A stretch of 64,000 bases of DNA from Styela clava (Eukaryota): NCBI RefSeq assembly GCF_964204865.1, contig NW_027556749.1, positions 1-64,000 of the forward strand, read 5' to 3'. How positions within the stretch are numbered: position 1 is the first letter of the stretch; each line of letters starts with the position of its first letter. Below the pieces are notes generated by a model. The model saw nothing but the letters and a program-made list of their open reading frames with translations, searched no databases and had not been told where the DNA came from. Positions 1 to 64,000 of this stretch are shown here, one piece after another. Both the position numbers and the translations under genes were made by a program.

Positions 1-38
1 CCCTAGGACCCTCAAAATTGCTTGGGATATCCTCGGGC

Positions 39-67
39 TTGACTTTCTCGCGTTCTTGTGATATAAT
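39..67 (+). promoter_or_regulatory. Sigma70-type promoter
   Basis: TTGACT-17 bp-TATAAT with extended TG. Confidence 0.7.
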
Positions 68-119
68 AAAAGGGGGTACCTTTTCACGTTCTCGATCGTT
101 GAGATAAAAAAAAAAGTAC

Positions 120-148
120 TTGACAAAATAAAAATTTTAATATATAAT
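120..148 (+). promoter_or_regulatory. Consensus sigma70-type promoter
   Basis: TTGACA-17 bp-TATAAT. Confidence 0.75.
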
Positions 149-326
149 AAACGGGGAGCCTTTCGCCGGCACAATTCGCACGATTGAACACGTTAAAAAT
201 GGGCTTGCTTTTTCTTCTTTTAATACTAAACCACGTTTAAACTCGTTTAGGCCCTCAAATGGCAATTATTTGAATATTTCAGCGCTACGACTGACACAAT
301 CCGCAAGCTTTCAGATTTCAACAGGC

Positions 327-360
327 AAAAAAAAGACCGGGAACATCTAAGCCCCGGCCC
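327..360 (-). terminator. Intrinsic terminator of the leading minus-strand operon
   Basis: GGGCCGGGGC...GTTCCCGGTC stem followed by T8 on the minus strand, just after 385..693. Confidence 0.8.
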
Positions 361-384
361 TAAATAATATTTATTTATTTATTA

Positions 385-693
385 TTATTTATTATTTGCA
401 CCCTCCTTTTTCATCTTTGCCAAAATCAACCGGATTTTTAAAAATTCAATTTCTTTTTTGGCCTGTAATTCTTTCGCCTCAAAATAATTTAAAAATTTTT
501 TTATAATTTCGATTAAGTCGACCGGCTCCATTTCGAAGCTTGCCAAATTGTTTAAATTATTTATAATTAAATTATTTATAATTTTTTTGGCGTTGTCTGT
601 TTCAAATGTAATTTTTTCGAGATTTTCGAAATCGTTTTTGTTGTCAAGTGTCGAGAAAATGGCCAATAATTTATTTTTTTGCTTTATTTCCAT
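385..693 (-). CDS. Hypothetical protein (102 aa)
   Basis: GGAGG RBS; TAATG coupling to the upstream gene. Confidence 0.8.
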   Translation of the reverse strand: MEIKQKNKLLAIFSTLDNKNDFENLEKITFETDNAKKIINNLIINNLNNLASFEMEPVDLIEIIKKFLNYFEAKELQAKKEIEFLKIRLILAKMKKEGANNK

Positions 694-1382
694 TATTCTG
701 CACCTCCTTCGTCACGTTCGAAATCTTCAAGCATTCGTGCCAAGTTGATTTTATCCGCTAAATCGTTTTGCGTCTCGTCGTCCTGCGTCTTGTTCTCTTC
801 AGATGTTGCGAGGTCGTGGGATTCTTCGCGTATACTTTGCGCGGTAATTCCGCAACTTCTCAAAATTAAATCTTTTCACGTCGCGAAATCTTCAGGCTTC
901 AAGTCTTCGGCTTGAGTGTATCCATTTAACGCGTTCCAAATCTCCCCATCTTCTACCTCGTCGCTGTCGGTGAACAGGTCGCGCGCTCTATCCTCCACAT
1001 CTTCGGTGCAGTAATGTGCCCAATTTAATTTATCATTTAAACCAGTAAAGGAGTTACAAAATTTAATTTGTTCTTTTTTCTCTTCTTCTGCTTCTTTTGC
1101 TTCCTCTTCTTCTTCGGCCTCTCTTTCGTCTTCGTCGTTGTTATTTGGTCAAATAATCACGTATTGCGCCAATTCTACACGGTCCGCGTCGCAGTCTTCA
1201 CGTGCTCCGCTTGTGCATTGGTGGCGGTTATAATTAATTTTTTTTAATAATCGGTTTTTTTCGTCCTTTATGTCTTGATTATCGAAACAGTCCGCCAAAA
1301 AATTATCGATTTTTTTTTTGCTTAAATCCGTACATTTTACGACTTCAAAGCGTCCAAGTCTATTTTTTTTTGTGTGTGTCAT
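693..1382 (-). CDS. Highly acidic protein (229 aa), candidate DNA mimic
   Basis: GGAGG RBS; reads through TGA at 1149; contains NDEDEREAEEEEEAKEAEEE and a D/E-rich C-terminal two-thirds. Confidence 0.8.
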
Positions 1383-1651
1383 TGTGGCACCTCCTCAATA
1401 TTATAATAATAATTAAATATATATTAATTAATTAATGCATTTATCTTTTACGTTTCAATTTAATTATATATTATTATTTTTTTTTTTGTTATTTTTTTTT
1501 TTACTTATTTTTTTTTTAAAATTTTTGCATTATACCACAAACGACAAAAAAGGGGTAAAGTGTTAAAATAATATTATAGAAATTAAAAAATTGATTTTTG
1601 AAAATTTAAAATAAAAATTAAATAAAAAATTGCCAAAAGCTCGCCCAATTA

Positions 1652-1680
1652 ATTTTAACATAGTTTTTTTTTTTTGTCAA
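1652..1680 (-). promoter_or_regulatory. Promoter of the leading minus-strand operon
   Basis: TTGACA-17 bp-TAAAAT with extended TG on the minus strand. Confidence 0.65.
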
Positions 1681-1794
1681 GTTTTTTTTTAAAAATTTTG
1701 AAATTTATTTTTAGACGAAATAAAAAATTTGAAAGAGAAAAAAATTTTTTTATTATTCTCTATGTAAGGACTTATTTTTTTGAAAAGCTTGATT

Positions 1795-2160
1795 ATCTTA
1801 CTGACAGAAAAAAAGGTGATTTTTGCATATGGGACCGTGGGTTAGACTGGAAGAGGTGAATTTTTTTGAGCTAAAACTTTTACAACTTTTCCGGGCTGAA
1901 AAACACGAGTTTTACCTGTCGTAGAACCAATACAGAAAAAAAGTAAAATATTTGCAAACTCTTATGAAAAACAAAAAATATTATACTATTATTACTTATT
2001 TATTTTTTTTTTTAAGCAGTAGTAGAGATAAATTTACTTTTTTAACGAAATGGCTTAAACACTGGGTAAAGTAGACTTTTCGAGGCCGGAAAAGTTATAG
2101 AAATTTTGACTAAAAAAAATTGAGCTAATTTTTAGTAAGATTTAGAACACTCAGTAAGAT
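1795..2160. repeat. Large imperfect palindrome, putative replication origin
   Basis: ATCTTACTGA/TCAGTAAGAT outer pair; arms 1859-1916 and 2065-2122 around an AT-rich core; non-coding. Confidence 0.6.
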
Positions 2161-2278
2161 TTTGACGACTCGCAGGCGTAGAACGACAAAAACACACTGG
2201 CGAAATTTGGAATTTTTTGGAGGTCACAGTAAGGTATCGAATATGATATAATAATAATAGAGAAAAGGAAATAAAAGA

Positions 2279-2371
2279 ATGGAATTACATACATTAAAGA
2301 ATTGTAAAGCAAAAGAACAAAATGCTATTTGCTTATATTGTTTTGTTAAAAAAAATAGAAAGACAAAATAA
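2279..2371 (+). CDS. 30-aa Cys/His peptide (copy 1 only)
   Basis: Follows a TGATATAAT promoter and AAGGA RBS; MELHTLKNCKAKEQNAICLYCFVKKNRKTK. Confidence 0.45.
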   Translation: MELHTLKNCKAKEQNAICLYCFVKKNRKTK

Positions 2372-2413
2372 AAGTATGATATAATAAATATAATAGAAAA
2401 GGAGAAAAGAAAA

Positions 2414-2797
2414 ATGGAAATAGAAAAATACCACAAATTATTAGATGAAAGAAAAGAAAAGATTGGTAAAATATTTGAAAAGATTGGTAAAGAAGCAAAT
2501 AAGTTCAATGATAAAGTAGAATTTACAGGAATTACAATTAACGATTCAAGTGTGTCAAATTCAACATATTACACATTTAATTATCAAAATAAAGAAGACG
2601 ATTGTTTGGAATTGAATTTTAAAGTTAAAGTTTCAGATCATGACAAGCATTTCGGAAATGAATTTAAATTTATTTTTGAAAAATTTACAAGTGAAGAAGA
2701 AAATGAATATTGATTTGAAACATTCGATTTTAATTATTGAAATGATAAAAATTTAATTGCTTGTTTAAAAGAATTTTTGGAAGAAGAATATTATTAA
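2414..2797 (+). CDS. Early hypothetical protein, allele 1 of variable cassette (127 aa)
   Basis: Promoter plus AAGGAG RBS; TGA read-through to TAA. Confidence 0.85.
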
Positions 2798-2815
2798 AAA
2801 AAAAGGAGAAAAATT

Positions 2816-3019
2816 ATGAAAACAGAAACAAAAAACAAAATGTGAGGAAATGATTATCTTTTCTTAGAATGCTCAATTTGAATTAAAGACGAACATTTAA
2901 AAGATATTGATTTTACAAAAGAAATTGGGCCAAATGATGACGACGCAGGCGATGATTATGATATTGACGCCGACGAATATTACCACGACGACAACAATTG
3001 ACCGCGTGAAGATTTTTAA
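2816..3019 (+). CDS. Small acidic protein (67 aa)
   Basis: AAGGAG RBS; tail DDDAGDDYDIDADEYYHDDNNWPREDF; synonymous changes and an in-frame indel between copies. Confidence 0.85.
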
Positions 3020-3036
3020 ATAAAGGAGAAAAAATT

Positions 3037-3486
3037 ATGATTACTACACAAAAAGAAACAGCAAGACAACGTTTTAATGCTATTTTGAATAAAATTGACA
3101 ATTCAGAATATATATATGACATAGATGAAGAAGTTAATTATCTTGATGATATGGGGGCGGGATCACAATTTTATTTTAGAAAGAATTTAAATAAATTGTT
3201 TAAAGAATTAAATTATAAAGATATGGAAGAAACTTATTTTAAAATAATGAGCAAAAACAAAGATTGAGCGCAAATTAAATTATATTTAGATGATGACGTA
3301 AATTTACAAGATGAAAAGATTTTTGACAATTTCAAGAAACAAACATACGATTTTTTTAAACACATCCAACGAATGATTGACGAAATTTTGAAAGATGATT
3401 TGATAAAGTTTAAAGCATATTGTGCGAAAGATATGGAGCGAAGTTTACCCATTATTAAAGGATATTTAAAAAATAATTGAGTATAA
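3037..3486 (+). CDS. Hypothetical protein
   Basis: AAGGAG RBS; code-4 ORF. Confidence 0.8.
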
Positions 3487-3498
3487 AAGGAGAAAATT

Positions 3499-3840
3499 AT
3501 GAAAAAAAATACAATTGATTTAATTTTTAAGTTAGTAGGGATTATTAGCGAAGAAAAAGGTAAAGGGAAAGGTGAAAAAATTTTGGCGAAAAATATTTTG
3601 AAACATTTTGAAAGCGATATTAGTGTTAAATGTTTTAATGATCGTTGAAATTCGTTTAAAGATCGGCGTCGGGAAATTTTAGAAGTAAATTTGAAACAAT
3701 TTAAATTATCTACATTAATATTGATTAAACATAGTTTAATTGGTGAAACTAAAAACAGTTGTAAGATCCAAAAAAACAAAGATATAGTTGTTTATTATAA
3801 TAAATTGTTTTACAAAGGTTGTGATGCCAACCTGGGTTAG
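3499..3840 (+). CDS. Hypothetical protein
   Basis: AAGGAG RBS; code-4 ORF. Confidence 0.75.
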
Positions 3841-3857
3841 GATATGATATAATAAAA

Positions 3858-3881
3858 TAAAGTTGAATATGATATAATAAA
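3858..3881 (+). promoter_or_regulatory. Extended -10 early promoter repeat (24-bp identical copy at 7243-7266)
   Basis: TAAAGTTGAATATGATATAATAAA; the TGATATAAT motif recurs near 2244, 2377, 3845, 7255 and 7565. Confidence 0.7.
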
Positions 3882-3909
3882 AATAGAAGAAAACAAAGGA
3901 GAAAAAAAA

Positions 3910-4302
3910 ATGAATAATTGAAGATTAAAGATTATTAAAGAGTTTAAAGAATATTTGGAAGCTAAAGAAGCTAACCGATTAACACCTGAAGAGAAAACAA
4001 TTGCTTCAGATTTTTTAAACATAATGGGAAGTTTTAGCCGTTCAACCGACTTTGACAATTTCGAATTTAAAGGACGCGACGGGTTAAATTATTACGAAGA
4101 AATGGCGTTTGCACACTTTAGAAATTGAGAAAATGACAAAATTAATTTTAAAAAAATAACATTTAAAACAAATAAACATTTTTTAGATTGAATTTTAAGT
4201 ATCAATAAATTTAAGTTGAGTCGACTAAAAACAACAATTTCGAGACTTGAAGAAATGAAAAAAAAAGAGGTTTATCGTGATAAAAAAGGAGGTAAAAAAT
4301 AA
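3910..4302 (+). CDS. Hypothetical protein
   Basis: AAGGAG RBS; code-4 ORF. Confidence 0.8.
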
Positions 4303-4303
4303 T

Positions 4304-4597
4304 ATGAAAAATAAATTAGAATATGAAAGTTATTTATCAAACGCAAAATCTTTAATAAGAAATGATAAATTAAGCGTTAAAGATTTGGAAAAATCATTCA
4401 AAGTTGTAAGTAATAATATACTAAAATTAAAAAGTGAAATTTTAAAAAATGTAGTAAAAGGCGAAAGCGTTTGAGTTGATAATCATAATAAAGAAAACTA
4501 TGAAAGTATATTAAAAGCTATCGAGTACTGCCTTTACAATTATAATTTAATTAAAGAAGGAGAAGATAAAGAATATGATGAACAAGAAACTAGTTAA
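4304..4597 (+). CDS. Small paralog-family protein
   Basis: GGAGG RBS; C-terminal KAIEYCLYNYNLIK motif shared with genes at 14218-15974. Confidence 0.8.
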
Positions 4598-4784
4598 TTT
4601 TTTAGCAATAGTTGTTACAATGATATATTGCTCACATTTGATTTGCTCAGTTGTAGTACTAACAACAATTGAGACTTTACCAAGTTGATTAGCTTTATTA
4701 CCACTGTTAAATCCAACACTAGCTTTAGCAGTTTTTTCATTTTTTGATAAAATTGGATGATTAGGAGGAGAAAATAATGAATAA
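4575..4784 (+). CDS. Small membrane protein
   Basis: Two hydrophobic stretches; overlapping start and stop with neighbours. Confidence 0.65.
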
Positions 4785-5082
4785 ATTAAAATTTTTTCTA
4801 AAAAACATAGTTGATTTTTTACTTATATTTATGGTTGTAGCGTCAATATTATTTATATTAGCATCAAATTATATTACTTATTTTGGGTGACTTAATAATA
4901 TTGGTGTGTTGAAAGTTAAGAAACTTATTACAATCTATATATTATTAATTATAATATTAAGTATTGGAACACCAATTGTTTTATATTTTAGTGTAGAGTC
5001 AATTAACATACAATATAAAATTATAAAATATTTGTGAAAATTTAAAAAGGAGAAAAATAATAATGACAAAAGAACAAATTAA
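4777..5082 (+). CDS. Membrane protein (2 TM)
   Basis: GGAGG RBS; two long hydrophobic segments. Confidence 0.7.
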
Positions 5083-5392
5083 AGAAATAAAAAAAGATGT
5101 CGATAATTTAAAACATCTTGACGTTCCAAGAGCGATACGTCAAAATATGCCAGAAGAATTGAAAGATATTTGACGTTGTGAAAAATTTGACGATTTGACA
5201 GATGAAGACATAAAAGAAATACATAATGCCGTTGTGACAACTGTAGACTCATGAATAGAATTAACGCAAGAGGCCCAAAATTCTAGTGGAGGCTTCAGCT
5301 CAGACGTTAAGATGTTTACATCGTACCGCGAAGACTTAGAAGATTTTAACGAAAAGTGAGAAAATAAAGGAGAAGGAACACAATGAATATAG
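5063..5392 (+). CDS. Hypothetical protein
   Basis: AAGGAG RBS; code-4 ORF. Confidence 0.75.
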
Positions 5393-5826
5393 ATTTAAAA
5401 GATACAATTGAAACTTTAATTAATAATACTATCGAAAAAAATTTTGGAAAAGACAGAGCTTTAGAAAAGGGTATTAGAGAAAACGAAGCAGGAGTTGTTG
5501 ATTTCTGAAATTGTTTTGGTCGAACAGCATTACATGTAATAGTTCACGAAGAAAAAAGCGGAAGGTTACATATACGAATTCCAGATACGGGAGACAAATT
5601 GACGCAATGTATTTTTATTAAACAAAATAAAAAAGGTTGAAAAAAATTAGAAGATCATATTATGTTATCACTGAATTATCAAAGAAAAAAATTAAAAGAA
5701 CACATTGAAGAAACTCATAAAAAGATAGCGCGTTTACATGAATTAGACAACCAACGAAGAAAAGATATTGAGGCGTTTTATAAAAAATGGTTTGTACTTG
5801 AGGAGAAAACAATACATGATGAATAA
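5383..5826 (+). CDS. Hypothetical protein
   Basis: RBS; code-4 ORF. Confidence 0.75.
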
Positions 5827-6724
5827 ATTAGATAAATATTATACAAAACAAAAAATAGCTAATAAGTTAACAACATATATATATGCGGTTTTAAAATATT
5901 ATAAAATTGATTATAACAATTTAACATGAATTGAACCTAGCGCCGGCGAAGGAGTGTTTGTTGACGCTTTAGAACAAGTATTAGACATAAAACCTAAAAT
6001 TCTGTGCTATGATATTGATGAAGATTTAAAGAACAAAAGAGTCATTAAACAAGACTTTTTAAAGGTTAATCTAAAGCATTCGGCGAAAAATATAATTTTT
6101 GGAAATCCACCATTTGGTCGATCTGGACAGTTAGCAATTGACTTTATCAATAAGGCTTCAAAAATTGCTGATATTGTTTGTTTTATAGTACCTAATACTT
6201 TGCGACGATATTCAACTCAAAAAAAATTAAATAACGACCTAAAATTGATTGTAGAATTAACTGTTGATCAAAATGCTTTCGAGTATAAAAACAAAACAAA
6301 AAATTTCAATTGCTCATTTCAAATTTGAGTCAATAAAAATCGAGAAGAATTTAAAGACGGAAAAAATTTGAGATTATTAGAAAAACAACCGTTTCGAGTT
6401 CCTTCTGTAAAGACGTTTATTTACAATAACACAAAAAAGACTGTCAAATTTTTTGATAAGGCTAAATACAAGTGGGACGTGGGTATACCTCGACAAGGTT
6501 TTTGCGACTACTCAAAATTAATTACAGATCAAAAAGAGTTAAAGACAACTCAACAGTATATGTTTATTAAATATAATGATGAGTTAGCAAAAAAAGTTGT
6601 TGAGTTAATAGATTTTGAAGAACTGTCACATAGTAATACAATTGTACCAGGTTTTTCGACAACAGATTTTATAAAAGAATATAATGAGATCAGGAAATTA
6701 CAAGGAGGTCATAATTATGAATAA
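5816..6724 (+). CDS. DNA amino-methyltransferase, probably N6-adenine (gamma motif order)
   Basis: Motif X DKYYT, motif I IEPSAGEG, motif IV GNPPF; joins two track ORFs through TGA. Confidence 0.9.
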
Positions 6725-7262
6725 AACACCCATAATTTGCGTTTTTTTAGGTAATGATTCAAAAGAGTTATCAAATACTAGACATAATATTGGTTGACTT
6801 TTTTGCGATTTTATGGCTTTAATAACGGAAAATACATTTATTGAAAAAAAACATTATTATTACTTTAAAGATTACATTTGTACTGGTATTAGTCCAGTTT
6901 ATTTTATTAAATTGAAAACACTAATGAATGATTCAGGAAAGATTTTGAGAAAAATTTGTCAAAAACAAAAATGAAATTATGATCAATTAATTATTTTTGC
7001 CGATAATACGGATTTAAAACTAACAAAATTTAAAATAAAAAATCATATATGTAATAATGGTCATCGTGGAACACACGACATAGTTGAACAATTCAAAACT
7101 AATAAAATTAAAATGTTTTACTTAGGAATAGATAGACAGAAAAATTTAAAACAATGAGTGTTGTCTCAATTTGAGGATAAAGAAATTTTGTTTTTGAACA
7201 AATATATTTTTCCGAAACTTTGAAATAAATTTGAAGAAAGTTTAAAGTTGAATATGATATAA
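6717..7262 (+). CDS. pth: Peptidyl-tRNA hydrolase
   Basis: FLGN...NTRHNIGW, KTLMNDSG, ADNTDL, NGHRG, YLGID and WVLSQF match Pth1 motifs. Confidence 0.88.
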
Positions 7263-7277
7263 TAAATATATATAGAA

Positions 7278-7601
7278 ATGAGAAACGAAATTAAAAAAAG
7301 TATATTGATATTTTTATTTATAGTAAATGTTATTTTTAGTATTATTTTGATTAAAAGTAATTTAGAATTAAATAATGATAAGTCAAACTTAGAAACTAAA
7401 TTAGTAGAATTAGATAATGAGAAGACAAAACTAAACGGAATTATTAGATCTCAAGAAGATTTAAAAATAATTATTGGGAATCAAGAAGAAGAATTAGAAA
7501 GATTAAGAACACTTACTAGACTTCAAGAAACAAACCTAATTAAATTAGAAAACAAAAATAAATGTGATATAATAAATATATGGAAAGTTATGAAAATTTA
7601 A
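7278..7601 (+). CDS. Membrane-anchored coiled-coil protein
   Basis: N-terminal hydrophobic helix then heptad-like region. Confidence 0.6.
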   Translation: MRNEIKKSILIFLFIVNVIFSIILIKSNLELNNDKSNLETKLVELDNEKTKLNGIIRSQEDLKIIIGNQEEELERLRTLTRLQETNLIKLENKNKCDIINIWKVMKI

Positions 7602-7634
7602 AAAACAAGAAGAAAAAAAGGAGAAAAAAGAATA

Positions 7635-7841
7635 ATGAAAACATATAAAATTTGAATGAAAGATAAAAAAGAGTTGGATAAATTGGAAAGTATACTATGA
7701 GATTTAAAAATTGAATATGATGCTAGAACTAGTATTGAAAGTACAATATTATCACCAAAAGGGGACAAAGACAATACTATTTGAGATAAAAAAGGTTTTT
7801 ATGTAACAATTAAAACGTTTGAAAAAGGAGGAAAAGAATAA
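7635..7841 (+). CDS. Hypothetical protein
   Basis: AAGGAG RBS; TAATG coupling. Confidence 0.7.
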
Positions 7842-8596
7842 TGAATAATTTTTCGGATGGAAATGGAAAATATAAAAAAATATCTAGTGACGAATTAAAA
7901 CAATTAGAAAAAAAAATGGAAAATACACTTATTAGTGCTGTTGAAAAAATGAATTGCGGTGTGGTTTATTGTGATTGAATGAGATGGGATGAGTCACCAC
8001 ATGAACCTTTGAGAGGTCGTTTTGTCGTCACTATTGAGTCTATGGGTCATAGATTTGACTTTGTAAACTTTAATATTCATATTTTAGAAAAAAAACCTAG
8101 ACGATGATATCATTTAGAAGATAGTGATAATGACAAAATCGAAGTTTATTTAATACTTGAGGATTTTGAAAAATTAGATGATTATCTTGAAGAATTTAAA
8201 AAAACTATTAGAAAAGAAATGCGTTCAATTATACGAGCTAAAAATTGAAACCAATTGTATAGTTATAATTTTGAAAATATTCGTATTAAAAAAGTTTGAG
8301 AAATTGGAAAAAAATATTTTGGTGATAATGATTTGACAAATACTTACCTCGAAGGTAAAGTTTCACGTCGCGCTTTCAACAAATATCGAAAAGCACTTAT
8401 TAAAATAGTAAACACAAGACTTTCAAATTGAAAAAAAGGCGATGACCCTAAAATATTTATTGGCGTATATGCTATTTTAGATTGAGAAAAAGAAAACGTT
8501 GAAAAAATAAAGACAATTAATAGAATTAGAAAAGAAATTGCTAATCAAAAATTTACGAAAAAAAGAGGATCGTATAAATATAAAGGAGAAGAATAA
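7841..8596 (+). CDS. Hypothetical protein
   Basis: GGAGG RBS; code-4 ORF; TAATG coupling. Confidence 0.8.
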
Positions 8597-9534
8597 TGAC
8601 AAATAAAGAAAAAGGAAAAAAAATTAAAGAAATGACAGAAAAACAAAGAGAACGCGAAAGATGAAAATTATTTTTACGAAAATATATTTGATTATCAAAT
8701 CATAAAGACATAAAATATCATAGTAATTTGACAAATCGAATTTTAAATTGTAAACATATTAAAAAAGATGAAGACAAAAATAAAGTAATAGATGTTATAA
8801 ATGGAGAACTTAAAATGTCTGATATCGAACATGATTTGTTTCTTTTATTAAGAGATGAAATATTTTTTGATTTAATTAATGTTATTAGAGATAATAATAA
8901 AATTGAAGAAGATAAAACAAAAGAACGGAAAAGATTAGAAGTAGTAAAATTACTAAAACGTTTTAAACAATATGAATGATCATGAATTACTATGAAAAAC
9001 ATGGAAGCTTTAGCAGAAGAAGTAAACAGACAAAATAATTATGATAAAGATAAATTAGTTACTTTAAATGACAGATTTTATGATAAAGATGTTCATGGTA
9101 GCGAAACATCAGATGATACTACTCTTTTTTATTTTTTAATTGGAAAAAAAGATGAAGATTATAAATATGCGACAGATGTTTCAATTTGTGTTTATAGAGG
9201 AGGTGATATTAAAGTTAAATATCCCGACATCACAAACTTTACAGAATATGATGACGATGGACATAAAACTATGTATTGTAAAGTAGCAACTTATTTTGAT
9301 ATCCATAACGATTGAGATGATATTATTGATAAAATTAAAAAAACTATAACATATTTAGAAATAAGAGACAAAGAAGAAATTGAAGAAGCTGAAAAAAAAG
9401 AAGCTGATAAATGAAGAGCATTACGAAAAAAAGAGGAAAAGAAAGAGCTTGAAGCAAAAAGAAAAGAGATGGAAGCAAAAATATTAAAGGATATAGCAAA
9501 AAAAGCTAAGAAAAAAGCAAATGACAAAATGTAA
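8596..9534 (+). CDS. Hypothetical protein with charged C-terminal helix
   Basis: Joins track ORFs 8728 and 8992 through TGA. Confidence 0.8.
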
Positions 9535-9628
9535 TTATTGTATTAAAGAACCTAAAGGCACATACTGTTTAGAGTGTTTTTTAAAGAACGAAAAAGAGCG
9601 TAAAAAAAATGTTAAAAAAAGAAATTAA
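9521..9628 (+). CDS. 35-aa CxxC-x9-CxxC zinc-finger peptide
   Basis: MTKCNYCIKEPKGTYCLECFLKNEK...; fills the gap between coupled genes. Confidence 0.5.
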   Translation: MTKCNYCIKEPKGTYCLECFLKNEKERKKNVKKRN

Positions 9629-10268
9629 AAAATTTTGAGATTTAAATAAAATATTGGCGAAAATTGGCAATGTCGAAAATGTTACTGTAAGCCCTAAACT
9701 TGACGGAGTTGGGGCTTACTATGATAAAACATCTAACAGTTTAGTTATATGTCGATCCTCGGCTAGAGTGACAACATTTTCTATAAAAAAAGATGATAGA
9801 GTTGAAGGCTTTGGCGAATTAGTTTTAAATAAAGAGTTTGGAAATCGGCGTGATGTTGTAGGTCTTATTAATAGAAAGTTTTATGATAAACGCCACGACT
9901 TGTTAGAATTTATTAACTACAAAAGAGTTGAAAAAATAATTAAATTGAAAGATTTGAAAAAGTATATTGAACAACAGAAAAATATTGATTTTTACACTGA
10001 TGGTGTGATTATTGAACGTAAATATGCGTTTAAATTCGAAGGACCTAAAAGTTGTGGAACAATAGATAAAATAACAAAACAAATTGGCAAAAAAACGGGC
10101 AAAATTTCTTATATTGCTTGATTAAAACAAAGTATTAAATTGAATGAAATTACTGTCAAGAAAGTTAATTTGTCAACTAATAAAAGTAAATATAAAGTGG
10201 GTGACCATGTCGTTATTGAATTAAAAGGACAAACGGTTCCTATCATAATAAAAAAGGAGAATATATAA
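9609..10268 (+). CDS. Minimal NAD-dependent (LigA-family) DNA ligase-like protein (219 aa)
   Basis: KLDG, GE, NRRDVVG, TDGVII, AFK, IGKKTG and VGDHV..KGQTVP motifs. Confidence 0.8.
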
Positions 10269-10269
10269 T

Positions 10270-10893
10270 ATGAATAAATTTATAGTAGTTGAAGGTATTG
10301 ATTATTCAGGTAAATCAACCTACATAGAAAAATTGAAAAAAAAATATAAGAAAGAAGGAAAAAGTGTTTATGTGACGCGAGAGCCACGAGGAATTAGTTT
10401 TGGCGAATTATTAGCTAAAGAAGTCTTTTTTAATGACAACCTCAAAATTAGTTCGATCACAAAAGCAATTTTGTTTATTAGTGTCGGTTGAGAATTATAT
10501 AATAAAGTATTGGCTAAAAAGTTTAAGAAGTATGATATTGTGATTTGTGATAGGTATATATTTAGTACGTTTGCTTATCAAGTATTTGGAGGTGATAAAA
10601 CAATTAATCAAAATCAATTATTGACAATGTACACTTACGCGATGCCAAAAAATTATTTACCTCACGAAGTACACTGAGTAGATTGTTCGACTGCCGAAAT
10701 TTTAAGACGAGTAAAAATTAGATTACCAGCTAATAATTACGACGCAAAATGTTTAAAGAAAAGTTATGTTAATAAGATTAGAAAAGCCTACAAAGAAACT
10801 TTTGAGTTTTTTACGTATAACACTATCTATTTTAAAAAACGTATCGAATGAAACGTTATTGTGTTTGAAAAGGATGACAAAATTAATGAATAA
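10270..10893 (+). CDS. tmk: Thymidylate kinase
   Basis: FIVVEGIDYSGKST, TREP, ICDRY...AYQ. Confidence 0.93.
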
Positions 10894-11461
10894 TATTTTT
10901 AAGAGTTTGGCGCAAATGCGCGATTTGAATATGTATGAAACAGATGAGTTGAAATTGATGCCTATCAATGAGGCAAAAAAATTAAACAAAACTATTATTG
11001 TTTTAAATTACAAATTATTTTATAATGACAAAAAAGCTTATGCTGTCGTTTTGAAGAACACGAACAAGTTTAAATATTTTGAAAGTAACAGTTGGGGCGA
11101 AAAAAAATTTTTTGCTAAAAAAACCTTTGTAAAGAACAATAATTTAAAAATCAAGTTTAATTGTCTTGACGGTGATTATGGATTTGTAGCGATTGACACG
11201 GTGGGTTCGAAAGCCCACTTTGTTAATTGAAATGAAATTTTAGATAGTCAAGTCCATAAAAAACAAATATATAAAATTAGATTTAGTATTAACTATAATT
11301 TTTCAATAGATTTTTTAAACGATTCTTGACGAAAATTTCGAGCAACACATTCTAATCTATATTTTAAAAATTTTAGAAACGAAGTTGATAGATATATAAT
11401 AAATTTAAAGTTTGTAAGAACATTTATAAATAACATAAAAGGAGTAAAAGAAGATGTTTAA
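10886..11461 (+). CDS. Hypothetical protein
   Basis: Code-4 ORF overlapping the tmk stop; start uncertain. Confidence 0.7.
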
Positions 11462-11840
11462 AAATAATAAAGAAAATAATGATTTAGGGGTATATAGTGA
11501 TGATATTGATATTATGTTAGAAGTTGCCAATGAAGTATTTTGTAGAACAGTATCGTTAAGTTGAAGTACATGACAAAAAGTTCATGGTTATCAGAGTGCT
11601 ACCTTAGTAAAACATTCATCAAAAATGAATACGTCTAAATTGTTAAATACTCGACGAACTATTTTGACATGTAAAGCAATTTGATCACTATCGAAAAATA
11701 TTTTAAAATTGGAAGATAATGATAAAAATAGAATAAAATGTTATAGAGAAGGGTTACGTTTTTATGTTACAGTGTGACCACCTACTATGTCATGATATCG
11801 AGAATTTAAAGGATTTTTAAAGAAATGAAAAAAAAAATAG
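11454..11840 (+). CDS. Hypothetical protein
   Basis: AAGGAG RBS; code-4 ORF. Confidence 0.7.
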
Positions 11841-12367
11841 ATATATTATATAATAAGTATGTTGAAACAAAAGACAAAAAAATTCTAAATAGAATCAAAT
11901 ATGAGATGATGGATATAGCAAAAAAAACATGTAAAGTTGTTTCACATATAAAAACAAAAGGTTATAGTGATCCAAAAACAATGTACAGTTTCTGTTTTGA
12001 ACGGTTTGATAAAATAATAAACGATTATGAACCTACACATAAAACAACGTTGAGTACATATACTGCTATTTGTCTTTGAAATTATTTAAGAAGTAGACAA
12101 TATCATAAAAGTTTAGACATTACAAAATCTAGAATTTATACAACACGATCATTAGATACTTTTAATAATGACAAATTAAAGTTAGATTTAAAGAGTATTT
12201 TAGGCGATACTTTTGATTATAAATTAATATGTGACTATATTGGACTCAATGGAAAGAAATTAAAAAATAAAGAATTAGCTAAAATATATAATAAACCTTT
12301 AGGTTCTATAAAAACAAGACTACGAACTATTGAAAAGGAACTTAGAAAATATTTTAAAAATAATTAA
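11825..12367 (+). CDS. Sigma-70 family RNA polymerase sigma factor (180 aa)
   Basis: Region 2-like FDKIINDYEPTHKTTLSTYTAICLWNYLR; region 4 HTH KNKELAKIYNKPLGSIKTRLRTIEKELR. Confidence 0.82.
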
Positions 12368-12402
12368 ATCTTTTTTAGTGTTTTTGTACATATATATATA
12401 TG
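12354..12402 (+). promoter_or_regulatory. 49-bp element, putative phage-sigma promoter for the tRNA array
   Basis: Perfect inverted copy at 46113-46161, upstream of the late operon. Confidence 0.7.
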
Positions 12403-12609
12403 GAGGGTCTCAAAAAACCTCTAGTCCTAAATACATAAAATTTAAGAGTAACAAACTCCGCCTTGTTACTAAATTAACTTTTTGACTTTAAACTGTTAGA
12501 CACGGGTGCGTCTTTAACCACACTACAGTTTGAAAAGGTACTATAACCTTTTAGTCAAGTCGTGACTTAAACCGACTTAACTACCTCTGTTAACGCGGAG
12601 GTGGTTTTT
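12403..12609 (+). ncRNA. Structured leader RNA ending in a terminator-like hairpin
   Basis: Several stems including a 3-way junction; AACTACCTCTGT/GCGGAGGTGGTT plus T run directly before tRNA-Ala. Confidence 0.55.
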
Positions 12610-12685
12610 GGGCCTGTAGCTCAATAGGGAGAGCATTTGGTTTGCAATCAAAAGGCAGTCAGTTCGAATCTGGCCAGGTCCACCA
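12610..12685 (+). tRNA. tRNA-Ala(UGC)
   Basis: Cloverleaf, G3:U70, encoded CCA. Confidence 0.95.
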
Positions 12686-12689
12686 TAAT

Positions 12690-12766
12690 AGAGTGTTAGC
12701 TCAGCAAGTAAGAGCGCCTGTATTACAAGCAGGAGGTCAGTGGTTCAAGCCCACTACACTCTACCA
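12690..12766 (+). tRNA. tRNA-Val(UAC)
   Basis: Cloverleaf, loop AT-TAC-AA, CCA. Confidence 0.93.
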
Positions 12767-12772
12767 TTTTTT

Positions 12773-12849
12773 GCTGGTTTAGCTTAATTTGGCAAAGCAC
12801 CCGTCTTGTAAACGGACGAGTAAAGGTTCGAGGCCTTTAACCAGCACCA
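12773..12849 (+). tRNA. tRNA-Thr(UGU)
   Basis: Cloverleaf, loop CT-TGT-AA, CCA. Confidence 0.93.
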
Positions 12850-12852
12850 TAT

Positions 12853-12928
12853 AGAGCTATAGCTTAGTGGTTACAGCGCACGCCCTATAAGCGTGAGATC
12901 TTGGGTTCGATCCCCAATAGCTCTACCA
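12853..12928 (+). tRNA. tRNA-Ile(UAU)
   Basis: Stem CACGC/GCGTG, loop CC-TAT-AA, CCA. Confidence 0.9.
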
Positions 12929-12931
12929 TTT

Positions 12932-13007
12932 GGATCTGTGGTGTAATGGATAACATGCCTCTCTGTCTAAGAGAAGATAGCGAGTTCGATTCTCGTCAGG
13001 TCCGCCA
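12932..13007 (+). tRNA. tRNA-Asp(GUC)
   Basis: Loop CT-GTC-TA, G73, CCA. Confidence 0.92.
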
Positions 13008-13008
13008 C

Positions 13009-13094
13009 GGAGGAGTAGCGAAGTGGTTAAACGCGTCTGACTGTAAATCAGATTCTTTTTAGATACGGGAGTTCGAATCTCTTTTCCTCCACCA
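13009..13094 (+). tRNA. tRNA-Tyr(GUA)
   Basis: Loop CT-GTA-AA, long variable arm, CCA. Confidence 0.94.
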
Positions 13095-13098
13095 TTAT

Positions 13099-13174
13099 CG
13101 GAAAGTAGCTTAGATGGAAAAGCACTCGGTTTGGGTCCGAGAGATCATAGGTTCAAATCCTCTCTTTCCGACCA
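13099..13174 (+). tRNA. tRNA-Pro(UGG)
   Basis: C1:G72, loop TT-TGG-GT, CCA. Confidence 0.94.
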
Positions 13175-13178
13175 TTTT

Positions 13179-13269
13179 GGAGCGATACCCAAGCTGGTTT
13201 AAGGGGACTCATTGCTAATGAGTTAGGTTAGTTTCTGACGCATGGGTTCGAATCCCATTTGCTCCGCCA
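13179..13269 (+). tRNA. tRNA-Ser(GCU)
   Basis: Loop TT-GCT-AA, long variable arm, G73, CCA. Confidence 0.94.
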
Positions 13270-13270
13270 C

Positions 13271-13347
13271 GCCCGATTAGCTCAGTTGGTTAGAGCGATT
13301 GCCCGTTAAGCAAGAGGTCACAAGTTCGAATCCTGTATTGGGCGCCA
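13271..13347 (+). tRNA. tRNA-Asn(GUU)
   Basis: Loop CC-GTT-AA, G73, CCA. Confidence 0.92.
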
Positions 13348-13348
13348 C

Positions 13349-13424
13349 GCCTTGTTAACTCAAACGGTAGAGTAGTTGCCTTTTAAGCAAACGGTTAAAG
13401 GTTCGAGTCCTTTACGAGGCACCA
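13349..13424 (+). tRNA. tRNA-Lys(UUU)
   Basis: Loop CT-TTT-AA, CCA. Confidence 0.93.
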
Positions 13425-13429
13425 TTTTT

Positions 13430-13506
13430 GCCCACGTAGCTCAATTGATCAGAGTAAGGGTGTTCTAAGCCCTAGGTTGAAGGTTTGAATCCTTCCGTGG
13501 GTACCA
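13430..13506 (+). tRNA. tRNA-Arg(UCU)
   Basis: Loop GT-TCT-AA, CCA. Confidence 0.92.
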
Positions 13507-13516
13507 TTTTATTTAT

Positions 13517-13635
13517 CTGGTCCAAAAATCCAAGGACCAGCTCTACAGACTCAAGGCTAGTCAAAGGTAGCACTATATTAGTGTAAGCCTAGTTTGCCAC
13601 CACTGTCTCTACAGACCATTTTGACATGTGGTAAA
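13517..13635 (+). ncRNA. Unassigned structured RNA inside the tRNA array
   Basis: Several stems, a possible pseudoknot and a 10-nt direct repeat CTCTACAGAC. Confidence 0.45.
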
Positions 13636-13641
13636 CGTTTC

Positions 13642-13715
13642 GCAGATGTAGTTTAGTGGTAGAACCTCAGATTTCCAATCTGATTGCGGGAGTTCAATTC
13701 TCCCCATCTGCTCCA
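13642..13715 (+). tRNA. tRNA-Gly(UCC)
   Basis: Loop TT-TCC-AA, U73, CCA. Confidence 0.94.
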
Positions 13716-13825
13716 ATATTTCAATGTCATTTTTGACATTTTCAGGAACAACGACGTCTATAACGTCAGATTCCAAATGTGCCGAGCATCACAATTTAAA
13801 CTGCTCATTATTTGAGGTGATCAAA

Positions 13826-14122
13826 ATGAAAACGATATGCGTCAAAAGAAACATGACTCAAAGTGAAAAACTTTTAGTTTTAAGACAGAAGAGGCTAGTT
13901 TTAATATCACAAATAAAACACGTCAAACTTCTTTTTTTCTTATGTTTGTTTGTAATAATCATACCTTACTATTTATATGTAAAGTGTTATCGAAACGTGA
14001 AAATTATAAACAAAATAAAAAAAATTAATACTAAAATAGTAGAGCGAGGTGGGTACGAAACTAGCGTACAAAAATTATATAATCCTCATACTACGAAAAT
14101 CCCTTGAAAAAGTCATAGTTAA
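13826..14122 (+). CDS. Single-TM membrane protein
   Basis: GAGGTG RBS; LLFFLCLFVIIIPYYLYV. Confidence 0.65.
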
Positions 14123-14217
14123 ATAATAATATTACTATGGACAGAGAAAAAAAGAAAAAGAAGATTGAAGACGAAAATGATATCGCTGATGTTGTTATTG
14201 TTTCAGTTTTTATATAA

Positions 14218-14517
14218 ATGACAAATGAAGAAAAACGAATGTATGATTGATACATTTGATCAGTTTCAACAATGATACAAAAAAATATGATTGATTTAAG
14301 AACTCTAAAAAATCAAGTAAAAGAGTTAAGATATATGTTAATGGCTGATTTTGAAGGACCACCTCCACATTGAGAGTCTGAATATGTGAATCCACGATAT
14401 TTCACAATCTTAGAAATTGTAAAAAAGAAAGAAGAGGCTATGCAGTATGGTGTTGATAATTACGACAAAATAAAACAAGGTAAAAAAATGAAAGAAAAAT
14501 GAGATGACAACAGATAA
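14218..14517 (+). CDS. Small paralog-family protein
   Basis: Contains EAMQYGVDNYDKIK near the C-terminus. Confidence 0.75.
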
Positions 14518-14541
14518 GATTACATCTTAGGAGAAAAAAAT

Positions 14542-14856
14542 ATGTTATATAGAATAGAAAAATATGATATGATTCATAGAGATTGAGCAAAACACGCAAC
14601 ATCACAAATATATAATGATTATGTTAAATATTGTGAAATATTAATAGAAAAAGATGACTTACAATTAGAAGATCTTAAAGAATCATTAGATTTAGTTAAA
14701 TACTCTATATTGAATTTGACAGAAACAATTTTAAAATGTATAAAAGAAGGGCAATCAATTATGCCACACAACAGTCTTTTAGAACATAAAATTGAAATTA
14801 AAACAGCTTTAGAATATTGTATTAAAAATTTTAATAATATTAAGGAGGTTTGATAA
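14542..14856 (+). CDS. Small paralog-family protein
   Basis: AGGAG RBS; TALEYCIKNFNNIK. Confidence 0.8.
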
Positions 14857-14858
14857 TA

Positions 14859-15062
14859 ATGTTGACAGATGCGCAAGCTAAAGAAGACATGAAGTTTTTA
14901 ACAGAAAAAGGAAAAGTGGAGTTACTCACCATTAAACATTGAGTAGAAGAAAAAGATTTTAAGTTAAAAAAATTGTTACAATTATCACTTAGAGTTGAAG
15001 AAACAAATAAAGCAATAAAATATTGTATTAAAAATTATAATAAAATAAAGGAGAAAAAATAA
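14859..15062 (+). CDS. Small paralog-family protein
   Basis: GGAGG RBS; KAIKYCIKNYNKIK. Confidence 0.75.
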
Positions 15063-15715
15063 TGAAAACAACAAATGAAAAATTAATAGGAACTATAATG
15101 ACATTACTAATAGAAGAAGATGGGCTAAGTTGAACTAAACAGTTAACAGACAAACAAATTGATTTAATCAAAAAATATATACCACAATATGATCCAAAAA
15201 AAATATACAAACAATTTGATACTTTTGTATATAAAGATGTAGTTTGTGTTGTAGAAACATATGATCTAGGTTATATGTGAGCGTATCCTTTACTAAAGAA
15301 TAGCGCTGAAAAATATAGTAGCGCAGGTGATGGAACATTAATTAAACTTTATGATGAGTATGATTCAACATTACCAAAACCTTTTAACAAACTAGATGCT
15401 AATTTAAATTTGGAATATATGAATTCGATTTATAACTGAATTGGAGATGGCGCACCTGAATCTTTAAAATTTAAATATATTAACACAAAAAAAACATTTA
15501 AAAAGTTAGATACTATACATGAAAGTCATAAAATTTTAGGTGTGGCATTTAGTAAAGTAATCGACGTTTATTTGAAACCAATTTTAGAACGTATTGAAAA
15601 ACTTGAAAAAAAAGTAGAAGATTTACCAACACGTGCCGTAATTGGAGACTGCTTATATCCAATAGGTAAACGTATTGAAAAACTCGAAGACAAGGTTAAG
15701 AATAATGACAAATAA
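15062..15715 (+). CDS. Stand-alone copy of the giant fibre's repeat domain A plus coiled coil (217 aa)
   Basis: WTKQLTDKQIDLI...YPLLKN...LPKPFNKLDANLNLEYMNSIYNWI aligns with repeats in 34950..43406. Confidence 0.85.
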
Positions 15716-15974
15716 TGATATATATAAAAAATTTATCAAACATGTTTCAGTATTAGTGATAAATAATTTAATTAATTTAGAAAATTTAAAAGATATGTTG
15801 ACTATAACAAAAAATGAAATATTAGAACGTTCAGAAGAAATTATTAAAAAGATGTACCGCAGAGAATGAGGAGAAATAACTTTCAACGAAGAAATACAAT
15901 TAGAATGTATTATGATTAAAAAAGCATTGGAACATTGTATCAAAAATTTCGATAAAATCAAAGGAGAAAAATAA
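15705..15974 (+). CDS. Small paralog-family protein
   Basis: KALEHCIKNFDKIK. Confidence 0.8.
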
Positions 15975-16342
15975 TGATTAGAGATTGAGAATGAGAATAT
16001 AGCGAAAGAGAAAAATATTTAGAAAAAAATAGAAGATTTGTATTATCAAGTAATGATAGATTTTATAATAGTAACGATGAATCAGATTATAGAATTATAG
16101 AAGACTTGATAATATATGAAATATATAATAAACATATGACTATTAAAGATCTTAAAAAATTATTTTATGAATATAGCACGCGAGAGTTTGAAGAAAAAAG
16201 AAACCATTTTAAAAAATTTCAAATTACATCATTAGAAAGTGTACGACAAATAGGTATAATTACTCGACATTGTGAAGCTATGAAGAATTTATTAAGTTTT
16301 CATATTATTAAACAAGAAGAAAAAAAGGAGAAAAAAGAATAA
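15974..16342 (+). CDS. Hypothetical protein (possible divergent family member)
   Basis: AAGGAG RBS; TAATG coupling. Confidence 0.75.
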
Positions 16343-16647
16343 TGTATTACGACCCAGAAACAGATGTAACAACATCACCAAATATTGATCGTGAAGATTC
16401 ACCATGAAAAATAGAATTAGAAAGATTTTATAATGAAAATAAAGAATTAAAAGAAAAAAATAAAGAATTAGAAGAAAAAAATGAAGATTTGAAGTTTGAG
16501 ATGTACTGTATGAAAATGAACAGATGTCCAAATATAATACGCCATTATAGATATTATAGTCGTTGTTGTAAGGATACTTGTTTTAGTTTACGAAAAGATC
16601 CTCATTTTAAACGATATTATAAATGTCGTTGCTGAACGGTCAACTAA
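16342..16647 (+). CDS. Coiled-coil, Cys-rich hypothetical protein
   Basis: AAGGAG RBS; heptads then several Cys. Confidence 0.7.
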
Positions 16648-16648
16648 A

Positions 16649-17248
16649 ATGTTAGATTTCAGAGGACAAAATTTATACAACTTAGGGCCAATTTTTTTAG
16701 TTACTGGCCCTATGTTTGCCGGAAAAACGGCTTGAGTACAAAGAAAATTAATTGAATGAGAGTGTGAAGACGCACCTATTTTTCAACGTGAAGATACTAT
16801 TAGAAAAGAAAGACAGATTGAAAATGTGATTCCATATAAAAATAACGTTGATTTAAAATCGAAATTAGACGAAGTTCTTAATAAAATTTTAAATAAAAAG
16901 TTACCCCAAATCATCGTTTTTGAAGAATGTCATTTCTTGCCTCTTGAATTCTTTAACGATATTGACAAATTAATCAGCTGAGGTATTGTATTGTTATTTT
17001 GTGGTCTTAGATTACTTAATAATGATGTACGCCGTTTCATGATGAAAACATTAGAAGGAAAAGCAGATTTTATTGTCAATTTAGAAGGTACTGATTTTTG
17101 CTCATCATGTGAAGATATGCCAGATTACTCTTTGTCATATCGAAAATCAACTAAATCAACAAGCTATGTTGGTGGATCAGACACTTACCAAGCATTATGC
17201 ATGAAATGTTTCATAAAAAAAGAAAAATATAAGGAGAAAAATATATAA
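16649..17248 (+). CDS. tdk: Thymidine kinase
   Basis: GPMFAGKT, FEECHF, CSSC, VGGSDTYQALCMKCF. Confidence 0.9.
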
Positions 17249-17250
17249 AA

Positions 17251-18162
17251 ATGAATATGAACGAAAATAATAATATCGAACAAAATAACGCACTAAAAAA
17301 TATCGAGTATTATATGTGACAAAATATTTTTAAAGGTGCTTATACTGGAGTTTCATTACTCTCAATACCAAAAGTTTTTGATTTCGATTTTAAAAAAATG
17401 TATCAAGACAAACCAAAAAAAGGTAAAAAAGAAAAGGATTCAGATTTTAACAATAGAAAAGTACAAGTTACAAATTACAATCAAGTTGTAAAAAGTTATA
17501 TTAGTACTCACGAAAAAATAATTAAAGATTTTAAAGTATCATTGAAAACATTAAATCCACTAATTTTGACTGAAATCTTAAAAAAAATAAATGATGGAAT
17601 TGTGTCTTGATATACAATTAATAAATTAGATTTCAAAGTAACAATTAACGACTTACCTCGTTTGTATGGAATAACTTATGATAAAGAAAATTTCTTAAAA
17701 ATCATGGGTGAATTATTTAATAAAGATATCAAATATAGTATTAATGAAGAAAAAATTGATATTGAACTTTCAAATGAGTATAAAATTCCAACAAATGAAA
17801 AAATGACATGAATTAAAAAAAAAGTAACAATTTCAAAAAAAGACTTTGATAATTTAGTTCAAGGACCTTCTCACATAAATTTTATTCACAATCTTTTTGA
17901 AGTGTTTAAAGGAGTTGTGTTATTTGACATTATAATTAGCGCAAAACCTCATTTAACAACAGCTGAAAAAATTAGTGACGATTTAGAAATTGACTACATT
18001 TTTGAAATTATTGGAGCACAAACAAGTAAAAAAATTAATGAAAATAGAATTTTGATGGCTGAATATAAATATACACAAGCACAATCAACAATTCATAAAA
18101 TGGACAAATTAGTAGCTAAGAAAAAAGAATTAGAAAAAAAAAATAAGGAGAACAAAAAATAA
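17251..18162 (+). CDS. Hypothetical protein in the recombination/replication cluster
   Basis: Joins track ORFs 17398 and 17902 in frame. Confidence 0.75.
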
Positions 18163-19064
18163 TGAATAACTATAACTACAACCAAAACCAAAACTATAAT
18201 CAAGGAATGAATAATCAAAATTATAATCAAAATCAAGGAATGAATAACTATAACCAAAATCAAGGAAAACAATACTCATTACCTAATATTGTTGCTGAAA
18301 GAGCAAGTACTATTTCAATGGCGTTTAATCCTAAAATTTTAACTCAATTTGGGTTAACATTAACATTTGACGTTTACTTTACAATTCCAAATATTGGATA
18401 TAAACGTGTTAATATGAAAATGTCGGCAAATAAATTTAAACATATTGAATTGCTTAATTTCTTACACAAAATGATTGGCGAAAATCGCTTTAATACACCT
18501 ATTTTTGGGATCCGTAGTGTAATCATTCAACAAAAAAATTATACTGATAAAAATACTGGTCAAATTAAAACAAGTTTTTATTCAACTTTAAGATTTAAAA
18601 ACCAAATCATCCCTCTTGCCGAAAATATTAGTTGACGTGATCGTGATGCTCAAGTTGGGCCTTTATTACGAAATACAAAAACTTATGCAATTGAATTTAA
18701 TAATGATAAAGATATTTATACTAATCTTGATGGTTCACCTGTTCAAGGACAACCTCAACCTCAACAATATCAACCACATAATCAACCTCAACCATATCAA
18801 CAATATAATCAAGGACAACCTCAACAATATCAACCACATAATCAACCTCAACCATATCAACAACCGCAACCTCAACAATATCAACCTCAACAATATCAAG
18901 GACAACCCCAACAATATAATCAACCACAAGTTCAACAACAACCTCAACAAGATCCTCAAATTGAACAATTAAAAAAGTTGAATAACGATATGAAGTTGAA
19001 TGAAACAATGAAAACTGAGGTTCAAGTACCAGAAGAAATCCAAAAAGTGAAGGTAATTAAATAA
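18162..19064 (+). CDS. N/Q/Y/P-rich low-complexity protein, possibly SSB-like
   Basis: N-terminal NYNQNQG repeats, beta-rich core, C-terminal QPQQYQPHN repeats; SSB role from position only. Confidence 0.75.
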
Positions 19065-19411
19065 TGAATAATAGTTTACAAAATACTTTAGATACAGCTT
19101 GCGCAAATTTAGTTAAGATTAAACAAAAAATTGACGAATTGCGTAAAACTGAAACTGAATATAAAGATATTTTAGTTGCTGTTATGAAATCTCACGACTT
19201 GAATAAATATGTGTCAAATAACCACTCATTTAATGTGTACAAAGAACGTAAAACAAAGAGATTGAACACAACAATTTTTAAAAAATTAGTTCAAGAAGAA
19301 CTTAAATATACAAATGAACAAATGGCAGAATTAATTGAAAAATCTTCTGGTGAAACAATTACAAAGTCATTTATTAAAATTAGTGCTGTAAAGAATGATA
19401 CATCAAAATAA
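19064..19411 (+). CDS. Hypothetical coiled-coil protein
   Basis: TAATG coupling; intact ORF. Confidence 0.75.
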   Translation: MNNSLQNTLDTACANLVKIKQKIDELRKTETEYKDILVAVMKSHDLNKYVSNNHSFNVYKERKTKRLNTTIFKKLVQEELKYTNEQMAELIEKSSGETITKSFIKISAVKNDTSK

Positions 19412-20075
19412 TTATAAGAAATATATAGTACCTCGTTTTAATGTTGAACAATTTGAATTTAACATGGCGAATTTGAAATTTGAAGAAAAAACACATAAAT
19501 ATCTATTAGTAGATAATCCATATCTTCAATTATCAAGTGTAAGTCAAGAATTGTCACATTGTAATAGATACTACGCCAGACGAGGTCAATTAGCTTCTAA
19601 AAGGATTCTTCAAATTGCGTCCCTAACAGGTAAAATTATTCACGGCGCATGTGAAAAAACAATATGAAATGAAGAAGTAGATTTGAGATCATCCGATTTT
19701 GATACAATACGAAATCGAATCAAACCTTGAATTGAAGAGCTAAAAAAACATTTCGAAAAAAATGATTATTTAAAGATCATAATGACAGAAGTCCCGTTGG
19801 TTTCTCGAAAAGAAAAACTGGCGGGCACTGCCGACTTGATATTATGAAACGACAAAGATAAGTGTGTCGAAATCTGAGACTGAAAAAGTGGAAAATATTC
19901 GTCTTATGAAAGCACTAAATGAAAATATTCGGCGCAACTTTGAGGTTACATAATGTTACTAAAAGAAAACTGAAAACCAAAAAACGAATACCAAAAAATT
20001 AGAACTTTTGTTGTTCACATGAAGGGAAATTTATTAATAAAGGAACAATTAAACTATGAAGAATTATGACAATAA
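19395..20075 (+). CDS. PD-(D/E)XK exonuclease (RecB/Cas4-like)
   Basis: GKIIH, TEVPL, LAGTADL, IWDWKS, QLWGY. Confidence 0.85.
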
Positions 20076-20532
20076 ATATATTATAGCAATTGACACCGCA
20101 CTCAAAAGTGGATATTATGGGAGATTGGGAAGGTTAGGTTTTATTAAAGGACACGGAACATTTAGTGACGTTTTAAGAAAAATAAAATATCACATTGACA
20201 TTATAAAACATCAAATTTCACCAAACAATCCTCTCATATTAATCACTTATGAAGATGTTGGAAGAAATCACAAGACAACAGCAAAATTACACGAGTATAA
20301 GGGAAAACTTTTACAAACAATAGAAAACACAGTTATTCATTATAAATATGAACGTTTTAATGAAGTTAACGTATTTAACTCAATTTTGGGGAAAAAACAA
20401 AAATGATTAAGAGTTGATAAAAAAGCATTTTCTAAAGATTTGTATAATAAATATAACGAAGACAAAACAGATAATGATGACCTAGCCGACGCCTTCGTTT
20501 TATATAAATATTATGATGAGTATCTTGAGTAA
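20056..20532 (+). CDS. RuvC-like Holliday junction resolvase
   Basis: IIAID, YED and DDLADA acidic motifs. Confidence 0.75.
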
Positions 20533-22880
20533 TGGACAAAAAATGCTGTATTATAGACATTGAAGTTTATAACACTAGCAATAAGCAAGGTCATCTATTA
20601 ATAGGCTTATTACCTTTATATGGCGACGAAGCATTAATCTACGATAATCCGTCGAGAGAAAAAGTTAAAGAGATTTTAGAAACTCACAATTTTATTTCTT
20701 TCAACGGTTATCGATATGATTTTATTGTTTTAGAAGATTACATAGAAGGAAAAAGTGTTCTGACTTCAAATAACAAAATTATTAAAGGAGGGAATGTATA
20801 TTTAGAAAATAAGTTGGGTAAGTATACTCACAAGTATTGAATGAAAAAAGCTTATCGTTCTTACGATTTGGCTGAATCTCAATTTGTAACAACTGGCTCA
20901 ATCGGAATGTCTTTGAAAAATAAGTACATTAAAAAATTTAAGCACGATATTTGAGAAGGTGAAAAAGGAGATAAAAAACAATTTGAAGAAGTTGATTATA
21001 TCTATAAAAACAAAGATAAATGTATACAATATCTTAATCGAGATTTGTACGCAACAAAAAGATTATTTAAACATCATGATAGAAATAGTTATTTAAATAT
21101 TGCTAAGATTGTCAACCCTACATTATCAAAACGAGTTTTACAATGATTATTATTTAATAAAAAAATTACTTTAATTGTTCGTAGCTTGTTAAAAGGCGAC
21201 AAGAATCCTTTTTGTAGAGCATCAAACGTTGTCACTTATAAATCTGATAACGATTCTCGAAATTACAATCCACCATTTATTTCATACCAAAAAGACTGTA
21301 TTTCAACGTCGACTGAAACAGATGGAGGAATTCATAATGCTATTCAAAATAAACTATTTAAAAGTGATGGCGCCGGAAAAATTTTTTCATTAGACTTTAC
21401 ATCACTTTATCCTAACATTTTAATACAAGGACAAAATAAAAAACAATTTCGTATCTTCAACGACGACTCGCTTTGACTATATAAAAGTTGATTAGAAAAG
21501 GCGACGAGATGAAAATTTGGGACCGCCGATGAGAAAGAACAAAGAAAACCATTAAAATTATTGTTAAACAGTACTTATGGTATCCTTCAATATATCTGTG
21601 TAAACAACTCAATTGGCGAAAAAATTAGAAAATGAATTTGTAAACAAGGACGTATTTATTGTATAAGCCTCGTTGATAAATTTAACAAAGAAGATACTAT
21701 GATTAATATTAACACTGATGGTATTTTTGTTAAAACTAAAAAAGATGTTAATTTAATTAGAGAAGAAATTGAAAAAGCGGTAGGGATTGGTTTAGTAGCA
21801 ACAGAGTTAAAATGATTCTTATCAAAAAATGTTAACGAGTTTTGTTATGAAACTATTGATGGACAATTTGGATTAAAAGGTATTTATAATTATACTAAAA
21901 TTAAACCTAATATTATTGATGGTAAAAAATTAACCGAATATGATATTAGAGAAAGAAAAAGATGAATTGAAGACTTCTCTAAAAATAAATATGAAAATTT
22001 GCCAAAAGATTATGCGTTATTTGGATTCGCTATTAATGATGAAATAGATGAAAAATGAGCTAAAAGTAACAGAGAAGCAATTACTGAACTTCATAGATTA
22101 GGATTAGATTTAGATTGTATTCAATGAACACAGACAGTAGTTAAAAGAAACAAAGATAATACTAAGTATGTAAGACATCGAAGTAAAGATTGAACAATTG
22201 ATACAACAAAAGTTAATGCTTATGAAAAAATAAGTCCATACGCGTCTCAAAATAAGAAAATGAAGACGTTTGAAAAATTTAACTGTATTAGTGTTAAAGG
22301 AAATGGTAAATATACTATTTTTGATGTCGATGGTCCATGTATGTTGACTGACAAATTAAAAAAGTTTAAAGACAAAACACTTATGATTAAATCAACAAAC
22401 AACGACGAAGATCATTTTAAATTAATTTTTGAAAGTAATAATATAATTTGAGAACTTCGAGAAAATTATAAAAAGTATGACAAGATAGTTGAGTTAAGAC
22501 CATTTAAATTTATGACAGTTTATGATGTTAAAAATATAGAATATAAAAATAATGGAGTAAAAATTGCTAAATTACCAAATGATCTTAAATTTTTCTTGGA
22601 TGATGTCCACATTTTGAAAAAAGACTACAAAATATGTGACGAAATCGAAGAGCAATTGATCAAGAAAGGGTTTAAGTATTCACGACACGCTTTACACCCC
22701 TATATTTTGACTATTCAACCAAAATGCCACGCAAGCGGTAAAAGTGACCACCACAATAAAGTAAAAAAAGGCTTAATATTGAGTGTAAAGAGTTTGGGTA
22801 ATAAATTATATGTAAATTGTTGATGTGGAGATGAAAAATGTAAAGATGAATTTTTAAAGGAAATTGAATATAATGAATAG
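20532..22880 (+). CDS. Family B DNA polymerase with C-terminal primase-like/Zn extension (782 aa)
   Basis: Exo motifs DIE, FNGYRYD, YLNRD; pol motifs DFTSLYP, KLLLNSTYG, NTDG; continuous frame to IFDVD and CWC...C. Confidence 0.88.
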
Positions 22881-24438
22881 TAAAACAAAAAAAGATTTAT
22901 GTACTGAATTATTACACATTTGTATTGAACGTAATAAAAGAAAATGACCTGACATTATAGATCATTTAAAAAATTGTTTTCCAAAAACGCCTTTTAAAGC
23001 TAATGAAATTATAATTCAATTTTTTATGGATTATAAATTAAAAAGATTTTATAAAGAAGTTGTAAGTAAGTATTTTTTATATAAATATGATATTGTTAAA
23101 ATTGGAGTGTTTACATATGTGTTTGATAAGAAAAAAAACAAATGGCAAAATTTTGAAATTAACGAGTTCATGGATTTATTAGACAAAGAAGAAATTCCCG
23201 AAGATTCAGCTCAAAATATTTATGATCACATCATTAAAAAATTACCTGATGGTTCAGAAGGTTCGGTTAAGTTAAGAAACATTTTGATAGAGTTTGCTGA
23301 TAACTGTCACAAAGACGGCGGTTATTTTTTCAGCAATAACAAAGCTTATAAAATTGAAAAAGATGGGGATGGTGTCGTTTTGAAAGAACATGATATACCG
23401 CTTTGGGATACTAAAAAGAAGCAACCAATCCCTTATTTTCAAAATTTACCTTTTAACAAAAGTATTTATAATAGATTAATTGAAAAAGGGGAAGCTAGTA
23501 TAGATAAAGACGTTTTGAATATGTTTGGTGGTTTATTTGAAAATAATAGTGAAGGGCGTTTAAATATGATTGCTTTATTTAAGTGTACAGCTAAATTATT
23601 ATTGAGATACTCATATTTAGGGTTAGTTTTTATTATTTATAATTCGGTAGGACGTAATGGAAAATCTAAATACTTGGAACTTCTAGACAACTTATCGCCA
23701 GAAACATCAACTTCTAAGTCAGCAATTAATACTATTATGAAATATGAGTTTGATATTATCACTAAAATTAGAAATAAAACTTTAATCATTCAAGATGAAA
23801 AACAAAAAATTACAAAAGAAGAAATTGTTTTTTTCAAAAAGACGACAAGTAATTTATATACTGACTTTTTAAAAGTTAAATTTGGTAAACCGTCGATGAT
23901 GATTTATCCTCAAAACTTCGTAACATCAACTAACTATACAATGGATTTAGAAGAAGATAACGATAGTATTAGAGCTAGATTTAAATTCATGCTGTTCCCC
24001 AAAAATTTCAAAGGCGCCGATTCAAAAGACGCTATGGATCCTGACAAACTAGATAGATTAATGAGATCAAAAAGTTTTTTAGAAGAAGTATTTACAACAT
24101 CACTATACTATTTAATGGCGTACAAATGTAAAATTGAAAATACTAAAGCGATGGAAGAATTGTATAATAAGAATATCAGCAGTCCAATTAAAGATTTCTT
24201 AGAATGATTGCTAGGTGATGGTAAAAGTAAATATTATAAACCTTCAGAACTACGCGATGAATATAGAATTTGAAAAACTGAAAGTGACATGTCTATTATA
24301 GATCGCCGACGTTTACCTCAAGTTTCGAAATTACTTAAAGTATTATATGACTCTTCTTTCTCTGAATACAGCGTTTATAAAGAAACTTCTTCAGGTGGTC
24401 AAGTGTGTTATAATATATCTAAAGTAATTAGAAGATAA
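22873..24438 (+). CDS. SF3 (D5-like) DNA helicase
   Basis: Walker A GRNGKS, Walker B IIQDE, motif C TSTN, RARF. Confidence 0.85.
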
Positions 24439-25920
24439 TTAAGATCTAATAATACTTCCGTGTCTGATGTTAGACATACGCATTGATCTTTCTCTATTTC
24501 TAATACCTTTAAGATAACCAATACGATTACCTTTAATTTCTCGCATTAGACCATAACACATTGCGTCGAAAGGATCGTTAAATCCAACACTATTATCTTC
24601 AACAAGTTTGTTAACATCATTAGCATCATGTTTATATTTCATGCTGTTTAAACATTCTAAAAGAACTGGACATTTATTTTTCAATACATAAAATTTAGCT
24701 ACAGACATAACTTCTTTAATCGATGTAATTCTAATCTCACGTTTAAAACTATTTGAGTTTTTACTTTTTACTGGAACAAAATATATGTTACTTCGAGCTT
24801 TAGCATACATTCGTAAATTATGGACTAAGTTAGGTTCGTTATCGTCGGTATATACTGTGGCTGCACGATTCATATCAAAGCCAAATTTTCTTAAAGAATC
24901 ATGAATAAAAGTGAAAATAGTTGTCTGTAAAGAGGTCGAATTATATGCGCGGTTTTTGTGTATTATTTTTTTTTCACATAACGTTATAACACTAGTTCGA
25001 TCTCTAGAAACAATACCCATTCAAACATAAGTCATGTTTATCGTTCGACCAAAATCGACACCAATTCGGAAAGAGCCACCTTCAAATGTTTTCTCAACTT
25101 GGAGCAAATTATCAATATGGATAATTTTTTCTGTTGGGAATATAATGTCTGAAGAAACAGCAGGTTTACCATAAGCAATAACTTCGGCGTTGTGGGATCC
25201 AGATTCGGCGTCTTTTAAAATTTCCTCGATTTGTTGTTTAGAAATATAACCTTCATCTTTAGTTTTGAGAATATTAGTTCAATGGTAAATCGTGTGATCT
25301 TCTTCACTAATATAAAACTCTTCACCTTTAGTCATCATTTTAGCTCGATTTCAAGGCAATACTTTTTCAAGTGTTCTAAAGAATCAACATCCGGGGAAGA
25401 AGGGGTTTGATGTGAAGAAACGAATACTTTCTTTTTGACCGGCAATAGCACCTTTAATGGCTGATAAGTCGGATTCGTCTAATTCACCAGCTTCGTCGTA
25501 AATTGAAATAACATAATCACAATAACCTCGAGGGAGTCCTACGTGCGCAATTTTACGTTGTGAAGAGTCTTTCAATCCTAAAGCTCTAACTGTGTAGTTA
25601 TTTCCTCGAATTGTTGAGTTTGAATAATTGATATTAAGTCCATTTTTTTTATATCAAGGTGGAATTAAATTAATATACTCTTCAAAAATGTATTTAATAT
25701 TTTTTAAAGTTTTACGAATTAAATAAATACGAAATGATTTTTCGGGCATAAAGTCGGCACACATCATCGCAAAAACTAATGCGTTTGCGGTTTTACCTGT
25801 ATAACGACCCCCACCAAACATAAATTTATAAATATTTAATTCTTCACCTCTTGACATCTTTAACATAATGTCGTTTAAATATGAAAATGTTGGTGATAAT
25901 CCAAATTTATTTTTATTCAT
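24439..25920 (-). CDS. terL: Terminase large subunit (PBSX-like)
   Basis: GGRYTGKT, YDEAGE, TSNP, GVDFG, NDPFDAMCY; three track ORFs in one frame. Confidence 0.92.
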
Positions 25921-26313
25921 CTATACTTTTTTTCCTGATTTATTTTCTACATTAATAGTATATTTTGGAGCTTCGTCAGAAGTTATAGTTATTTTATTAC
26001 CTATATCGTAACGAGAAGCTGTTGATAAAGCTCGTCTCATAACAATACTTTTTAATTGTTCTGAAAATTCACGTCAATTACTATCACGTACACAAAATCC
26101 TAATTCAAATTTTCATTTCTTATATTTTTCAATAAGTGATGGAATTGATCCAGGATCTGCTAATAGAACTAGAGTGTCGAGTTTTTGTTTCTTTAAAAAA
26201 TCTGTGAAACAAGTACAAGGCCCAACCTCTTTATGTGTTATCTTTTCAATTTTACGCCCATTTTTTTTAATATTTTTCTTGGGTCTAATTTTCCTTGATT
26301 GTATTTTGCTCAT
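25921..26313 (-). CDS. Putative terminase small subunit
   Basis: Position and size only; AAGGAG RBS. Confidence 0.5.
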
Positions 26314-27512
26314 GCTTGACTCCTTATTTGTGTTTTTTTATATTTAACTCTCTTTCTTATTTCTCTCTTTAAGTTTTTCTTCCCATATTGTTTTCTAGCA
26401 TTTTTAACTTTTAGTGATATATCTTTTTTAGCATTTATTTTAGCAGTCTTCAACTGTTTTATATTAGTTTTTCTTAATTCAATATCTCTATAATATGATC
26501 TTAAATTTTGACGTTGTCATGTTTTTAGAACAGATTTTGTAGGTCTGATAACATCCATCCTTGTATCGCTAACGTGAAAGTCACTACCTAAAACATCACT
26601 GAAAACAAAGCCAGTATAATCGACGTTTTTTTTAGCTTCTGCTTTTAAAACACCAATCATTTCTCTTCTTCTTTTTCGTCATGACTTATTTATTTGTGCT
26701 ATAGCTCATTTTTCAACTTTCTCTCTTTTTTTTTCTGTTCATTTTTTTCCTTTAGCAACAGTTGTAAGTAAAGCTTGACCTAATTCAGGATTTTTAAAAA
26801 AGATTCCAGTTTTTCACATAGCGGTTCCAATTCCACTACCACTTCCTTTACCTTTTATTTTACTATAAGTAGATCCAAAAGCAATTTTTGAGGGATTTAG
26901 ACTTTCTTCATAAATTCTTTCTGGTATTTTAACTCAAATATATCATCTATTGTGAGCTCTAATTCATAATTGTTGGGTAGTATGTTCATATCTAAGTCCT
27001 TGAATTCAAGAAGAAGCTACTCCTTTTAAATTTTCATAAGTTTCTAAGTTACCAACATTATATTTGACAGCTACTTGCTGTTTATTAATAACATCACCTT
27101 CTCGCGTTATATCTGTTTGTTTATTAAGATAATCTTCTTTGTCAAATTGGATTGATTTAATTTCATCATATAACATTTGTAATGCTTTGTCATAACCTCC
27201 TTTAGTAGCTATACCTAAAATATTTAGATGTTCTATTTTTTCTCTAAAGGCTTTTGCGTAAGCACTTGACATGTGAGTTTCAATTCTATCAACAGCTTTA
27301 TCGATTTGGATTCTTATTAATTGACGTAATGCTTTCCGATCTCAAGGATTTTTTATATAATAATAATATATTATAGATCTTGCCTTGTTGATTGTAGCTG
27401 TAATACCAGGTTGAAAAGCTCTAATGTCTGGTACCCCAGCATATCTATCTCTTTTTATTACTTGATAAAATGAATTTAAACGTTTATTATAATTTGTAAA
27501 GTTATTATTCAT
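26238..27512 (-). CDS. Basic protein with KTSC-like domain (424 aa)
   Basis: VASSWIQGLRYEHTTQQLWI...KIPERIYE; K/R-rich C-terminus. Confidence 0.7.
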
Positions 27513-27516
27513 AATT

Positions 27517-30500
27517 TTATTTTACAGGATTCAATCTTTTCAAAACTAAAGTACTATTTTCACTTAAATCATAACCAAACGTATTTACTAAGTCATAATC
27601 GCTAATTGTTGTTGATACTATATTATCTTCAGCGTCAACAATTGTATTATAAACACTTGATCCTGTTGTTATAAGTGAAGTAGCTTTTACATTCAATTTT
27701 GAATTTGTTGGATTATAAGTAGTATATACTGTTAAAGGTCTAGACAATATATTAATAATATGTCTTTTAAAAACATTAAAGAAAGGATGCGCTGATATAT
27801 ATTTAACAACAGGTTTATAAATGTCTTTAAATAATTCATATCATAAAGATTCTGTATTATAACTTATATTATTTTTATATTTTTCTAAAATTGTTAAAGG
27901 TTCACTATTTACGATATTTAAAGTATTTTCAGATGCTCAAAAATCAGCTGTAGTCATAGTCATAGCATCTATATAAAATTGTTTTAAACGTTTTAAATCT
28001 TCTAAAAGTATTGAAGGTGTTGTATATTCAAGAGAACTAAGATAAAATACAGGTTCATTCATCTTTGAATCATCTTCGAAAAAAGCACCAGTACCAAATG
28101 AATAATAACCACTACTTTGTTGAGATGTACTTTTTTTCTTATAAGATCGGAGTGAGTTTATTGAAAGAACATAATAATTATCTGAAATTATTTGGTCATA
28201 GCAAAAAGAAAATCAAGGTTCTTTTTTATGTGGATTTATATTATATAATCAAGTATTTTCACCGTTAGGTTCTGCGTCTTTCAAAATATGATTATTTATA
28301 AGTTTCTTATCTACAGCTTTATTATAACCATTTATAACAGTTTGAGCTCTATATCTTGACATTGAAATAGAATAATCACCTTTATATTTTCCTACATCTT
28401 CTAAAAGAACAATTGGTTGTATATTAGAACTTAAAAGACTTTCTCATTTCGGTAAACTAGGATATTGTTCAAACACAGAAATTGTAGGTTTAAATTTTAT
28501 TAAGTTAGGATCTATATATTGAACTATTTCTTCTTTTAATTGTAGATTAAATCTATAAGCATTAATTTGATTTTTAGATCGACCATTAATAGATGCATTA
28601 GATGAAGCTGTGTTTCAACCCGAACCTTTAAGATATCTTAATCTAGCACTTCTAGCATTATATCAAAAAGGAAATCCATTATTTTTATGAGTTATGGAAT
28701 GATATTTACCAGTTAAATTTAAAAATCTATAATTTCTACCATCCTCATATAAATCAACTAAGTCTTTAAACTGAATTCCTTTATTAGCAGAATATAAATG
28801 ATTTAAAGTTAAAGGTTGTAATGTGTTATATTCAGCTTGAAAATAACTTTTTCAGTTTGTATAATCTTCTGTTGTGAAAGGATAATCTGTCATATTACCC
28901 GATGGTTTTATAGAATTAGTAATAGGTGAATAACCAACATATTGATGTTCAGTATTTATTAAGTACAAATCACTTACTGTTTTTTCTAATTCACTTTTAG
29001 AATAATAATATGTTCTTTTTTTATAGAATAATGAATACAAAGAACTATATACTGTTGATGATTTAGTTGATATAATAGAATCTTTTTTGTCTCTTATATA
29101 TATTTCTAAATATTGCTTTAATTGTTCCATCGTTTTTGTTTCATCTATTAAACGTTGGTTTGCTACTGTTTTCATAGTTTCGATGTTAGTGGTTGATTCT
29201 TTATACAAATGACCACTCATATAAGTTTCTAAATCGCTAGAAACATCTGTTAAACTTGAGAGACTTATAGCTGTAGTATAAATCTTATTATATGCTGTTT
29301 CACTATTTGTAAAATTTTCATCTCCTATAATATCACTATAAATGTCTACAACCGCTTCATCTTCTCTACTACTATTATATTCACTCTCTATTATATTTAC
29401 TGTCTTTACTTTTAAATCATCATAAAAACTATTTAAATTAATTATTTTAGCATCCATGTAATTATCAACTTCTTTTTGTAAAGAACCTATTAATTTTTCT
29501 TTTGCTCTTGTAAAAATTTCATCTATAAAAATATATTTATATTTATCATAATCAATACTTGTTAAAGTATTAAAATTATTAGGTTTGACAGGATAAGCAT
29601 CACCTACAGGTAGCCCATAATATTCTACAGCATCATTAATAATTTGACCTAGTTTTTTATAATCGGTAACTATAATAGGTGATGTGTTTAAAGAATTTAT
29701 AATTGTATCTTTATATCAAGTGCTCAAATCTAATAATCTTTGATCTAAGTCCCTTATATTAGTTAATTTTTGACTATTTGATAAATTAGTATTATCATTA
29801 ACTCTAACTTTAAGATCTATAATATCTTGAGGTTTAGTAAGACCATCATAGTTAAAGTCATCATTAGAACTGTCGACAGTAAATAAATTTTTTAAAGCAG
29901 TTATTTTTAGCAAATTTTTATATTTTTCAATATTATATAATAAATTCTGTTCAATATCAGTAGGAAAATTTTTTAACTTAATATCTTTTTCTTTATTCTC
30001 TAAATAGTGTGGAAATGTATATTGTTGTTCTATCTCTCTAATAATATTGTCAGATTCTATAGTATAAAGATTTAGTAATTTGGTATCAACCAACAATATT
30101 AACTTATCTTTTAATTCTTTAGTAATATCTTTTTTAACAATATCTATATTAATATTGACATCTTGAACATCTTCAAGTGTAACTGTAAATACAGTATAAG
30201 TATTTATTGAATTTTTTTTTTCTAATAATTGATTTATTGTTTTAAAAGTTTCAATTTCTTGGATATCAGTTATATAAGTATAATTAATATCATCTAATAT
30301 AGAATTATATAAAAATTCTTTAGTTTCTAAAGGAACTATTTTTTCTAATTTATCAACTGTAATTGATTGAGCCGTATCATCTATAACAGATTTGTTTTTA
30401 TAAGATTCCAAATTTGAATAATTATCAGTACTATAATTAAACAATACCATGTTAGAAACTTCTCTCATATTTCCACTTCACTCAGATTGTGTTTGGGTTT

Positions 30501-32940
30501 CATAATAGTATATAATATTTCTATCATCATCCATAAAACTAACTTTAACATTTCTATTACCTATTGTTTTTAATAATATACAATCAATAACAAATTCTGA
30601 ATCTTTGTCTTTAGGATAAGATATTGTAGTTTGATTATAACCTAATTTAATTTTTTTTTCACCTTTAATTACTTTTTCTAAATTGATTATTTCATTTCTT
30701 TCGTCACCTTCTTCTTTAGAATCATAAATCATAACTTTATCTGTAAGTTGTCAATGATAAACATCTCTAAATTGTGTTGTGTCTAGTATTTGTGAAAAAG
30801 GATTTTCGTCTGTTGTAAACATTATAAGAGGTATACCAGTAATGGCTCTTGGAAGATTTGAAAGCATACCATTCATTACTGAACGACTAATCATATAAGG
30901 AAATGAAAAAGTTAGTCCATTACCCATTACAGATCTAAAAGTAGCTCATTCAGCAGGTATAAGACTTGTAATTTGTGGAGCAATTTGTTGAGCTAAAGCA
31001 CCACCTACTAATTTAACTATACCTCCTACTGGGAGAAATAACATAAAAAATGAAGCAGAAGAAACAACAATTTTTAATCAAGCTGTATAATAACCTCTAT
31101 AATCTTCTCATTTAACTCTATAAGGTTCTAAAGTAACTATTTTTTTATTAATGAGATTCATATAATTTAAACAGTCTGCTTTTGTAGCATTAGTAAATAT
31201 AGGCAAATTACTTGAATTGTCATCTCTACTTTCATCAATTATAGATCCTGTTGAATCATATATTATTTTACCGTCAACATCAACCGATTTGTCAAAAAAT
31301 AAATTTGTCGCCGAAGATAATGTAGCAAATTTATGTCTTTCTCAGTTTTCTTCTTTAATATCATAACCACCATGAAATCTAATATTTGAAACATCATTAT
31401 TAGAACTTAAATATAATGTACTGTTAGCAGATTTAACATTTATATAATTCATTAAGTGAACATAATTTATAGTATCTACTTTTAAACCATCGACAGCTAC
31501 AGCTTTAAGCTCATGAATTGAGTCAGAATCCGTAATTTCTCTAATAGTTTTTAAAACATTTGCTTTACCAATTCATCCCTTATCTCATATTTTAGAATCA
31601 AAAGTTTCAGCTACTAAACTTCCTCGGTTGTGTCGTTTATCGTTAGGATTGAAATTTATCTCTTGGTCTTGCTTTCAATTCAAAGCATAATTAATAGAAG
31701 CAAAATTACCATCAGGTATAATTAAATGTTGTTGTTCATATTGATAAGTTTTTGATAGTGGAGATACTTTAGGTTGTAAAAATTTTTCAATTCATAATGG
31801 TGTAATAATATTTATTATTGATGGATCTTTTTCTTTTTTATGTCCATATATTTCACAAGACAATAAAGCTACAGAACCTTCTACTTCTAATTGTAAAGAA
31901 TTAACACCTTTAACTTCTGAAAAAAATAGAGGCTCATAATCTTCATCCTCTTTCATATTTTTAATATCATTATCTATATCTTCTAGTGTAGGTGCTCTTT
32001 TAGTTTGTGGAATTTCGTCATAAATTGGATTGTTATTTATATCATACATAATTTCGCCACTATCATTTGTTTTTAATTCTAATTTAGCACTAGTTGAAAT
32101 AACATTTGGTTTAAAAAAAGTTTCACCAGGTTGACCAAATTGAATAGATTGTATAATATTCTTTCCTACAGTACGTAAACTTTCATTTACACTTTTAAAA
32201 GTAACATCATGTCACATATAATCGTTTGTTTTAGGATTTGTAAAAACTTCAATGCTTTGAATATAGAATAAATCATTACCATTAATTTCTGGACATAATC
32301 ACAAAAGTGTCATATTATCTTTTTTTATGGTATGAGAATCTGCTCTTCAAATAAAACTTTCTATATTTTCTGTATCTTTTTGAGTATCATCAAATCGAGC
32401 TCTTATTGTACTTTGTAATACTTGACGAACATAACCATCATCATCATGTGTAAAAGTACTAGAATAATTAATTGGAGGCAACGGTTTACCAACAACATAA
32501 TAACCTTCTTTGAATATTTTTTTTCCTTTACAATTTTTTATTTTTGCTTCTATTATTTTATATGAATCATATTGTTTTTTTTGTTCATCATATGTTAATC
32601 TAAGTTCATCAAAAGTGTCTAATGTATCATAATTTTCAGGTTTAACAGGTTCTTTAGGAGATATATTTTTTAAAATATCAACATTTATAATAGTTGACGC
32701 ATCATCTTCTACTGGATTGATAGGGTCTTCTCAACCTAAAGGTTTAACTAATATAGTTTTTTTACCTGTAAAAATACGCTCTCTAATTAAAGAATTAAAC
32801 CTTAAATTATCATCAACATCTGTAGCACCAGTAGCAAAAACATAAGGAAAAAAATAAAGATCTCTATTTTTATCTATTTCAACTTTTAAATTATCAGTAT
32901 CAGCATCTCGGTATACAATTTTATTATTTAGATCCAGCAT
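27517..32940 (-). CDS. Very large virion (tail or ejection) protein, ~1807 aa
   Basis: Six track ORFs share one frame and the five upstream ones end in TGA; internal hydrophobic Gly/Ala segment near 30950-31080. Confidence 0.75.
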
Positions 32941-34414
32941 CTGTCTTGTTTCCTCCTAACCCGTCATTTGATGTTCTCATTTGAGCATGTGATTTTGGAT
33001 TTGAATCGCGTGAATTAAAGTTACTCACTTGATTAAATTTTTTCAATTTGCCGTTTTGAGCATCATTCATAATTTCATTTTTTCCTTTCTCTTTTTCAAA
33101 GTCTAAGAATTGTTTTCTATTTTCGTCAGCATCTTTGTCAACTAATTTTTTCATTTCAACACTTGATGCTCGGCCAATTTCTTGAACGTTACTAATAGTT
33201 GTTATTCTATCTTGGAGTCCATTATTTAATTTAGCAATTTCAGCATTGATATATTCGATTGTATTTTTATTATTTCCATCTCTAATAGCGAAAGAAAAAT
33301 TTACATCACCAAAACCAGCACAATAGAACATTTTTTTCAAGAATCTATTAATCAGTTGATTAAACATCATTCTTTTAGAAATAATAGTTTTAATTTCGGC
33401 TGCAGAAACATTTTTAATATCTTCAGCTACGTTTGCTTCTAACTTACTATTCAAACTAATTCCAATTAAAGAATACAATAAGTGAAATTTTTCGAGCATA
33501 GTTTTTTGGAGACTTTCTCAGTTGATGTTTGGGTGAATAGCTTGAATAGCTTGATCTTCGGAAGGAAGTTCACTAACCAAAACAGCTCGTGGAAGAGCCA
33601 TGTTATTTTTAGTTCTCTTGTCTCAATCTTCTAATGTGTCGGGGTCTAAGTTTCCAACGTACATGATAGTACGGTTATTAAGACGTTCTTTTTCAATTCA
33701 ATCATAGAAATTAACGATGTCTTTAATAACGTTAGTACATTTTAATCAGTCGGGTCTAGGTGTTTGAGATGTGTGAAAAAAAGTTGTGAAATGTTCGAAC
33801 GGTATAATAGGAATTTTTCTACCTTTAATTTCTTTGTAAAAGGGGTTTCTGTCATTTTGAGGTTTGAAGTAGTAGTTAGGAATCATAGCACTTAATTCAC
33901 CTAGAGCTATCTCTTTACTATTATAGATATATGTTCTTTTGATTCGACCGTCATGTGTTCATGTTTCTCTAATAATAATAGGAATAACTGTATGTGTTTC
34001 TTTTTCGGCAAATGTTGAAATACTTACAATTTCTTCAAAACTCTTTTGTTGTCATATAATAAATTTTGGACGATTTAAATATACTCTAAATCCTTGATCG
34101 TCTTCAATAGAGTTTTCTATTTTATCAAAACCTAAAATCGCCTCACCATATAAAGATGTTTGGAAAATTAATTTAGATAAGAATTTGTCTCATTGAGCAT
34201 TAACTTTAAATGTATTTCAAAACTTTAGTAATTTTTCGTTGTCAGTATCAAATACGTAATGTCTATTATATATAGCATGTGTTAAGTGCTCAGCTATAAC
34301 TATTGGAAAATCACAAAATTTGTTTAAGTGATTAGTAGTTCTTTCACCATTTTTATCGTGTAACATGTTTCAATACTTAGAAACTTTATTAATATCTAGT
34401 TCTCAACTTTCCAT
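32924..34414 (-). CDS. Portal protein (A118/SPP1-like)
   Basis: 496 aa; portal-like N-terminal pattern (IVIAEHLTHAI...QTSLYGEA) and virion-module context. Confidence 0.7.
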
Positions 34415-34425
34415 TATATTTTATA

Positions 34426-34590
34426 TTATTCCTTTTTTGTTTTTTTACAGTCACATGAAATCTTTTTACAGATGTCATTTTTTTGAGTTTTTGTAGCATA
34501 TTTATTAATAATATAAATTGCCACTTCGTCTATTTGTGATTTCGCAAAACTCATTACGAAACTAATTATCATTTTTAATGTTTTGTTCAT
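34426..34590 (-). CDS. Small hypothetical protein
   Basis: AAGGAG RBS; 54 aa. Confidence 0.6.
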   Translation of the reverse strand: MNKTLKMIISFVMSFAKSQIDEVAIYIINKYATKTQKNDICKKISCDCKKTKKE

Positions 34591-34939
34591 TGTTATTTTC
34601 TCCTTTGTTATTTTTGTTAATAACTTCCATAATTTTTTCTAGCTTGCCATTAATTCTTTTATCGATTCATTTTTTTAAATCTTCACTTTGTTTTTCATTC
34701 GCCTTTTCAACAGCCAAATCTTTACTTATATATTTCCTGTCATACATGTAAGCCAGAGTAACACATATTATTACAGTGAGTGCTATAAGCGCAGGAATAG
34801 AAACAATTAAAGCTGAATAAATTGTTTTATTATTACTTTCACTATTAGCAAAGTGGATAAATTGCGACAAGCCAAAACCTCCTACGGTTGCGCTTATCAT
34901 TTTTCAATATATTTTATCTCAATTCATAAATTTTATCAT
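34562..34939 (-). CDS. Membrane protein, holin-like candidate
   Basis: Hydrophobic segments and charged C-terminus, in the late operon. Confidence 0.6.
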
Positions 34940-34949
34940 TTCTTTTCAT

Positions 34950-37900
34950 CTAATGTCCGCTCTCTCTTCTAACTGATAAGTTAAATTTTGTTGGGAAGAC
35001 CAAATTATAATTACCATTAGCGTTAAATGTTCATTTTATATCGTTTAAAGCAACATTATTTCTCATATGGTAGTAAACGTAAAATGGATGACGATAAACG
35101 TCGTTATTTGTTAATCATCATATATCTCCTCAATATAATAAGTCGCCAGTTGCTTTTGTTCATTTAATATTCCCTTTAATATTAACACCTGTTTTTGTTG
35201 CGAAATAGTGGTTGTAAAGATTTGCGTTCAATTGTCATGGACTCGCTGATTTTAACGTTGAGTGAAAATATGTTTTTGTTGTTGATGAGGTTGCGTTGTA
35301 ATTGTCAGTGGTTACTAAATATTGAAAAGTTTTGTTTGTTGTGTCGCCAGTTTGTTTTGGTACTAAAAATGAATGTCATCTAACATTAGACGTATTAAGA
35401 GGCGGTTCGATATGAATATCAAAAGAATACAATCCATCTTTAAATTCTTTAGAATTACCAGTATTTAAGGTAACAAAAAACGAGTTACTAAAGTATTTTA
35501 ATTGGGATCCTACTCTGTCAATGATTGGAAAACTTGTTTTTTTTCCAACTCCAGCGAAGTAAGTGTTAGCTTCAATGTTGTTTGATGAATCCATTTTTGT
35601 AATTGTTGAACCAGTACCTATAACGTCTACTCATGGGTGAGGCGTATGTAACATTTCAAGACGGCTACGTGCTGTGTCAAATATTTCGGTGCTACCTAGA
35701 TCTTTAAATTCGTCATCGGTTATATCATCATTACCAATATTTTCAATTAGTTTTTGACCTTCCACTTTTGCTTCATATTGTGTAATTAAATATCTGAATT
35801 GTGATTCTGTAAGACCGTGTGCTTCAGAATATTGTTTAGGTGAGTTTTCACCAACTGTTGAATCATAATCATCTGTTCTTTTACTTCATTGTAAGTCAAC
35901 ATTTGCTAAAACAGTTTCTATTTCCGATACACTAATAGGTTTATAATAACCGTAAGAAGCATATAATTGACTTCTAGAATTGACATGAGTTATTCGTTCT
36001 AATATAGTTTTTGTGTCTTTATAATTTAATCCAGAAATGTATGTTTCAACTTTTTCGAATGGAAGATACTTATAAATTTTTAAATGTTCGCTATCACGAA
36101 AAAAATATGAGGTATCTATTTTATAAAGTCGTGATGAGTAAGTGACAGGTGCTTTTAATATGTTAATCAATTTATCTTTTTGTGAACCTGTCGGTCTATC
36201 GGTTCATCTTAAACCTGTAGGGTTATTATCCTCATCAAAAGGTTCCATTTCTTGATCAACAATTTTTGTTTCTAGAGGGGCCAATCGATTTTCTAATAAT
36301 ATATCTACTTGATGCTTTGTATAATTAGCTCCAATTAGAGAAAAGAAATTCTTGAAATAATCATAACCATCAATTCCAAAAAATTTTCCTTTTTGATTAG
36401 TGAAAACTGGTATTGAAGGAAAGTTTGATCTTGATGGGTCTAGATAAGTGAAACGATTTTCTCATGATTGAGCAATTTCGTCTTGTGGGTCGGGATTTGA
36501 AATAACGTGATTTTGATAATCTTCAACAAAAGAATACACAGAATTAACATACTTTATGCTAAGATTAGCACCATCAGTATTAAAAGGTTCTTCTACGAAT
36601 TGACCGTGGGATCCAATTAAGTCTGAGCTTCCATCTTTGCTAAATTTTATAACAGCATAATTTCTTAGTAAATTAATACAGTATAAACTAGGATCAACAA
36701 TATTAGCAATAATATATAATTCATCATCTTGAACAAACAAGTCATAAACCTTGTATGTATCAAACTTAGTCATGTCAAGATCAGGTACTTCGGCTCTTAT
36801 GAAGTCAATTTGGTCGTCTCTCAACTGTTCATTTCAACCATGAAAAGATTCAATTGACGCGTTATTAACAGCTTTCACGCTTAGAGATTTGTCAGCTAAT
36901 AAGTCATAAAATTCATCTTCTGTTAAATGATTCAATAATGAATATTTTTCAGGAGTACTTGCTATGTTTAGTACGTTAGTTGCCCGAGTTGTGTCAACGT
37001 CTCTAAATTCTTTATAAATTTTTCCTAAATCAGATCTTTTTACATGAATAATATGACTTAATACACTAGTAGTTCCATCTTTTCTTATGTAATTACTTAA
37101 TGTATAGTTAGAACCACATAGATTATTAATTCAAGTCAATAAAGCAAAATGTTTTTGATAATCTGTTAAATCATTTCAATCAGTAGGTCCTCTGTAATAT
37201 TGTCAAATATCACGAATTACACAACTTTCTTCTTTGAAATTACAAATTTGGTAAATATCAACTTTGTCATTTATATCAAGAGAAAGAGGTTGCGAAATTA
37301 TATTACTTCCATATCCTTCTTGAACAAGACTATAATATTCAGCTTCTGTATTTAAAACAGTAACTAAAGTTTGAAGCTTCTCAGTAGTTGGAACAGTTGT
37401 TCAAGGAATAGTGTCTCTGTTTAATATTAAATCTTCTGTTCTGAGTATTCCATTAAATTTTGCGTCGATTTGAGGTTTGTTATATGTATCTGCTATTTTA
37501 GCATATAATTTGTGGTTAATTTCATCTGGTAAATTAGTAAGGGCTTTAAATTCTCTAAGAAGATTGAAAAATTCAGTTTGAGATAGACTGTTATAAGCAG
37601 AATAAAATTTAGGAGCACTAGCTCATACATTTGGACTACTAGTACTTTTATAATATCGTCCACTATCAATCAATTTTTGAATATCCCCAGTTCTTCAATA
37701 AATAGGTTGAACATCATTATCATAACTTGTTCCTAAAATGTCATTTATTCTATAAATTCTTTTTAGTACAGTAGATAATTCATCTAAAACATCATGTTTA
37801 ATACCATCTTTAGTAAAAGGTACTCGTTTATCTATATAATCATCATAAGCTATTATATAAGCTGTTTTGTGATTATTTTGACTATGATTACCATATCAAT

Positions 37901-40900
37901 GATCTGGTTCACTTAAAACCGCTAATAATTTTTCACGTTGAGATGCTGTAGGTACTTCTTCTCATTTCAATCCTGTAGGATTTGTATTAACATCATAAGG
38001 TAATAATTCAATATTAGTTACCTCAGTTTCTAATTCTGATAAACGATTATTTAACTGAGCGTCTATTTGTTGACGAGTATATATAGTATCTTTTGTAGCA
38101 AAAAAATTTTTAAGATACTTAAATCCATTAATACCAAACATTTTTCCTTTTAAATTTGTAAATACGGGCATTGTTGGAAAATTTGAAGCTTCTGGTACAT
38201 TATAATTAAAACGATTATTTCAAGTACTTGTATCATAGTTATCATCTTGATCTGGGTTTGAAATAACATGATTGTAACCATCTTCCAAAAAAGAATAAGT
38301 TGAGTTAACATAATTTAGACTTAAATTAGCATTGTTTTCATTGAAAGGTGCTTCAATTGTTGTAACATAAGTATTTCCTGTAACAGCTCGAATATCACCA
38401 ACAGTAAATTTTAAAGGAGCAGTATTACGTAATAAATTTAAAGCTATAATACCTGCTTGTGTCGCATATTTATAAGAAACAATATAAAGGCTATCGTTAT
38501 AATCAAATAAGTCATAAATTTTATATTCATTTAATTTGTTTTCGTCATAGAAGGAAACTTCTCCACGAATAAGATCAATCTGTTCATTTGTAAATGGAGC
38601 ATTTCAATCTTCAAATGACTCGATTGTAGTATGTGATTTTATATCTGTTTTTAAAGCAAAAAACTTTTTTAAATAACTATACGCTTTAACACCAAAAATC
38701 TTCCCCTTTCTGTTTGTAAATACTGGTAGTGTAGGATAGTTTGAATATTCTGGTGTTATATATTTTAATCTAGTTTCTCAATCGCCAAATACTGATCCAC
38801 CTGGTATTGGGGTAGAAATAGCCTGATTATCGTGGTCTTCAATTCAACTGTAAATTGAGTTTATATATTTTAAGTTTAAGTTTGCCAGCTCAGTATCATA
38901 AGGACCCATAATTGCTTTTACGTGATCTCCTTGAATAGCTATTAACTCTGCAGTTTTATTAAATATTCTAACAGCTTGGTTTCTTAACAAATTAATAGCA
39001 AATATATTTTCATTATTTAAAAGACGAGCACAAACGAAAACCTGATCACCAAAAGTAAATAAATCTAATACTTTGTAATCATCAAATTTGGCTCAATCAA
39101 AAGCATGAATATCTTCTTTAATAATATCAATTTGTTCGTCTGTCAATTGTGTTTCTCAATCAATAAAAGAATCCATTGACACTTTAGTTAAGTTTTCAAT
39201 TTTCCCTCTAAGTAAGTTATAAAAATCTTCTTGTTGTAAATGATTTTTTTCGCTATAAAGTTTTGGTGTTTTAACAATACCCTCTTCTTCGGCTACATCA
39301 CTATCATTATCTGTTTCAAAATGTTTGAAAAGCAAAGCTAGATCTGAACGTTTTATATGTACGATGTGACTTAACTCTTCAACTTCGCCATTTGGTTTTG
39401 TGTAATTACTTAATACATAAGTTGAACTACATATATCATTAATTCAAGCTAATAAAGTTGCTCGTTTTTGATACTCAGTCAAATCGTCTCAATCACCAGG
39501 TCCTTTGTAGAGACTTCATGCGTCTTTAATAGCATAAGTTTTTTCGCCAAAGTTAACGATTTTATAGATATTTATTTTGTCGCCAACATTTAAACTCAAA
39601 GGTTGTGTTGCGTAGTCACCTCCATACCCTTCTTCTTCTAAAGCATAATAAGTTTCAGGAATTTTAAGAGTTGATAATAAGGCTGTTTTTTGAGCTTCAC
39701 TTGGTGTTTTTTCTCAACCTAATGTTAGTTCTGACAATAAAGGATTTGTAGTTCTAAAAATAGAATCAATTTTTGTATCAATTTGAGGTCTAGTATATGT
39801 GTCTTTTTTTGTAGCATAAACGGTTTCGCCTGTTTCGATTTGGTGTAATTTAGCAAAAGAATCATTTAAAAAACCTAGAGCATTTACACCATATATAGTA
39901 CCATCTTCAGTAGTGAAAATAGGAAATGTTGGTAAATGACCTTCTAAGAATGTAAATCTTTTATTATAACTTTCAACAATATCTTCAGGTGTTGAGTGAG
40001 AAATTGGATGCGTTTTAACATATTTAATTCAAGATAAAATAGAACTAATGTATTGTAAATTTAAATTTGCGCCTCTTGTATTATAAGGACTTGGTAAAGT
40101 ATCGTCATATGGAATAATACGTACTTTATTACCATTTCTTCTAATTTCAAAAGGTGATAAATTTTTTAATAATGGAGCAATAATTCAGTCTACATTATCT
40201 GGTGTTTTACTAACAAAAATATATACTTCACCATCATAAAAAATTTTATCAAAAAGTTTATAGTCACTATATTTAGTAGAATCATAATTTTTAACATTTC
40301 TAGCAATATCATCAAGTTGAGAGTCGGTTAGTTGTTGCTTCCATCCTGCAAAAGAATCTAATGCAACATCAACACTACTAGATTTTACCATATTATCAAC
40401 ACGTGTGATAATTGTGTTTTTAACAAAATGATTATAAAACTGCTCTTTTGTATAACCATATTCGTCAGATCATTTTTGTGGTGTGCTGAAATTAGACTCA
40501 AATGAATAAACTGGTGGTTGTTGTGAATTTATAAAATATTCATAAAGTTTTCCTAAATCGCTTCTTCTAATAGGATTAATATGATCTAATTTTGTAACAC
40601 TACCTCCAATATGTTCAAAGTCACTTCTTTTATAACTAGATCCACATCTTCTATTTACAAATTTTAAAGCTTCATCGTGTTTTTGATCTTCAGTTAAGTC
40701 ATCTCAATCTGAAGGAAATTCAACAGTATCTTTTTTTCATAAACTTCAAATATCTTGAATAAAAGTTTGTGGTATACCAAAGTTATTAAATTTATAAAGA
40801 TAAACTTTTTCTTCTGTACGGAGCGTTAAAGGATTATGAGCTCAATCACTTGATCATTTTCCAACGTTTAATCCATAAAAGGTTTCGGGGACTTTAAAAA

Positions 40901-43406
40901 CGTCAGCTAAAACTGCTCGTTGGTCGTCTAATGGTACTGATGTTCAAGGTAAAGTAGTTTCGTTTAAAAGTAAATCATCTAATCGTAATAAACCTTCAAG
41001 TTTACTATCAATTTCTGCTTTATTATATGTATCTCTTTTATAAGCAAACGTTATATTATTATGTAAAATAGAATGTATAGTGTTAAGCCCTGAATCTGAA
41101 TATAACAATTGTTTAACATCACCATTAACTTGTTTCAAATACATTTTACCATCTTTTTCAAAATAATAAAGTGAATCCAAAAATGTTGATGTTCTGTCGT
41201 CTGATGCTAAACTTTCAATTAAAGGATGATGTAAAACTGTGCTATGATTATCAGCACCTTTTATTGTTGGATCTATTAATGCTATTCCAGTGTCAGGAGC
41301 ACCTGTTTCAAAACCAACAATTGTATGACCCGCTGTATAAAAAGGAACAAATCCATGTTCTGTATCTTCGCCATTATAAACACTTGTAAGTAAGTCAATG
41401 AAAAAATTTTCGCCCGAAGTATCAACAGTTGGCGCGTGTTTTTTAACGTACTCAAGAGCTAAAGCAGTTTCTTTAACTGTCAAAATACCTTTAGTTCCAT
41501 TTAGTTCGTCGGGATGTAATGTACTTGTATGTCTTCAAACTTGACGTTTATATTTGTTTATAAGATAAGTATAAGTACTATCTTTAGCAAATGTAATATA
41601 AATTTCACCACTATAATAAACTAAATCATTTACTTTTAAGTTACTTAATGAATTAACATCAGTATCATCATAAATTACAGAAATTAGTTTATCTAATTCA
41701 ATCAACTCAGCAACTTGACTGTGTGATACATGATTTTCAATTTTAAAAACGTCAGTCTGTGATGGACTTATTTCATCTTTTTTTACAAAAATACTTGATA
41801 AGTACTTAGTAGCATTAATACCTATAATAGTGTTACCTTTTCCATTAATAAATACTGGTAACATTGGTGTATTACTATCAAGAAATGAAAATCTAGAATT
41901 ATAATCTAATTGTGTTCCTTGATTAGTTGGGTCTGAAATTGGGTGATCATATATATCTTTAATTCATGTTAAAATAGAATTAGTATAATGTAAATTTAAA
42001 TTAGCGTTATTTACGTTGTAAGGGCTAGGTATACTAGAATTATAATCAAGTAATTGACCATTAAAATTAGCTCCTTGTTTTACAATCGTAATAACTGGTT
42101 TATTTCTATATAGTGGAACAACTGTCAATTGTGATGTCGATACATTTGTAACAACATAAGTATCACTACCATAAATAAATTGGTCAAATACTTTATATAT
42201 ATCAAATTTAGTTAAGTCGAATGTATCAGTTGATGTTTGAAGATGTTCAATTTGTTCATCTGTATATTGAGCTTCTCAGTCACCAAAAGATTCTATATAA
42301 CTTTGTTGAGACGAAATTTCTGGTATTTCGTGAGTAGGATGTTCTAGATTTTCATCTAATAGATTAGTACTTTTTAAATACTCAGTTATTAATCTATTCA
42401 TGTCAGCTAATCCAACTTTCTCATTTCAAGCACGAACAAATTCTATGTAAGTGATTGGTCGTAATTCGAAGTTAGACAACCCTTCTATAATTTCACTATC
42501 TTGGTCGTTTACATTAAAAGGTGTCGTACAATTTTGCCCTATGGGATCTATTAATGTAGCTTTTTTAACTAATCCTGCAGCCACTAATAAATTAACAACT
42601 TCTTTTGGTAAATAACCAATAGGTCATGAGTTGGCTACATTTTCAGAAAGTCCATTAACAGATTCAGAAACTTGGCGCCCTTCAAAATTGATTCCGTGTT
42701 GAATATAATAAGCAGATAACAATACTAAAGCTTTACGTAAAAACTTAACTTTGTCTTTAGTAGTATGACTTAATAAAGTAACATAAGATGTAATTTTACC
42801 TTCTGTTACAGCGTCAATACGTTCATAAGCATTATAAATAATACGTTCGTATTGTTCAGTTTTATATTTTCTATTAATTAATGCTTCAACATCTCTAGCA
42901 TATATATAAGGTGCCGACTCGGCTCTTGAATCGTTTAAACTTTTCTTATATAAAATAATATTACTACTAGAAATCAAACTATCAATTATTAATTTAATAT
43001 CACTATTTTCTTTATTATACTCAATATTAAAATTTGCTATTGACTTTAATTCGTTATCAATATCACGTCGTGTAACTATAGTACTAAAATCATTATTGTT
43101 AGCTCTCTTTATAAAAGGATAAACATTTTCATAATTAATAACCCTTTCATAATAAGTTTTCCTTAAATTTAATCATTGTAAAAAATCATTAAAATTTGTA
43201 GGTGCTATAAGGTCATCAGTAAAAAGTGCTATAGAAGTGTTATAATTTAAAGTATATGTATTAATAGTTGATATTTCATTAGTTACTTGTATTAATAATT
43301 CAGTTAAAGTTTTGTTTTCACTGTTATTTATAATACTTGACTTGAAAGTTTCAATATTGTCAAAAATAGAGTTATATTTAGTTTGAAATTCTAGTAATGT
43401 TGTCAT
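34950..43406 (-). CDS. Giant repeat fibre with N-terminal head-tail-adaptor-like domain, ~2818 aa
   Basis: Nine track ORFs in one frame; alternating A/B repeats; AYERIDAVT...LRKALV...LLVAAGL segment. Confidence 0.8.
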
Positions 43407-43408
43407 AA

Positions 43409-44011
43409 TTAATCGAGTTTATTTAACTCCGCATGTAATTTTTTCTTTTCGTCAACGTCTATATATGTTGAATTTATTGTATCTAATACTTTATTAAAAG
43501 CATTTCTTGGTAAAAAGATATTTTTTAAAAGTGAATCTAGTTTATTTTTCATTTCTGCTTGAACATGTTCACAATACATATTTGTTTTAATAATAATAGG
43601 TAATGTTTCATATTGTCAAGAAGCTCTAGTTTCACGTAAATGTTGAGATAATTCAACAAGGTCAGATAACACATCAACTACAATATAGTGAATAGTATTA
43701 TCTTTTTCATCCAAAACGTCTGAAATTTTTAAATAAGCTTTAGTAATTTGTTTATAATCTTTAATTACTTCTTGTAACGCATCGTTGGCTCTAATGTTGA
43801 TAGTTCCTTTAGGTGTGACTTTAAGAACTGTAGTTTCCGCTATTTCAATAGCTGTTTCATTTCTACGATTATTATTAGCATTATTAACAACGGCATTTTT
43901 TAAAATTTTATTTTGTTTTTCTAACAAACTTAAACGTTTTTCTTGTTGTTCTAATAATTTTAAACGTTTTTCTAAATTTTTAATATTAATTTTATTAATT
44001 TGATTTTTCAT
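43409..44011 (-). CDS. Hypothetical coiled-coil virion-module protein
   Basis: GAGG RBS; code-4 ORF after the capsid gene. Confidence 0.75.
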
Positions 44012-44074
44012 ATTTTTCCTCTGTGAGGCCTTTTTGATAAATAGAAGACCTCTAAACTATTTAGACCTTATATT

Positions 44075-45391
44075 CTAAGATCCACCAATGTCATAAATTG
44101 TTTTACCTGCTGGTAATTTAATACCATACAAGAATTTTTGACATAATCCCTTTCATTTAGAGATTCCATACAAAGCTTTCAACCCTGTAACAATATTACC
44201 TGTTTGTGGAATTATAGCTGATCACACATAAGGTGCCCCCGCTAATACCATAACTGGTGAATTTTTTTCAGGCGAAATGTATTGTAAGATCGCAATATAT
44301 TGAGATAAGTCTGCTCCTAAATCTCCAGTAATTGCTGTACTATATGTTGGCATATAAACTGCGTTAGCTGGTGACGAAGGAATAGTAGCTAATCCTGTGT
44401 TTGCGTCTAGTGGAAGGGTGTCTGCAGCCGAAGTACTTGTAACTTCTGAAAGACTGTTAGCAATTTCAGTATAAGTAGCTCCAGGTTTTCCTTTAGGTCA
44501 GATTTTACCTAAAAGGATTGATACTTCAGCTTTCAAACCTCCAATTTTCAAGTTATTATCCTCGAATTCTTGATAGTTGCTTGTATCTAATCCAACTTTG
44601 GCGTTTACGATAGCTAATAAATTTTTGATGTGGGGTGCTACAATCAAAACTAAATTAGTTCCCACTTTACCATAAAGACTTGTACGTGTTTTCAATGATT
44701 GAATCATGTTTAAGAATTTATGAAGGAAAGTGATTCCCGCAAAACGTGAGTCAGCATTTGTGGCTGCAATATCTTCGTCTGTAAGTTGTAAAACGTTACT
44801 TTTAGCTTCTGAATCAGTTTCAAGAGCTTCGATAACTGCTTTAAAGTAATGAAGATTAACACGATTTTTATAATTACTTCATCTTTGTGCCAAAAGAGCA
44901 GAATAGACGAATCCACTATGTAAAAATAATGATTTGTCTAATTGTTCCATAGGATTGAATTCAAAGTGCGAAAATGTCATTCCAATAGTTTTTTTATCCA
45001 CTCCTGGATATGTTGGATTGACAGGTGCTGTTGAATTGAACCCATTAGAAAGAGCTAATTGGTGTGAATATGATGAAGTTCCATGCCCAGATGCTAAAAC
45101 TCATGTTTTTTGGAGAGTTCCATTTTGATCTCTGTGCATGTTAACAATCCCTAATTTGAAAATTGTGTCATAATCAATATTTGGAATTGTTGGGATTTGA
45201 GATAAATTGATTGATTGAACAATTTCATTACCTTTAAATCCTTGAATATAGAATAACGAATGATTTGTATCGGTAGATTCCGCTGCAATTAATTGTGATT
45301 CTGTTAATGTTTGCCCTGGAATTCCTTCAATAGCAGATTTAGTAGTCGCATTGATAGTTCCAAAAGCTTGGTCTTGACTTAGTGTTGCCAT
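44075..45391 (-). CDS. Putative major capsid protein (438 aa)
   Basis: Follows a scaffold-like gene; strong RBS; size and composition. No motif-level proof. Confidence 0.65.
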
Positions 45392-45418
45392 AATTAATAT
45401 TCTCCTTTATTATTTTAA

Positions 45419-46027
45419 TTATTTGTTGCTCAAGTCATCATCAATAATAATACCAGTTTGGGGATCTACTCTACGAGTAGCTTGTCTTATATATTCATTA
45501 ACGGGTTGGTTTAAATTTGTCACATTAGGCACATTAGGTGTCTTTTGTGTCATGTCCCCATTATAATTAGTAGTTGGGAGCGGTTCAGCCTTTTGAACAA
45601 ATAAAGAACTTAATTCGGTTTTTAAAACTTTAAACTCGTTAATCAAATCTTTGTCTTCTAACTGAGCAGATTTATTGCCTAATAAGGTCAAAACATGTTT
45701 CATTTTAGATTCATCGCCACCTTCTTTCTTAAATAATTCCTTAATGTGGTTATGTCTTAATGATGTTTGAGCTTGTATGAACTTCCCTTCAAGATCCTTA
45801 TGAGCGAGCTCTCTATTTTTCAAATTTTCGCCAAGAGTGTTTTTGATTTTCTCTAAGTTTGAAATTTGGTCGACAGCTTTTTCATATTGTTTCTTCAAAG
45901 TATCATACTTTTTTTCTCACATATTAAACTCAGCTACACTTACTTTAGTGTCTTTGTCTGTACTTGTGCTTTTCTCAGTATTTTGCACTTCTTGTGTTTC
46001 CACAGTTTCTTTTATGTTATTTTCCAT
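45419..46027 (-). CDS. Putative capsid scaffolding protein
   Basis: First late gene; coiled coil plus low-complexity tail. Confidence 0.65.
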
Positions 46028-46112
46028 AAATTTCTCCTATTATATAATAAGAAGGGATCTTAAAGTTGATGACGATAAGGAGGTACTAGTCGAAATAAAC
46101 TTTATACCCCTT

Positions 46113-46161
46113 CATATATATATATGTACAAAAACACTAAAAAAGATTTAATTATTTTTAA
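46113..46161 (-). promoter_or_regulatory. 49-bp element, putative late promoter
   Basis: Exact reverse complement of 12354-12402; points into the virion operon. Confidence 0.72.
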
Positions 46162-46641
46162 TTATTTTGAATTATTTTTAAAAACATCGAGTTTTACGTC
46201 TGAGAGCGCGAGAATAAAAAATCTTACTATAAGTTGAGGCTGTGACAAATTGAGTTACCCTAGGACCCTAAAAAAAGCTTGGGATATCCTCGGGCTTGAC
46301 TTTCTCGCGTTCTTGTGATATAATAAAAGGGGGTACCTTTTCACGTTCTCGATCGTTGAGATAAAAAAAAAAGTACTTGACAAAATAAAAATTTTAATAT
46401 ATAATAAACGGGGAGCCTTTCGCCGGCACAATTCGCACGATTGAACACGTTAAAAATGGGCTTGCTTTTTCTTCTTTTAATACTAAACCACGTTTAAACT
46501 CGTTTAGGCCCTCAAATGGCAATTATTTGAATATTTCAGCGCTACGACTGACACAATCCGCAAGCTTTCAGATTTCAACAGGCAAAAAAAAGACCGGGAA
46601 CATCTAAGCCCCGGCCCTAAATAATATTTATTTATTTATTA

Positions 46642-46950
46642 TTATTTATTATTTGCACCCTCCTTTTTCATCTTTGCCAAAATCAACCGGATTTTTAAAA
46701 ATTCAATTTCTTTTTTGGCCTGTAATTCTTTCGCCTCAAAATAATTTAAAAATTTTTTTATAATTTCGATTAAGTCGACCGGCTCCATTTCGAAGCTTGC
46801 CAAATTGTTTAAATTATTTATAATTAAATTATTTATAATTTTTTTGGCGTTGTCTGTTTCAAATGTAATTTTTTCGAGATTTTCGAAATCGTTTTTGTTG
46901 TCAAGTGTCGAGAAAATGGCCAATAATTTATTTTTTTGCTTTATTTCCAT
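46642..46950 (-). CDS. Hypothetical protein (copy 2)
   Basis: Same as 385..693. Confidence 0.8.
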   Translation of the reverse strand: MEIKQKNKLLAIFSTLDNKNDFENLEKITFETDNAKKIINNLIINNLNNLASFEMEPVDLIEIIKKFLNYFEAKELQAKKEIEFLKIRLILAKMKKEGANNK

Positions 46951-47639
46951 TATTCTGCACCTCCTTCGTCACGTTCGAAATCTTCAAGCATTCGTGCCAA
47001 GTTGATTTTATCCGCTAAATCGTTTTGCGTCTCGTCGTCCTGCGTCTTGTTCTCTTCAGATGTTGCGAGGTCGTGGGATTCTTCGCGTATACTTTGCGCG
47101 GTAATTCCGCAACTTCTCAAAATTAAATCTTTTCACGTCGCGAAATCTTCAGGCTTCAAGTCTTCGGCTTGAGTGTATCCATTTAACGCGTTCCAAATCT
47201 CCCCATCTTCTACCTCGTCGCTGTCGGTGAACAGGTCGCGCGCTCTATCCTCCACATCTTCGGTGCAGTAATGTGCCCAATTTAATTTATCATTTAAACC
47301 AGTAAAGGAGTTACAAAATTTAATTTGTTCTTTTTTCTCTTCTTCTGCTTCTTTTGCTTCCTCTTCTTCTTCGGCCTCTCTTTCGTCTTCGTCGTTGTTA
47401 TTTGGTCAAATAATCACGTATTGCGCCAATTCTACACGGTCCGCGTCGCAGTCTTCACGTGCTCCGCTTGTGCATTGGTGGCGGTTATAATTAATTTTTT
47501 TTAATAATCGGTTTTTTTCGTCCTTTATGTCTTGATTATCGAAACAGTCCGCCAAAAAATTATCGATTTTTTTTTTGCTTAAATCCGTACATTTTACGAC
47601 TTCAAAGCGTCCAAGTCTATTTTTTTTTGTGTGTGTCAT
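46950..47639 (-). CDS. Highly acidic protein (copy 2)
   Basis: Same as 693..1382. Confidence 0.8.
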
Positions 47640-48553
47640 TGTGGCACCTCCTCAATATTATAATAATAATTAAATATATATTAATTAATTAATGCATTTA
47701 TCTTTTACGTTTCAATTTAATTATATATTATTATTTTTTTTTTTGTTATTTTTTTTTTTACTTATTTTTTTTTTAAAATTTTTGCATTATACCACAAACG
47801 ACAAAAAAGGGGTAAAGTGTTAAAATAATATTATAGAAATTAAAAAATTGATTTTTGAAAATTTAAAATAAAAATTAAATAAAAAATTGCCAAAAGCTCG
47901 CCCAATTAATTTTAACATAGTTTTTTTTTTTTGTCAAGTTTTTTTTGAAAAATTTTGAAATTTATTTTTAGACGAAATAAAAAATTTGAAAGAGGAAAAA
48001 AAATTTTTTTGATTTGGGTTGTAAGAAGTCATTTTTGAAAAAGGGTGATTATCTTACTGACAGAAAAAAAGGCTATTTTTGCATATGGGACCGTGGGTTA
48101 GACTGGAAGAGGTGAATTTTTTTGAGCTAAAACTTTTACAACTTTTCCGGGCTAAAAAACACGAGTTTTACCTGTGATAGAACCAATACAGAAAAAAAGT
48201 AAAATATTTGTAAATCTATATGAAAAACAAAATTATTTATACTATTATTACTTTATTTATTTTTTTTTTAGACAGTAATAGGAATAAATTTACTTTTTTA
48301 ACGAAATGGCTTAAACACAGGGAAAACTAGACTTTTTGAGGCAGGAAAAGTTGTAAAATATTTGACTCAAAAAAATTGAGCTAATTTTTAGTAAGATTTA
48401 GAAAGCTTAGTAAGATTTTGACAACCCGCAGGTATAATAAGACAAAAACCACTTGGCGAAAATTGAAATTTTTTGAGGGTACCAGTAAGATATCGAGTAT
48501 GATATAATATAAATACTCAATGTGATATAATAATAATAAAGGAGAAAAAGAAT

Positions 48554-49111
48554 ATGAACAAATTAGTTTTAAATTATGAAGAATTAGAAAAATTTAAAAA
48601 AGATGTTGAAGAAGGTAAAATAGTACATATTACAAAGTTATTACCTTTGATTAAGAAATATTTAAAAGAACAATTAAAAAGCAAATTTAAATATGTTGAA
48701 TTTACGCAAGTGAAAAGTCGAAAGAGTGAAAGCAGATATATTTATATTAATTGTCGATATAAAGATGATAAAAATGGTTATGTAAGAGTTGATAGTTACG
48801 AATTCAAATTAAGATTTTCGACACATATTAACGAAGGTATTGATAATGAAATGGCCGGTTCAGAAGATTTTGGTGTTATAAATGAGACTTGTTGATTTGA
48901 GAAAGAATATATTATTGATTGTTTTAAAGATAGTCACGAATTACAATATTATTTAAATGAAATAAAAAGTAGTGGTTTGTTACTTAAAAAACAATTTAAA
49001 AGATGTAAAAATTGTAAAAAAAGATTTAAATATTATTTAGAAAAGAAAAACAACGATTATTGTGGTCATTTTTGTTGATGATTCACAAACAGAAAACCCA
49101 ATATGATATAA
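48554..49111 (+). CDS. Early protein, allele 2 of variable cassette, with C-terminal Zn finger (185 aa)
   Basis: Promoter plus AAGGAG RBS; CKNC...YCGHFC; absent from copy 1. Confidence 0.85.
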
Positions 49112-49150
49112 TAATAATATAATAATAAAAAAAATAAGGAGAAAATAATT

Positions 49151-49363
49151 ATGAAAACAGAAACAAAAAACAAAATGTGAGGAAATGATTATCTTTTCTT
49201 AGAATGTTCAATTTGAATTAAAGACGAACATTTAAAAGATATTGATTTTACAAAAGAAATTGGACCAAATGACGACGATAATAATGATGCTTATGATGAT
49301 TATGATATCGACGCTGATGAATATTACCACGACGACAACAATTGACCGCGTGAAGATTTTTAA
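49151..49363 (+). CDS. Small acidic protein (70-aa allele)
   Basis: Allele of 2816..3019 with 3 extra residues in the acidic tail. Confidence 0.85.
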
Positions 49364-52159
49364 ATAAAGGAGAAAAAATTATGATTACTACACAAAAAGA
49401 AACAGCAAGACAACGTTTTAATGCTATTTTGAATAAAATTGACAATTCAGAATATATATATGACATAGATGAAGAAGTTAATTATCTTGATGATATGGGG
49501 GCGGGATCACAATTTTATTTTAGAAAGAATTTAAATAAATTGTTTAAAGAATTAAATTATAAAGATATGGAAGAAACTTATTTTAAAATAATGAGCAAAA
49601 ACAAAGATTGAGCGCAAATTAAATTATATTTAGATGATGACGTAAATTTACAAGATGAAAAGATTTTTGACAATTTCAAGAAACAAACATACGATTTTTT
49701 TAAACACATCCAACGAATGATTGACGAAATTTTGAAAGATGATTTGATAAAGTTTAAAGCATATTGTGCGAAAGATATGGAGCGAAGTTTACCCATTATT
49801 AAAGGATATTTAAAAAATAATTGAGTATAAAAGGAGAAAATTATGAAAAAAAATACAATTGATTTAATTTTTAAGTTAGTAGGGATTATTAGCGAAGAAA
49901 AAGGTAAAGGGAAAGGTGAAAAAATTTTGGCGAAAAATATTTTGAAACATTTTGAAAGCGATATTAGTGTTAAATGTTTTAATGATCGTTGAAATTCGTT
50001 TAAAGATCGGCGTCGGGAAATTTTAGAAGTAAATTTGAAACAATTTAAATTATCTACATTAATATTGATTAAACATAGTTTAATTGGTGAAACTAAAAAC
50101 AGTTGTAAGATCCAAAAAAACAAAGATATAGTTGTTTATTATAATAAATTGTTTTACAAAGGTTGTGATGCCAACCTGGGTTAGGATATGATATAATAAA
50201 ATAAAGTTGAATATGATATAATAAAAATAGAAGAAAACAAAGGAGAAAAAAAAATGAATAATTGAAGATTAAAGATTATTAAAGAGTTTAAAGAATATTT
50301 GGAAGCTAAAGAAGCTAACCGATTAACACCTGAAGAGAAAACAATTGCTTCAGATTTTTTAAACATAATGGGAAGTTTTAGCCGTTCAACCGACTTTGAC
50401 AATTTCGAATTTAAAGGACGCGACGGGTTAAATTATTACGAAGAAATGGCGTTTGCACACTTTAGAAATTGAGAAAATGACAAAATTAATTTTAAAAAAA
50501 TAACATTTAAAACAAATAAACATTTTTTAGATTGAATTTTAAGTATCAATAAATTTAAGTTGAGTCGACTAAAAACAACAATTTCGAGACTTGAAGAAAT
50601 GAAAAAAAAAGAGGTTTATCGTGATAAAAAAGGAGGTAAAAAATAATATGAAAAATAAATTAGAATATGAAAGTTATTTATCAAACGCAAAATCTTTAAT
50701 AAGAAATGATAAATTAAGCGTTAAAGATTTGGAAAAATCATTCAAAGTTGTAAGTAATAATATACTAAAATTAAAAAGTGAAATTTTAAAAAATGTAGTA
50801 AAAGGCGAAAGCGTTTGAGTTGATAATCATAATAAAGAAAACTATGAAAGTATATTAAAAGCTATCGAGTACTGCCTTTACAATTATAATTTAATTAAAG
50901 AAGGAGAAGATAAAGAATATGATGAACAAGAAACTAGTTAATTTTTTAGCAATAGTTGTTACAATGATATATTGCTCACATTTGATTTGCTCAGTTGTAG
51001 TACTAACAACAATTGAGACTTTACCAAGTTGATTAGCTTTATTACCACTGTTAAATCCAACACTAGCTTTAGCAGTTTTTTCATTTTTTGATAAAATTGG
51101 ATGATTAGGAGGAGAAAATAATGAATAAATTAAAATTTTTTCTAAAAAACATAGTTGATTTTTTACTTATATTTATGGTTGTAGCGTCAATATTATTTAT
51201 ATTAGCATCAAATTATATTACTTATTTTGGGTGACTTAATAATATTGGTGTGTTGAAAGTTAAGAAACTTATTACAATCTATATATTATTAATTATAATA
51301 TTAAGTATTGGAACACCAATTGTTTTATATTTTAGTGTAGAGTCAATTAACATACAATATAAAATTATAAAATATTTGTGAAAATTTAAAAAGGAGAAAA
51401 ATAATAATGACAAAAGAACAAATTAAAGAAATAAAAAAAGATGTCGATAATTTAAAACATCTTGACGTTCCAAGAGCGATACGTCAAAATATGCCAGAAG
51501 AATTGAAAGATATTTGACGTTGTGAAAAATTTGACGATTTGACAGATGAAGACATAAAAGAAATACATAATGCCGTTGTGACAACTGTAGACTCATGAAT
51601 AGAATTAACGCAAGAGGCCCAAAATTCTAGTGGAGGCTTCAGCTCAGACGTTAAGATGTTTACATCGTACCGCGAAGACTTAGAAGATTTTAACGAAAAG
51701 TGAGAAAATAAAGGAGAAGGAACACAATGAATATAGATTTAAAAGATACAATTGAAACTTTAATTAATAATACTATCGAAAAAAATTTTGGAAAAGACAG
51801 AGCTTTAGAAAAGGGTATTAGAGAAAACGAAGCAGGAGTTGTTGATTTCTGAAATTGTTTTGGTCGAACAGCATTACATGTAATAGTTCACGAAGAAAAA
51901 AGCGGAAGGTTACATATACGAATTCCAGATACGGGAGACAAATTGACGCAATGTATTTTTATTAAACAAAATAAAAAAGGTTGAAAAAAATTAGAAGATC
52001 ATATTATGTTATCACTGAATTATCAAAGAAAAAAATTAAAAGAACACATTGAAGAAACTCATAAAAAGATAGCGCGTTTACATGAATTAGACAACCAACG
52101 AAGAAAAGATATTGAGGCGTTTTATAAAAAATGGTTTGTACTTGAGGAGAAAACAATAC

Positions 52160-53068
52160 ATGATGAATAAATTAGATAAATATTATACAAAACAAAAAAT
52201 AGCTAATAAGTTAACAACATATATATATGCGGTTTTAAAATATTATAAAATTGATTATAACAATTTAACATGAATTGAACCTAGCGCCGGCGAAGGAGTG
52301 TTTGTTGACGCTTTAGAACAAGTATTAGACATAAAACCTAAAATTCTGTGCTATGATATTGATGAAGATTTAAAGAACAAAAGAGTCATTAAACAAGACT
52401 TTTTAAAGGTTAATCTAAAGCATTCGGCGAAAAATATAATTTTTGGAAATCCACCATTTGGTCGATCTGGACAGTTAGCAATTGACTTTATCAATAAGGC
52501 TTCAAAAATTGCTGATATTGTTTGTTTTATAGTACCTAATACTTTGCGACGATATTCAACTCAAAAAAAATTAAATAACGACCTAAAATTGATTGTAGAA
52601 TTAACTGTTGATCAAAATGCTTTCGAGTATAAAAACAAAACAAAAAATTTCAATTGCTCATTTCAAATTTGAGTCAATAAAAATCGAGAAGAATTTAAAG
52701 ACGGAAAAAATTTGAGATTATTAGAAAAACAACCGTTTCGAGTTCCTTCTGTAAAGACGTTTATTTACAATAACACAAAAAAGACTGTCAAATTTTTTGA
52801 TAAGGCTAAATACAAGTGGGACGTGGGTATACCTCGACAAGGTTTTTGCGACTACTCAAAATTAATTACAGATCAAAAAGAGTTAAAGACAACTCAACAG
52901 TATATGTTTATTAAATATAATGATGAGTTAGCAAAAAAAGTTGTTGAGTTAATAGATTTTGAAGAACTGTCACATAGTAATACAATTGTACCAGGTTTTT
53001 CGACAACAGATTTTATAAAAGAATATAATGAGATCAGGAAATTACAAGGAGGTCATAATTATGAATAA
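52160..53068 (+). CDS. DNA methyltransferase (copy 2)
   Basis: Same as 5816..6724. Confidence 0.9.
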
Positions 53069-53606
53069 AACACCCATAATTTGCGTTTTTTTAGGTAATG
53101 ATTCAAAAGAGTTATCAAATACTAGACATAATATTGGTTGACTTTTTTGCGATTTTATGGCTTTAATAACGGAAAATACATTTATTGAAAAAAAACATTA
53201 TTATTACTTTAAAGATTACATTTGTACTGGTATTAGTCCAGTTTATTTTATTAAATTGAAAACACTAATGAATGATTCAGGAAAGATTTTGAGAAAAATT
53301 TGTCAAAAACAAAAATGAAATTATGATCAATTAATTATTTTTGCCGATAATACGGATTTAAAACTAACAAAATTTAAAATAAAAAATCATATATGTAATA
53401 ATGGTCATCGTGGAACACACGACATAGTTGAACAATTCAAAACTAATAAAATTAAAATGTTTTACTTAGGAATAGATAGACAGAAAAATTTAAAACAATG
53501 AGTGTTGTCTCAATTTGAGGATAAAGAAATTTTGTTTTTGAACAAATATATTTTTCCGAAACTTTGAAATAAATTTGAAGAAAGTTTAAAGTTGAATATG
53601 ATATAA
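53061..53606 (+). CDS. pth: Peptidyl-tRNA hydrolase (copy 2)
   Basis: Same as 6717..7262. Confidence 0.88.
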
Positions 53607-55952
53607 TAAATATATATAGAAATGAGAAACGAAATTAAAAAAAGTATATTGATATTTTTATTTATAGTAAATGTTATTTTTAGTATTATTTTGATTAAAA
53701 GTAATTTAGAATTAAATAATGATAAGTCAAACTTAGAAACTAAATTAGTAGAATTAGATAATGAGAAGACAAAACTAAACGGAATTATTAGATCTCAAGA
53801 AGATTTAAAAATAATTATTGGGAATCAAGAAGAAGAATTAGAAAGATTAAGAACACTTACTAGACTTCAAGAAACAAACCTAATTAAATTAGAAAACAAA
53901 AATAAATGTGATATAATAAATATATGGAAAGTTATGAAAATTTAAAAAACAAGAAGAAAAAAAGGAGAAAAAAGAATAATGAAAACATATAAAATTTGAA
54001 TGAAAGATAAAAAAGAGTTGGATAAATTGGAAAGTATACTATGAGATTTAAAAATTGAATATGATGCTAGAACTAGTATTGAAAGTACAATATTATCACC
54101 AAAAGGGGACAAAGACAATACTATTTGAGATAAAAAAGGTTTTTATGTAACAATTAAAACGTTTGAAAAAGGAGGAAAAGAATAATGAATAATTTTTCGG
54201 ATGGAAATGGAAAATATAAAAAAATATCTAGTGACGAATTAAAACAATTAGAAAAAAAAATGGAAAATACACTTATTAGTGCTGTTGAAAAAATGAATTG
54301 CGGTGTGGTTTATTGTGATTGAATGAGATGGGATGAGTCACCACATGAACCTTTGAGAGGTCGTTTTGTCGTCACTATTGAGTCTATGGGTCATAGATTT
54401 GACTTTGTAAACTTTAATATTCATATTTTAGAAAAAAAACCTAGACGATGATATCATTTAGAAGATAGTGATAATGACAAAATCGAAGTTTATTTAATAC
54501 TTGAGGATTTTGAAAAATTAGATGATTATCTTGAAGAATTTAAAAAAACTATTAGAAAAGAAATGCGTTCAATTATACGAGCTAAAAATTGAAACCAATT
54601 GTATAGTTATAATTTTGAAAATATTCGTATTAAAAAAGTTTGAGAAATTGGAAAAAAATATTTTGGTGATAATGATTTGACAAATACTTACCTCGAAGGT
54701 AAAGTTTCACGTCGCGCTTTCAACAAATATCGAAAAGCACTTATTAAAATAGTAAACACAAGACTTTCAAATTGAAAAAAAGGCGATGACCCTAAAATAT
54801 TTATTGGCGTATATGCTATTTTAGATTGAGAAAAAGAAAACGTTGAAAAAATAAAGACAATTAATAGAATTAGAAAAGAAATTGCTAATCAAAAATTTAC
54901 GAAAAAAAGAGGATCGTATAAATATAAAGGAGAAGAATAATGACAAATAAAGAAAAAGGAAAAAAAATTAAAGAAATGACAGAAAAACAAAGAGAACGCG
55001 AAAGATGAAAATTATTTTTACGAAAATATATTTGATTATCAAATCATAAAGACATAAAATATCATAGTAATTTGACAAATCGAATTTTAAATTGTAAACA
55101 TATTAAAAAAGATGAAGACAAAAATAAAGTAATAGATGTTATAAATGGAGAACTTAAAATGTCTGATATCGAACATGATTTGTTTCTTTTATTAAGAGAT
55201 GAAATATTTTTTGATTTAATTAATGTTATTAGAGATAATAATAAAATTGAAGAAGATAAAACAAAAGAACGGAAAAGATTAGAAGTAGTAAAATTACTAA
55301 AACGTTTTAAACAATATGAATGATCATGAATTACTATGAAAAACATGGAAGCTTTAGCAGAAGAAGTAAACAGACAAAATAATTATGATAAAGATAAATT
55401 AGTTACTTTAAATGACAGATTTTATGATAAAGATGTTCATGGTAGCGAAACATCAGATGATACTACTCTTTTTTATTTTTTAATTGGAAAAAAAGATGAA
55501 GATTATAAATATGCGACAGATGTTTCAATTTGTGTTTATAGAGGAGGTGATATTAAAGTTAAATATCCCGACATCACAAACTTTACAGAATATGATGACG
55601 ATGGACATAAAACTATGTATTGTAAAGTAGCAACTTATTTTGATATCCATAACGATTGAGATGATATTATTGATAAAATTAAAAAAACTATAACATATTT
55701 AGAAATAAGAGACAAAGAAGAAATTGAAGAAGCTGAAAAAAAAGAAGCTGATAAATGAAGAGCATTACGAAAAAAAGAGGAAAAGAAAGAGCTTGAAGCA
55801 AAAAGAAAAGAGATGGAAGCAAAAATATTAAAGGATATAGCAAAAAAAGCTAAGAAAAAAGCAAATGACAAAATGTAATTATTGTATTAAAGAACCTAAA
55901 GGCACATACTGTTTAGAGTGTTTTTTAAAGAACGAAAAAGAGCGTAAAAAAA

Positions 55953-56612
55953 ATGTTAAAAAAAGAAATTAAAAAATTTTGAGATTTAAATAAAATATTG
56001 GCGAAAATTGGCAATGTCGAAAATGTTACTGTAAGCCCTAAACTTGACGGAGTTGGGGCTTACTATGATAAAACATCTAACAGTTTAGTTATATGTCGAT
56101 CCTCGGCTAGAGTGACAACATTTTCTATAAAAAAAGATGATAGAGTTGAAGGCTTTGGCGAATTAGTTTTAAATAAAGAGTTTGGAAATCGGCGTGATGT
56201 TGTAGGTCTTATTAATAGAAAGTTTTATGATAAACGCCACGACTTGTTAGAATTTATTAACTACAAAAGAGTTGAAAAAATAATTAAATTGAAAGATTTG
56301 AAAAAGTATATTGAACAACAGAAAAATATTGATTTTTACACTGATGGTGTGATTATTGAACGTAAATATGCGTTTAAATTCGAAGGACCTAAAAGTTGTG
56401 GAACAATAGATAAAATAACAAAACAAATTGGCAAAAAAACGGGCAAAATTTCTTATATTGCTTGATTAAAACAAAGTATTAAATTGAATGAAATTACTGT
56501 CAAGAAAGTTAATTTGTCAACTAATAAAAGTAAATATAAAGTGGGTGACCATGTCGTTATTGAATTAAAAGGACAAACGGTTCCTATCATAATAAAAAAG
56601 GAGAATATATAA
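55953..56612 (+). CDS. Minimal LigA-like ligase (copy 2)
   Basis: Same as 9609..10268. Confidence 0.8.
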
Positions 56613-56613
56613 T

Positions 56614-57237
56614 ATGAATAAATTTATAGTAGTTGAAGGTATTGATTATTCAGGTAAATCAACCTACATAGAAAAATTGAAAAAAAAATATAAGAAAGAA
56701 GGAAAAAGTGTTTATGTGACGCGAGAGCCACGAGGAATTAGTTTTGGCGAATTATTAGCTAAAGAAGTCTTTTTTAATGACAACCTCAAAATTAGTTCGA
56801 TCACAAAAGCAATTTTGTTTATTAGTGTCGGTTGAGAATTATATAATAAAGTATTGGCTAAAAAGTTTAAGAAGTATGATATTGTGATTTGTGATAGGTA
56901 TATATTTAGTACGTTTGCTTATCAAGTATTTGGAGGTGATAAAACAATTAATCAAAATCAATTATTGACAATGTACACTTACGCGATGCCAAAAAATTAT
57001 TTACCTCACGAAGTACACTGAGTAGATTGTTCGACTGCCGAAATTTTAAGACGAGTAAAAATTAGATTACCAGCTAATAATTACGACGCAAAATGTTTAA
57101 AGAAAAGTTATGTTAATAAGATTAGAAAAGCCTACAAAGAAACTTTTGAGTTTTTTACGTATAACACTATCTATTTTAAAAAACGTATCGAATGAAACGT
57201 TATTGTGTTTGAAAAGGATGACAAAATTAATGAATAA
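56614..57237 (+). CDS. tmk: Thymidylate kinase (copy 2)
   Basis: Same as 10270..10893. Confidence 0.93.
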
Positions 57238-58168
57238 TATTTTTAAGAGTTTGGCGCAAATGCGCGATTTGAATATGTATGAAACAGATGAGTTGAAATT
57301 GATGCCTATCAATGAGGCAAAAAAATTAAACAAAACTATTATTGTTTTAAATTACAAATTATTTTATAATGACAAAAAAGCTTATGCTGTCGTTTTGAAG
57401 AACACGAACAAGTTTAAATATTTTGAAAGTAACAGTTGGGGCGAAAAAAAATTTTTTGCTAAAAAAACCTTTGTAAAGAACAATAATTTAAAAATCAAGT
57501 TTAATTGTCTTGACGGTGATTATGGATTTGTAGCGATTGACACGGTGGGTTCGAAAGCCCACTTTGTTAATTGAAATGAAATTTTAGATAGTCAAGTCCA
57601 TAAAAAACAAATATATAAAATTAGATTTAGTATTAACTATAATTTTTCAATAGATTTTTTAAACGATTCTTGACGAAAATTTCGAGCAACACATTCTAAT
57701 CTATATTTTAAAAATTTTAGAAACGAAGTTGATAGATATATAATAAATTTAAAGTTTGTAAGAACATTTATAAATAACATAAAAGGAGTAAAAGAAGATG
57801 TTTAAAAATAATAAAGAAAATAATGATTTAGGGGTATATAGTGATGATATTGATATTATGTTAGAAGTTGCCAATGAAGTATTTTGTAGAACAGTATCGT
57901 TAAGTTGAAGTACATGACAAAAAGTTCATGGTTATCAGAGTGCTACCTTAGTAAAACATTCATCAAAAATGAATACGTCTAAATTGTTAAATACTCGACG
58001 AACTATTTTGACATGTAAAGCAATTTGATCACTATCGAAAAATATTTTAAAATTGGAAGATAATGATAAAAATAGAATAAAATGTTATAGAGAAGGGTTA
58101 CGTTTTTATGTTACAGTGTGACCACCTACTATGTCATGATATCGAGAATTTAAAGGATTTTTAAAGAA

Positions 58169-58711
58169 ATGAAAAAAAAAATAGATATATTATATAATAA
58201 GTATGTTGAAACAAAAGACAAAAAAATTCTAAATAGAATCAAATATGAGATGATGGATATAGCAAAAAAAACATGTAAAGTTGTTTCACATATAAAAACA
58301 AAAGGTTATAGTGATCCAAAAACAATGTACAGTTTCTGTTTTGAACGGTTTGATAAAATAATAAACGATTATGAACCTACACATAAAACAACGTTGAGTA
58401 CATATACTGCTATTTGTCTTTGAAATTATTTAAGAAGTAGACAATATCATAAAAGTTTAGACATTACAAAATCTAGAATTTATACAACACGATCATTAGA
58501 TACTTTTAATAATGACAAATTAAAGTTAGATTTAAAGAGTATTTTAGGCGATACTTTTGATTATAAATTAATATGTGACTATATTGGACTCAATGGAAAG
58601 AAATTAAAAAATAAAGAATTAGCTAAAATATATAATAAACCTTTAGGTTCTATAAAAACAAGACTACGAACTATTGAAAAGGAACTTAGAAAATATTTTA
58701 AAAATAATTAA
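58169..58711 (+). CDS. Sigma factor (copy 2)
   Basis: Same as 11825..12367. Confidence 0.82.
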
Positions 58712-58953
58712 ATCTTTTTTAGTGTTTTTGTACATATATATATATGGAGGGTCTCAAAAAACCTCTAGTCCTAAATACATAAAATTTAAGAGTAACAAAC
58801 TCCGCCTTGTTACTAAATTAACTTTTTGACTTTAAACTGTTAGACACGGGTGCGTCTTTAACCACACTACAGTTTGAAAAGGTACTATAACCTTTTAGTC
58901 AAGTCGTGACTTAAACCGACTTAACTACCTCTGTTAACGCGGAGGTGGTTTTT

Positions 58954-59029
58954 GGGCCTGTAGCTCAATAGGGAGAGCATTTGGTTTGCAATCAAAAGGC
59001 AGTCAGTTCGAATCTGGCCAGGTCCACCA
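58954..59029 (+). tRNA. tRNA-Ala(UGC), copy 2
   Basis: Repeat of 12610..12685. Confidence 0.94.
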
Positions 59030-59033
59030 TAAT

Positions 59034-59110
59034 AGAGTGTTAGCTCAGCAAGTAAGAGCGCCTGTATTACAAGCAGGAGGTCAGTGGTTCAAGCCCACTA
59101 CACTCTACCA
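59034..59110 (+). tRNA. tRNA-Val(UAC), copy 2
   Basis: Repeat copy. Confidence 0.93.
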
Positions 59111-59116
59111 TTTTTT

Positions 59117-59193
59117 GCTGGTTTAGCTTAATTTGGCAAAGCACCCGTCTTGTAAACGGACGAGTAAAGGTTCGAGGCCTTTAACCAGCACCA
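59117..59193 (+). tRNA. tRNA-Thr(UGU), copy 2
   Basis: Repeat copy. Confidence 0.93.
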
Positions 59194-59196
59194 TAT

Positions 59197-59272
59197 AGAG
59201 CTATAGCTTAGTGGTTACAGCGCACGCCCTATAAGCGTGAGATCTTGGGTTCGATCCCCAATAGCTCTACCA
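59197..59272 (+). tRNA. tRNA-Ile(UAU), copy 2
   Basis: Repeat copy. Confidence 0.9.
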
Positions 59273-59275
59273 TTT

Positions 59276-59351
59276 GGATCTGTGGTGTAATGGATAACAT
59301 GCCTCTCTGTCTAAGAGAAGATAGCGAGTTCGATTCTCGTCAGGTCCGCCA
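59276..59351 (+). tRNA. tRNA-Asp(GUC), copy 2
   Basis: Repeat copy. Confidence 0.92.
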
Positions 59352-59352
59352 C

Positions 59353-59438
59353 GGAGGAGTAGCGAAGTGGTTAAACGCGTCTGACTGTAAATCAGATTCT
59401 TTTTAGATACGGGAGTTCGAATCTCTTTTCCTCCACCA
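59353..59438 (+). tRNA. tRNA-Tyr(GUA), copy 2
   Basis: Repeat copy. Confidence 0.94.
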
Positions 59439-59442
59439 TTAT

Positions 59443-59518
59443 CGGAAAGTAGCTTAGATGGAAAAGCACTCGGTTTGGGTCCGAGAGATCATAGGTTCAA
59501 ATCCTCTCTTTCCGACCA
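59443..59518 (+). tRNA. tRNA-Pro(UGG), copy 2
   Basis: Repeat copy. Confidence 0.94.
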
Positions 59519-59522
59519 TTTT

Positions 59523-59613
59523 GGAGCGATACCCAAGCTGGTTTAAGGGGACTCATTGCTAATGAGTTAGGTTAGTTTCTGACGCATGGGTTCGAATCCC
59601 ATTTGCTCCGCCA
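59523..59613 (+). tRNA. tRNA-Ser(GCU), copy 2
   Basis: Repeat copy. Confidence 0.94.
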
Positions 59614-59614
59614 C

Positions 59615-59691
59615 GCCCGATTAGCTCAGTTGGTTAGAGCGATTGCCCGTTAAGCAAGAGGTCACAAGTTCGAATCCTGTATTGGGCGCCA
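59615..59691 (+). tRNA. tRNA-Asn(GUU), copy 2
   Basis: Repeat copy. Confidence 0.92.
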
Positions 59692-59692
59692 C

Positions 59693-59768
59693 GCCTTGTT
59701 AACTCAAACGGTAGAGTAGTTGCCTTTTAAGCAAACGGTTAAAGGTTCGAGTCCTTTACGAGGCACCA
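59693..59768 (+). tRNA. tRNA-Lys(UUU), copy 2
   Basis: Repeat copy. Confidence 0.93.
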
Positions 59769-59773
59769 TTTTT

Positions 59774-59850
59774 GCCCACGTAGCTCAATTGATCAGAGTA
59801 AGGGTGTTCTAAGCCCTAGGTTGAAGGTTTGAATCCTTCCGTGGGTACCA
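59774..59850 (+). tRNA. tRNA-Arg(UCU), copy 2
   Basis: Repeat copy. Confidence 0.92.
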
Positions 59851-59985
59851 TTTTATTTATCTGGTCCAAAAATCCAAGGACCAGCTCTACAGACTCAAGG
59901 CTAGTCAAAGGTAGCACTATATTAGTGTAAGCCTAGTTTGCCACCACTGTCTCTACAGACCATTTTGACATGTGGTAAACGTTTC

Positions 59986-60059
59986 GCAGATGTAGTTTAG
60001 TGGTAGAACCTCAGATTTCCAATCTGATTGCGGGAGTTCAATTCTCCCCATCTGCTCCA
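59986..60059 (+). tRNA. tRNA-Gly(UCC), copy 2
   Basis: Repeat copy. Confidence 0.94.
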
Positions 60060-61405
60060 ATATTTCAATGTCATTTTTGACATTTTCAGGAACAACGACG
60101 TCTATAACGTCAGATTCCAAATGTGCCGAGCATCACAATTTAAACTGCTCATTATTTGAGGTGATCAAAATGAAAACGATATGCGTCAAAAGAAACATGA
60201 CTCAAAGTGAAAAACTTTTAGTTTTAAGACAGAAGAGGCTAGTTTTAATATCACAAATAAAACACGTCAAACTTCTTTTTTTCTTATGTTTGTTTGTAAT
60301 AATCATACCTTACTATTTATATGTAAAGTGTTATCGAAACGTGAAAATTATAAACAAAATAAAAAAAATTAATACTAAAATAGTAGAGCGAGGTGGGTAC
60401 GAAACTAGCGTACAAAAATTATATAATCCTCATACTACGAAAATCCCTTGAAAAAGTCATAGTTAAATAATAATATTACTATGGACAGAGAAAAAAAGAA
60501 AAAGAAGATTGAAGACGAAAATGATATCGCTGATGTTGTTATTGTTTCAGTTTTTATATAAATGACAAATGAAGAAAAACGAATGTATGATTGATACATT
60601 TGATCAGTTTCAACAATGATACAAAAAAATATGATTGATTTAAGAACTCTAAAAAATCAAGTAAAAGAGTTAAGATATATGTTAATGGCTGATTTTGAAG
60701 GACCACCTCCACATTGAGAGTCTGAATATGTGAATCCACGATATTTCACAATCTTAGAAATTGTAAAAAAGAAAGAAGAGGCTATGCAGTATGGTGTTGA
60801 TAATTACGACAAAATAAAACAAGGTAAAAAAATGAAAGAAAAATGAGATGACAACAGATAAGATTACATCTTAGGAGAAAAAAATATGTTATATAGAATA
60901 GAAAAATATGATATGATTCATAGAGATTGAGCAAAACACGCAACATCACAAATATATAATGATTATGTTAAATATTGTGAAATATTAATAGAAAAAGATG
61001 ACTTACAATTAGAAGATCTTAAAGAATCATTAGATTTAGTTAAATACTCTATATTGAATTTGACAGAAACAATTTTAAAATGTATAAAAGAAGGGCAATC
61101 AATTATGCCACACAACAGTCTTTTAGAACATAAAATTGAAATTAAAACAGCTTTAGAATATTGTATTAAAAATTTTAATAATATTAAGGAGGTTTGATAA
61201 TAATGTTGACAGATGCGCAAGCTAAAGAAGACATGAAGTTTTTAACAGAAAAAGGAAAAGTGGAGTTACTCACCATTAAACATTGAGTAGAAGAAAAAGA
61301 TTTTAAGTTAAAAAAATTGTTACAATTATCACTTAGAGTTGAAGAAACAAATAAAGCAATAAAATATTGTATTAAAAATTATAATAAAATAAAGGAGAAA
61401 AAATA

Positions 61406-62059
61406 ATGAAAACAACAAATGAAAAATTAATAGGAACTATAATGACATTACTAATAGAAGAAGATGGGCTAAGTTGAACTAAACAGTTAACAGACAAACA
61501 AATTGATTTAATCAAAAAATATATACCACAATATGATCCAAAAAAAATATACAAACAATTTGATACTTTTGTATATAAAGATGTAGTTTGTGTTGTAGAA
61601 ACATATGATCTAGGTTATATGTGAGCGTATCCTTTACTAAAGAATAGCGCTGAAAAATATAGTAGCGCAGGTGATGGAACATTAATTAAACTTTATGATG
61701 AGTATGATTCAACATTACCAAAACCTTTTAACAAACTAGATGCTAATTTAAATTTGGAATATATGAATTCGATTTATAACTGAATTGGAGATGGCGCACC
61801 TGAATCTTTAAAATTTAAATATATTAACACAAAAAAAACATTTAAAAAGTTAGATACTATACATGAAAGTCATAAAATTTTAGGTGTGGCATTTAGTAAA
61901 GTAATCGACGTTTATTTGAAACCAATTTTAGAACGTATTGAAAAACTTGAAAAAAAAGTAGAAGATTTACCAACACGTGCCGTAATTGGAGACTGCTTAT
62001 ATCCAATAGGTAAACGTATTGAAAAACTCGAAGACAAGGTTAAGAATAATGACAAATAA
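61406..62059 (+). CDS. Stand-alone fibre repeat domain protein (copy 2)
   Basis: Same as 15062..15715. Confidence 0.85.
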
Positions 62060-62992
62060 TGATATATATAAAAAATTTATCAAACATGTTTCAGTATTAG
62101 TGATAAATAATTTAATTAATTTAGAAAATTTAAAAGATATGTTGACTATAACAAAAAATGAAATATTAGAACGTTCAGAAGAAATTATTAAAAAGATGTA
62201 CCGCAGAGAATGAGGAGAAATAACTTTCAACGAAGAAATACAATTAGAATGTATTATGATTAAAAAAGCATTGGAACATTGTATCAAAAATTTCGATAAA
62301 ATCAAAGGAGAAAAATAATGATTAGAGATTGAGAATGAGAATATAGCGAAAGAGAAAAATATTTAGAAAAAAATAGAAGATTTGTATTATCAAGTAATGA
62401 TAGATTTTATAATAGTAACGATGAATCAGATTATAGAATTATAGAAGACTTGATAATATATGAAATATATAATAAACATATGACTATTAAAGATCTTAAA
62501 AAATTATTTTATGAATATAGCACGCGAGAGTTTGAAGAAAAAAGAAACCATTTTAAAAAATTTCAAATTACATCATTAGAAAGTGTACGACAAATAGGTA
62601 TAATTACTCGACATTGTGAAGCTATGAAGAATTTATTAAGTTTTCATATTATTAAACAAGAAGAAAAAAAGGAGAAAAAAGAATAATGTATTACGACCCA
62701 GAAACAGATGTAACAACATCACCAAATATTGATCGTGAAGATTCACCATGAAAAATAGAATTAGAAAGATTTTATAATGAAAATAAAGAATTAAAAGAAA
62801 AAAATAAAGAATTAGAAGAAAAAAATGAAGATTTGAAGTTTGAGATGTACTGTATGAAAATGAACAGATGTCCAAATATAATACGCCATTATAGATATTA
62901 TAGTCGTTGTTGTAAGGATACTTGTTTTAGTTTACGAAAAGATCCTCATTTTAAACGATATTATAAATGTCGTTGCTGAACGGTCAACTAAA

Positions 62993-63592
62993 ATGTTAGA
63001 TTTCAGAGGACAAAATTTATACAACTTAGGGCCAATTTTTTTAGTTACTGGCCCTATGTTTGCCGGAAAAACGGCTTGAGTACAAAGAAAATTAATTGAA
63101 TGAGAGTGTGAAGACGCACCTATTTTTCAACGTGAAGATACTATTAGAAAAGAAAGACAGATTGAAAATGTGATTCCATATAAAAATAACGTTGATTTAA
63201 AATCGAAATTAGACGAAGTTCTTAATAAAATTTTAAATAAAAAGTTACCCCAAATCATCGTTTTTGAAGAATGTCATTTCTTGCCTCTTGAATTCTTTAA
63301 CGATATTGACAAATTAATCAGCTGAGGTATTGTATTGTTATTTTGTGGTCTTAGATTACTTAATAATGATGTACGCCGTTTCATGATGAAAACATTAGAA
63401 GGAAAAGCAGATTTTATTGTCAATTTAGAAGGTACTGATTTTTGCTCATCATGTGAAGATATGCCAGATTACTCTTTGTCATATCGAAAATCAACTAAAT
63501 CAACAAGCTATGTTGGTGGATCAGACACTTACCAAGCATTATGCATGAAATGTTTCATAAAAAAAGAAAAATATAAGGAGAAAAATATATAA
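62993..63592 (+). CDS. tdk: Thymidine kinase (copy 2)
   Basis: Same as 16649..17248. Confidence 0.9.
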
Positions 63593-64000
63593 AAATGAAT
63601 ATGAACGAAAATAATAATATCGAACAAAATAACGCACTAAAAAATATCGAGTATTATATGTGACAAAATATTTTTAAAGGTGCTTATACTGGAGTTTCAT
63701 TACTCTCAATACCAAAAGTTTTTGATTTCGATTTTAAAAAAATGTATCAAGACAAACCAAAAAAAGGTAAAAAAGAAAAGGATTCAGATTTTAACAATAG
63801 AAAAGTACAAGTTACAAATTACAATCAAGTTGTAAAAAGTTATATTAGTACTCACGAAAAAATAATTAAAGATTTTAAAGTATCATTGAAAACATTAAAT
63901 CCACTAATTTTGACTGAAATCTTAAAAAAAATAAATGATGGAATTGTGTCTTGATATACAATTAATAAATTAGATTTCAAAGTAACAATTAACGACTTAC

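Follow-up and report, generated by a model that had tools for sequence, protein, structure and literature searches.

A complete 46-kb phage genome in genetic code 4, probably from a wall-less Mollicute host and distantly related to the SpV3-type phages

Viruses of wall-less, mycoplasma-like bacteria are poorly known, and the phage analysed here is only distantly akin to those described so far. The nearest are the Spiroplasma poulsonii phages NSRO-P1/P2 and MSRO-P1 (MaM-2019a; OL689230, 19.7 kb), which use genetic code 4 and share its family of terminase large subunit (TerL). MSRO/NSRO particles are reported to be circularly permuted and headful-packaged, without lysis genes and integrase. MSRO-P1 is presumed to be an SpV3-type short-tailed phage. 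The MAgV1-like phages (M. agalactiae MAgV1, 34 kb; M. felis vB_Mfe_PM329, 33.6 kb) also use code 4, fall in a similar size class and, like our phage, encode DNA polymerase, primase, helicase, terminase and portal. Their descriptions set them apart, since they are temperate and a Xer recombinase and prohead protein/protease are usually among their genes, none of which was found in the window; our 50 ORFs gave no recombinase match, although Xer is also absent from one degraded member. In addition, PM329 has a long tail, whereas no long-tail genes were found in the window. The Mycoplasma phages P1 (Delislevirus), MAV1, phiMFV1 and MGyu-2021a have code-4 hosts and genomes of 12-24 kb. A comparison of 48 window proteins with their 77 ORFs gave only two short, unconvincing matches (E 5e-4 and 3e-3), and the protein set shared by Delislevirus P1 or by the MAV1/phiMFV1 group (12-19 kb) was not found. 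A preliminary description of this DNA had called the well-known Mycoplasma phages (P1, MAV1, phiMFV1) much smaller, a contrast that is overstated in view of MAgV1, PM329 and a published 53.5-kb M. bovirhinis prophage-like region. With code-4 phages of up to 34 kb already described, the size by itself is only mildly surprising.

The window, meaning the whole stretch of 64,000 nucleotides analysed, holds one complete phage genome at bases 1-46257, with a circular map, 28% GC, 12 tRNAs and 48 called protein genes over 91% of the unit, in agreement with the 46-kb phage first proposed. The sequence restarts at 46258; the unit closes on itself and host DNA is absent from the junction. Comparison with the first copy identified bases 46258-64000, on which the preliminary description was silent, as an incomplete second copy belonging to a strain variant; the assembly probably ran twice round the circle. 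The copies are identical (0 mismatches) over 20-1689 and 3020-17656 and diverge over about 1690-2950, with 61 mismatches and 7 gap positions in 1690-2253. The first rightward early gene also differs, encoding 127 aa in the first copy (2414-2797, plus strand) and 185 aa in the second (48554-49111), with 29% identity over 137 aa (E 0.039).

TGA encodes tryptophan across this genome. Coverage of 1-46257 by ORFs of at least 90 aa was 0.31 under table 11 and 0.92 with TGA as sense, compared with 0.34 for TAG as sense and 0.72 for TAA as sense, the latter because AT-rich DNA opens easily. Thus, genes open only with TGA as a sense codon, as first noted. The 14,124 codons include 214 TGA and 10 TGG. 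The repeat sites on which the Trp reading originally rested are present (TGG in SFAGW near 40341, TGA in SFIDW near 39156) but represent one column, and the 2818-aa gene that holds them carries a single TGG, so the reading was retested by other means. Of 9 annotated genes, 8 reached a higher best PHROG bit score under code 4 than under code 25, the exception being RuvC (23.0 versus 23.5). Residues opposite TGA in the internal-repeat alignments were Y, F, I, L, M and W plus single S, E, P, T and H, and never Gly. With a profile of 83 TerL relatives, W at the TGA position ranked 1st of 20 (288.0 bits) and G 17th (273.9); if table 4 was used to translate the relatives, this preference is in part circular. 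With a Pth profile of 12 sequences, F ranked first, W 8th and G 19th. Together these results agree with genetic code 4, in which only TAA and TAG are stops, and uphold Trp rather than Gly.

TGA is present in 45 of 48 genes (35 of 38 early/middle and 10 of 10 late), at 15.9 per 1000 codons on the plus strand and 14.5 on the minus strand. ARAGORN and Rfam detected no suppressor tRNA, and Pfam, PHROGs and NCBIfam searches of 50 ORFs detected no RF1 or TrpRS. Since even early genes use TGA and these factors were not found, the host itself should use code 4. Most recoding phages of standard-code hosts, however, also have none detected; among their code-4 genomes, a TGA suppressor was seen in only 35% (10.1101/2021.08.26.457843).

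The packaging genes provide the link to Mollicutes beyond the code, because their only named relative, MSRO-P1, infects Spiroplasma poulsonii. TerL (24439-25920, minus strand; phrog_2, 6e-25) is a divergent PBSX/SPP1-like large terminase with ATPase and nuclease domains, and its family profile matches solved large terminases. Its relatives comprise 98 cluster representatives at 18-32% identity; TIGR01547 was matched by 48 of 55 aligned family members, though not by the window TerL itself. The best match of one family member among 50,697 phage records was the Spiroplasma NSRO/MSRO TerL (3e-21), and the profile of 83 relatives scored MSRO-P1 at 341 bits, the window at 288 and two Firmicutes PBSX TerLs at 137 and 122. 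In a tree with only two outgroups and long-branch warnings, the window TerL fell in a 7-row clade that is sister to the MSRO-P1 clade and not within it. The portal protein (32924-34414, minus strand) is 21% identical to that of MSRO-P1 over 488 columns (score 135, reached by 0 of 200 shuffles; shuffle maximum 66). It had no direct profile match; the MSRO-P1 portal is annotated as SPP1-like in its record (HHpred 98.4%). The third homologue is a post-portal virion protein of 1807 aa (27517-32940, minus strand), which matches the 1071-aa post-portal protein of MSRO-P1 (phmmer 1.5e-6; 0 of 200 shuffles reached the score). Its single hydrophobic stretch is at aa 624-642, and it is a candidate tail or membrane-penetration protein.

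Other virion genes were assigned by position and family matches. The first gene of the structural operon encodes a scaffold-like coiled-coil protein (45419-46027, minus strand; PF06810, E 0.0047, below cut-off) and is followed by a 438-aa gene (44075-45391, minus strand) that, by size and an order shared with MSRO-P1, is probably the major capsid gene; it had no profile, tblastn or fold support (single-sequence model pLDDT 31). A giant fusion protein of 2818 aa (34950-43406, minus strand) matches the head-tail adaptor phrog_541 (5e-5; profile positions 7-122 of 129) at about aa 171-280, which supplies a head-tail joining protein. The adaptor is followed by five type-A repeats of about 175 aa alternating with type-B repeats of about 200 aa and by a unique C-terminal domain. 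Thus, the internal repeats of what had been called a fibre are real, but the protein is an adaptor-repeat fusion. The fold of the arm repeat had no clear match. A gene at 25921-26313 (minus strand), directly upstream of TerL as in MSRO-P1, probably encodes the terminase small subunit (TerS), judged by position and size; the comparison with MSRO-P1 gave no sequence support. A basic 424-aa protein (26238-27512, minus strand; pI 10.2) with a weak KTSC domain (PF13619, E 0.0018 on a segment, below cut-off) may be a DNA-binding protein that is ejected or belongs to the core. TerL, portal and head-tail adaptor support assignment to the tailed double-stranded DNA phages, Caudoviricetes, as the preliminary description had it. 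No tail tube, sheath or tape measure of note was identified in 50 ORFs (Pfam, PHROGs, NCBIfam) or in 23 pieces and minor ORFs; therefore the virion is probably short-tailed.

Both MSRO-P1 and the window have a homologous giant protein directly after a homologous portal, show by position a similar scaffold-capsid-x-connector-membrane order, and lack a recognised lysis gene or integrase. However, identity in TerL, portal and post-portal protein is only about 20%, and the capsid, scaffold, TerS and connector of the window gave no match to MSRO-P1 above shuffles. The phage genome in the window is 2.3 times as large (46 kb versus 19 kb), its connector protein has 2818 aa versus 392 aa, and its TerS-TerL pair ends the structural operon instead of preceding the portal. 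Only 3 of 22 MSRO-P1 genes have a supported counterpart in the window phage, which is therefore not a 16-22 kb SpV3-type genome sharing most genes, including the RecT-type module. The window also adds PolB, a helicase-type ATPase, a ligase-like protein, TK, Tmk, Pth, a methyltransferase, a sigma-like factor and 12 tRNAs.

The phage encodes its own replication and nucleotide metabolism genes, all on the plus strand. These are a family B DNA polymerase of 782 aa (PolB, 20532-22880; phrog_1252, 7.7e-26), a primase/helicase-type ATPase that we take to be D5/SF3-like (22873-24438; phrog_7601, 2.4e-8; phrog_864 "DNA primase", 3.5e-4), a PD-(D/E)XK exonuclease and a RuvC-like resolvase (19395-20532; phrog_298, 2.1e-19; phrog_827, 1.5e-4), a thymidine kinase (TK, 16649-17248; PF00265, 2.3e-12) and a thymidylate kinase (Tmk, 10270-10893; TIGR00041, 1.2e-30, above cut-off). 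PolB was matched by 63 phage records, none over 80% of its length, and its C-terminal extension of about 200 aa had no credible match in Pfam or PHROGs. A minimal DNA ligase-like protein (9609-10268) has a KxDG motif and a LigA-type OB fold (PF03120, 3.2e-6; TIGR00575, 1.6e-7, partial), with no PDB sequence match. A type II-like DNA methyltransferase with an NPPF motif (5816-6724; PADLOC MTase_II, 1.9e-61; phrog_5172, 1.2e-42), whose best phage match is from a Helicobacter phage (39.5%), probably guards against host restriction. Peptidyl-tRNA hydrolase (Pth, 6717-7262; PF01195, 9.9e-30; TIGR00447, above cut-off) retains GN, RHN, MN, D and GH motifs that line up with solved Pth. Two leftward early genes (385-1382, minus strand), of 102 aa and an acidic 229 aa (pI 4.45), have an extended -10 site at 1537 and no meaningful family match in Pfam, PHROGs, NCBIfam or PADLOC. 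The divergent early control region (1383-2413) contains host-type TGnTATAAT promoters and varies between the two copies.

The tRNA array (12610-13715, plus strand; ARAGORN, Rfam at E<=1) comprises Ala UGC, Val UAC, Thr UGU, Ile UAU, Asp GUC, Tyr GUA, Pro UGG, Ser GCU, Asn GUU, Lys UUU, Arg UCU and Gly UCC. As originally observed, neither search placed a tRNA-Trp in it. A sub-threshold ARAGORN call of Trp(TCA) at 29899-29971 was rejected; it is antisense inside a gene, very AT-rich and without Rfam support. A sigma-70-like factor (11825-12367, plus strand) was weakly assigned through four NCBIfam sigma models (E 0.001-0.019), with nothing relevant in Pfam, PHROGs or PDB, and may be a late transcription factor. 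A 50-bp element overlaps the 3' end of this gene ahead of the tRNA array (12353-12402, plus strand) and recurs ahead of the structural operon (46113-46162, minus strand). A search of the unit identified exactly these two copies (0 and 1 mismatch; next-best site 17 mismatches), and the element is likely a late promoter. The amino acids served by the phage tRNAs were enriched in late versus early genes by Mann-Whitney (p=0.013; Fisher p=0.065), although the test was chosen post hoc and covers just 20 amino acids.

As first reported, no integrase or peptidoglycan hydrolase was recognised among the 50 ORFs (Pfam, PHROGs and NCBIfam at E<=0.05) or in 23 pieces and minor ORFs (Pfam and PHROGs). Most of the structural sequence is too divergent for any profile, which means that a lysin or recombinase of a new type may have escaped detection. 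A 125-aa membrane protein (34562-34939, minus strand), with one strong TM segment, an upstream apolar segment and a charged C-terminal tail, occupies the slot of the TM genes after the MSRO-P1 connector. It had no holin profile match in Pfam or PHROGs and is a candidate holin-like lysis protein by position and hydrophobicity. We infer a lytic lifestyle and holin-only lysis. By itself, the absence of recognised lysis genes and integrase is no proof of a lytic phage, because the same absence is already reported for the 19-kb Spiroplasma phages.

The host most likely belongs to the wall-less, mycoplasma-like bacteria. The wall-less host proposed earlier is favoured by code 4, the MSRO-P1-related packaging genes and the lack of a recognisable lysin, but no host match was found: the close-relative scan of GTDB species genomes gave no TerL match, and TerL and portal had no tblastn match in the phage collection, which may not hold MAgV1-like prophages. 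The one tRNA compared, tRNA-Gly, is closest overall to uncultured gut Bacilli. Of 120 loci fitting the tRNA-Gly pattern, 119 were non-Spiroplasma, by title mostly uncultured gut Bacilli and Clostridia, and the best match (89% identity) was among the uncultured gut bacteria, whereas a single Spiroplasma sp. MAG (78%) is the only locus sharing the unusual anticodon arm. The proposed new, self-sufficient lineage agrees with the phage's own replication genes and with the lack of a close described relative.

The best explanation, with a probability of roughly 0.7, is that this is a complete Caudoviricetes phage, non-integrating and probably short-tailed, that infects a wall-less Mollicute using code 4 (Mycoplasmatales/Entomoplasmatales in the broad sense) and is a deep relative of the SpV3-type phages. 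A chronic or carrier-state phage of the same host, plasmid-like or budding, is an unlikely but serious alternative. The related Spiroplasma phages likewise lack recognised lysis genes and integrase, a review names several type 3 Spiroplasma viruses as released by budding and calls the Mollicute phages described so far temperate and many of them chronic, and our holin call is positional and hydrophobic only. However, there was no repressor, partition or recombinase match in Pfam, PHROGs or NCBIfam and no copy in GTDB genomes by the close-relative scan. Moreover, virulent phages that commandeer their host typically carry nucleotide kinases, tRNA arrays, Pth and sigma-like factors, as this phage does.

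The two other alternatives reinterpret TGA. A phage of walled, standard-code Bacillota that switches TGA to Trp during infection and carries an unrecognised lysin is improbable. Such phages exist, often with no suppressor detected, and the gut Bacilli tRNA-Gly matches and the walled hosts of the best-matching named phages for PolB and the methyltransferase would suit one. The TGA-recoded gut phages (code-4 members of clades such as Agate and Jade; Borges et al. preprint) share TGA as Trp and low GC with the window. However, they have standard-code hosts, use TGA preferentially in genes for structure and lysis and in some cases may encode a suppressor tRNA, RF1 or TrpRS; in standard-code hosts recoding is biased to late genes (10.1101/2021.08.26.457843). 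In the window TGA is uniform and occurs in the first genes behind host-type promoters, TGG is nearly abandoned, no code-change module was found, whole and piecewise scans detected no lysin, and the packaging genes are kin to a Spiroplasma phage. A code-25 phage (TGA as Gly) of Gracilibacteria or Absconditabacteria is close to refuted already: code-25 phages would likewise account for the low GC and for TGA throughout the genome, and RuvC slightly favours that code, but Trp would drop to 10 of 14,124 codons, and the other eight profiles and the aromatic or aliphatic repeat columns oppose it.

For the Mollicute phage that we favour, the following cycle is proposed. The adaptor-fused repeat protein would form long arms at the head-tail junction that grip the host surface, and the 1807-aa protein would pass DNA through the single membrane, with no wall to cut. 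Host RNA polymerase would start the early promoters, whose genes need UGA read as Trp immediately, as a code-4 host would provide. The phage polymerase would replicate the DNA, and the sigma-like factor would switch on both 50-bp elements, co-expressing structural operon and tRNA array, while Pth would help to keep tRNAs circulating. The PBSX/SPP1-type terminase would pack heads from concatemers, consistent with the circularly permuted map, and the small membrane protein alone would open the cell.

New features of this phage are that it encodes PolB, helicase, TK, Tmk and Pth of its own, together with a sigma-like factor and 12 tRNAs, that the 50-bp element occurs solely ahead of the tRNA array and the structural operon, and that the head-tail adaptor continues into a repeat arm of 2,500 aa, of which an early gene holds a free repeat copy. 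That copy lies in a 217-aa gene of the non-structural region (15062-15715, plus strand), has no predicted transmembrane segment, and is 34-40% identical to each of the five virion type-A repeats (E ~1e-13). It is tempting, though rather doubtful, to see here an undescribed family of virulent short-tailed Mollicute phages without wall-degrading enzymes, with lysis by a single membrane protein, a phage-sigma late programme co-expressing tRNAs and capsid genes, receptor-binding arms of 2,500 residues fused to the adaptor, and a free intracellular arm repeat acting as assembly chaperone or superinfection blocker. The ENA protein P0111 (1542 aa, 8.6-kb contig) is an orthologue of the 2818-aa fusion, with 69% identity over 1216 aa. 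P0111 begins directly with the adaptor-like domain (25% identity), without the first type-A repeat, and appears cut off. At least one further member of the lineage has thus been sampled.

The phage unit spans 1-46257, and the same sequence begins anew at 46258. The second copy (46258-64000) is completely identical to the first (compared over 1-17656) across 20-1689 and 3020-17656. Between these segments, 1690-2253 contains 61 mismatches and 7 gap positions, and the first rightward gene is swapped: it encodes 127 aa in copy 1 (2414-2797) and 185 aa in copy 2 (48554-49111), the two proteins being 29% identical over 137 aa (E 0.039). Host DNA is absent at either side of the unit. The simplest reading would be a phage with a circular map whose assembly, built from two strain variants, goes round the circle one and a third times. 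Copy 2 has the features of such a variant: its early control region is divergent and its first early gene is exchanged. Repeated promoter/RBS blocks (ATGATATAATA, AAGGAG) precede early genes, from which cassette exchange could result. In the unit 48 protein genes and 12 tRNAs were called, with 91% coding and 28% GC. A rightward arm of early and replication genes reaches 24438, and a leftward structural operon runs from 46027 to 24439.

Firm calls were obtained for TerL (phrog_2, 6e-25), PolB (phrog_1252, 7.7e-26), an exonuclease, Tmk, TK, a type II-like MTase (PADLOC, 1.9e-61) and Pth, whose catalytic motifs align with those of solved enzymes. The calls for a helicase-type ATPase, RuvC, a ligase-like gene, a scaffold and a sigma-like factor were moderate or weak. 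A search of 50 ORFs against three libraries gave no hit for a lysin, an integrase or a repressor, nor for a tail tube, sheath or tape measure. The whole-protein scan had overlooked an adaptor domain, so a piecewise rescan was made; 23 pieces and minor ORFs compared with Pfam and PHROGs again gave no lysin, integrase, repressor or tail gene. Across both searches, the absence of a recognisable lysin or integrase noted in the preliminary description is confirmed. Most of the structural sequence is without any match, and thus it may encode a novel enzyme. Weak short-segment Pfam matches, such as those to toxin-related OB and receptor-binding models (E 0.007-0.05), were treated as noise, and a fold of the capsid candidate, predicted with no alignment, was discarded at pLDDT 31. 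No tmRNA or other Rfam RNA was found in the unit.

Several lines of evidence bear on the genetic code. ORF coverage was 0.31 under table 11 and rose to 0.92 when TGA was read as sense; the same change for TAG gave 0.34 and for TAA 0.72. The preliminary description had read TGA as Trp from a TGA aligned with a TGG between repeats of one protein. Both sites are present and the alignment is real, but it amounts to a single alignment column, and further tests were therefore made. Among 14,124 codons, TGA occurs 214 times and TGG 10 times, so Trp would almost disappear if code 25 applied. The best PHROG scores were higher under code 4 than under code 25 in eight of nine annotated genes, for example 89.1 vs 79.2 bits for TerL and 147 vs 136.3 for the MTase; RuvC went in the opposite direction (23.0 vs 23.5). 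In the repeats of the giant protein, TGA columns hold Y, F, I, L, M, W and some residues seen once each, and never G. A profile of 83 terminase relatives placed W first and G 17th among the 20 residues at TGA, a test that is partly circular if the relatives were translated with table 4. In a 12-sequence Pth profile W was 8th and G 19th. Overall, Trp, not Gly, is a well-supported meaning of TGA, as judged from sequence comparison.

A TGA-Trp code could belong to the host or be imposed by the phage. In TGA-recoding gut phages of standard-code hosts, as described in 10.1101/2021.08.26.457843, TGA is biased to structural and lysis genes, and such phages may carry a suppressor tRNA, RF1 or TrpRS. 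In contrast, TGA is found here in early and late genes alike: it is present in 35 of 38 early/middle genes and in all 10 late genes, at 15.9 per 1000 codons on the + strand and 14.5 on the - strand. The TGA-bearing genes include the first ones behind host-type TGnTATAAT promoters at 2244, 2377, 3845, 3870, 7255 and 7565. Scans for tRNAs, Rfam families and protein profiles found neither a tRNA-Trp nor a release factor or synthetase in the unit; as noticed earlier, tRNA-Trp(UCA) is missing from the 12 accepted tRNAs. Low-score ARAGORN tRNA-Trp(TCA) candidates at 29899 and 44498 were rejected as sub-threshold, inside genes and without Rfam support. The same source detects suppressor tRNAs in just 35% of code-4 recoded genomes, so this absence alone is little proof. 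Taken with TGA in early genes, it indicates that the host itself probably reads UGA as Trp, and dependence of the phage on such a host is the most likely reading.

Comparisons of host-like genes did not match the phage to a host. Pth (28-29% identity to 12 hits), Tmk (25-33% to a wide range of taxa, two Mesomycoplasma records reaching 32-33% across roughly 70% of the length) and TK (weak matches) are too divergent to point to a host, and the tRNA array (12610..13715, +) gave generic matches of 70-80%. The tRNA-Gly scan was equivocal. Its pattern was found at at least 120 loci in GTDB (estimated total about 160), most of which carry titles of uncultured gut Bacilli and Clostridia, the best at 89% among the matches listed, and this bias does not favour a Mollicute host. 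On the other side, a tRNA-Gly(UCC) from a Spiroplasma sp. MAG, 78% identical and at a locus open under code 4 only, was alone among the at least 120 matches listed in sharing the phage's unusual anticodon arm. The locus lies at 523249-526319 of a 609-kb chromosome (OZ245361.1) and is a weak lead to the host lineage.

Kinship was traced mainly through the terminase. TerL was matched neither by tblastn in 50,697 phage records nor in a word-index protein search, and a close-relative scan of GTDB genomes gave 17 pattern matches, of which 0 were confirmed. The 496-aa portal (32924..34414, -) and the capsid candidate returned nothing by tblastn at E 1. An exhaustive comparison of TerL with 1.84 billion cluster representatives gave 98 hits at 18-32% identity. 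TIGR01547 (PBSX terminase) was matched by 48 of 55 aligned family members, and for one member the best phage hit was the Spiroplasma poulsonii NSRO/MSRO terminase. The closest member, an unnamed database protein (P0013), matches just the C-terminal parts of unrelated phage terminases. The 83-relative profile scored MSRO-P1, a S. poulsonii phage presumed to be of SpV3 type, at 341 bits, the window at 288 and two Firmicutes PBSX terminases at 137 and 122; a profile of the eight nearest relatives gave 93 for MSRO-P1, 293 for the window, and 57 and 42. In a quick 34-row tree (30 rows selected from the 98 hits, the window, MSRO-P1 and two outgroups), the window TerL belonged to a clade of 7 rows (SH-aLRT 95) whose sister, a clade of 25 rows, contained MSRO-P1; the tree carried long-branch warnings. 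The same 7-row clade had support of 99 in a 55-row tree.

Other virion proteins were compared with MSRO-P1 pairwise. The 496-aa protein is 21% identical to the MSRO-P1 portal over 488 columns, and this match, like that of the 1807-aa protein (27517..32940, -) with the 1071-aa protein after that portal, was above all 200 shuffles. The capsid, scaffold, TerS, connector and 424-aa protein did not exceed shuffles; the first four are assigned by position, except for the adaptor domain. Six pairs had E<=0.01 in a comparison with 98 ORFs of MSRO-P1, P1, MAV1, phiMFV1 and MGyu-2021a, and two, both with MSRO-P1, had E<1e-5. Spiroplasma particles are described in 10.1101/2021.12.09.471767 as circularly permuted and headful-packaged, with no recognised tail, lysis or integrase genes. 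The window phage is kin of SpV3-type Spiroplasma phages, but on the features tested it belongs neither with them nor in the P1, MAV1 or MAgV1 groups. Its TerL opens a family of at least 98 clusters that are relatives of the terminase of the Spiroplasma phages. No description of this phage or lineage was found in open-licence literature, main texts only. It is probably a family-level lineage, and a relative may already sit unnamed in viral metagenome catalogues.

In the 2818-aa protein (34950..43406, -), earlier called a fibre, a head-tail adaptor domain (phrog_541, 5e-5) occupies about aa 171-280, and after it come five type-A repeats with type-B repeats interspersed among them. An ENA protein (P0111) is 69% identical to it over 1216 aa and is likewise adaptor-first. 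The MSRO-P1 connector, of 392 aa, has only a short extension. A single free type-A domain, 34-40% identical to each repeat and with no membrane segment, is encoded at 15062-15715 in the non-structural arm. The type-A model (7 sequences) had mean pLDDT 65, about 80 over aa 11-80, so that its N-terminal two thirds are modelled with fair confidence. Foldseek gave no match at E<=0.001 in PDB or BFVD, the best BFVD row (E 0.019) being an uncharacterised protein of 72 aa from a Proteus phage. VIA matches (best Z 4.5, many of them small Tudor/SH3-like barrels) were set aside as background. The model thus has no clear structural match, which does not show a new fold. As a guess, the free domain might be a chaperone or superinfection blocker; PMC7466169 gives MAV1 Vir, an unrelated lipoprotein, as an exclusion precedent in mycoplasmas.

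A 50-bp element occurs exactly twice in the unit, and the next best site has 17 mismatches. One copy is at the end of the sigma-like gene (11825..12367, +), some 200 nt ahead of the tRNA array, and the other precedes the first structural gene by about 85 nt. Late genes are enriched in the amino acids that the tRNAs serve (post hoc; Mann-Whitney p=0.013, Fisher p=0.065). The element would be a late promoter for the phage sigma, co-expressing tRNAs and virion genes, and this candidate pair would work in code 4. The tRNA-Ile at 12853-12928 (+) has anticodon UAU, a TilS-independent type known from Mycoplasma mobile according to PMC3575796, and ATA accounts for 385 of 1230 Ile codons. Its position 33 is C, not the usual U, which makes its function uncertain. 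GC-richer spacers at 12405-12605 and 13505-13645 (+) in the tRNA operon form hairpins with no Rfam hit; the second, with CCA-like motifs at its end, is possibly the remnant of a tRNA.

The genome appears to work like that of a virulent podophage. Exit would be achieved by the 125-aa membrane protein (34562..34939, -) alone, given its hydrophobic segment and charged tail, its place in the MSRO-P1 membrane-gene slot and the probably wall-less host. A chronic or budding cycle instead of lysis is possible, and budding is listed for several type 3 Spiroplasma viruses in PMC13375369. Code 4 and an absent lysin are expected for a wall-less code-4 host and are not surprising alone. Sequenced code-4 tailed phages of Mollicutes are few, the described ones being small or temperate, and the same review, from 2024, gives missing reference genomes as the main obstacle to finding more. 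The preliminary description contrasted 46 kb with three phages that are indeed 12-19 kb, but larger cases are in print: MAgV1 (34 kb), the long-tailed vB_Mfe_PM329 (33.6 kb, with a recombinase), the short-tailed Acholeplasma L3 (39 kb, no accession listed there) and a 53.5-kb prophage-like region of M. bovirhinis (other comparison sources: PMC11004492, PMC13304146, PMC12341145). Thus, 46 kb is at the upper end of the range and not off scale. The design is large, self-sufficient and apparently non-integrating. It makes testable how a tailed phage enters and leaves a wall-less cell, with the 1807-aa protein, the adaptor-fused repeat arm and the 125-aa membrane protein as named candidates.

Other features were observed in the rightward arm and early region. 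In PolB, about 200 aa at the C-terminus (22251-22880, +) form an extension with a DxD motif and clustered Cys/His, features that hint at a primase plus zinc-binding module; no profile matched the extension. The ligase-like protein (9609-10268, +; 219 aa) is far shorter than LigA and has a KxDG motif and OB fold; NAD-binding, zinc-finger and BRCT parts were not detected in it. An acidic early protein (693-1382, -; pI 4.45, strong RBS) is a possible DNA-mimic anti-restriction factor, again with no profile support. Proteins of 70-104 aa at 4304-4597, 14542-14856, 14850-15062 and 15705-15974 (+) form a paralogous family, with 25-38% identity among the three longer members. Three small early membrane proteins at 4575-5082 and 7278-7601 (+), two with 2 TM and one with 1 TM and a coiled coil, are candidates for exclusion or lysis timing. 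A 300-aa protein (18162-19064, +), placed like a single-strand-binding protein and with no profile hit, has low-complexity ends rich in Q, N and P; a tandem repeat lies at 18756-18954. Lastly, 1-46257 is depleted in TGCA (50 observed, 133 expected), in CTTAAG (none observed, 9 expected) and in the GCNGC-type sites GCCGC/GCGGC (none observed, 10 expected). The depletion suggests that restriction sites of the host are avoided, and it could be of use in predicting the host.

Follow-up and report, generated by a model that had tools for sequence, protein, structure and literature searches.

A stand-alone gene for a predicted virion-appendage module in a code-4 tailed phage, and its possible role as a decoy

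Main finding

A stand-alone gene located at 15062-15715 on the forward strand, which encodes 217 aa under genetic code 4, was found to be homologous to the A repeats of a 2818-aa predicted neck appendage whose gene lies approximately 20 kb away on the opposite strand. The preliminary description of this DNA had proposed a soluble fibre mimic encoded among non-structural genes, a proposal that was supported to the extent that the non-structural arm of the phage encodes a conserved paralogue of a virion-appendage module, predicted to be soluble. As a mini-fibre derived from the swappable module of the appendage, the free protein has, in our estimate, about an even chance of competing for the partner of that module, either a host sensor or a receptor; as a binding module without anchor or shaft, borne on a cassette and present once per genome, it is best fitted by the role of a competitor. 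The more specific reading, in which a soluble trimer acts as a decoy and diverts a host factor able to recognise this module, is offered tentatively. All of the evidence was obtained from one assembly and the sequencing runs of one study, and any function is suggested on that basis.

Genetic code and organization of the phage unit

The window, that is, the whole stretch of 64,000 nucleotides that was analysed, belongs to a contig of phage DNA within a 377-Mb eukaryote assembly, and contains 1.4 copies of a tandem unit of about 46.3 kb. Genetic code 4 was needed to read the window as a whole, and the ORF at 15062-15715 is intact only with TGA read as Trp: translation table 4 yields 217 aa with three TGA codons, and table 11 yields fragments. 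The gene recurs, identical, at 61406-62059 (+) in the next tandem unit. No bacterial rpoB was found in the assembly, from which the bacterial host is absent; the genetic code alone suggests a mollicute (mycoplasma-like) host.

The forward strand carries the non-structural genes (dTMP kinase, ligase-like, sigma-like, 12 tRNAs, thymidine kinase, DNA polymerase, and primase), and the reverse strand carries the terminase and virion genes. A 54-bp element at 12354-12407 (+), located directly after the sigma-like gene at 11825-12367 (sigma-70 matches weak), heads the tRNA-to-replication arm, to which the stand-alone gene belongs, and its near-identical twin at 46108-46161 (-) precedes the virion operon. 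A related phage of the same assembly, C216, has its own 27-bp variant of the element at both corresponding places. The element is a candidate promoter for the phage sigma factor; a scan for sigma-70 promoters returned nothing informative.

Homology of the stand-alone gene

The gene is preceded by an AAGGAG ribosome-binding site at 15048-15053 (+), and its ATG overlaps the TAA of the upstream gene. When its A core (residues 24-129; 15131-15448, +) was compared with the 2818-aa ORF using BLASTP, five matches were obtained with 34-39% identity and E-values of 2e-16 to 6e-15. With the stand-alone genes left out, a profile made from 17 appendage A units gave the gene a score of 92 bits (E 9e-27), compared with at most 7.5 bits among 1000 shuffled sequences and -2.1 for the reversed sequence. 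Within the phage unit it was the sole match outside the 2818-aa protein. The gene had been described as a copy of the fibre repeat, and homology was confirmed for all five A repeats. The refuting outcomes named beforehand did not occur: the alignment is significant, and the gene is intact in relatives. In the 19-row A alignment, 13 columns are invariant and the stand-alone gene conforms in all of them.

The copy is partial. The profile match spans positions 10-119 of 202, and of the A unit of about 190 residues only the first 110 or so are significantly matched, the second half being lost or unrecognisable; the view that the repeat domain had been copied was narrowed to this first part. The repeat that had been quoted for comparison, from about 40350 to 40030, was identified as A2 (40343-40020), with one letter to be corrected (SPYNTRGA, not SPYKTRGA).

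On either side of the stand-alone gene lie small genes, paralogous to one another and alike in their C-termini (4304-4597, 14542-14856, 14850-15062, and 15705-15974). Their ends form DNA repeats (81-82%) at 14794-14847, 15000-15065, and 15918-15977, which could provide a route for gain or loss of a cassette.

The parent appendage protein

The 2818-aa protein (34950-43406, -) is arranged in the order adaptor, A1, X, B1, A2, B2, A3, A4, C1, B3, A5, C2, and C-terminal domain. The A cores, all on the reverse strand and located by BLASTP, are A1 (41955-42278), A2 (40020-40343), A3 (38835-39158), A4 (38277-38606, followed by a neck with RLSELE), and A5 (36519-36836, followed by a neck with RLAPLE). 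Residues 172-280 (42567-42893, -) match the head-tail adaptor family phrog_541 (E 1.5e-4, profile positions 8-122 of 129); the match is weak but in the expected place, at the N-terminus of a protein encoded in the head module. Because of this N-terminal domain the protein was designated a predicted neck appendage and not a classic tail fibre, and the earlier label "fibre" is to be taken as an interpretation.

In the phi29-like phage C120, the gene for the A-bearing protein has that of the upper collar connector on one side and that of the tail protein on the other; a collagen stretch occurs in the A-bearing proteins of both C120 and the small element C221. Collagen requires three chains. Taken together, the adaptor match, the gene position in C120, and the collagen stretches point to a trimeric neck appendage as the probable parent. 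The phrog_541 adaptor would anchor the appendages of the large phages, and a phi29-type collar module (phrog_2038 and phrog_2248) flanks that of C120. What distinguishes the protein from the phrog_541 family is the fusion of the adaptor to about 2500 repeat residues, for which no family match was found.

A degenerate A-like hairpin was seen in the X region (appendage residues ~580-625). The tail protein of the C98 phage (C98:44359-49335) carries a C-type repeat, which is otherwise an appendage feature. The appendage frame is divided into two ORFs in one copy of C318 and in C271, through either an error or a real break.

Relatives and distribution in the assembly

The informative relatives all lie within the same assembly. 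Three types of large phage were distinguished, namely that of the window, C216 (terminase 98% identical), and C98 (32%). Every large-phage unit that was read whole, in all three types, has exactly one free A gene. Of 26 contigs on which a large-phage terminase was found, 21 carry such a gene; the remaining five are short, and the genes that flank it are missing from them too. The version in C216 and C98 (197/198 aa) is contained in a 1.39-kb block that is 99.1% identical at the nucleotide level and is common to these two phages, whose terminases are 32% identical. It is located upstream of the position of the window's sigma-like gene, and the window's version lies 7 kb further on. In C216 the free gene is bounded on both sides by a 21-nt RBS/stop/start repeat, and comparison with the C216-type phage identified an empty site with a single repeat at 7823-7843 (+) in the window. 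The window's phage thus carries one version and lacks the other. The stand-alone genes occupy mobile accessory cassettes at two different sites.

The two versions are 44% identical in the core and have in common a two-residue deletion that is present in none of the 17 appendage units. They join in the tree of A units with support of 83/76 and 88/84 (unstarred, on long branches). The tree is unrooted and gives no direction of capture. Exchange between free and appendage copies had been suggested as something that trees might detect, and no appendage repeat grouped with the stand-alone genes.

The A module is common to all five phage types in the assembly. The small elements C221 and C120, which were read whole, each have one A unit in the appendage and no free copy, and the same was found for C317 and C271, the completeness of which is uncertain. 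C221 is a tandem unit of 11,866 bp with terminase, portal-like, tail-like, and collagen-bearing appendage genes; no replication gene was found among its ORFs of at least 60 aa, and it is regarded as a satellite-like element. C120, C317, and C271 are phi29-like code-4 phages (upper collar connector, tail protein) with B, A, and C repeats in the appendage, and C317 and C271 have a C-terminal tip domain in common with the large phages.

The window's gene was recovered without differences in two runs from two samples of one study, although one run may be the source of the assembly. In a second study, run X5 yielded only two pieces of 130-150 nt downstream of the gene, at depth 2, and run X6 nothing useful. 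The C216-type gene has a coverage hole in run X2 that is filled in X4 of the same sample.

Outside searches

No relatives outside the assembly were found in a search of 5.8 billion proteins (near lengths only) or in IMG/VR, JGI metagenomes, GTDB genomes, or GenBank phages. A profile search of 1.84 billion representatives gave three matches. P0001 is a partial appendage of the same family, and P0002 (CBM5/12-collagen protein repeats) aligned weakly over 32 columns with a probability of 25%; none of the 19 A members matched PF02839 (CBM5/12). P0003, a saposin repeat, was rejected as a chance match. Gene callers that use table 11 would break these genes, and blank database searches are therefore weak evidence. 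The shared appendage module has no family or fold match, the core alone having been barely tested.

What the free copy keeps

Between the window and C216, pN was 0.22 and 0.19 in the A2 and A3 cores, 0.08 in their tails, and 0.05-0.07 in the B repeats; in comparisons of C98 with C340 or C57, the A3 core reached 0.24 and its tail 0.07. Alternation between alleles was seen in the A2 and A3 cores, with pN of about 0.2 where swapped, 0.01-0.06 where unswapped, and near 0.07 in the tails. A4, C1, and C2 are variable too, and A1 and A5 are not. The free gene corresponds to this swappable half and contains neither the adaptor nor the conserved A tail; no free copies of the B, C, X, tip, or adaptor domains were found.

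The window's gene keeps 18 of the 19 near-invariant appendage columns and 10 of the 57 variable ones, and the other version 16 and 14, respectively. Between the two versions pN is 0.37 and pS 0.61; with pN below pS and the frame intact, the stand-alone gene appears to be under purifying selection.

These data bear on the suggestion that the gene is a donor of DNA for shuffling of the appendage, or else a decaying duplicate. Strains do exchange appendage A cores, but the best DNA match of the free gene is 52 nt at 81% with a longest exact word of 14 nt, unlike silent donor cassettes for fibre variation, in which high DNA identity to the expressed gene, or else machinery for inversion or of retroelement type, would be expected. 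No appendage repeat resembles the free gene, and its intact frame, pN below pS, and conserved scaffold columns speak against decay. Both forms of this explanation are largely refuted and are considered very improbable.

It is unlikely, on present evidence, that the gene has taken on a new intracellular job, in which the A core would be a generic binding module that split off early and whose target is unrelated to the ligand of the appendage. The stand-alone pair forms its own branch, with the support given above, and has its private deletion. Fifteen core positions are alike in both free versions and unlike the appendage majority, and the core net charge is -2 and +6 in the free versions, compared with -13 to +1 in appendage repeats. 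The free copy is 34-39% identical to the repeats of its own phage and 35-42% to foreign ones. Core charge, distinct positions, and the lack of any nearness to a cognate repeat count against both a decoy and receptor masking, and together keep the new-job reading alive; the trimer motif described below, at a similar distance after the core, suggests instead a retained appendage-like layout, even though the profile of the appendage necks was unmatched.

Fold, coiled coil, and localization

The alignment-based model consists of a helix, five beta strands, and a helix in residues 21-140 (pLDDT about 80-93), followed by a disordered linker and two helices; the single-sequence structure model had a pLDDT of 36. 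Comparison of the alignment-based model with PDB and BFVD using Foldseek gave no match at E of 0.001 or less for the full model, the core having been barely tested alone. The VIA rows were taken up by the C-terminal helices, with Tudor domains at best Z 2.0-2.3. VP9 of Banna virus, matched at E 1.1, was treated as a chance match.

The C-terminal helices (residues 159-213; 15536-15700, +) carry two RIEKLE motifs at 15590-15607 and 15671-15688 (+), starting at residues 177 and 204; the duplicated RIEKLE coiled coil reported earlier was thereby recovered. These motifs are of the R-h-x-x-h-E type, which occurs twice in the window's version and once in the other, within a heptad helix. The two in the window are a duplication and thus not independent. 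The background was three matches in 10,713 aa of 41 other ORFs, and the shuffle P was 0.0002 for two matches and 0.018 for one. According to the portion of PMC3653964 that was available, R-h-x-x-h-E favours parallel trimers without guaranteeing them, and some dimers carry the motif too. The stand-alone protein is accordingly only predicted, from its sequence, to be trimeric. The motif is also present after A4, A5, and (with Phe) the single A of the small phages, at a similar distance. A profile of eight appendage necks did not match the tail of the free gene, so homology of the coiled coils is unsupported.

No signal peptide, lipobox, or membrane helix was detected in either version. The KD19 maximum was 1.2 and 0.5 in the two versions, compared with 2.3 in a control membrane protein; the N-terminal maximum was 0.6 and -0.5, and the first Cys is at residues 62 and 79. 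The protein is predicted to be cytoplasmic, and the earlier suggestion of classical superinfection exclusion at the cell surface was weakened.

A further role, as an add-on to the virion, would have the protein form a small trimeric spike that gives the particle one more binding specificity. The core with its trimer motif does resemble one segment of the appendage, but no anchor is conserved (an N-terminal helix, residues 4-20, is present in the window's version and absent from the other) and the gene is on the non-structural strand. We regard this role as distinctly improbable.

An intracellular decoy and its alternatives

In the mechanism proposed, the free paralogue of the allele-swapped A core would stay in the cytoplasm and trimerise, and would soak up a host factor that recognises the A module; with that factor occupied, the real appendage could be built. 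A decoy was among the roles that the preliminary description had offered. This supposes that the stand-alone gene would be expressed in the infected cell, that A cores may be recognised by a host factor, either a sensor or an inhibitor of assembly, and that the free copy could bind this factor without triggering it. The decoy was ranked first because the protein has no route to the surface before lysis and the module is present in all five phage types; a module so distributed would be a good target for a host factor that reads the fold. In its favour, the part retained coincides with the portion of the A unit exchanged among strains. The conserved fold columns, the lack of export features, the cassette setting, the presence of the gene in 21 of the 26 large-phage contigs, and the precedents of DSAD1 and Tai also count for it. 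Against it, the free copy is no nearer to the repeats of its own phage than to foreign ones, unlike an allele-specific decoy, and small A-bearing phages have no such gene. In addition, one candidate promoter sequence precedes both the virion operon and, in the window, the stand-alone gene, with a hairpin and U-run between it and the latter, so the protein may not precede the appendage. A change of host range explains the allele swapping of A cores no less well than does evasion of a sensor.

A host-range role of the cores is the starting point of a rather unlikely alternative that ranks close behind the decoy, masking of the receptor. The trimer would bind the surface molecule used by the appendage A cores and be released at lysis, so that receptors on debris and neighbouring cells are coated and progeny are spared or competing A-bearing phages shut out. 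The A cores behave like host-range modules in their allele swaps, and the trimer motif would give avidity. The version of the free gene co-varies with the A2/A4 alleles and not with the core genome, C216 and C98 agreeing in both and the window differing; this co-variation comprises two states only, and C216 and C98 have other early genes in common. The window's gene follows the twin of the virion-operon element, but the free gene of C216 is upstream of the sigma gene. Masking is further opposed by the lack of an export signal, which leaves the outer face of the cell out of reach before lysis, by the lack of a cognate allele matched by the free copy, and by A3 alleles that change while the free gene stays 99.8-100% identical. 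A precedent is the free fibre of adenovirus, which in the text available of PMC2793518 masks receptors.

Comparison with known systems

For the decoy, the closest comparison is DSAD1. In the part of PMC10973363 that was available, this monomeric protein, built of eight strands and one helix, is a mimic of the tail tube protein and occupies the tail-tube pocket of DSR2. As may be the case here, a small phage protein substitutes for a virion protein in binding a host factor, and the feature of a small soluble protein outside the structural operon is present (217 aa, opposite strand). DSAD1 is not described in that text as a paralogue of its virion counterpart, whereas the stand-alone gene is a true paralogue of the appendage repeats with a predicted trimeric product. 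DSAD1 was not among the matches listed in the fold and profile searches, in which the structure aligner hardly probed the core.

Tai systems target a fibre, and counter-defences exist, among them Ati, which binds Tai (PMC11364771, text available in part). Likenesses are a conflict over a fibre protein in assembly, accessory hot spots, and, in the present assembly, a satellite-like element; the difference is that Ati is not reported, in the text available, as a copy of a fibre. Neither of the two stand-alone proteins matched PADLOC at E 0.1 (2023 library). The free fibre of adenovirus resembles the protein here in being related to an attachment protein, soluble, and potentially able to occupy receptors, but adenovirus overproduces the fibre itself, while here there is a separate, diverged bacteriophage gene and no export route (PMC2793518, from the same portion). 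Within the available text of these sources, none of DSAD1, Tai/Ati, and adenovirus fibre is a case of an appendage module with a paralogous gene of its own. The phage mimics of virion proteins known so far seem to resemble their models without common descent. A T4 Imm preprint (10.64898/2026.03.06.709160), which in the portion available concerns tape-measure binding, was set aside.

The literature search (most subscription papers lay outside it) found no description of a phage gene that is a free-standing fibre-module paralogue, and nothing relevant on these code-4 phages.

T5 Llp and Cor are receptor-blocking lipoproteins unrelated to the receptor-binding protein. The outcome proposed by the masking alternative is like theirs; the stand-alone protein differs in having no lipobox and in being related to the appendage.

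Tail fibre assembly chaperones are usually encoded beside the fibre gene. A role in assembly, in which the protein would chaperone or cap the appendage of its own phage or poison those of competitors by co-trimerising with them, would accord with the confinement of the gene to phages with four to five A repeats, with the resemblance of the trimer motif to the appendage necks, and with the occurrence, in the same assembly, of A modules in phi29-like phages and in a satellite-like element. However, the stand-alone gene is not beside the appendage gene but at two different, unlinked accessory sites, the conserved A tail is lost, and the small phages build A without a free gene. No chaperone family in Pfam, PHROG, or NCBIfam was matched by the stand-alone protein, and the poison variant would endanger the phage's own appendage. 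The chaperone or cap that had been suggested earlier was weakened by these findings, and an assembly role of either kind is judged improbable.

If the decoy reading is correct, the mimic would have been made by copying the virion module itself. A free copy that is small and foldable offers a ready bait for the receptor or sensor, and the work opens an unstudied group united by one appendage module: code-4 tailed phages, a satellite-like element, and phi29-like phages.

Other features of the phage unit

The 12 tRNA genes are clustered at 12610-13715 and include a tRNA-Ile with anticodon TAT; a stable hairpin with a U-run is located 5' of the cluster at approximately 12572-12610 (z -4.4). A phage-encoded peptidyl-tRNA hydrolase (6684-7262; TIGR00447, above the NCBIfam cut-off) adjoins a methyltransferase-like gene. 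The start of unit 1 (1-3500), compared with 46258-49100, differs from the next tandem unit and has a 96% match to the C216-type phage; it is either a recombinant or an assembly chimera. An imperfect palindrome of 263 bp is present at 1859-2121 and 48115-48377.
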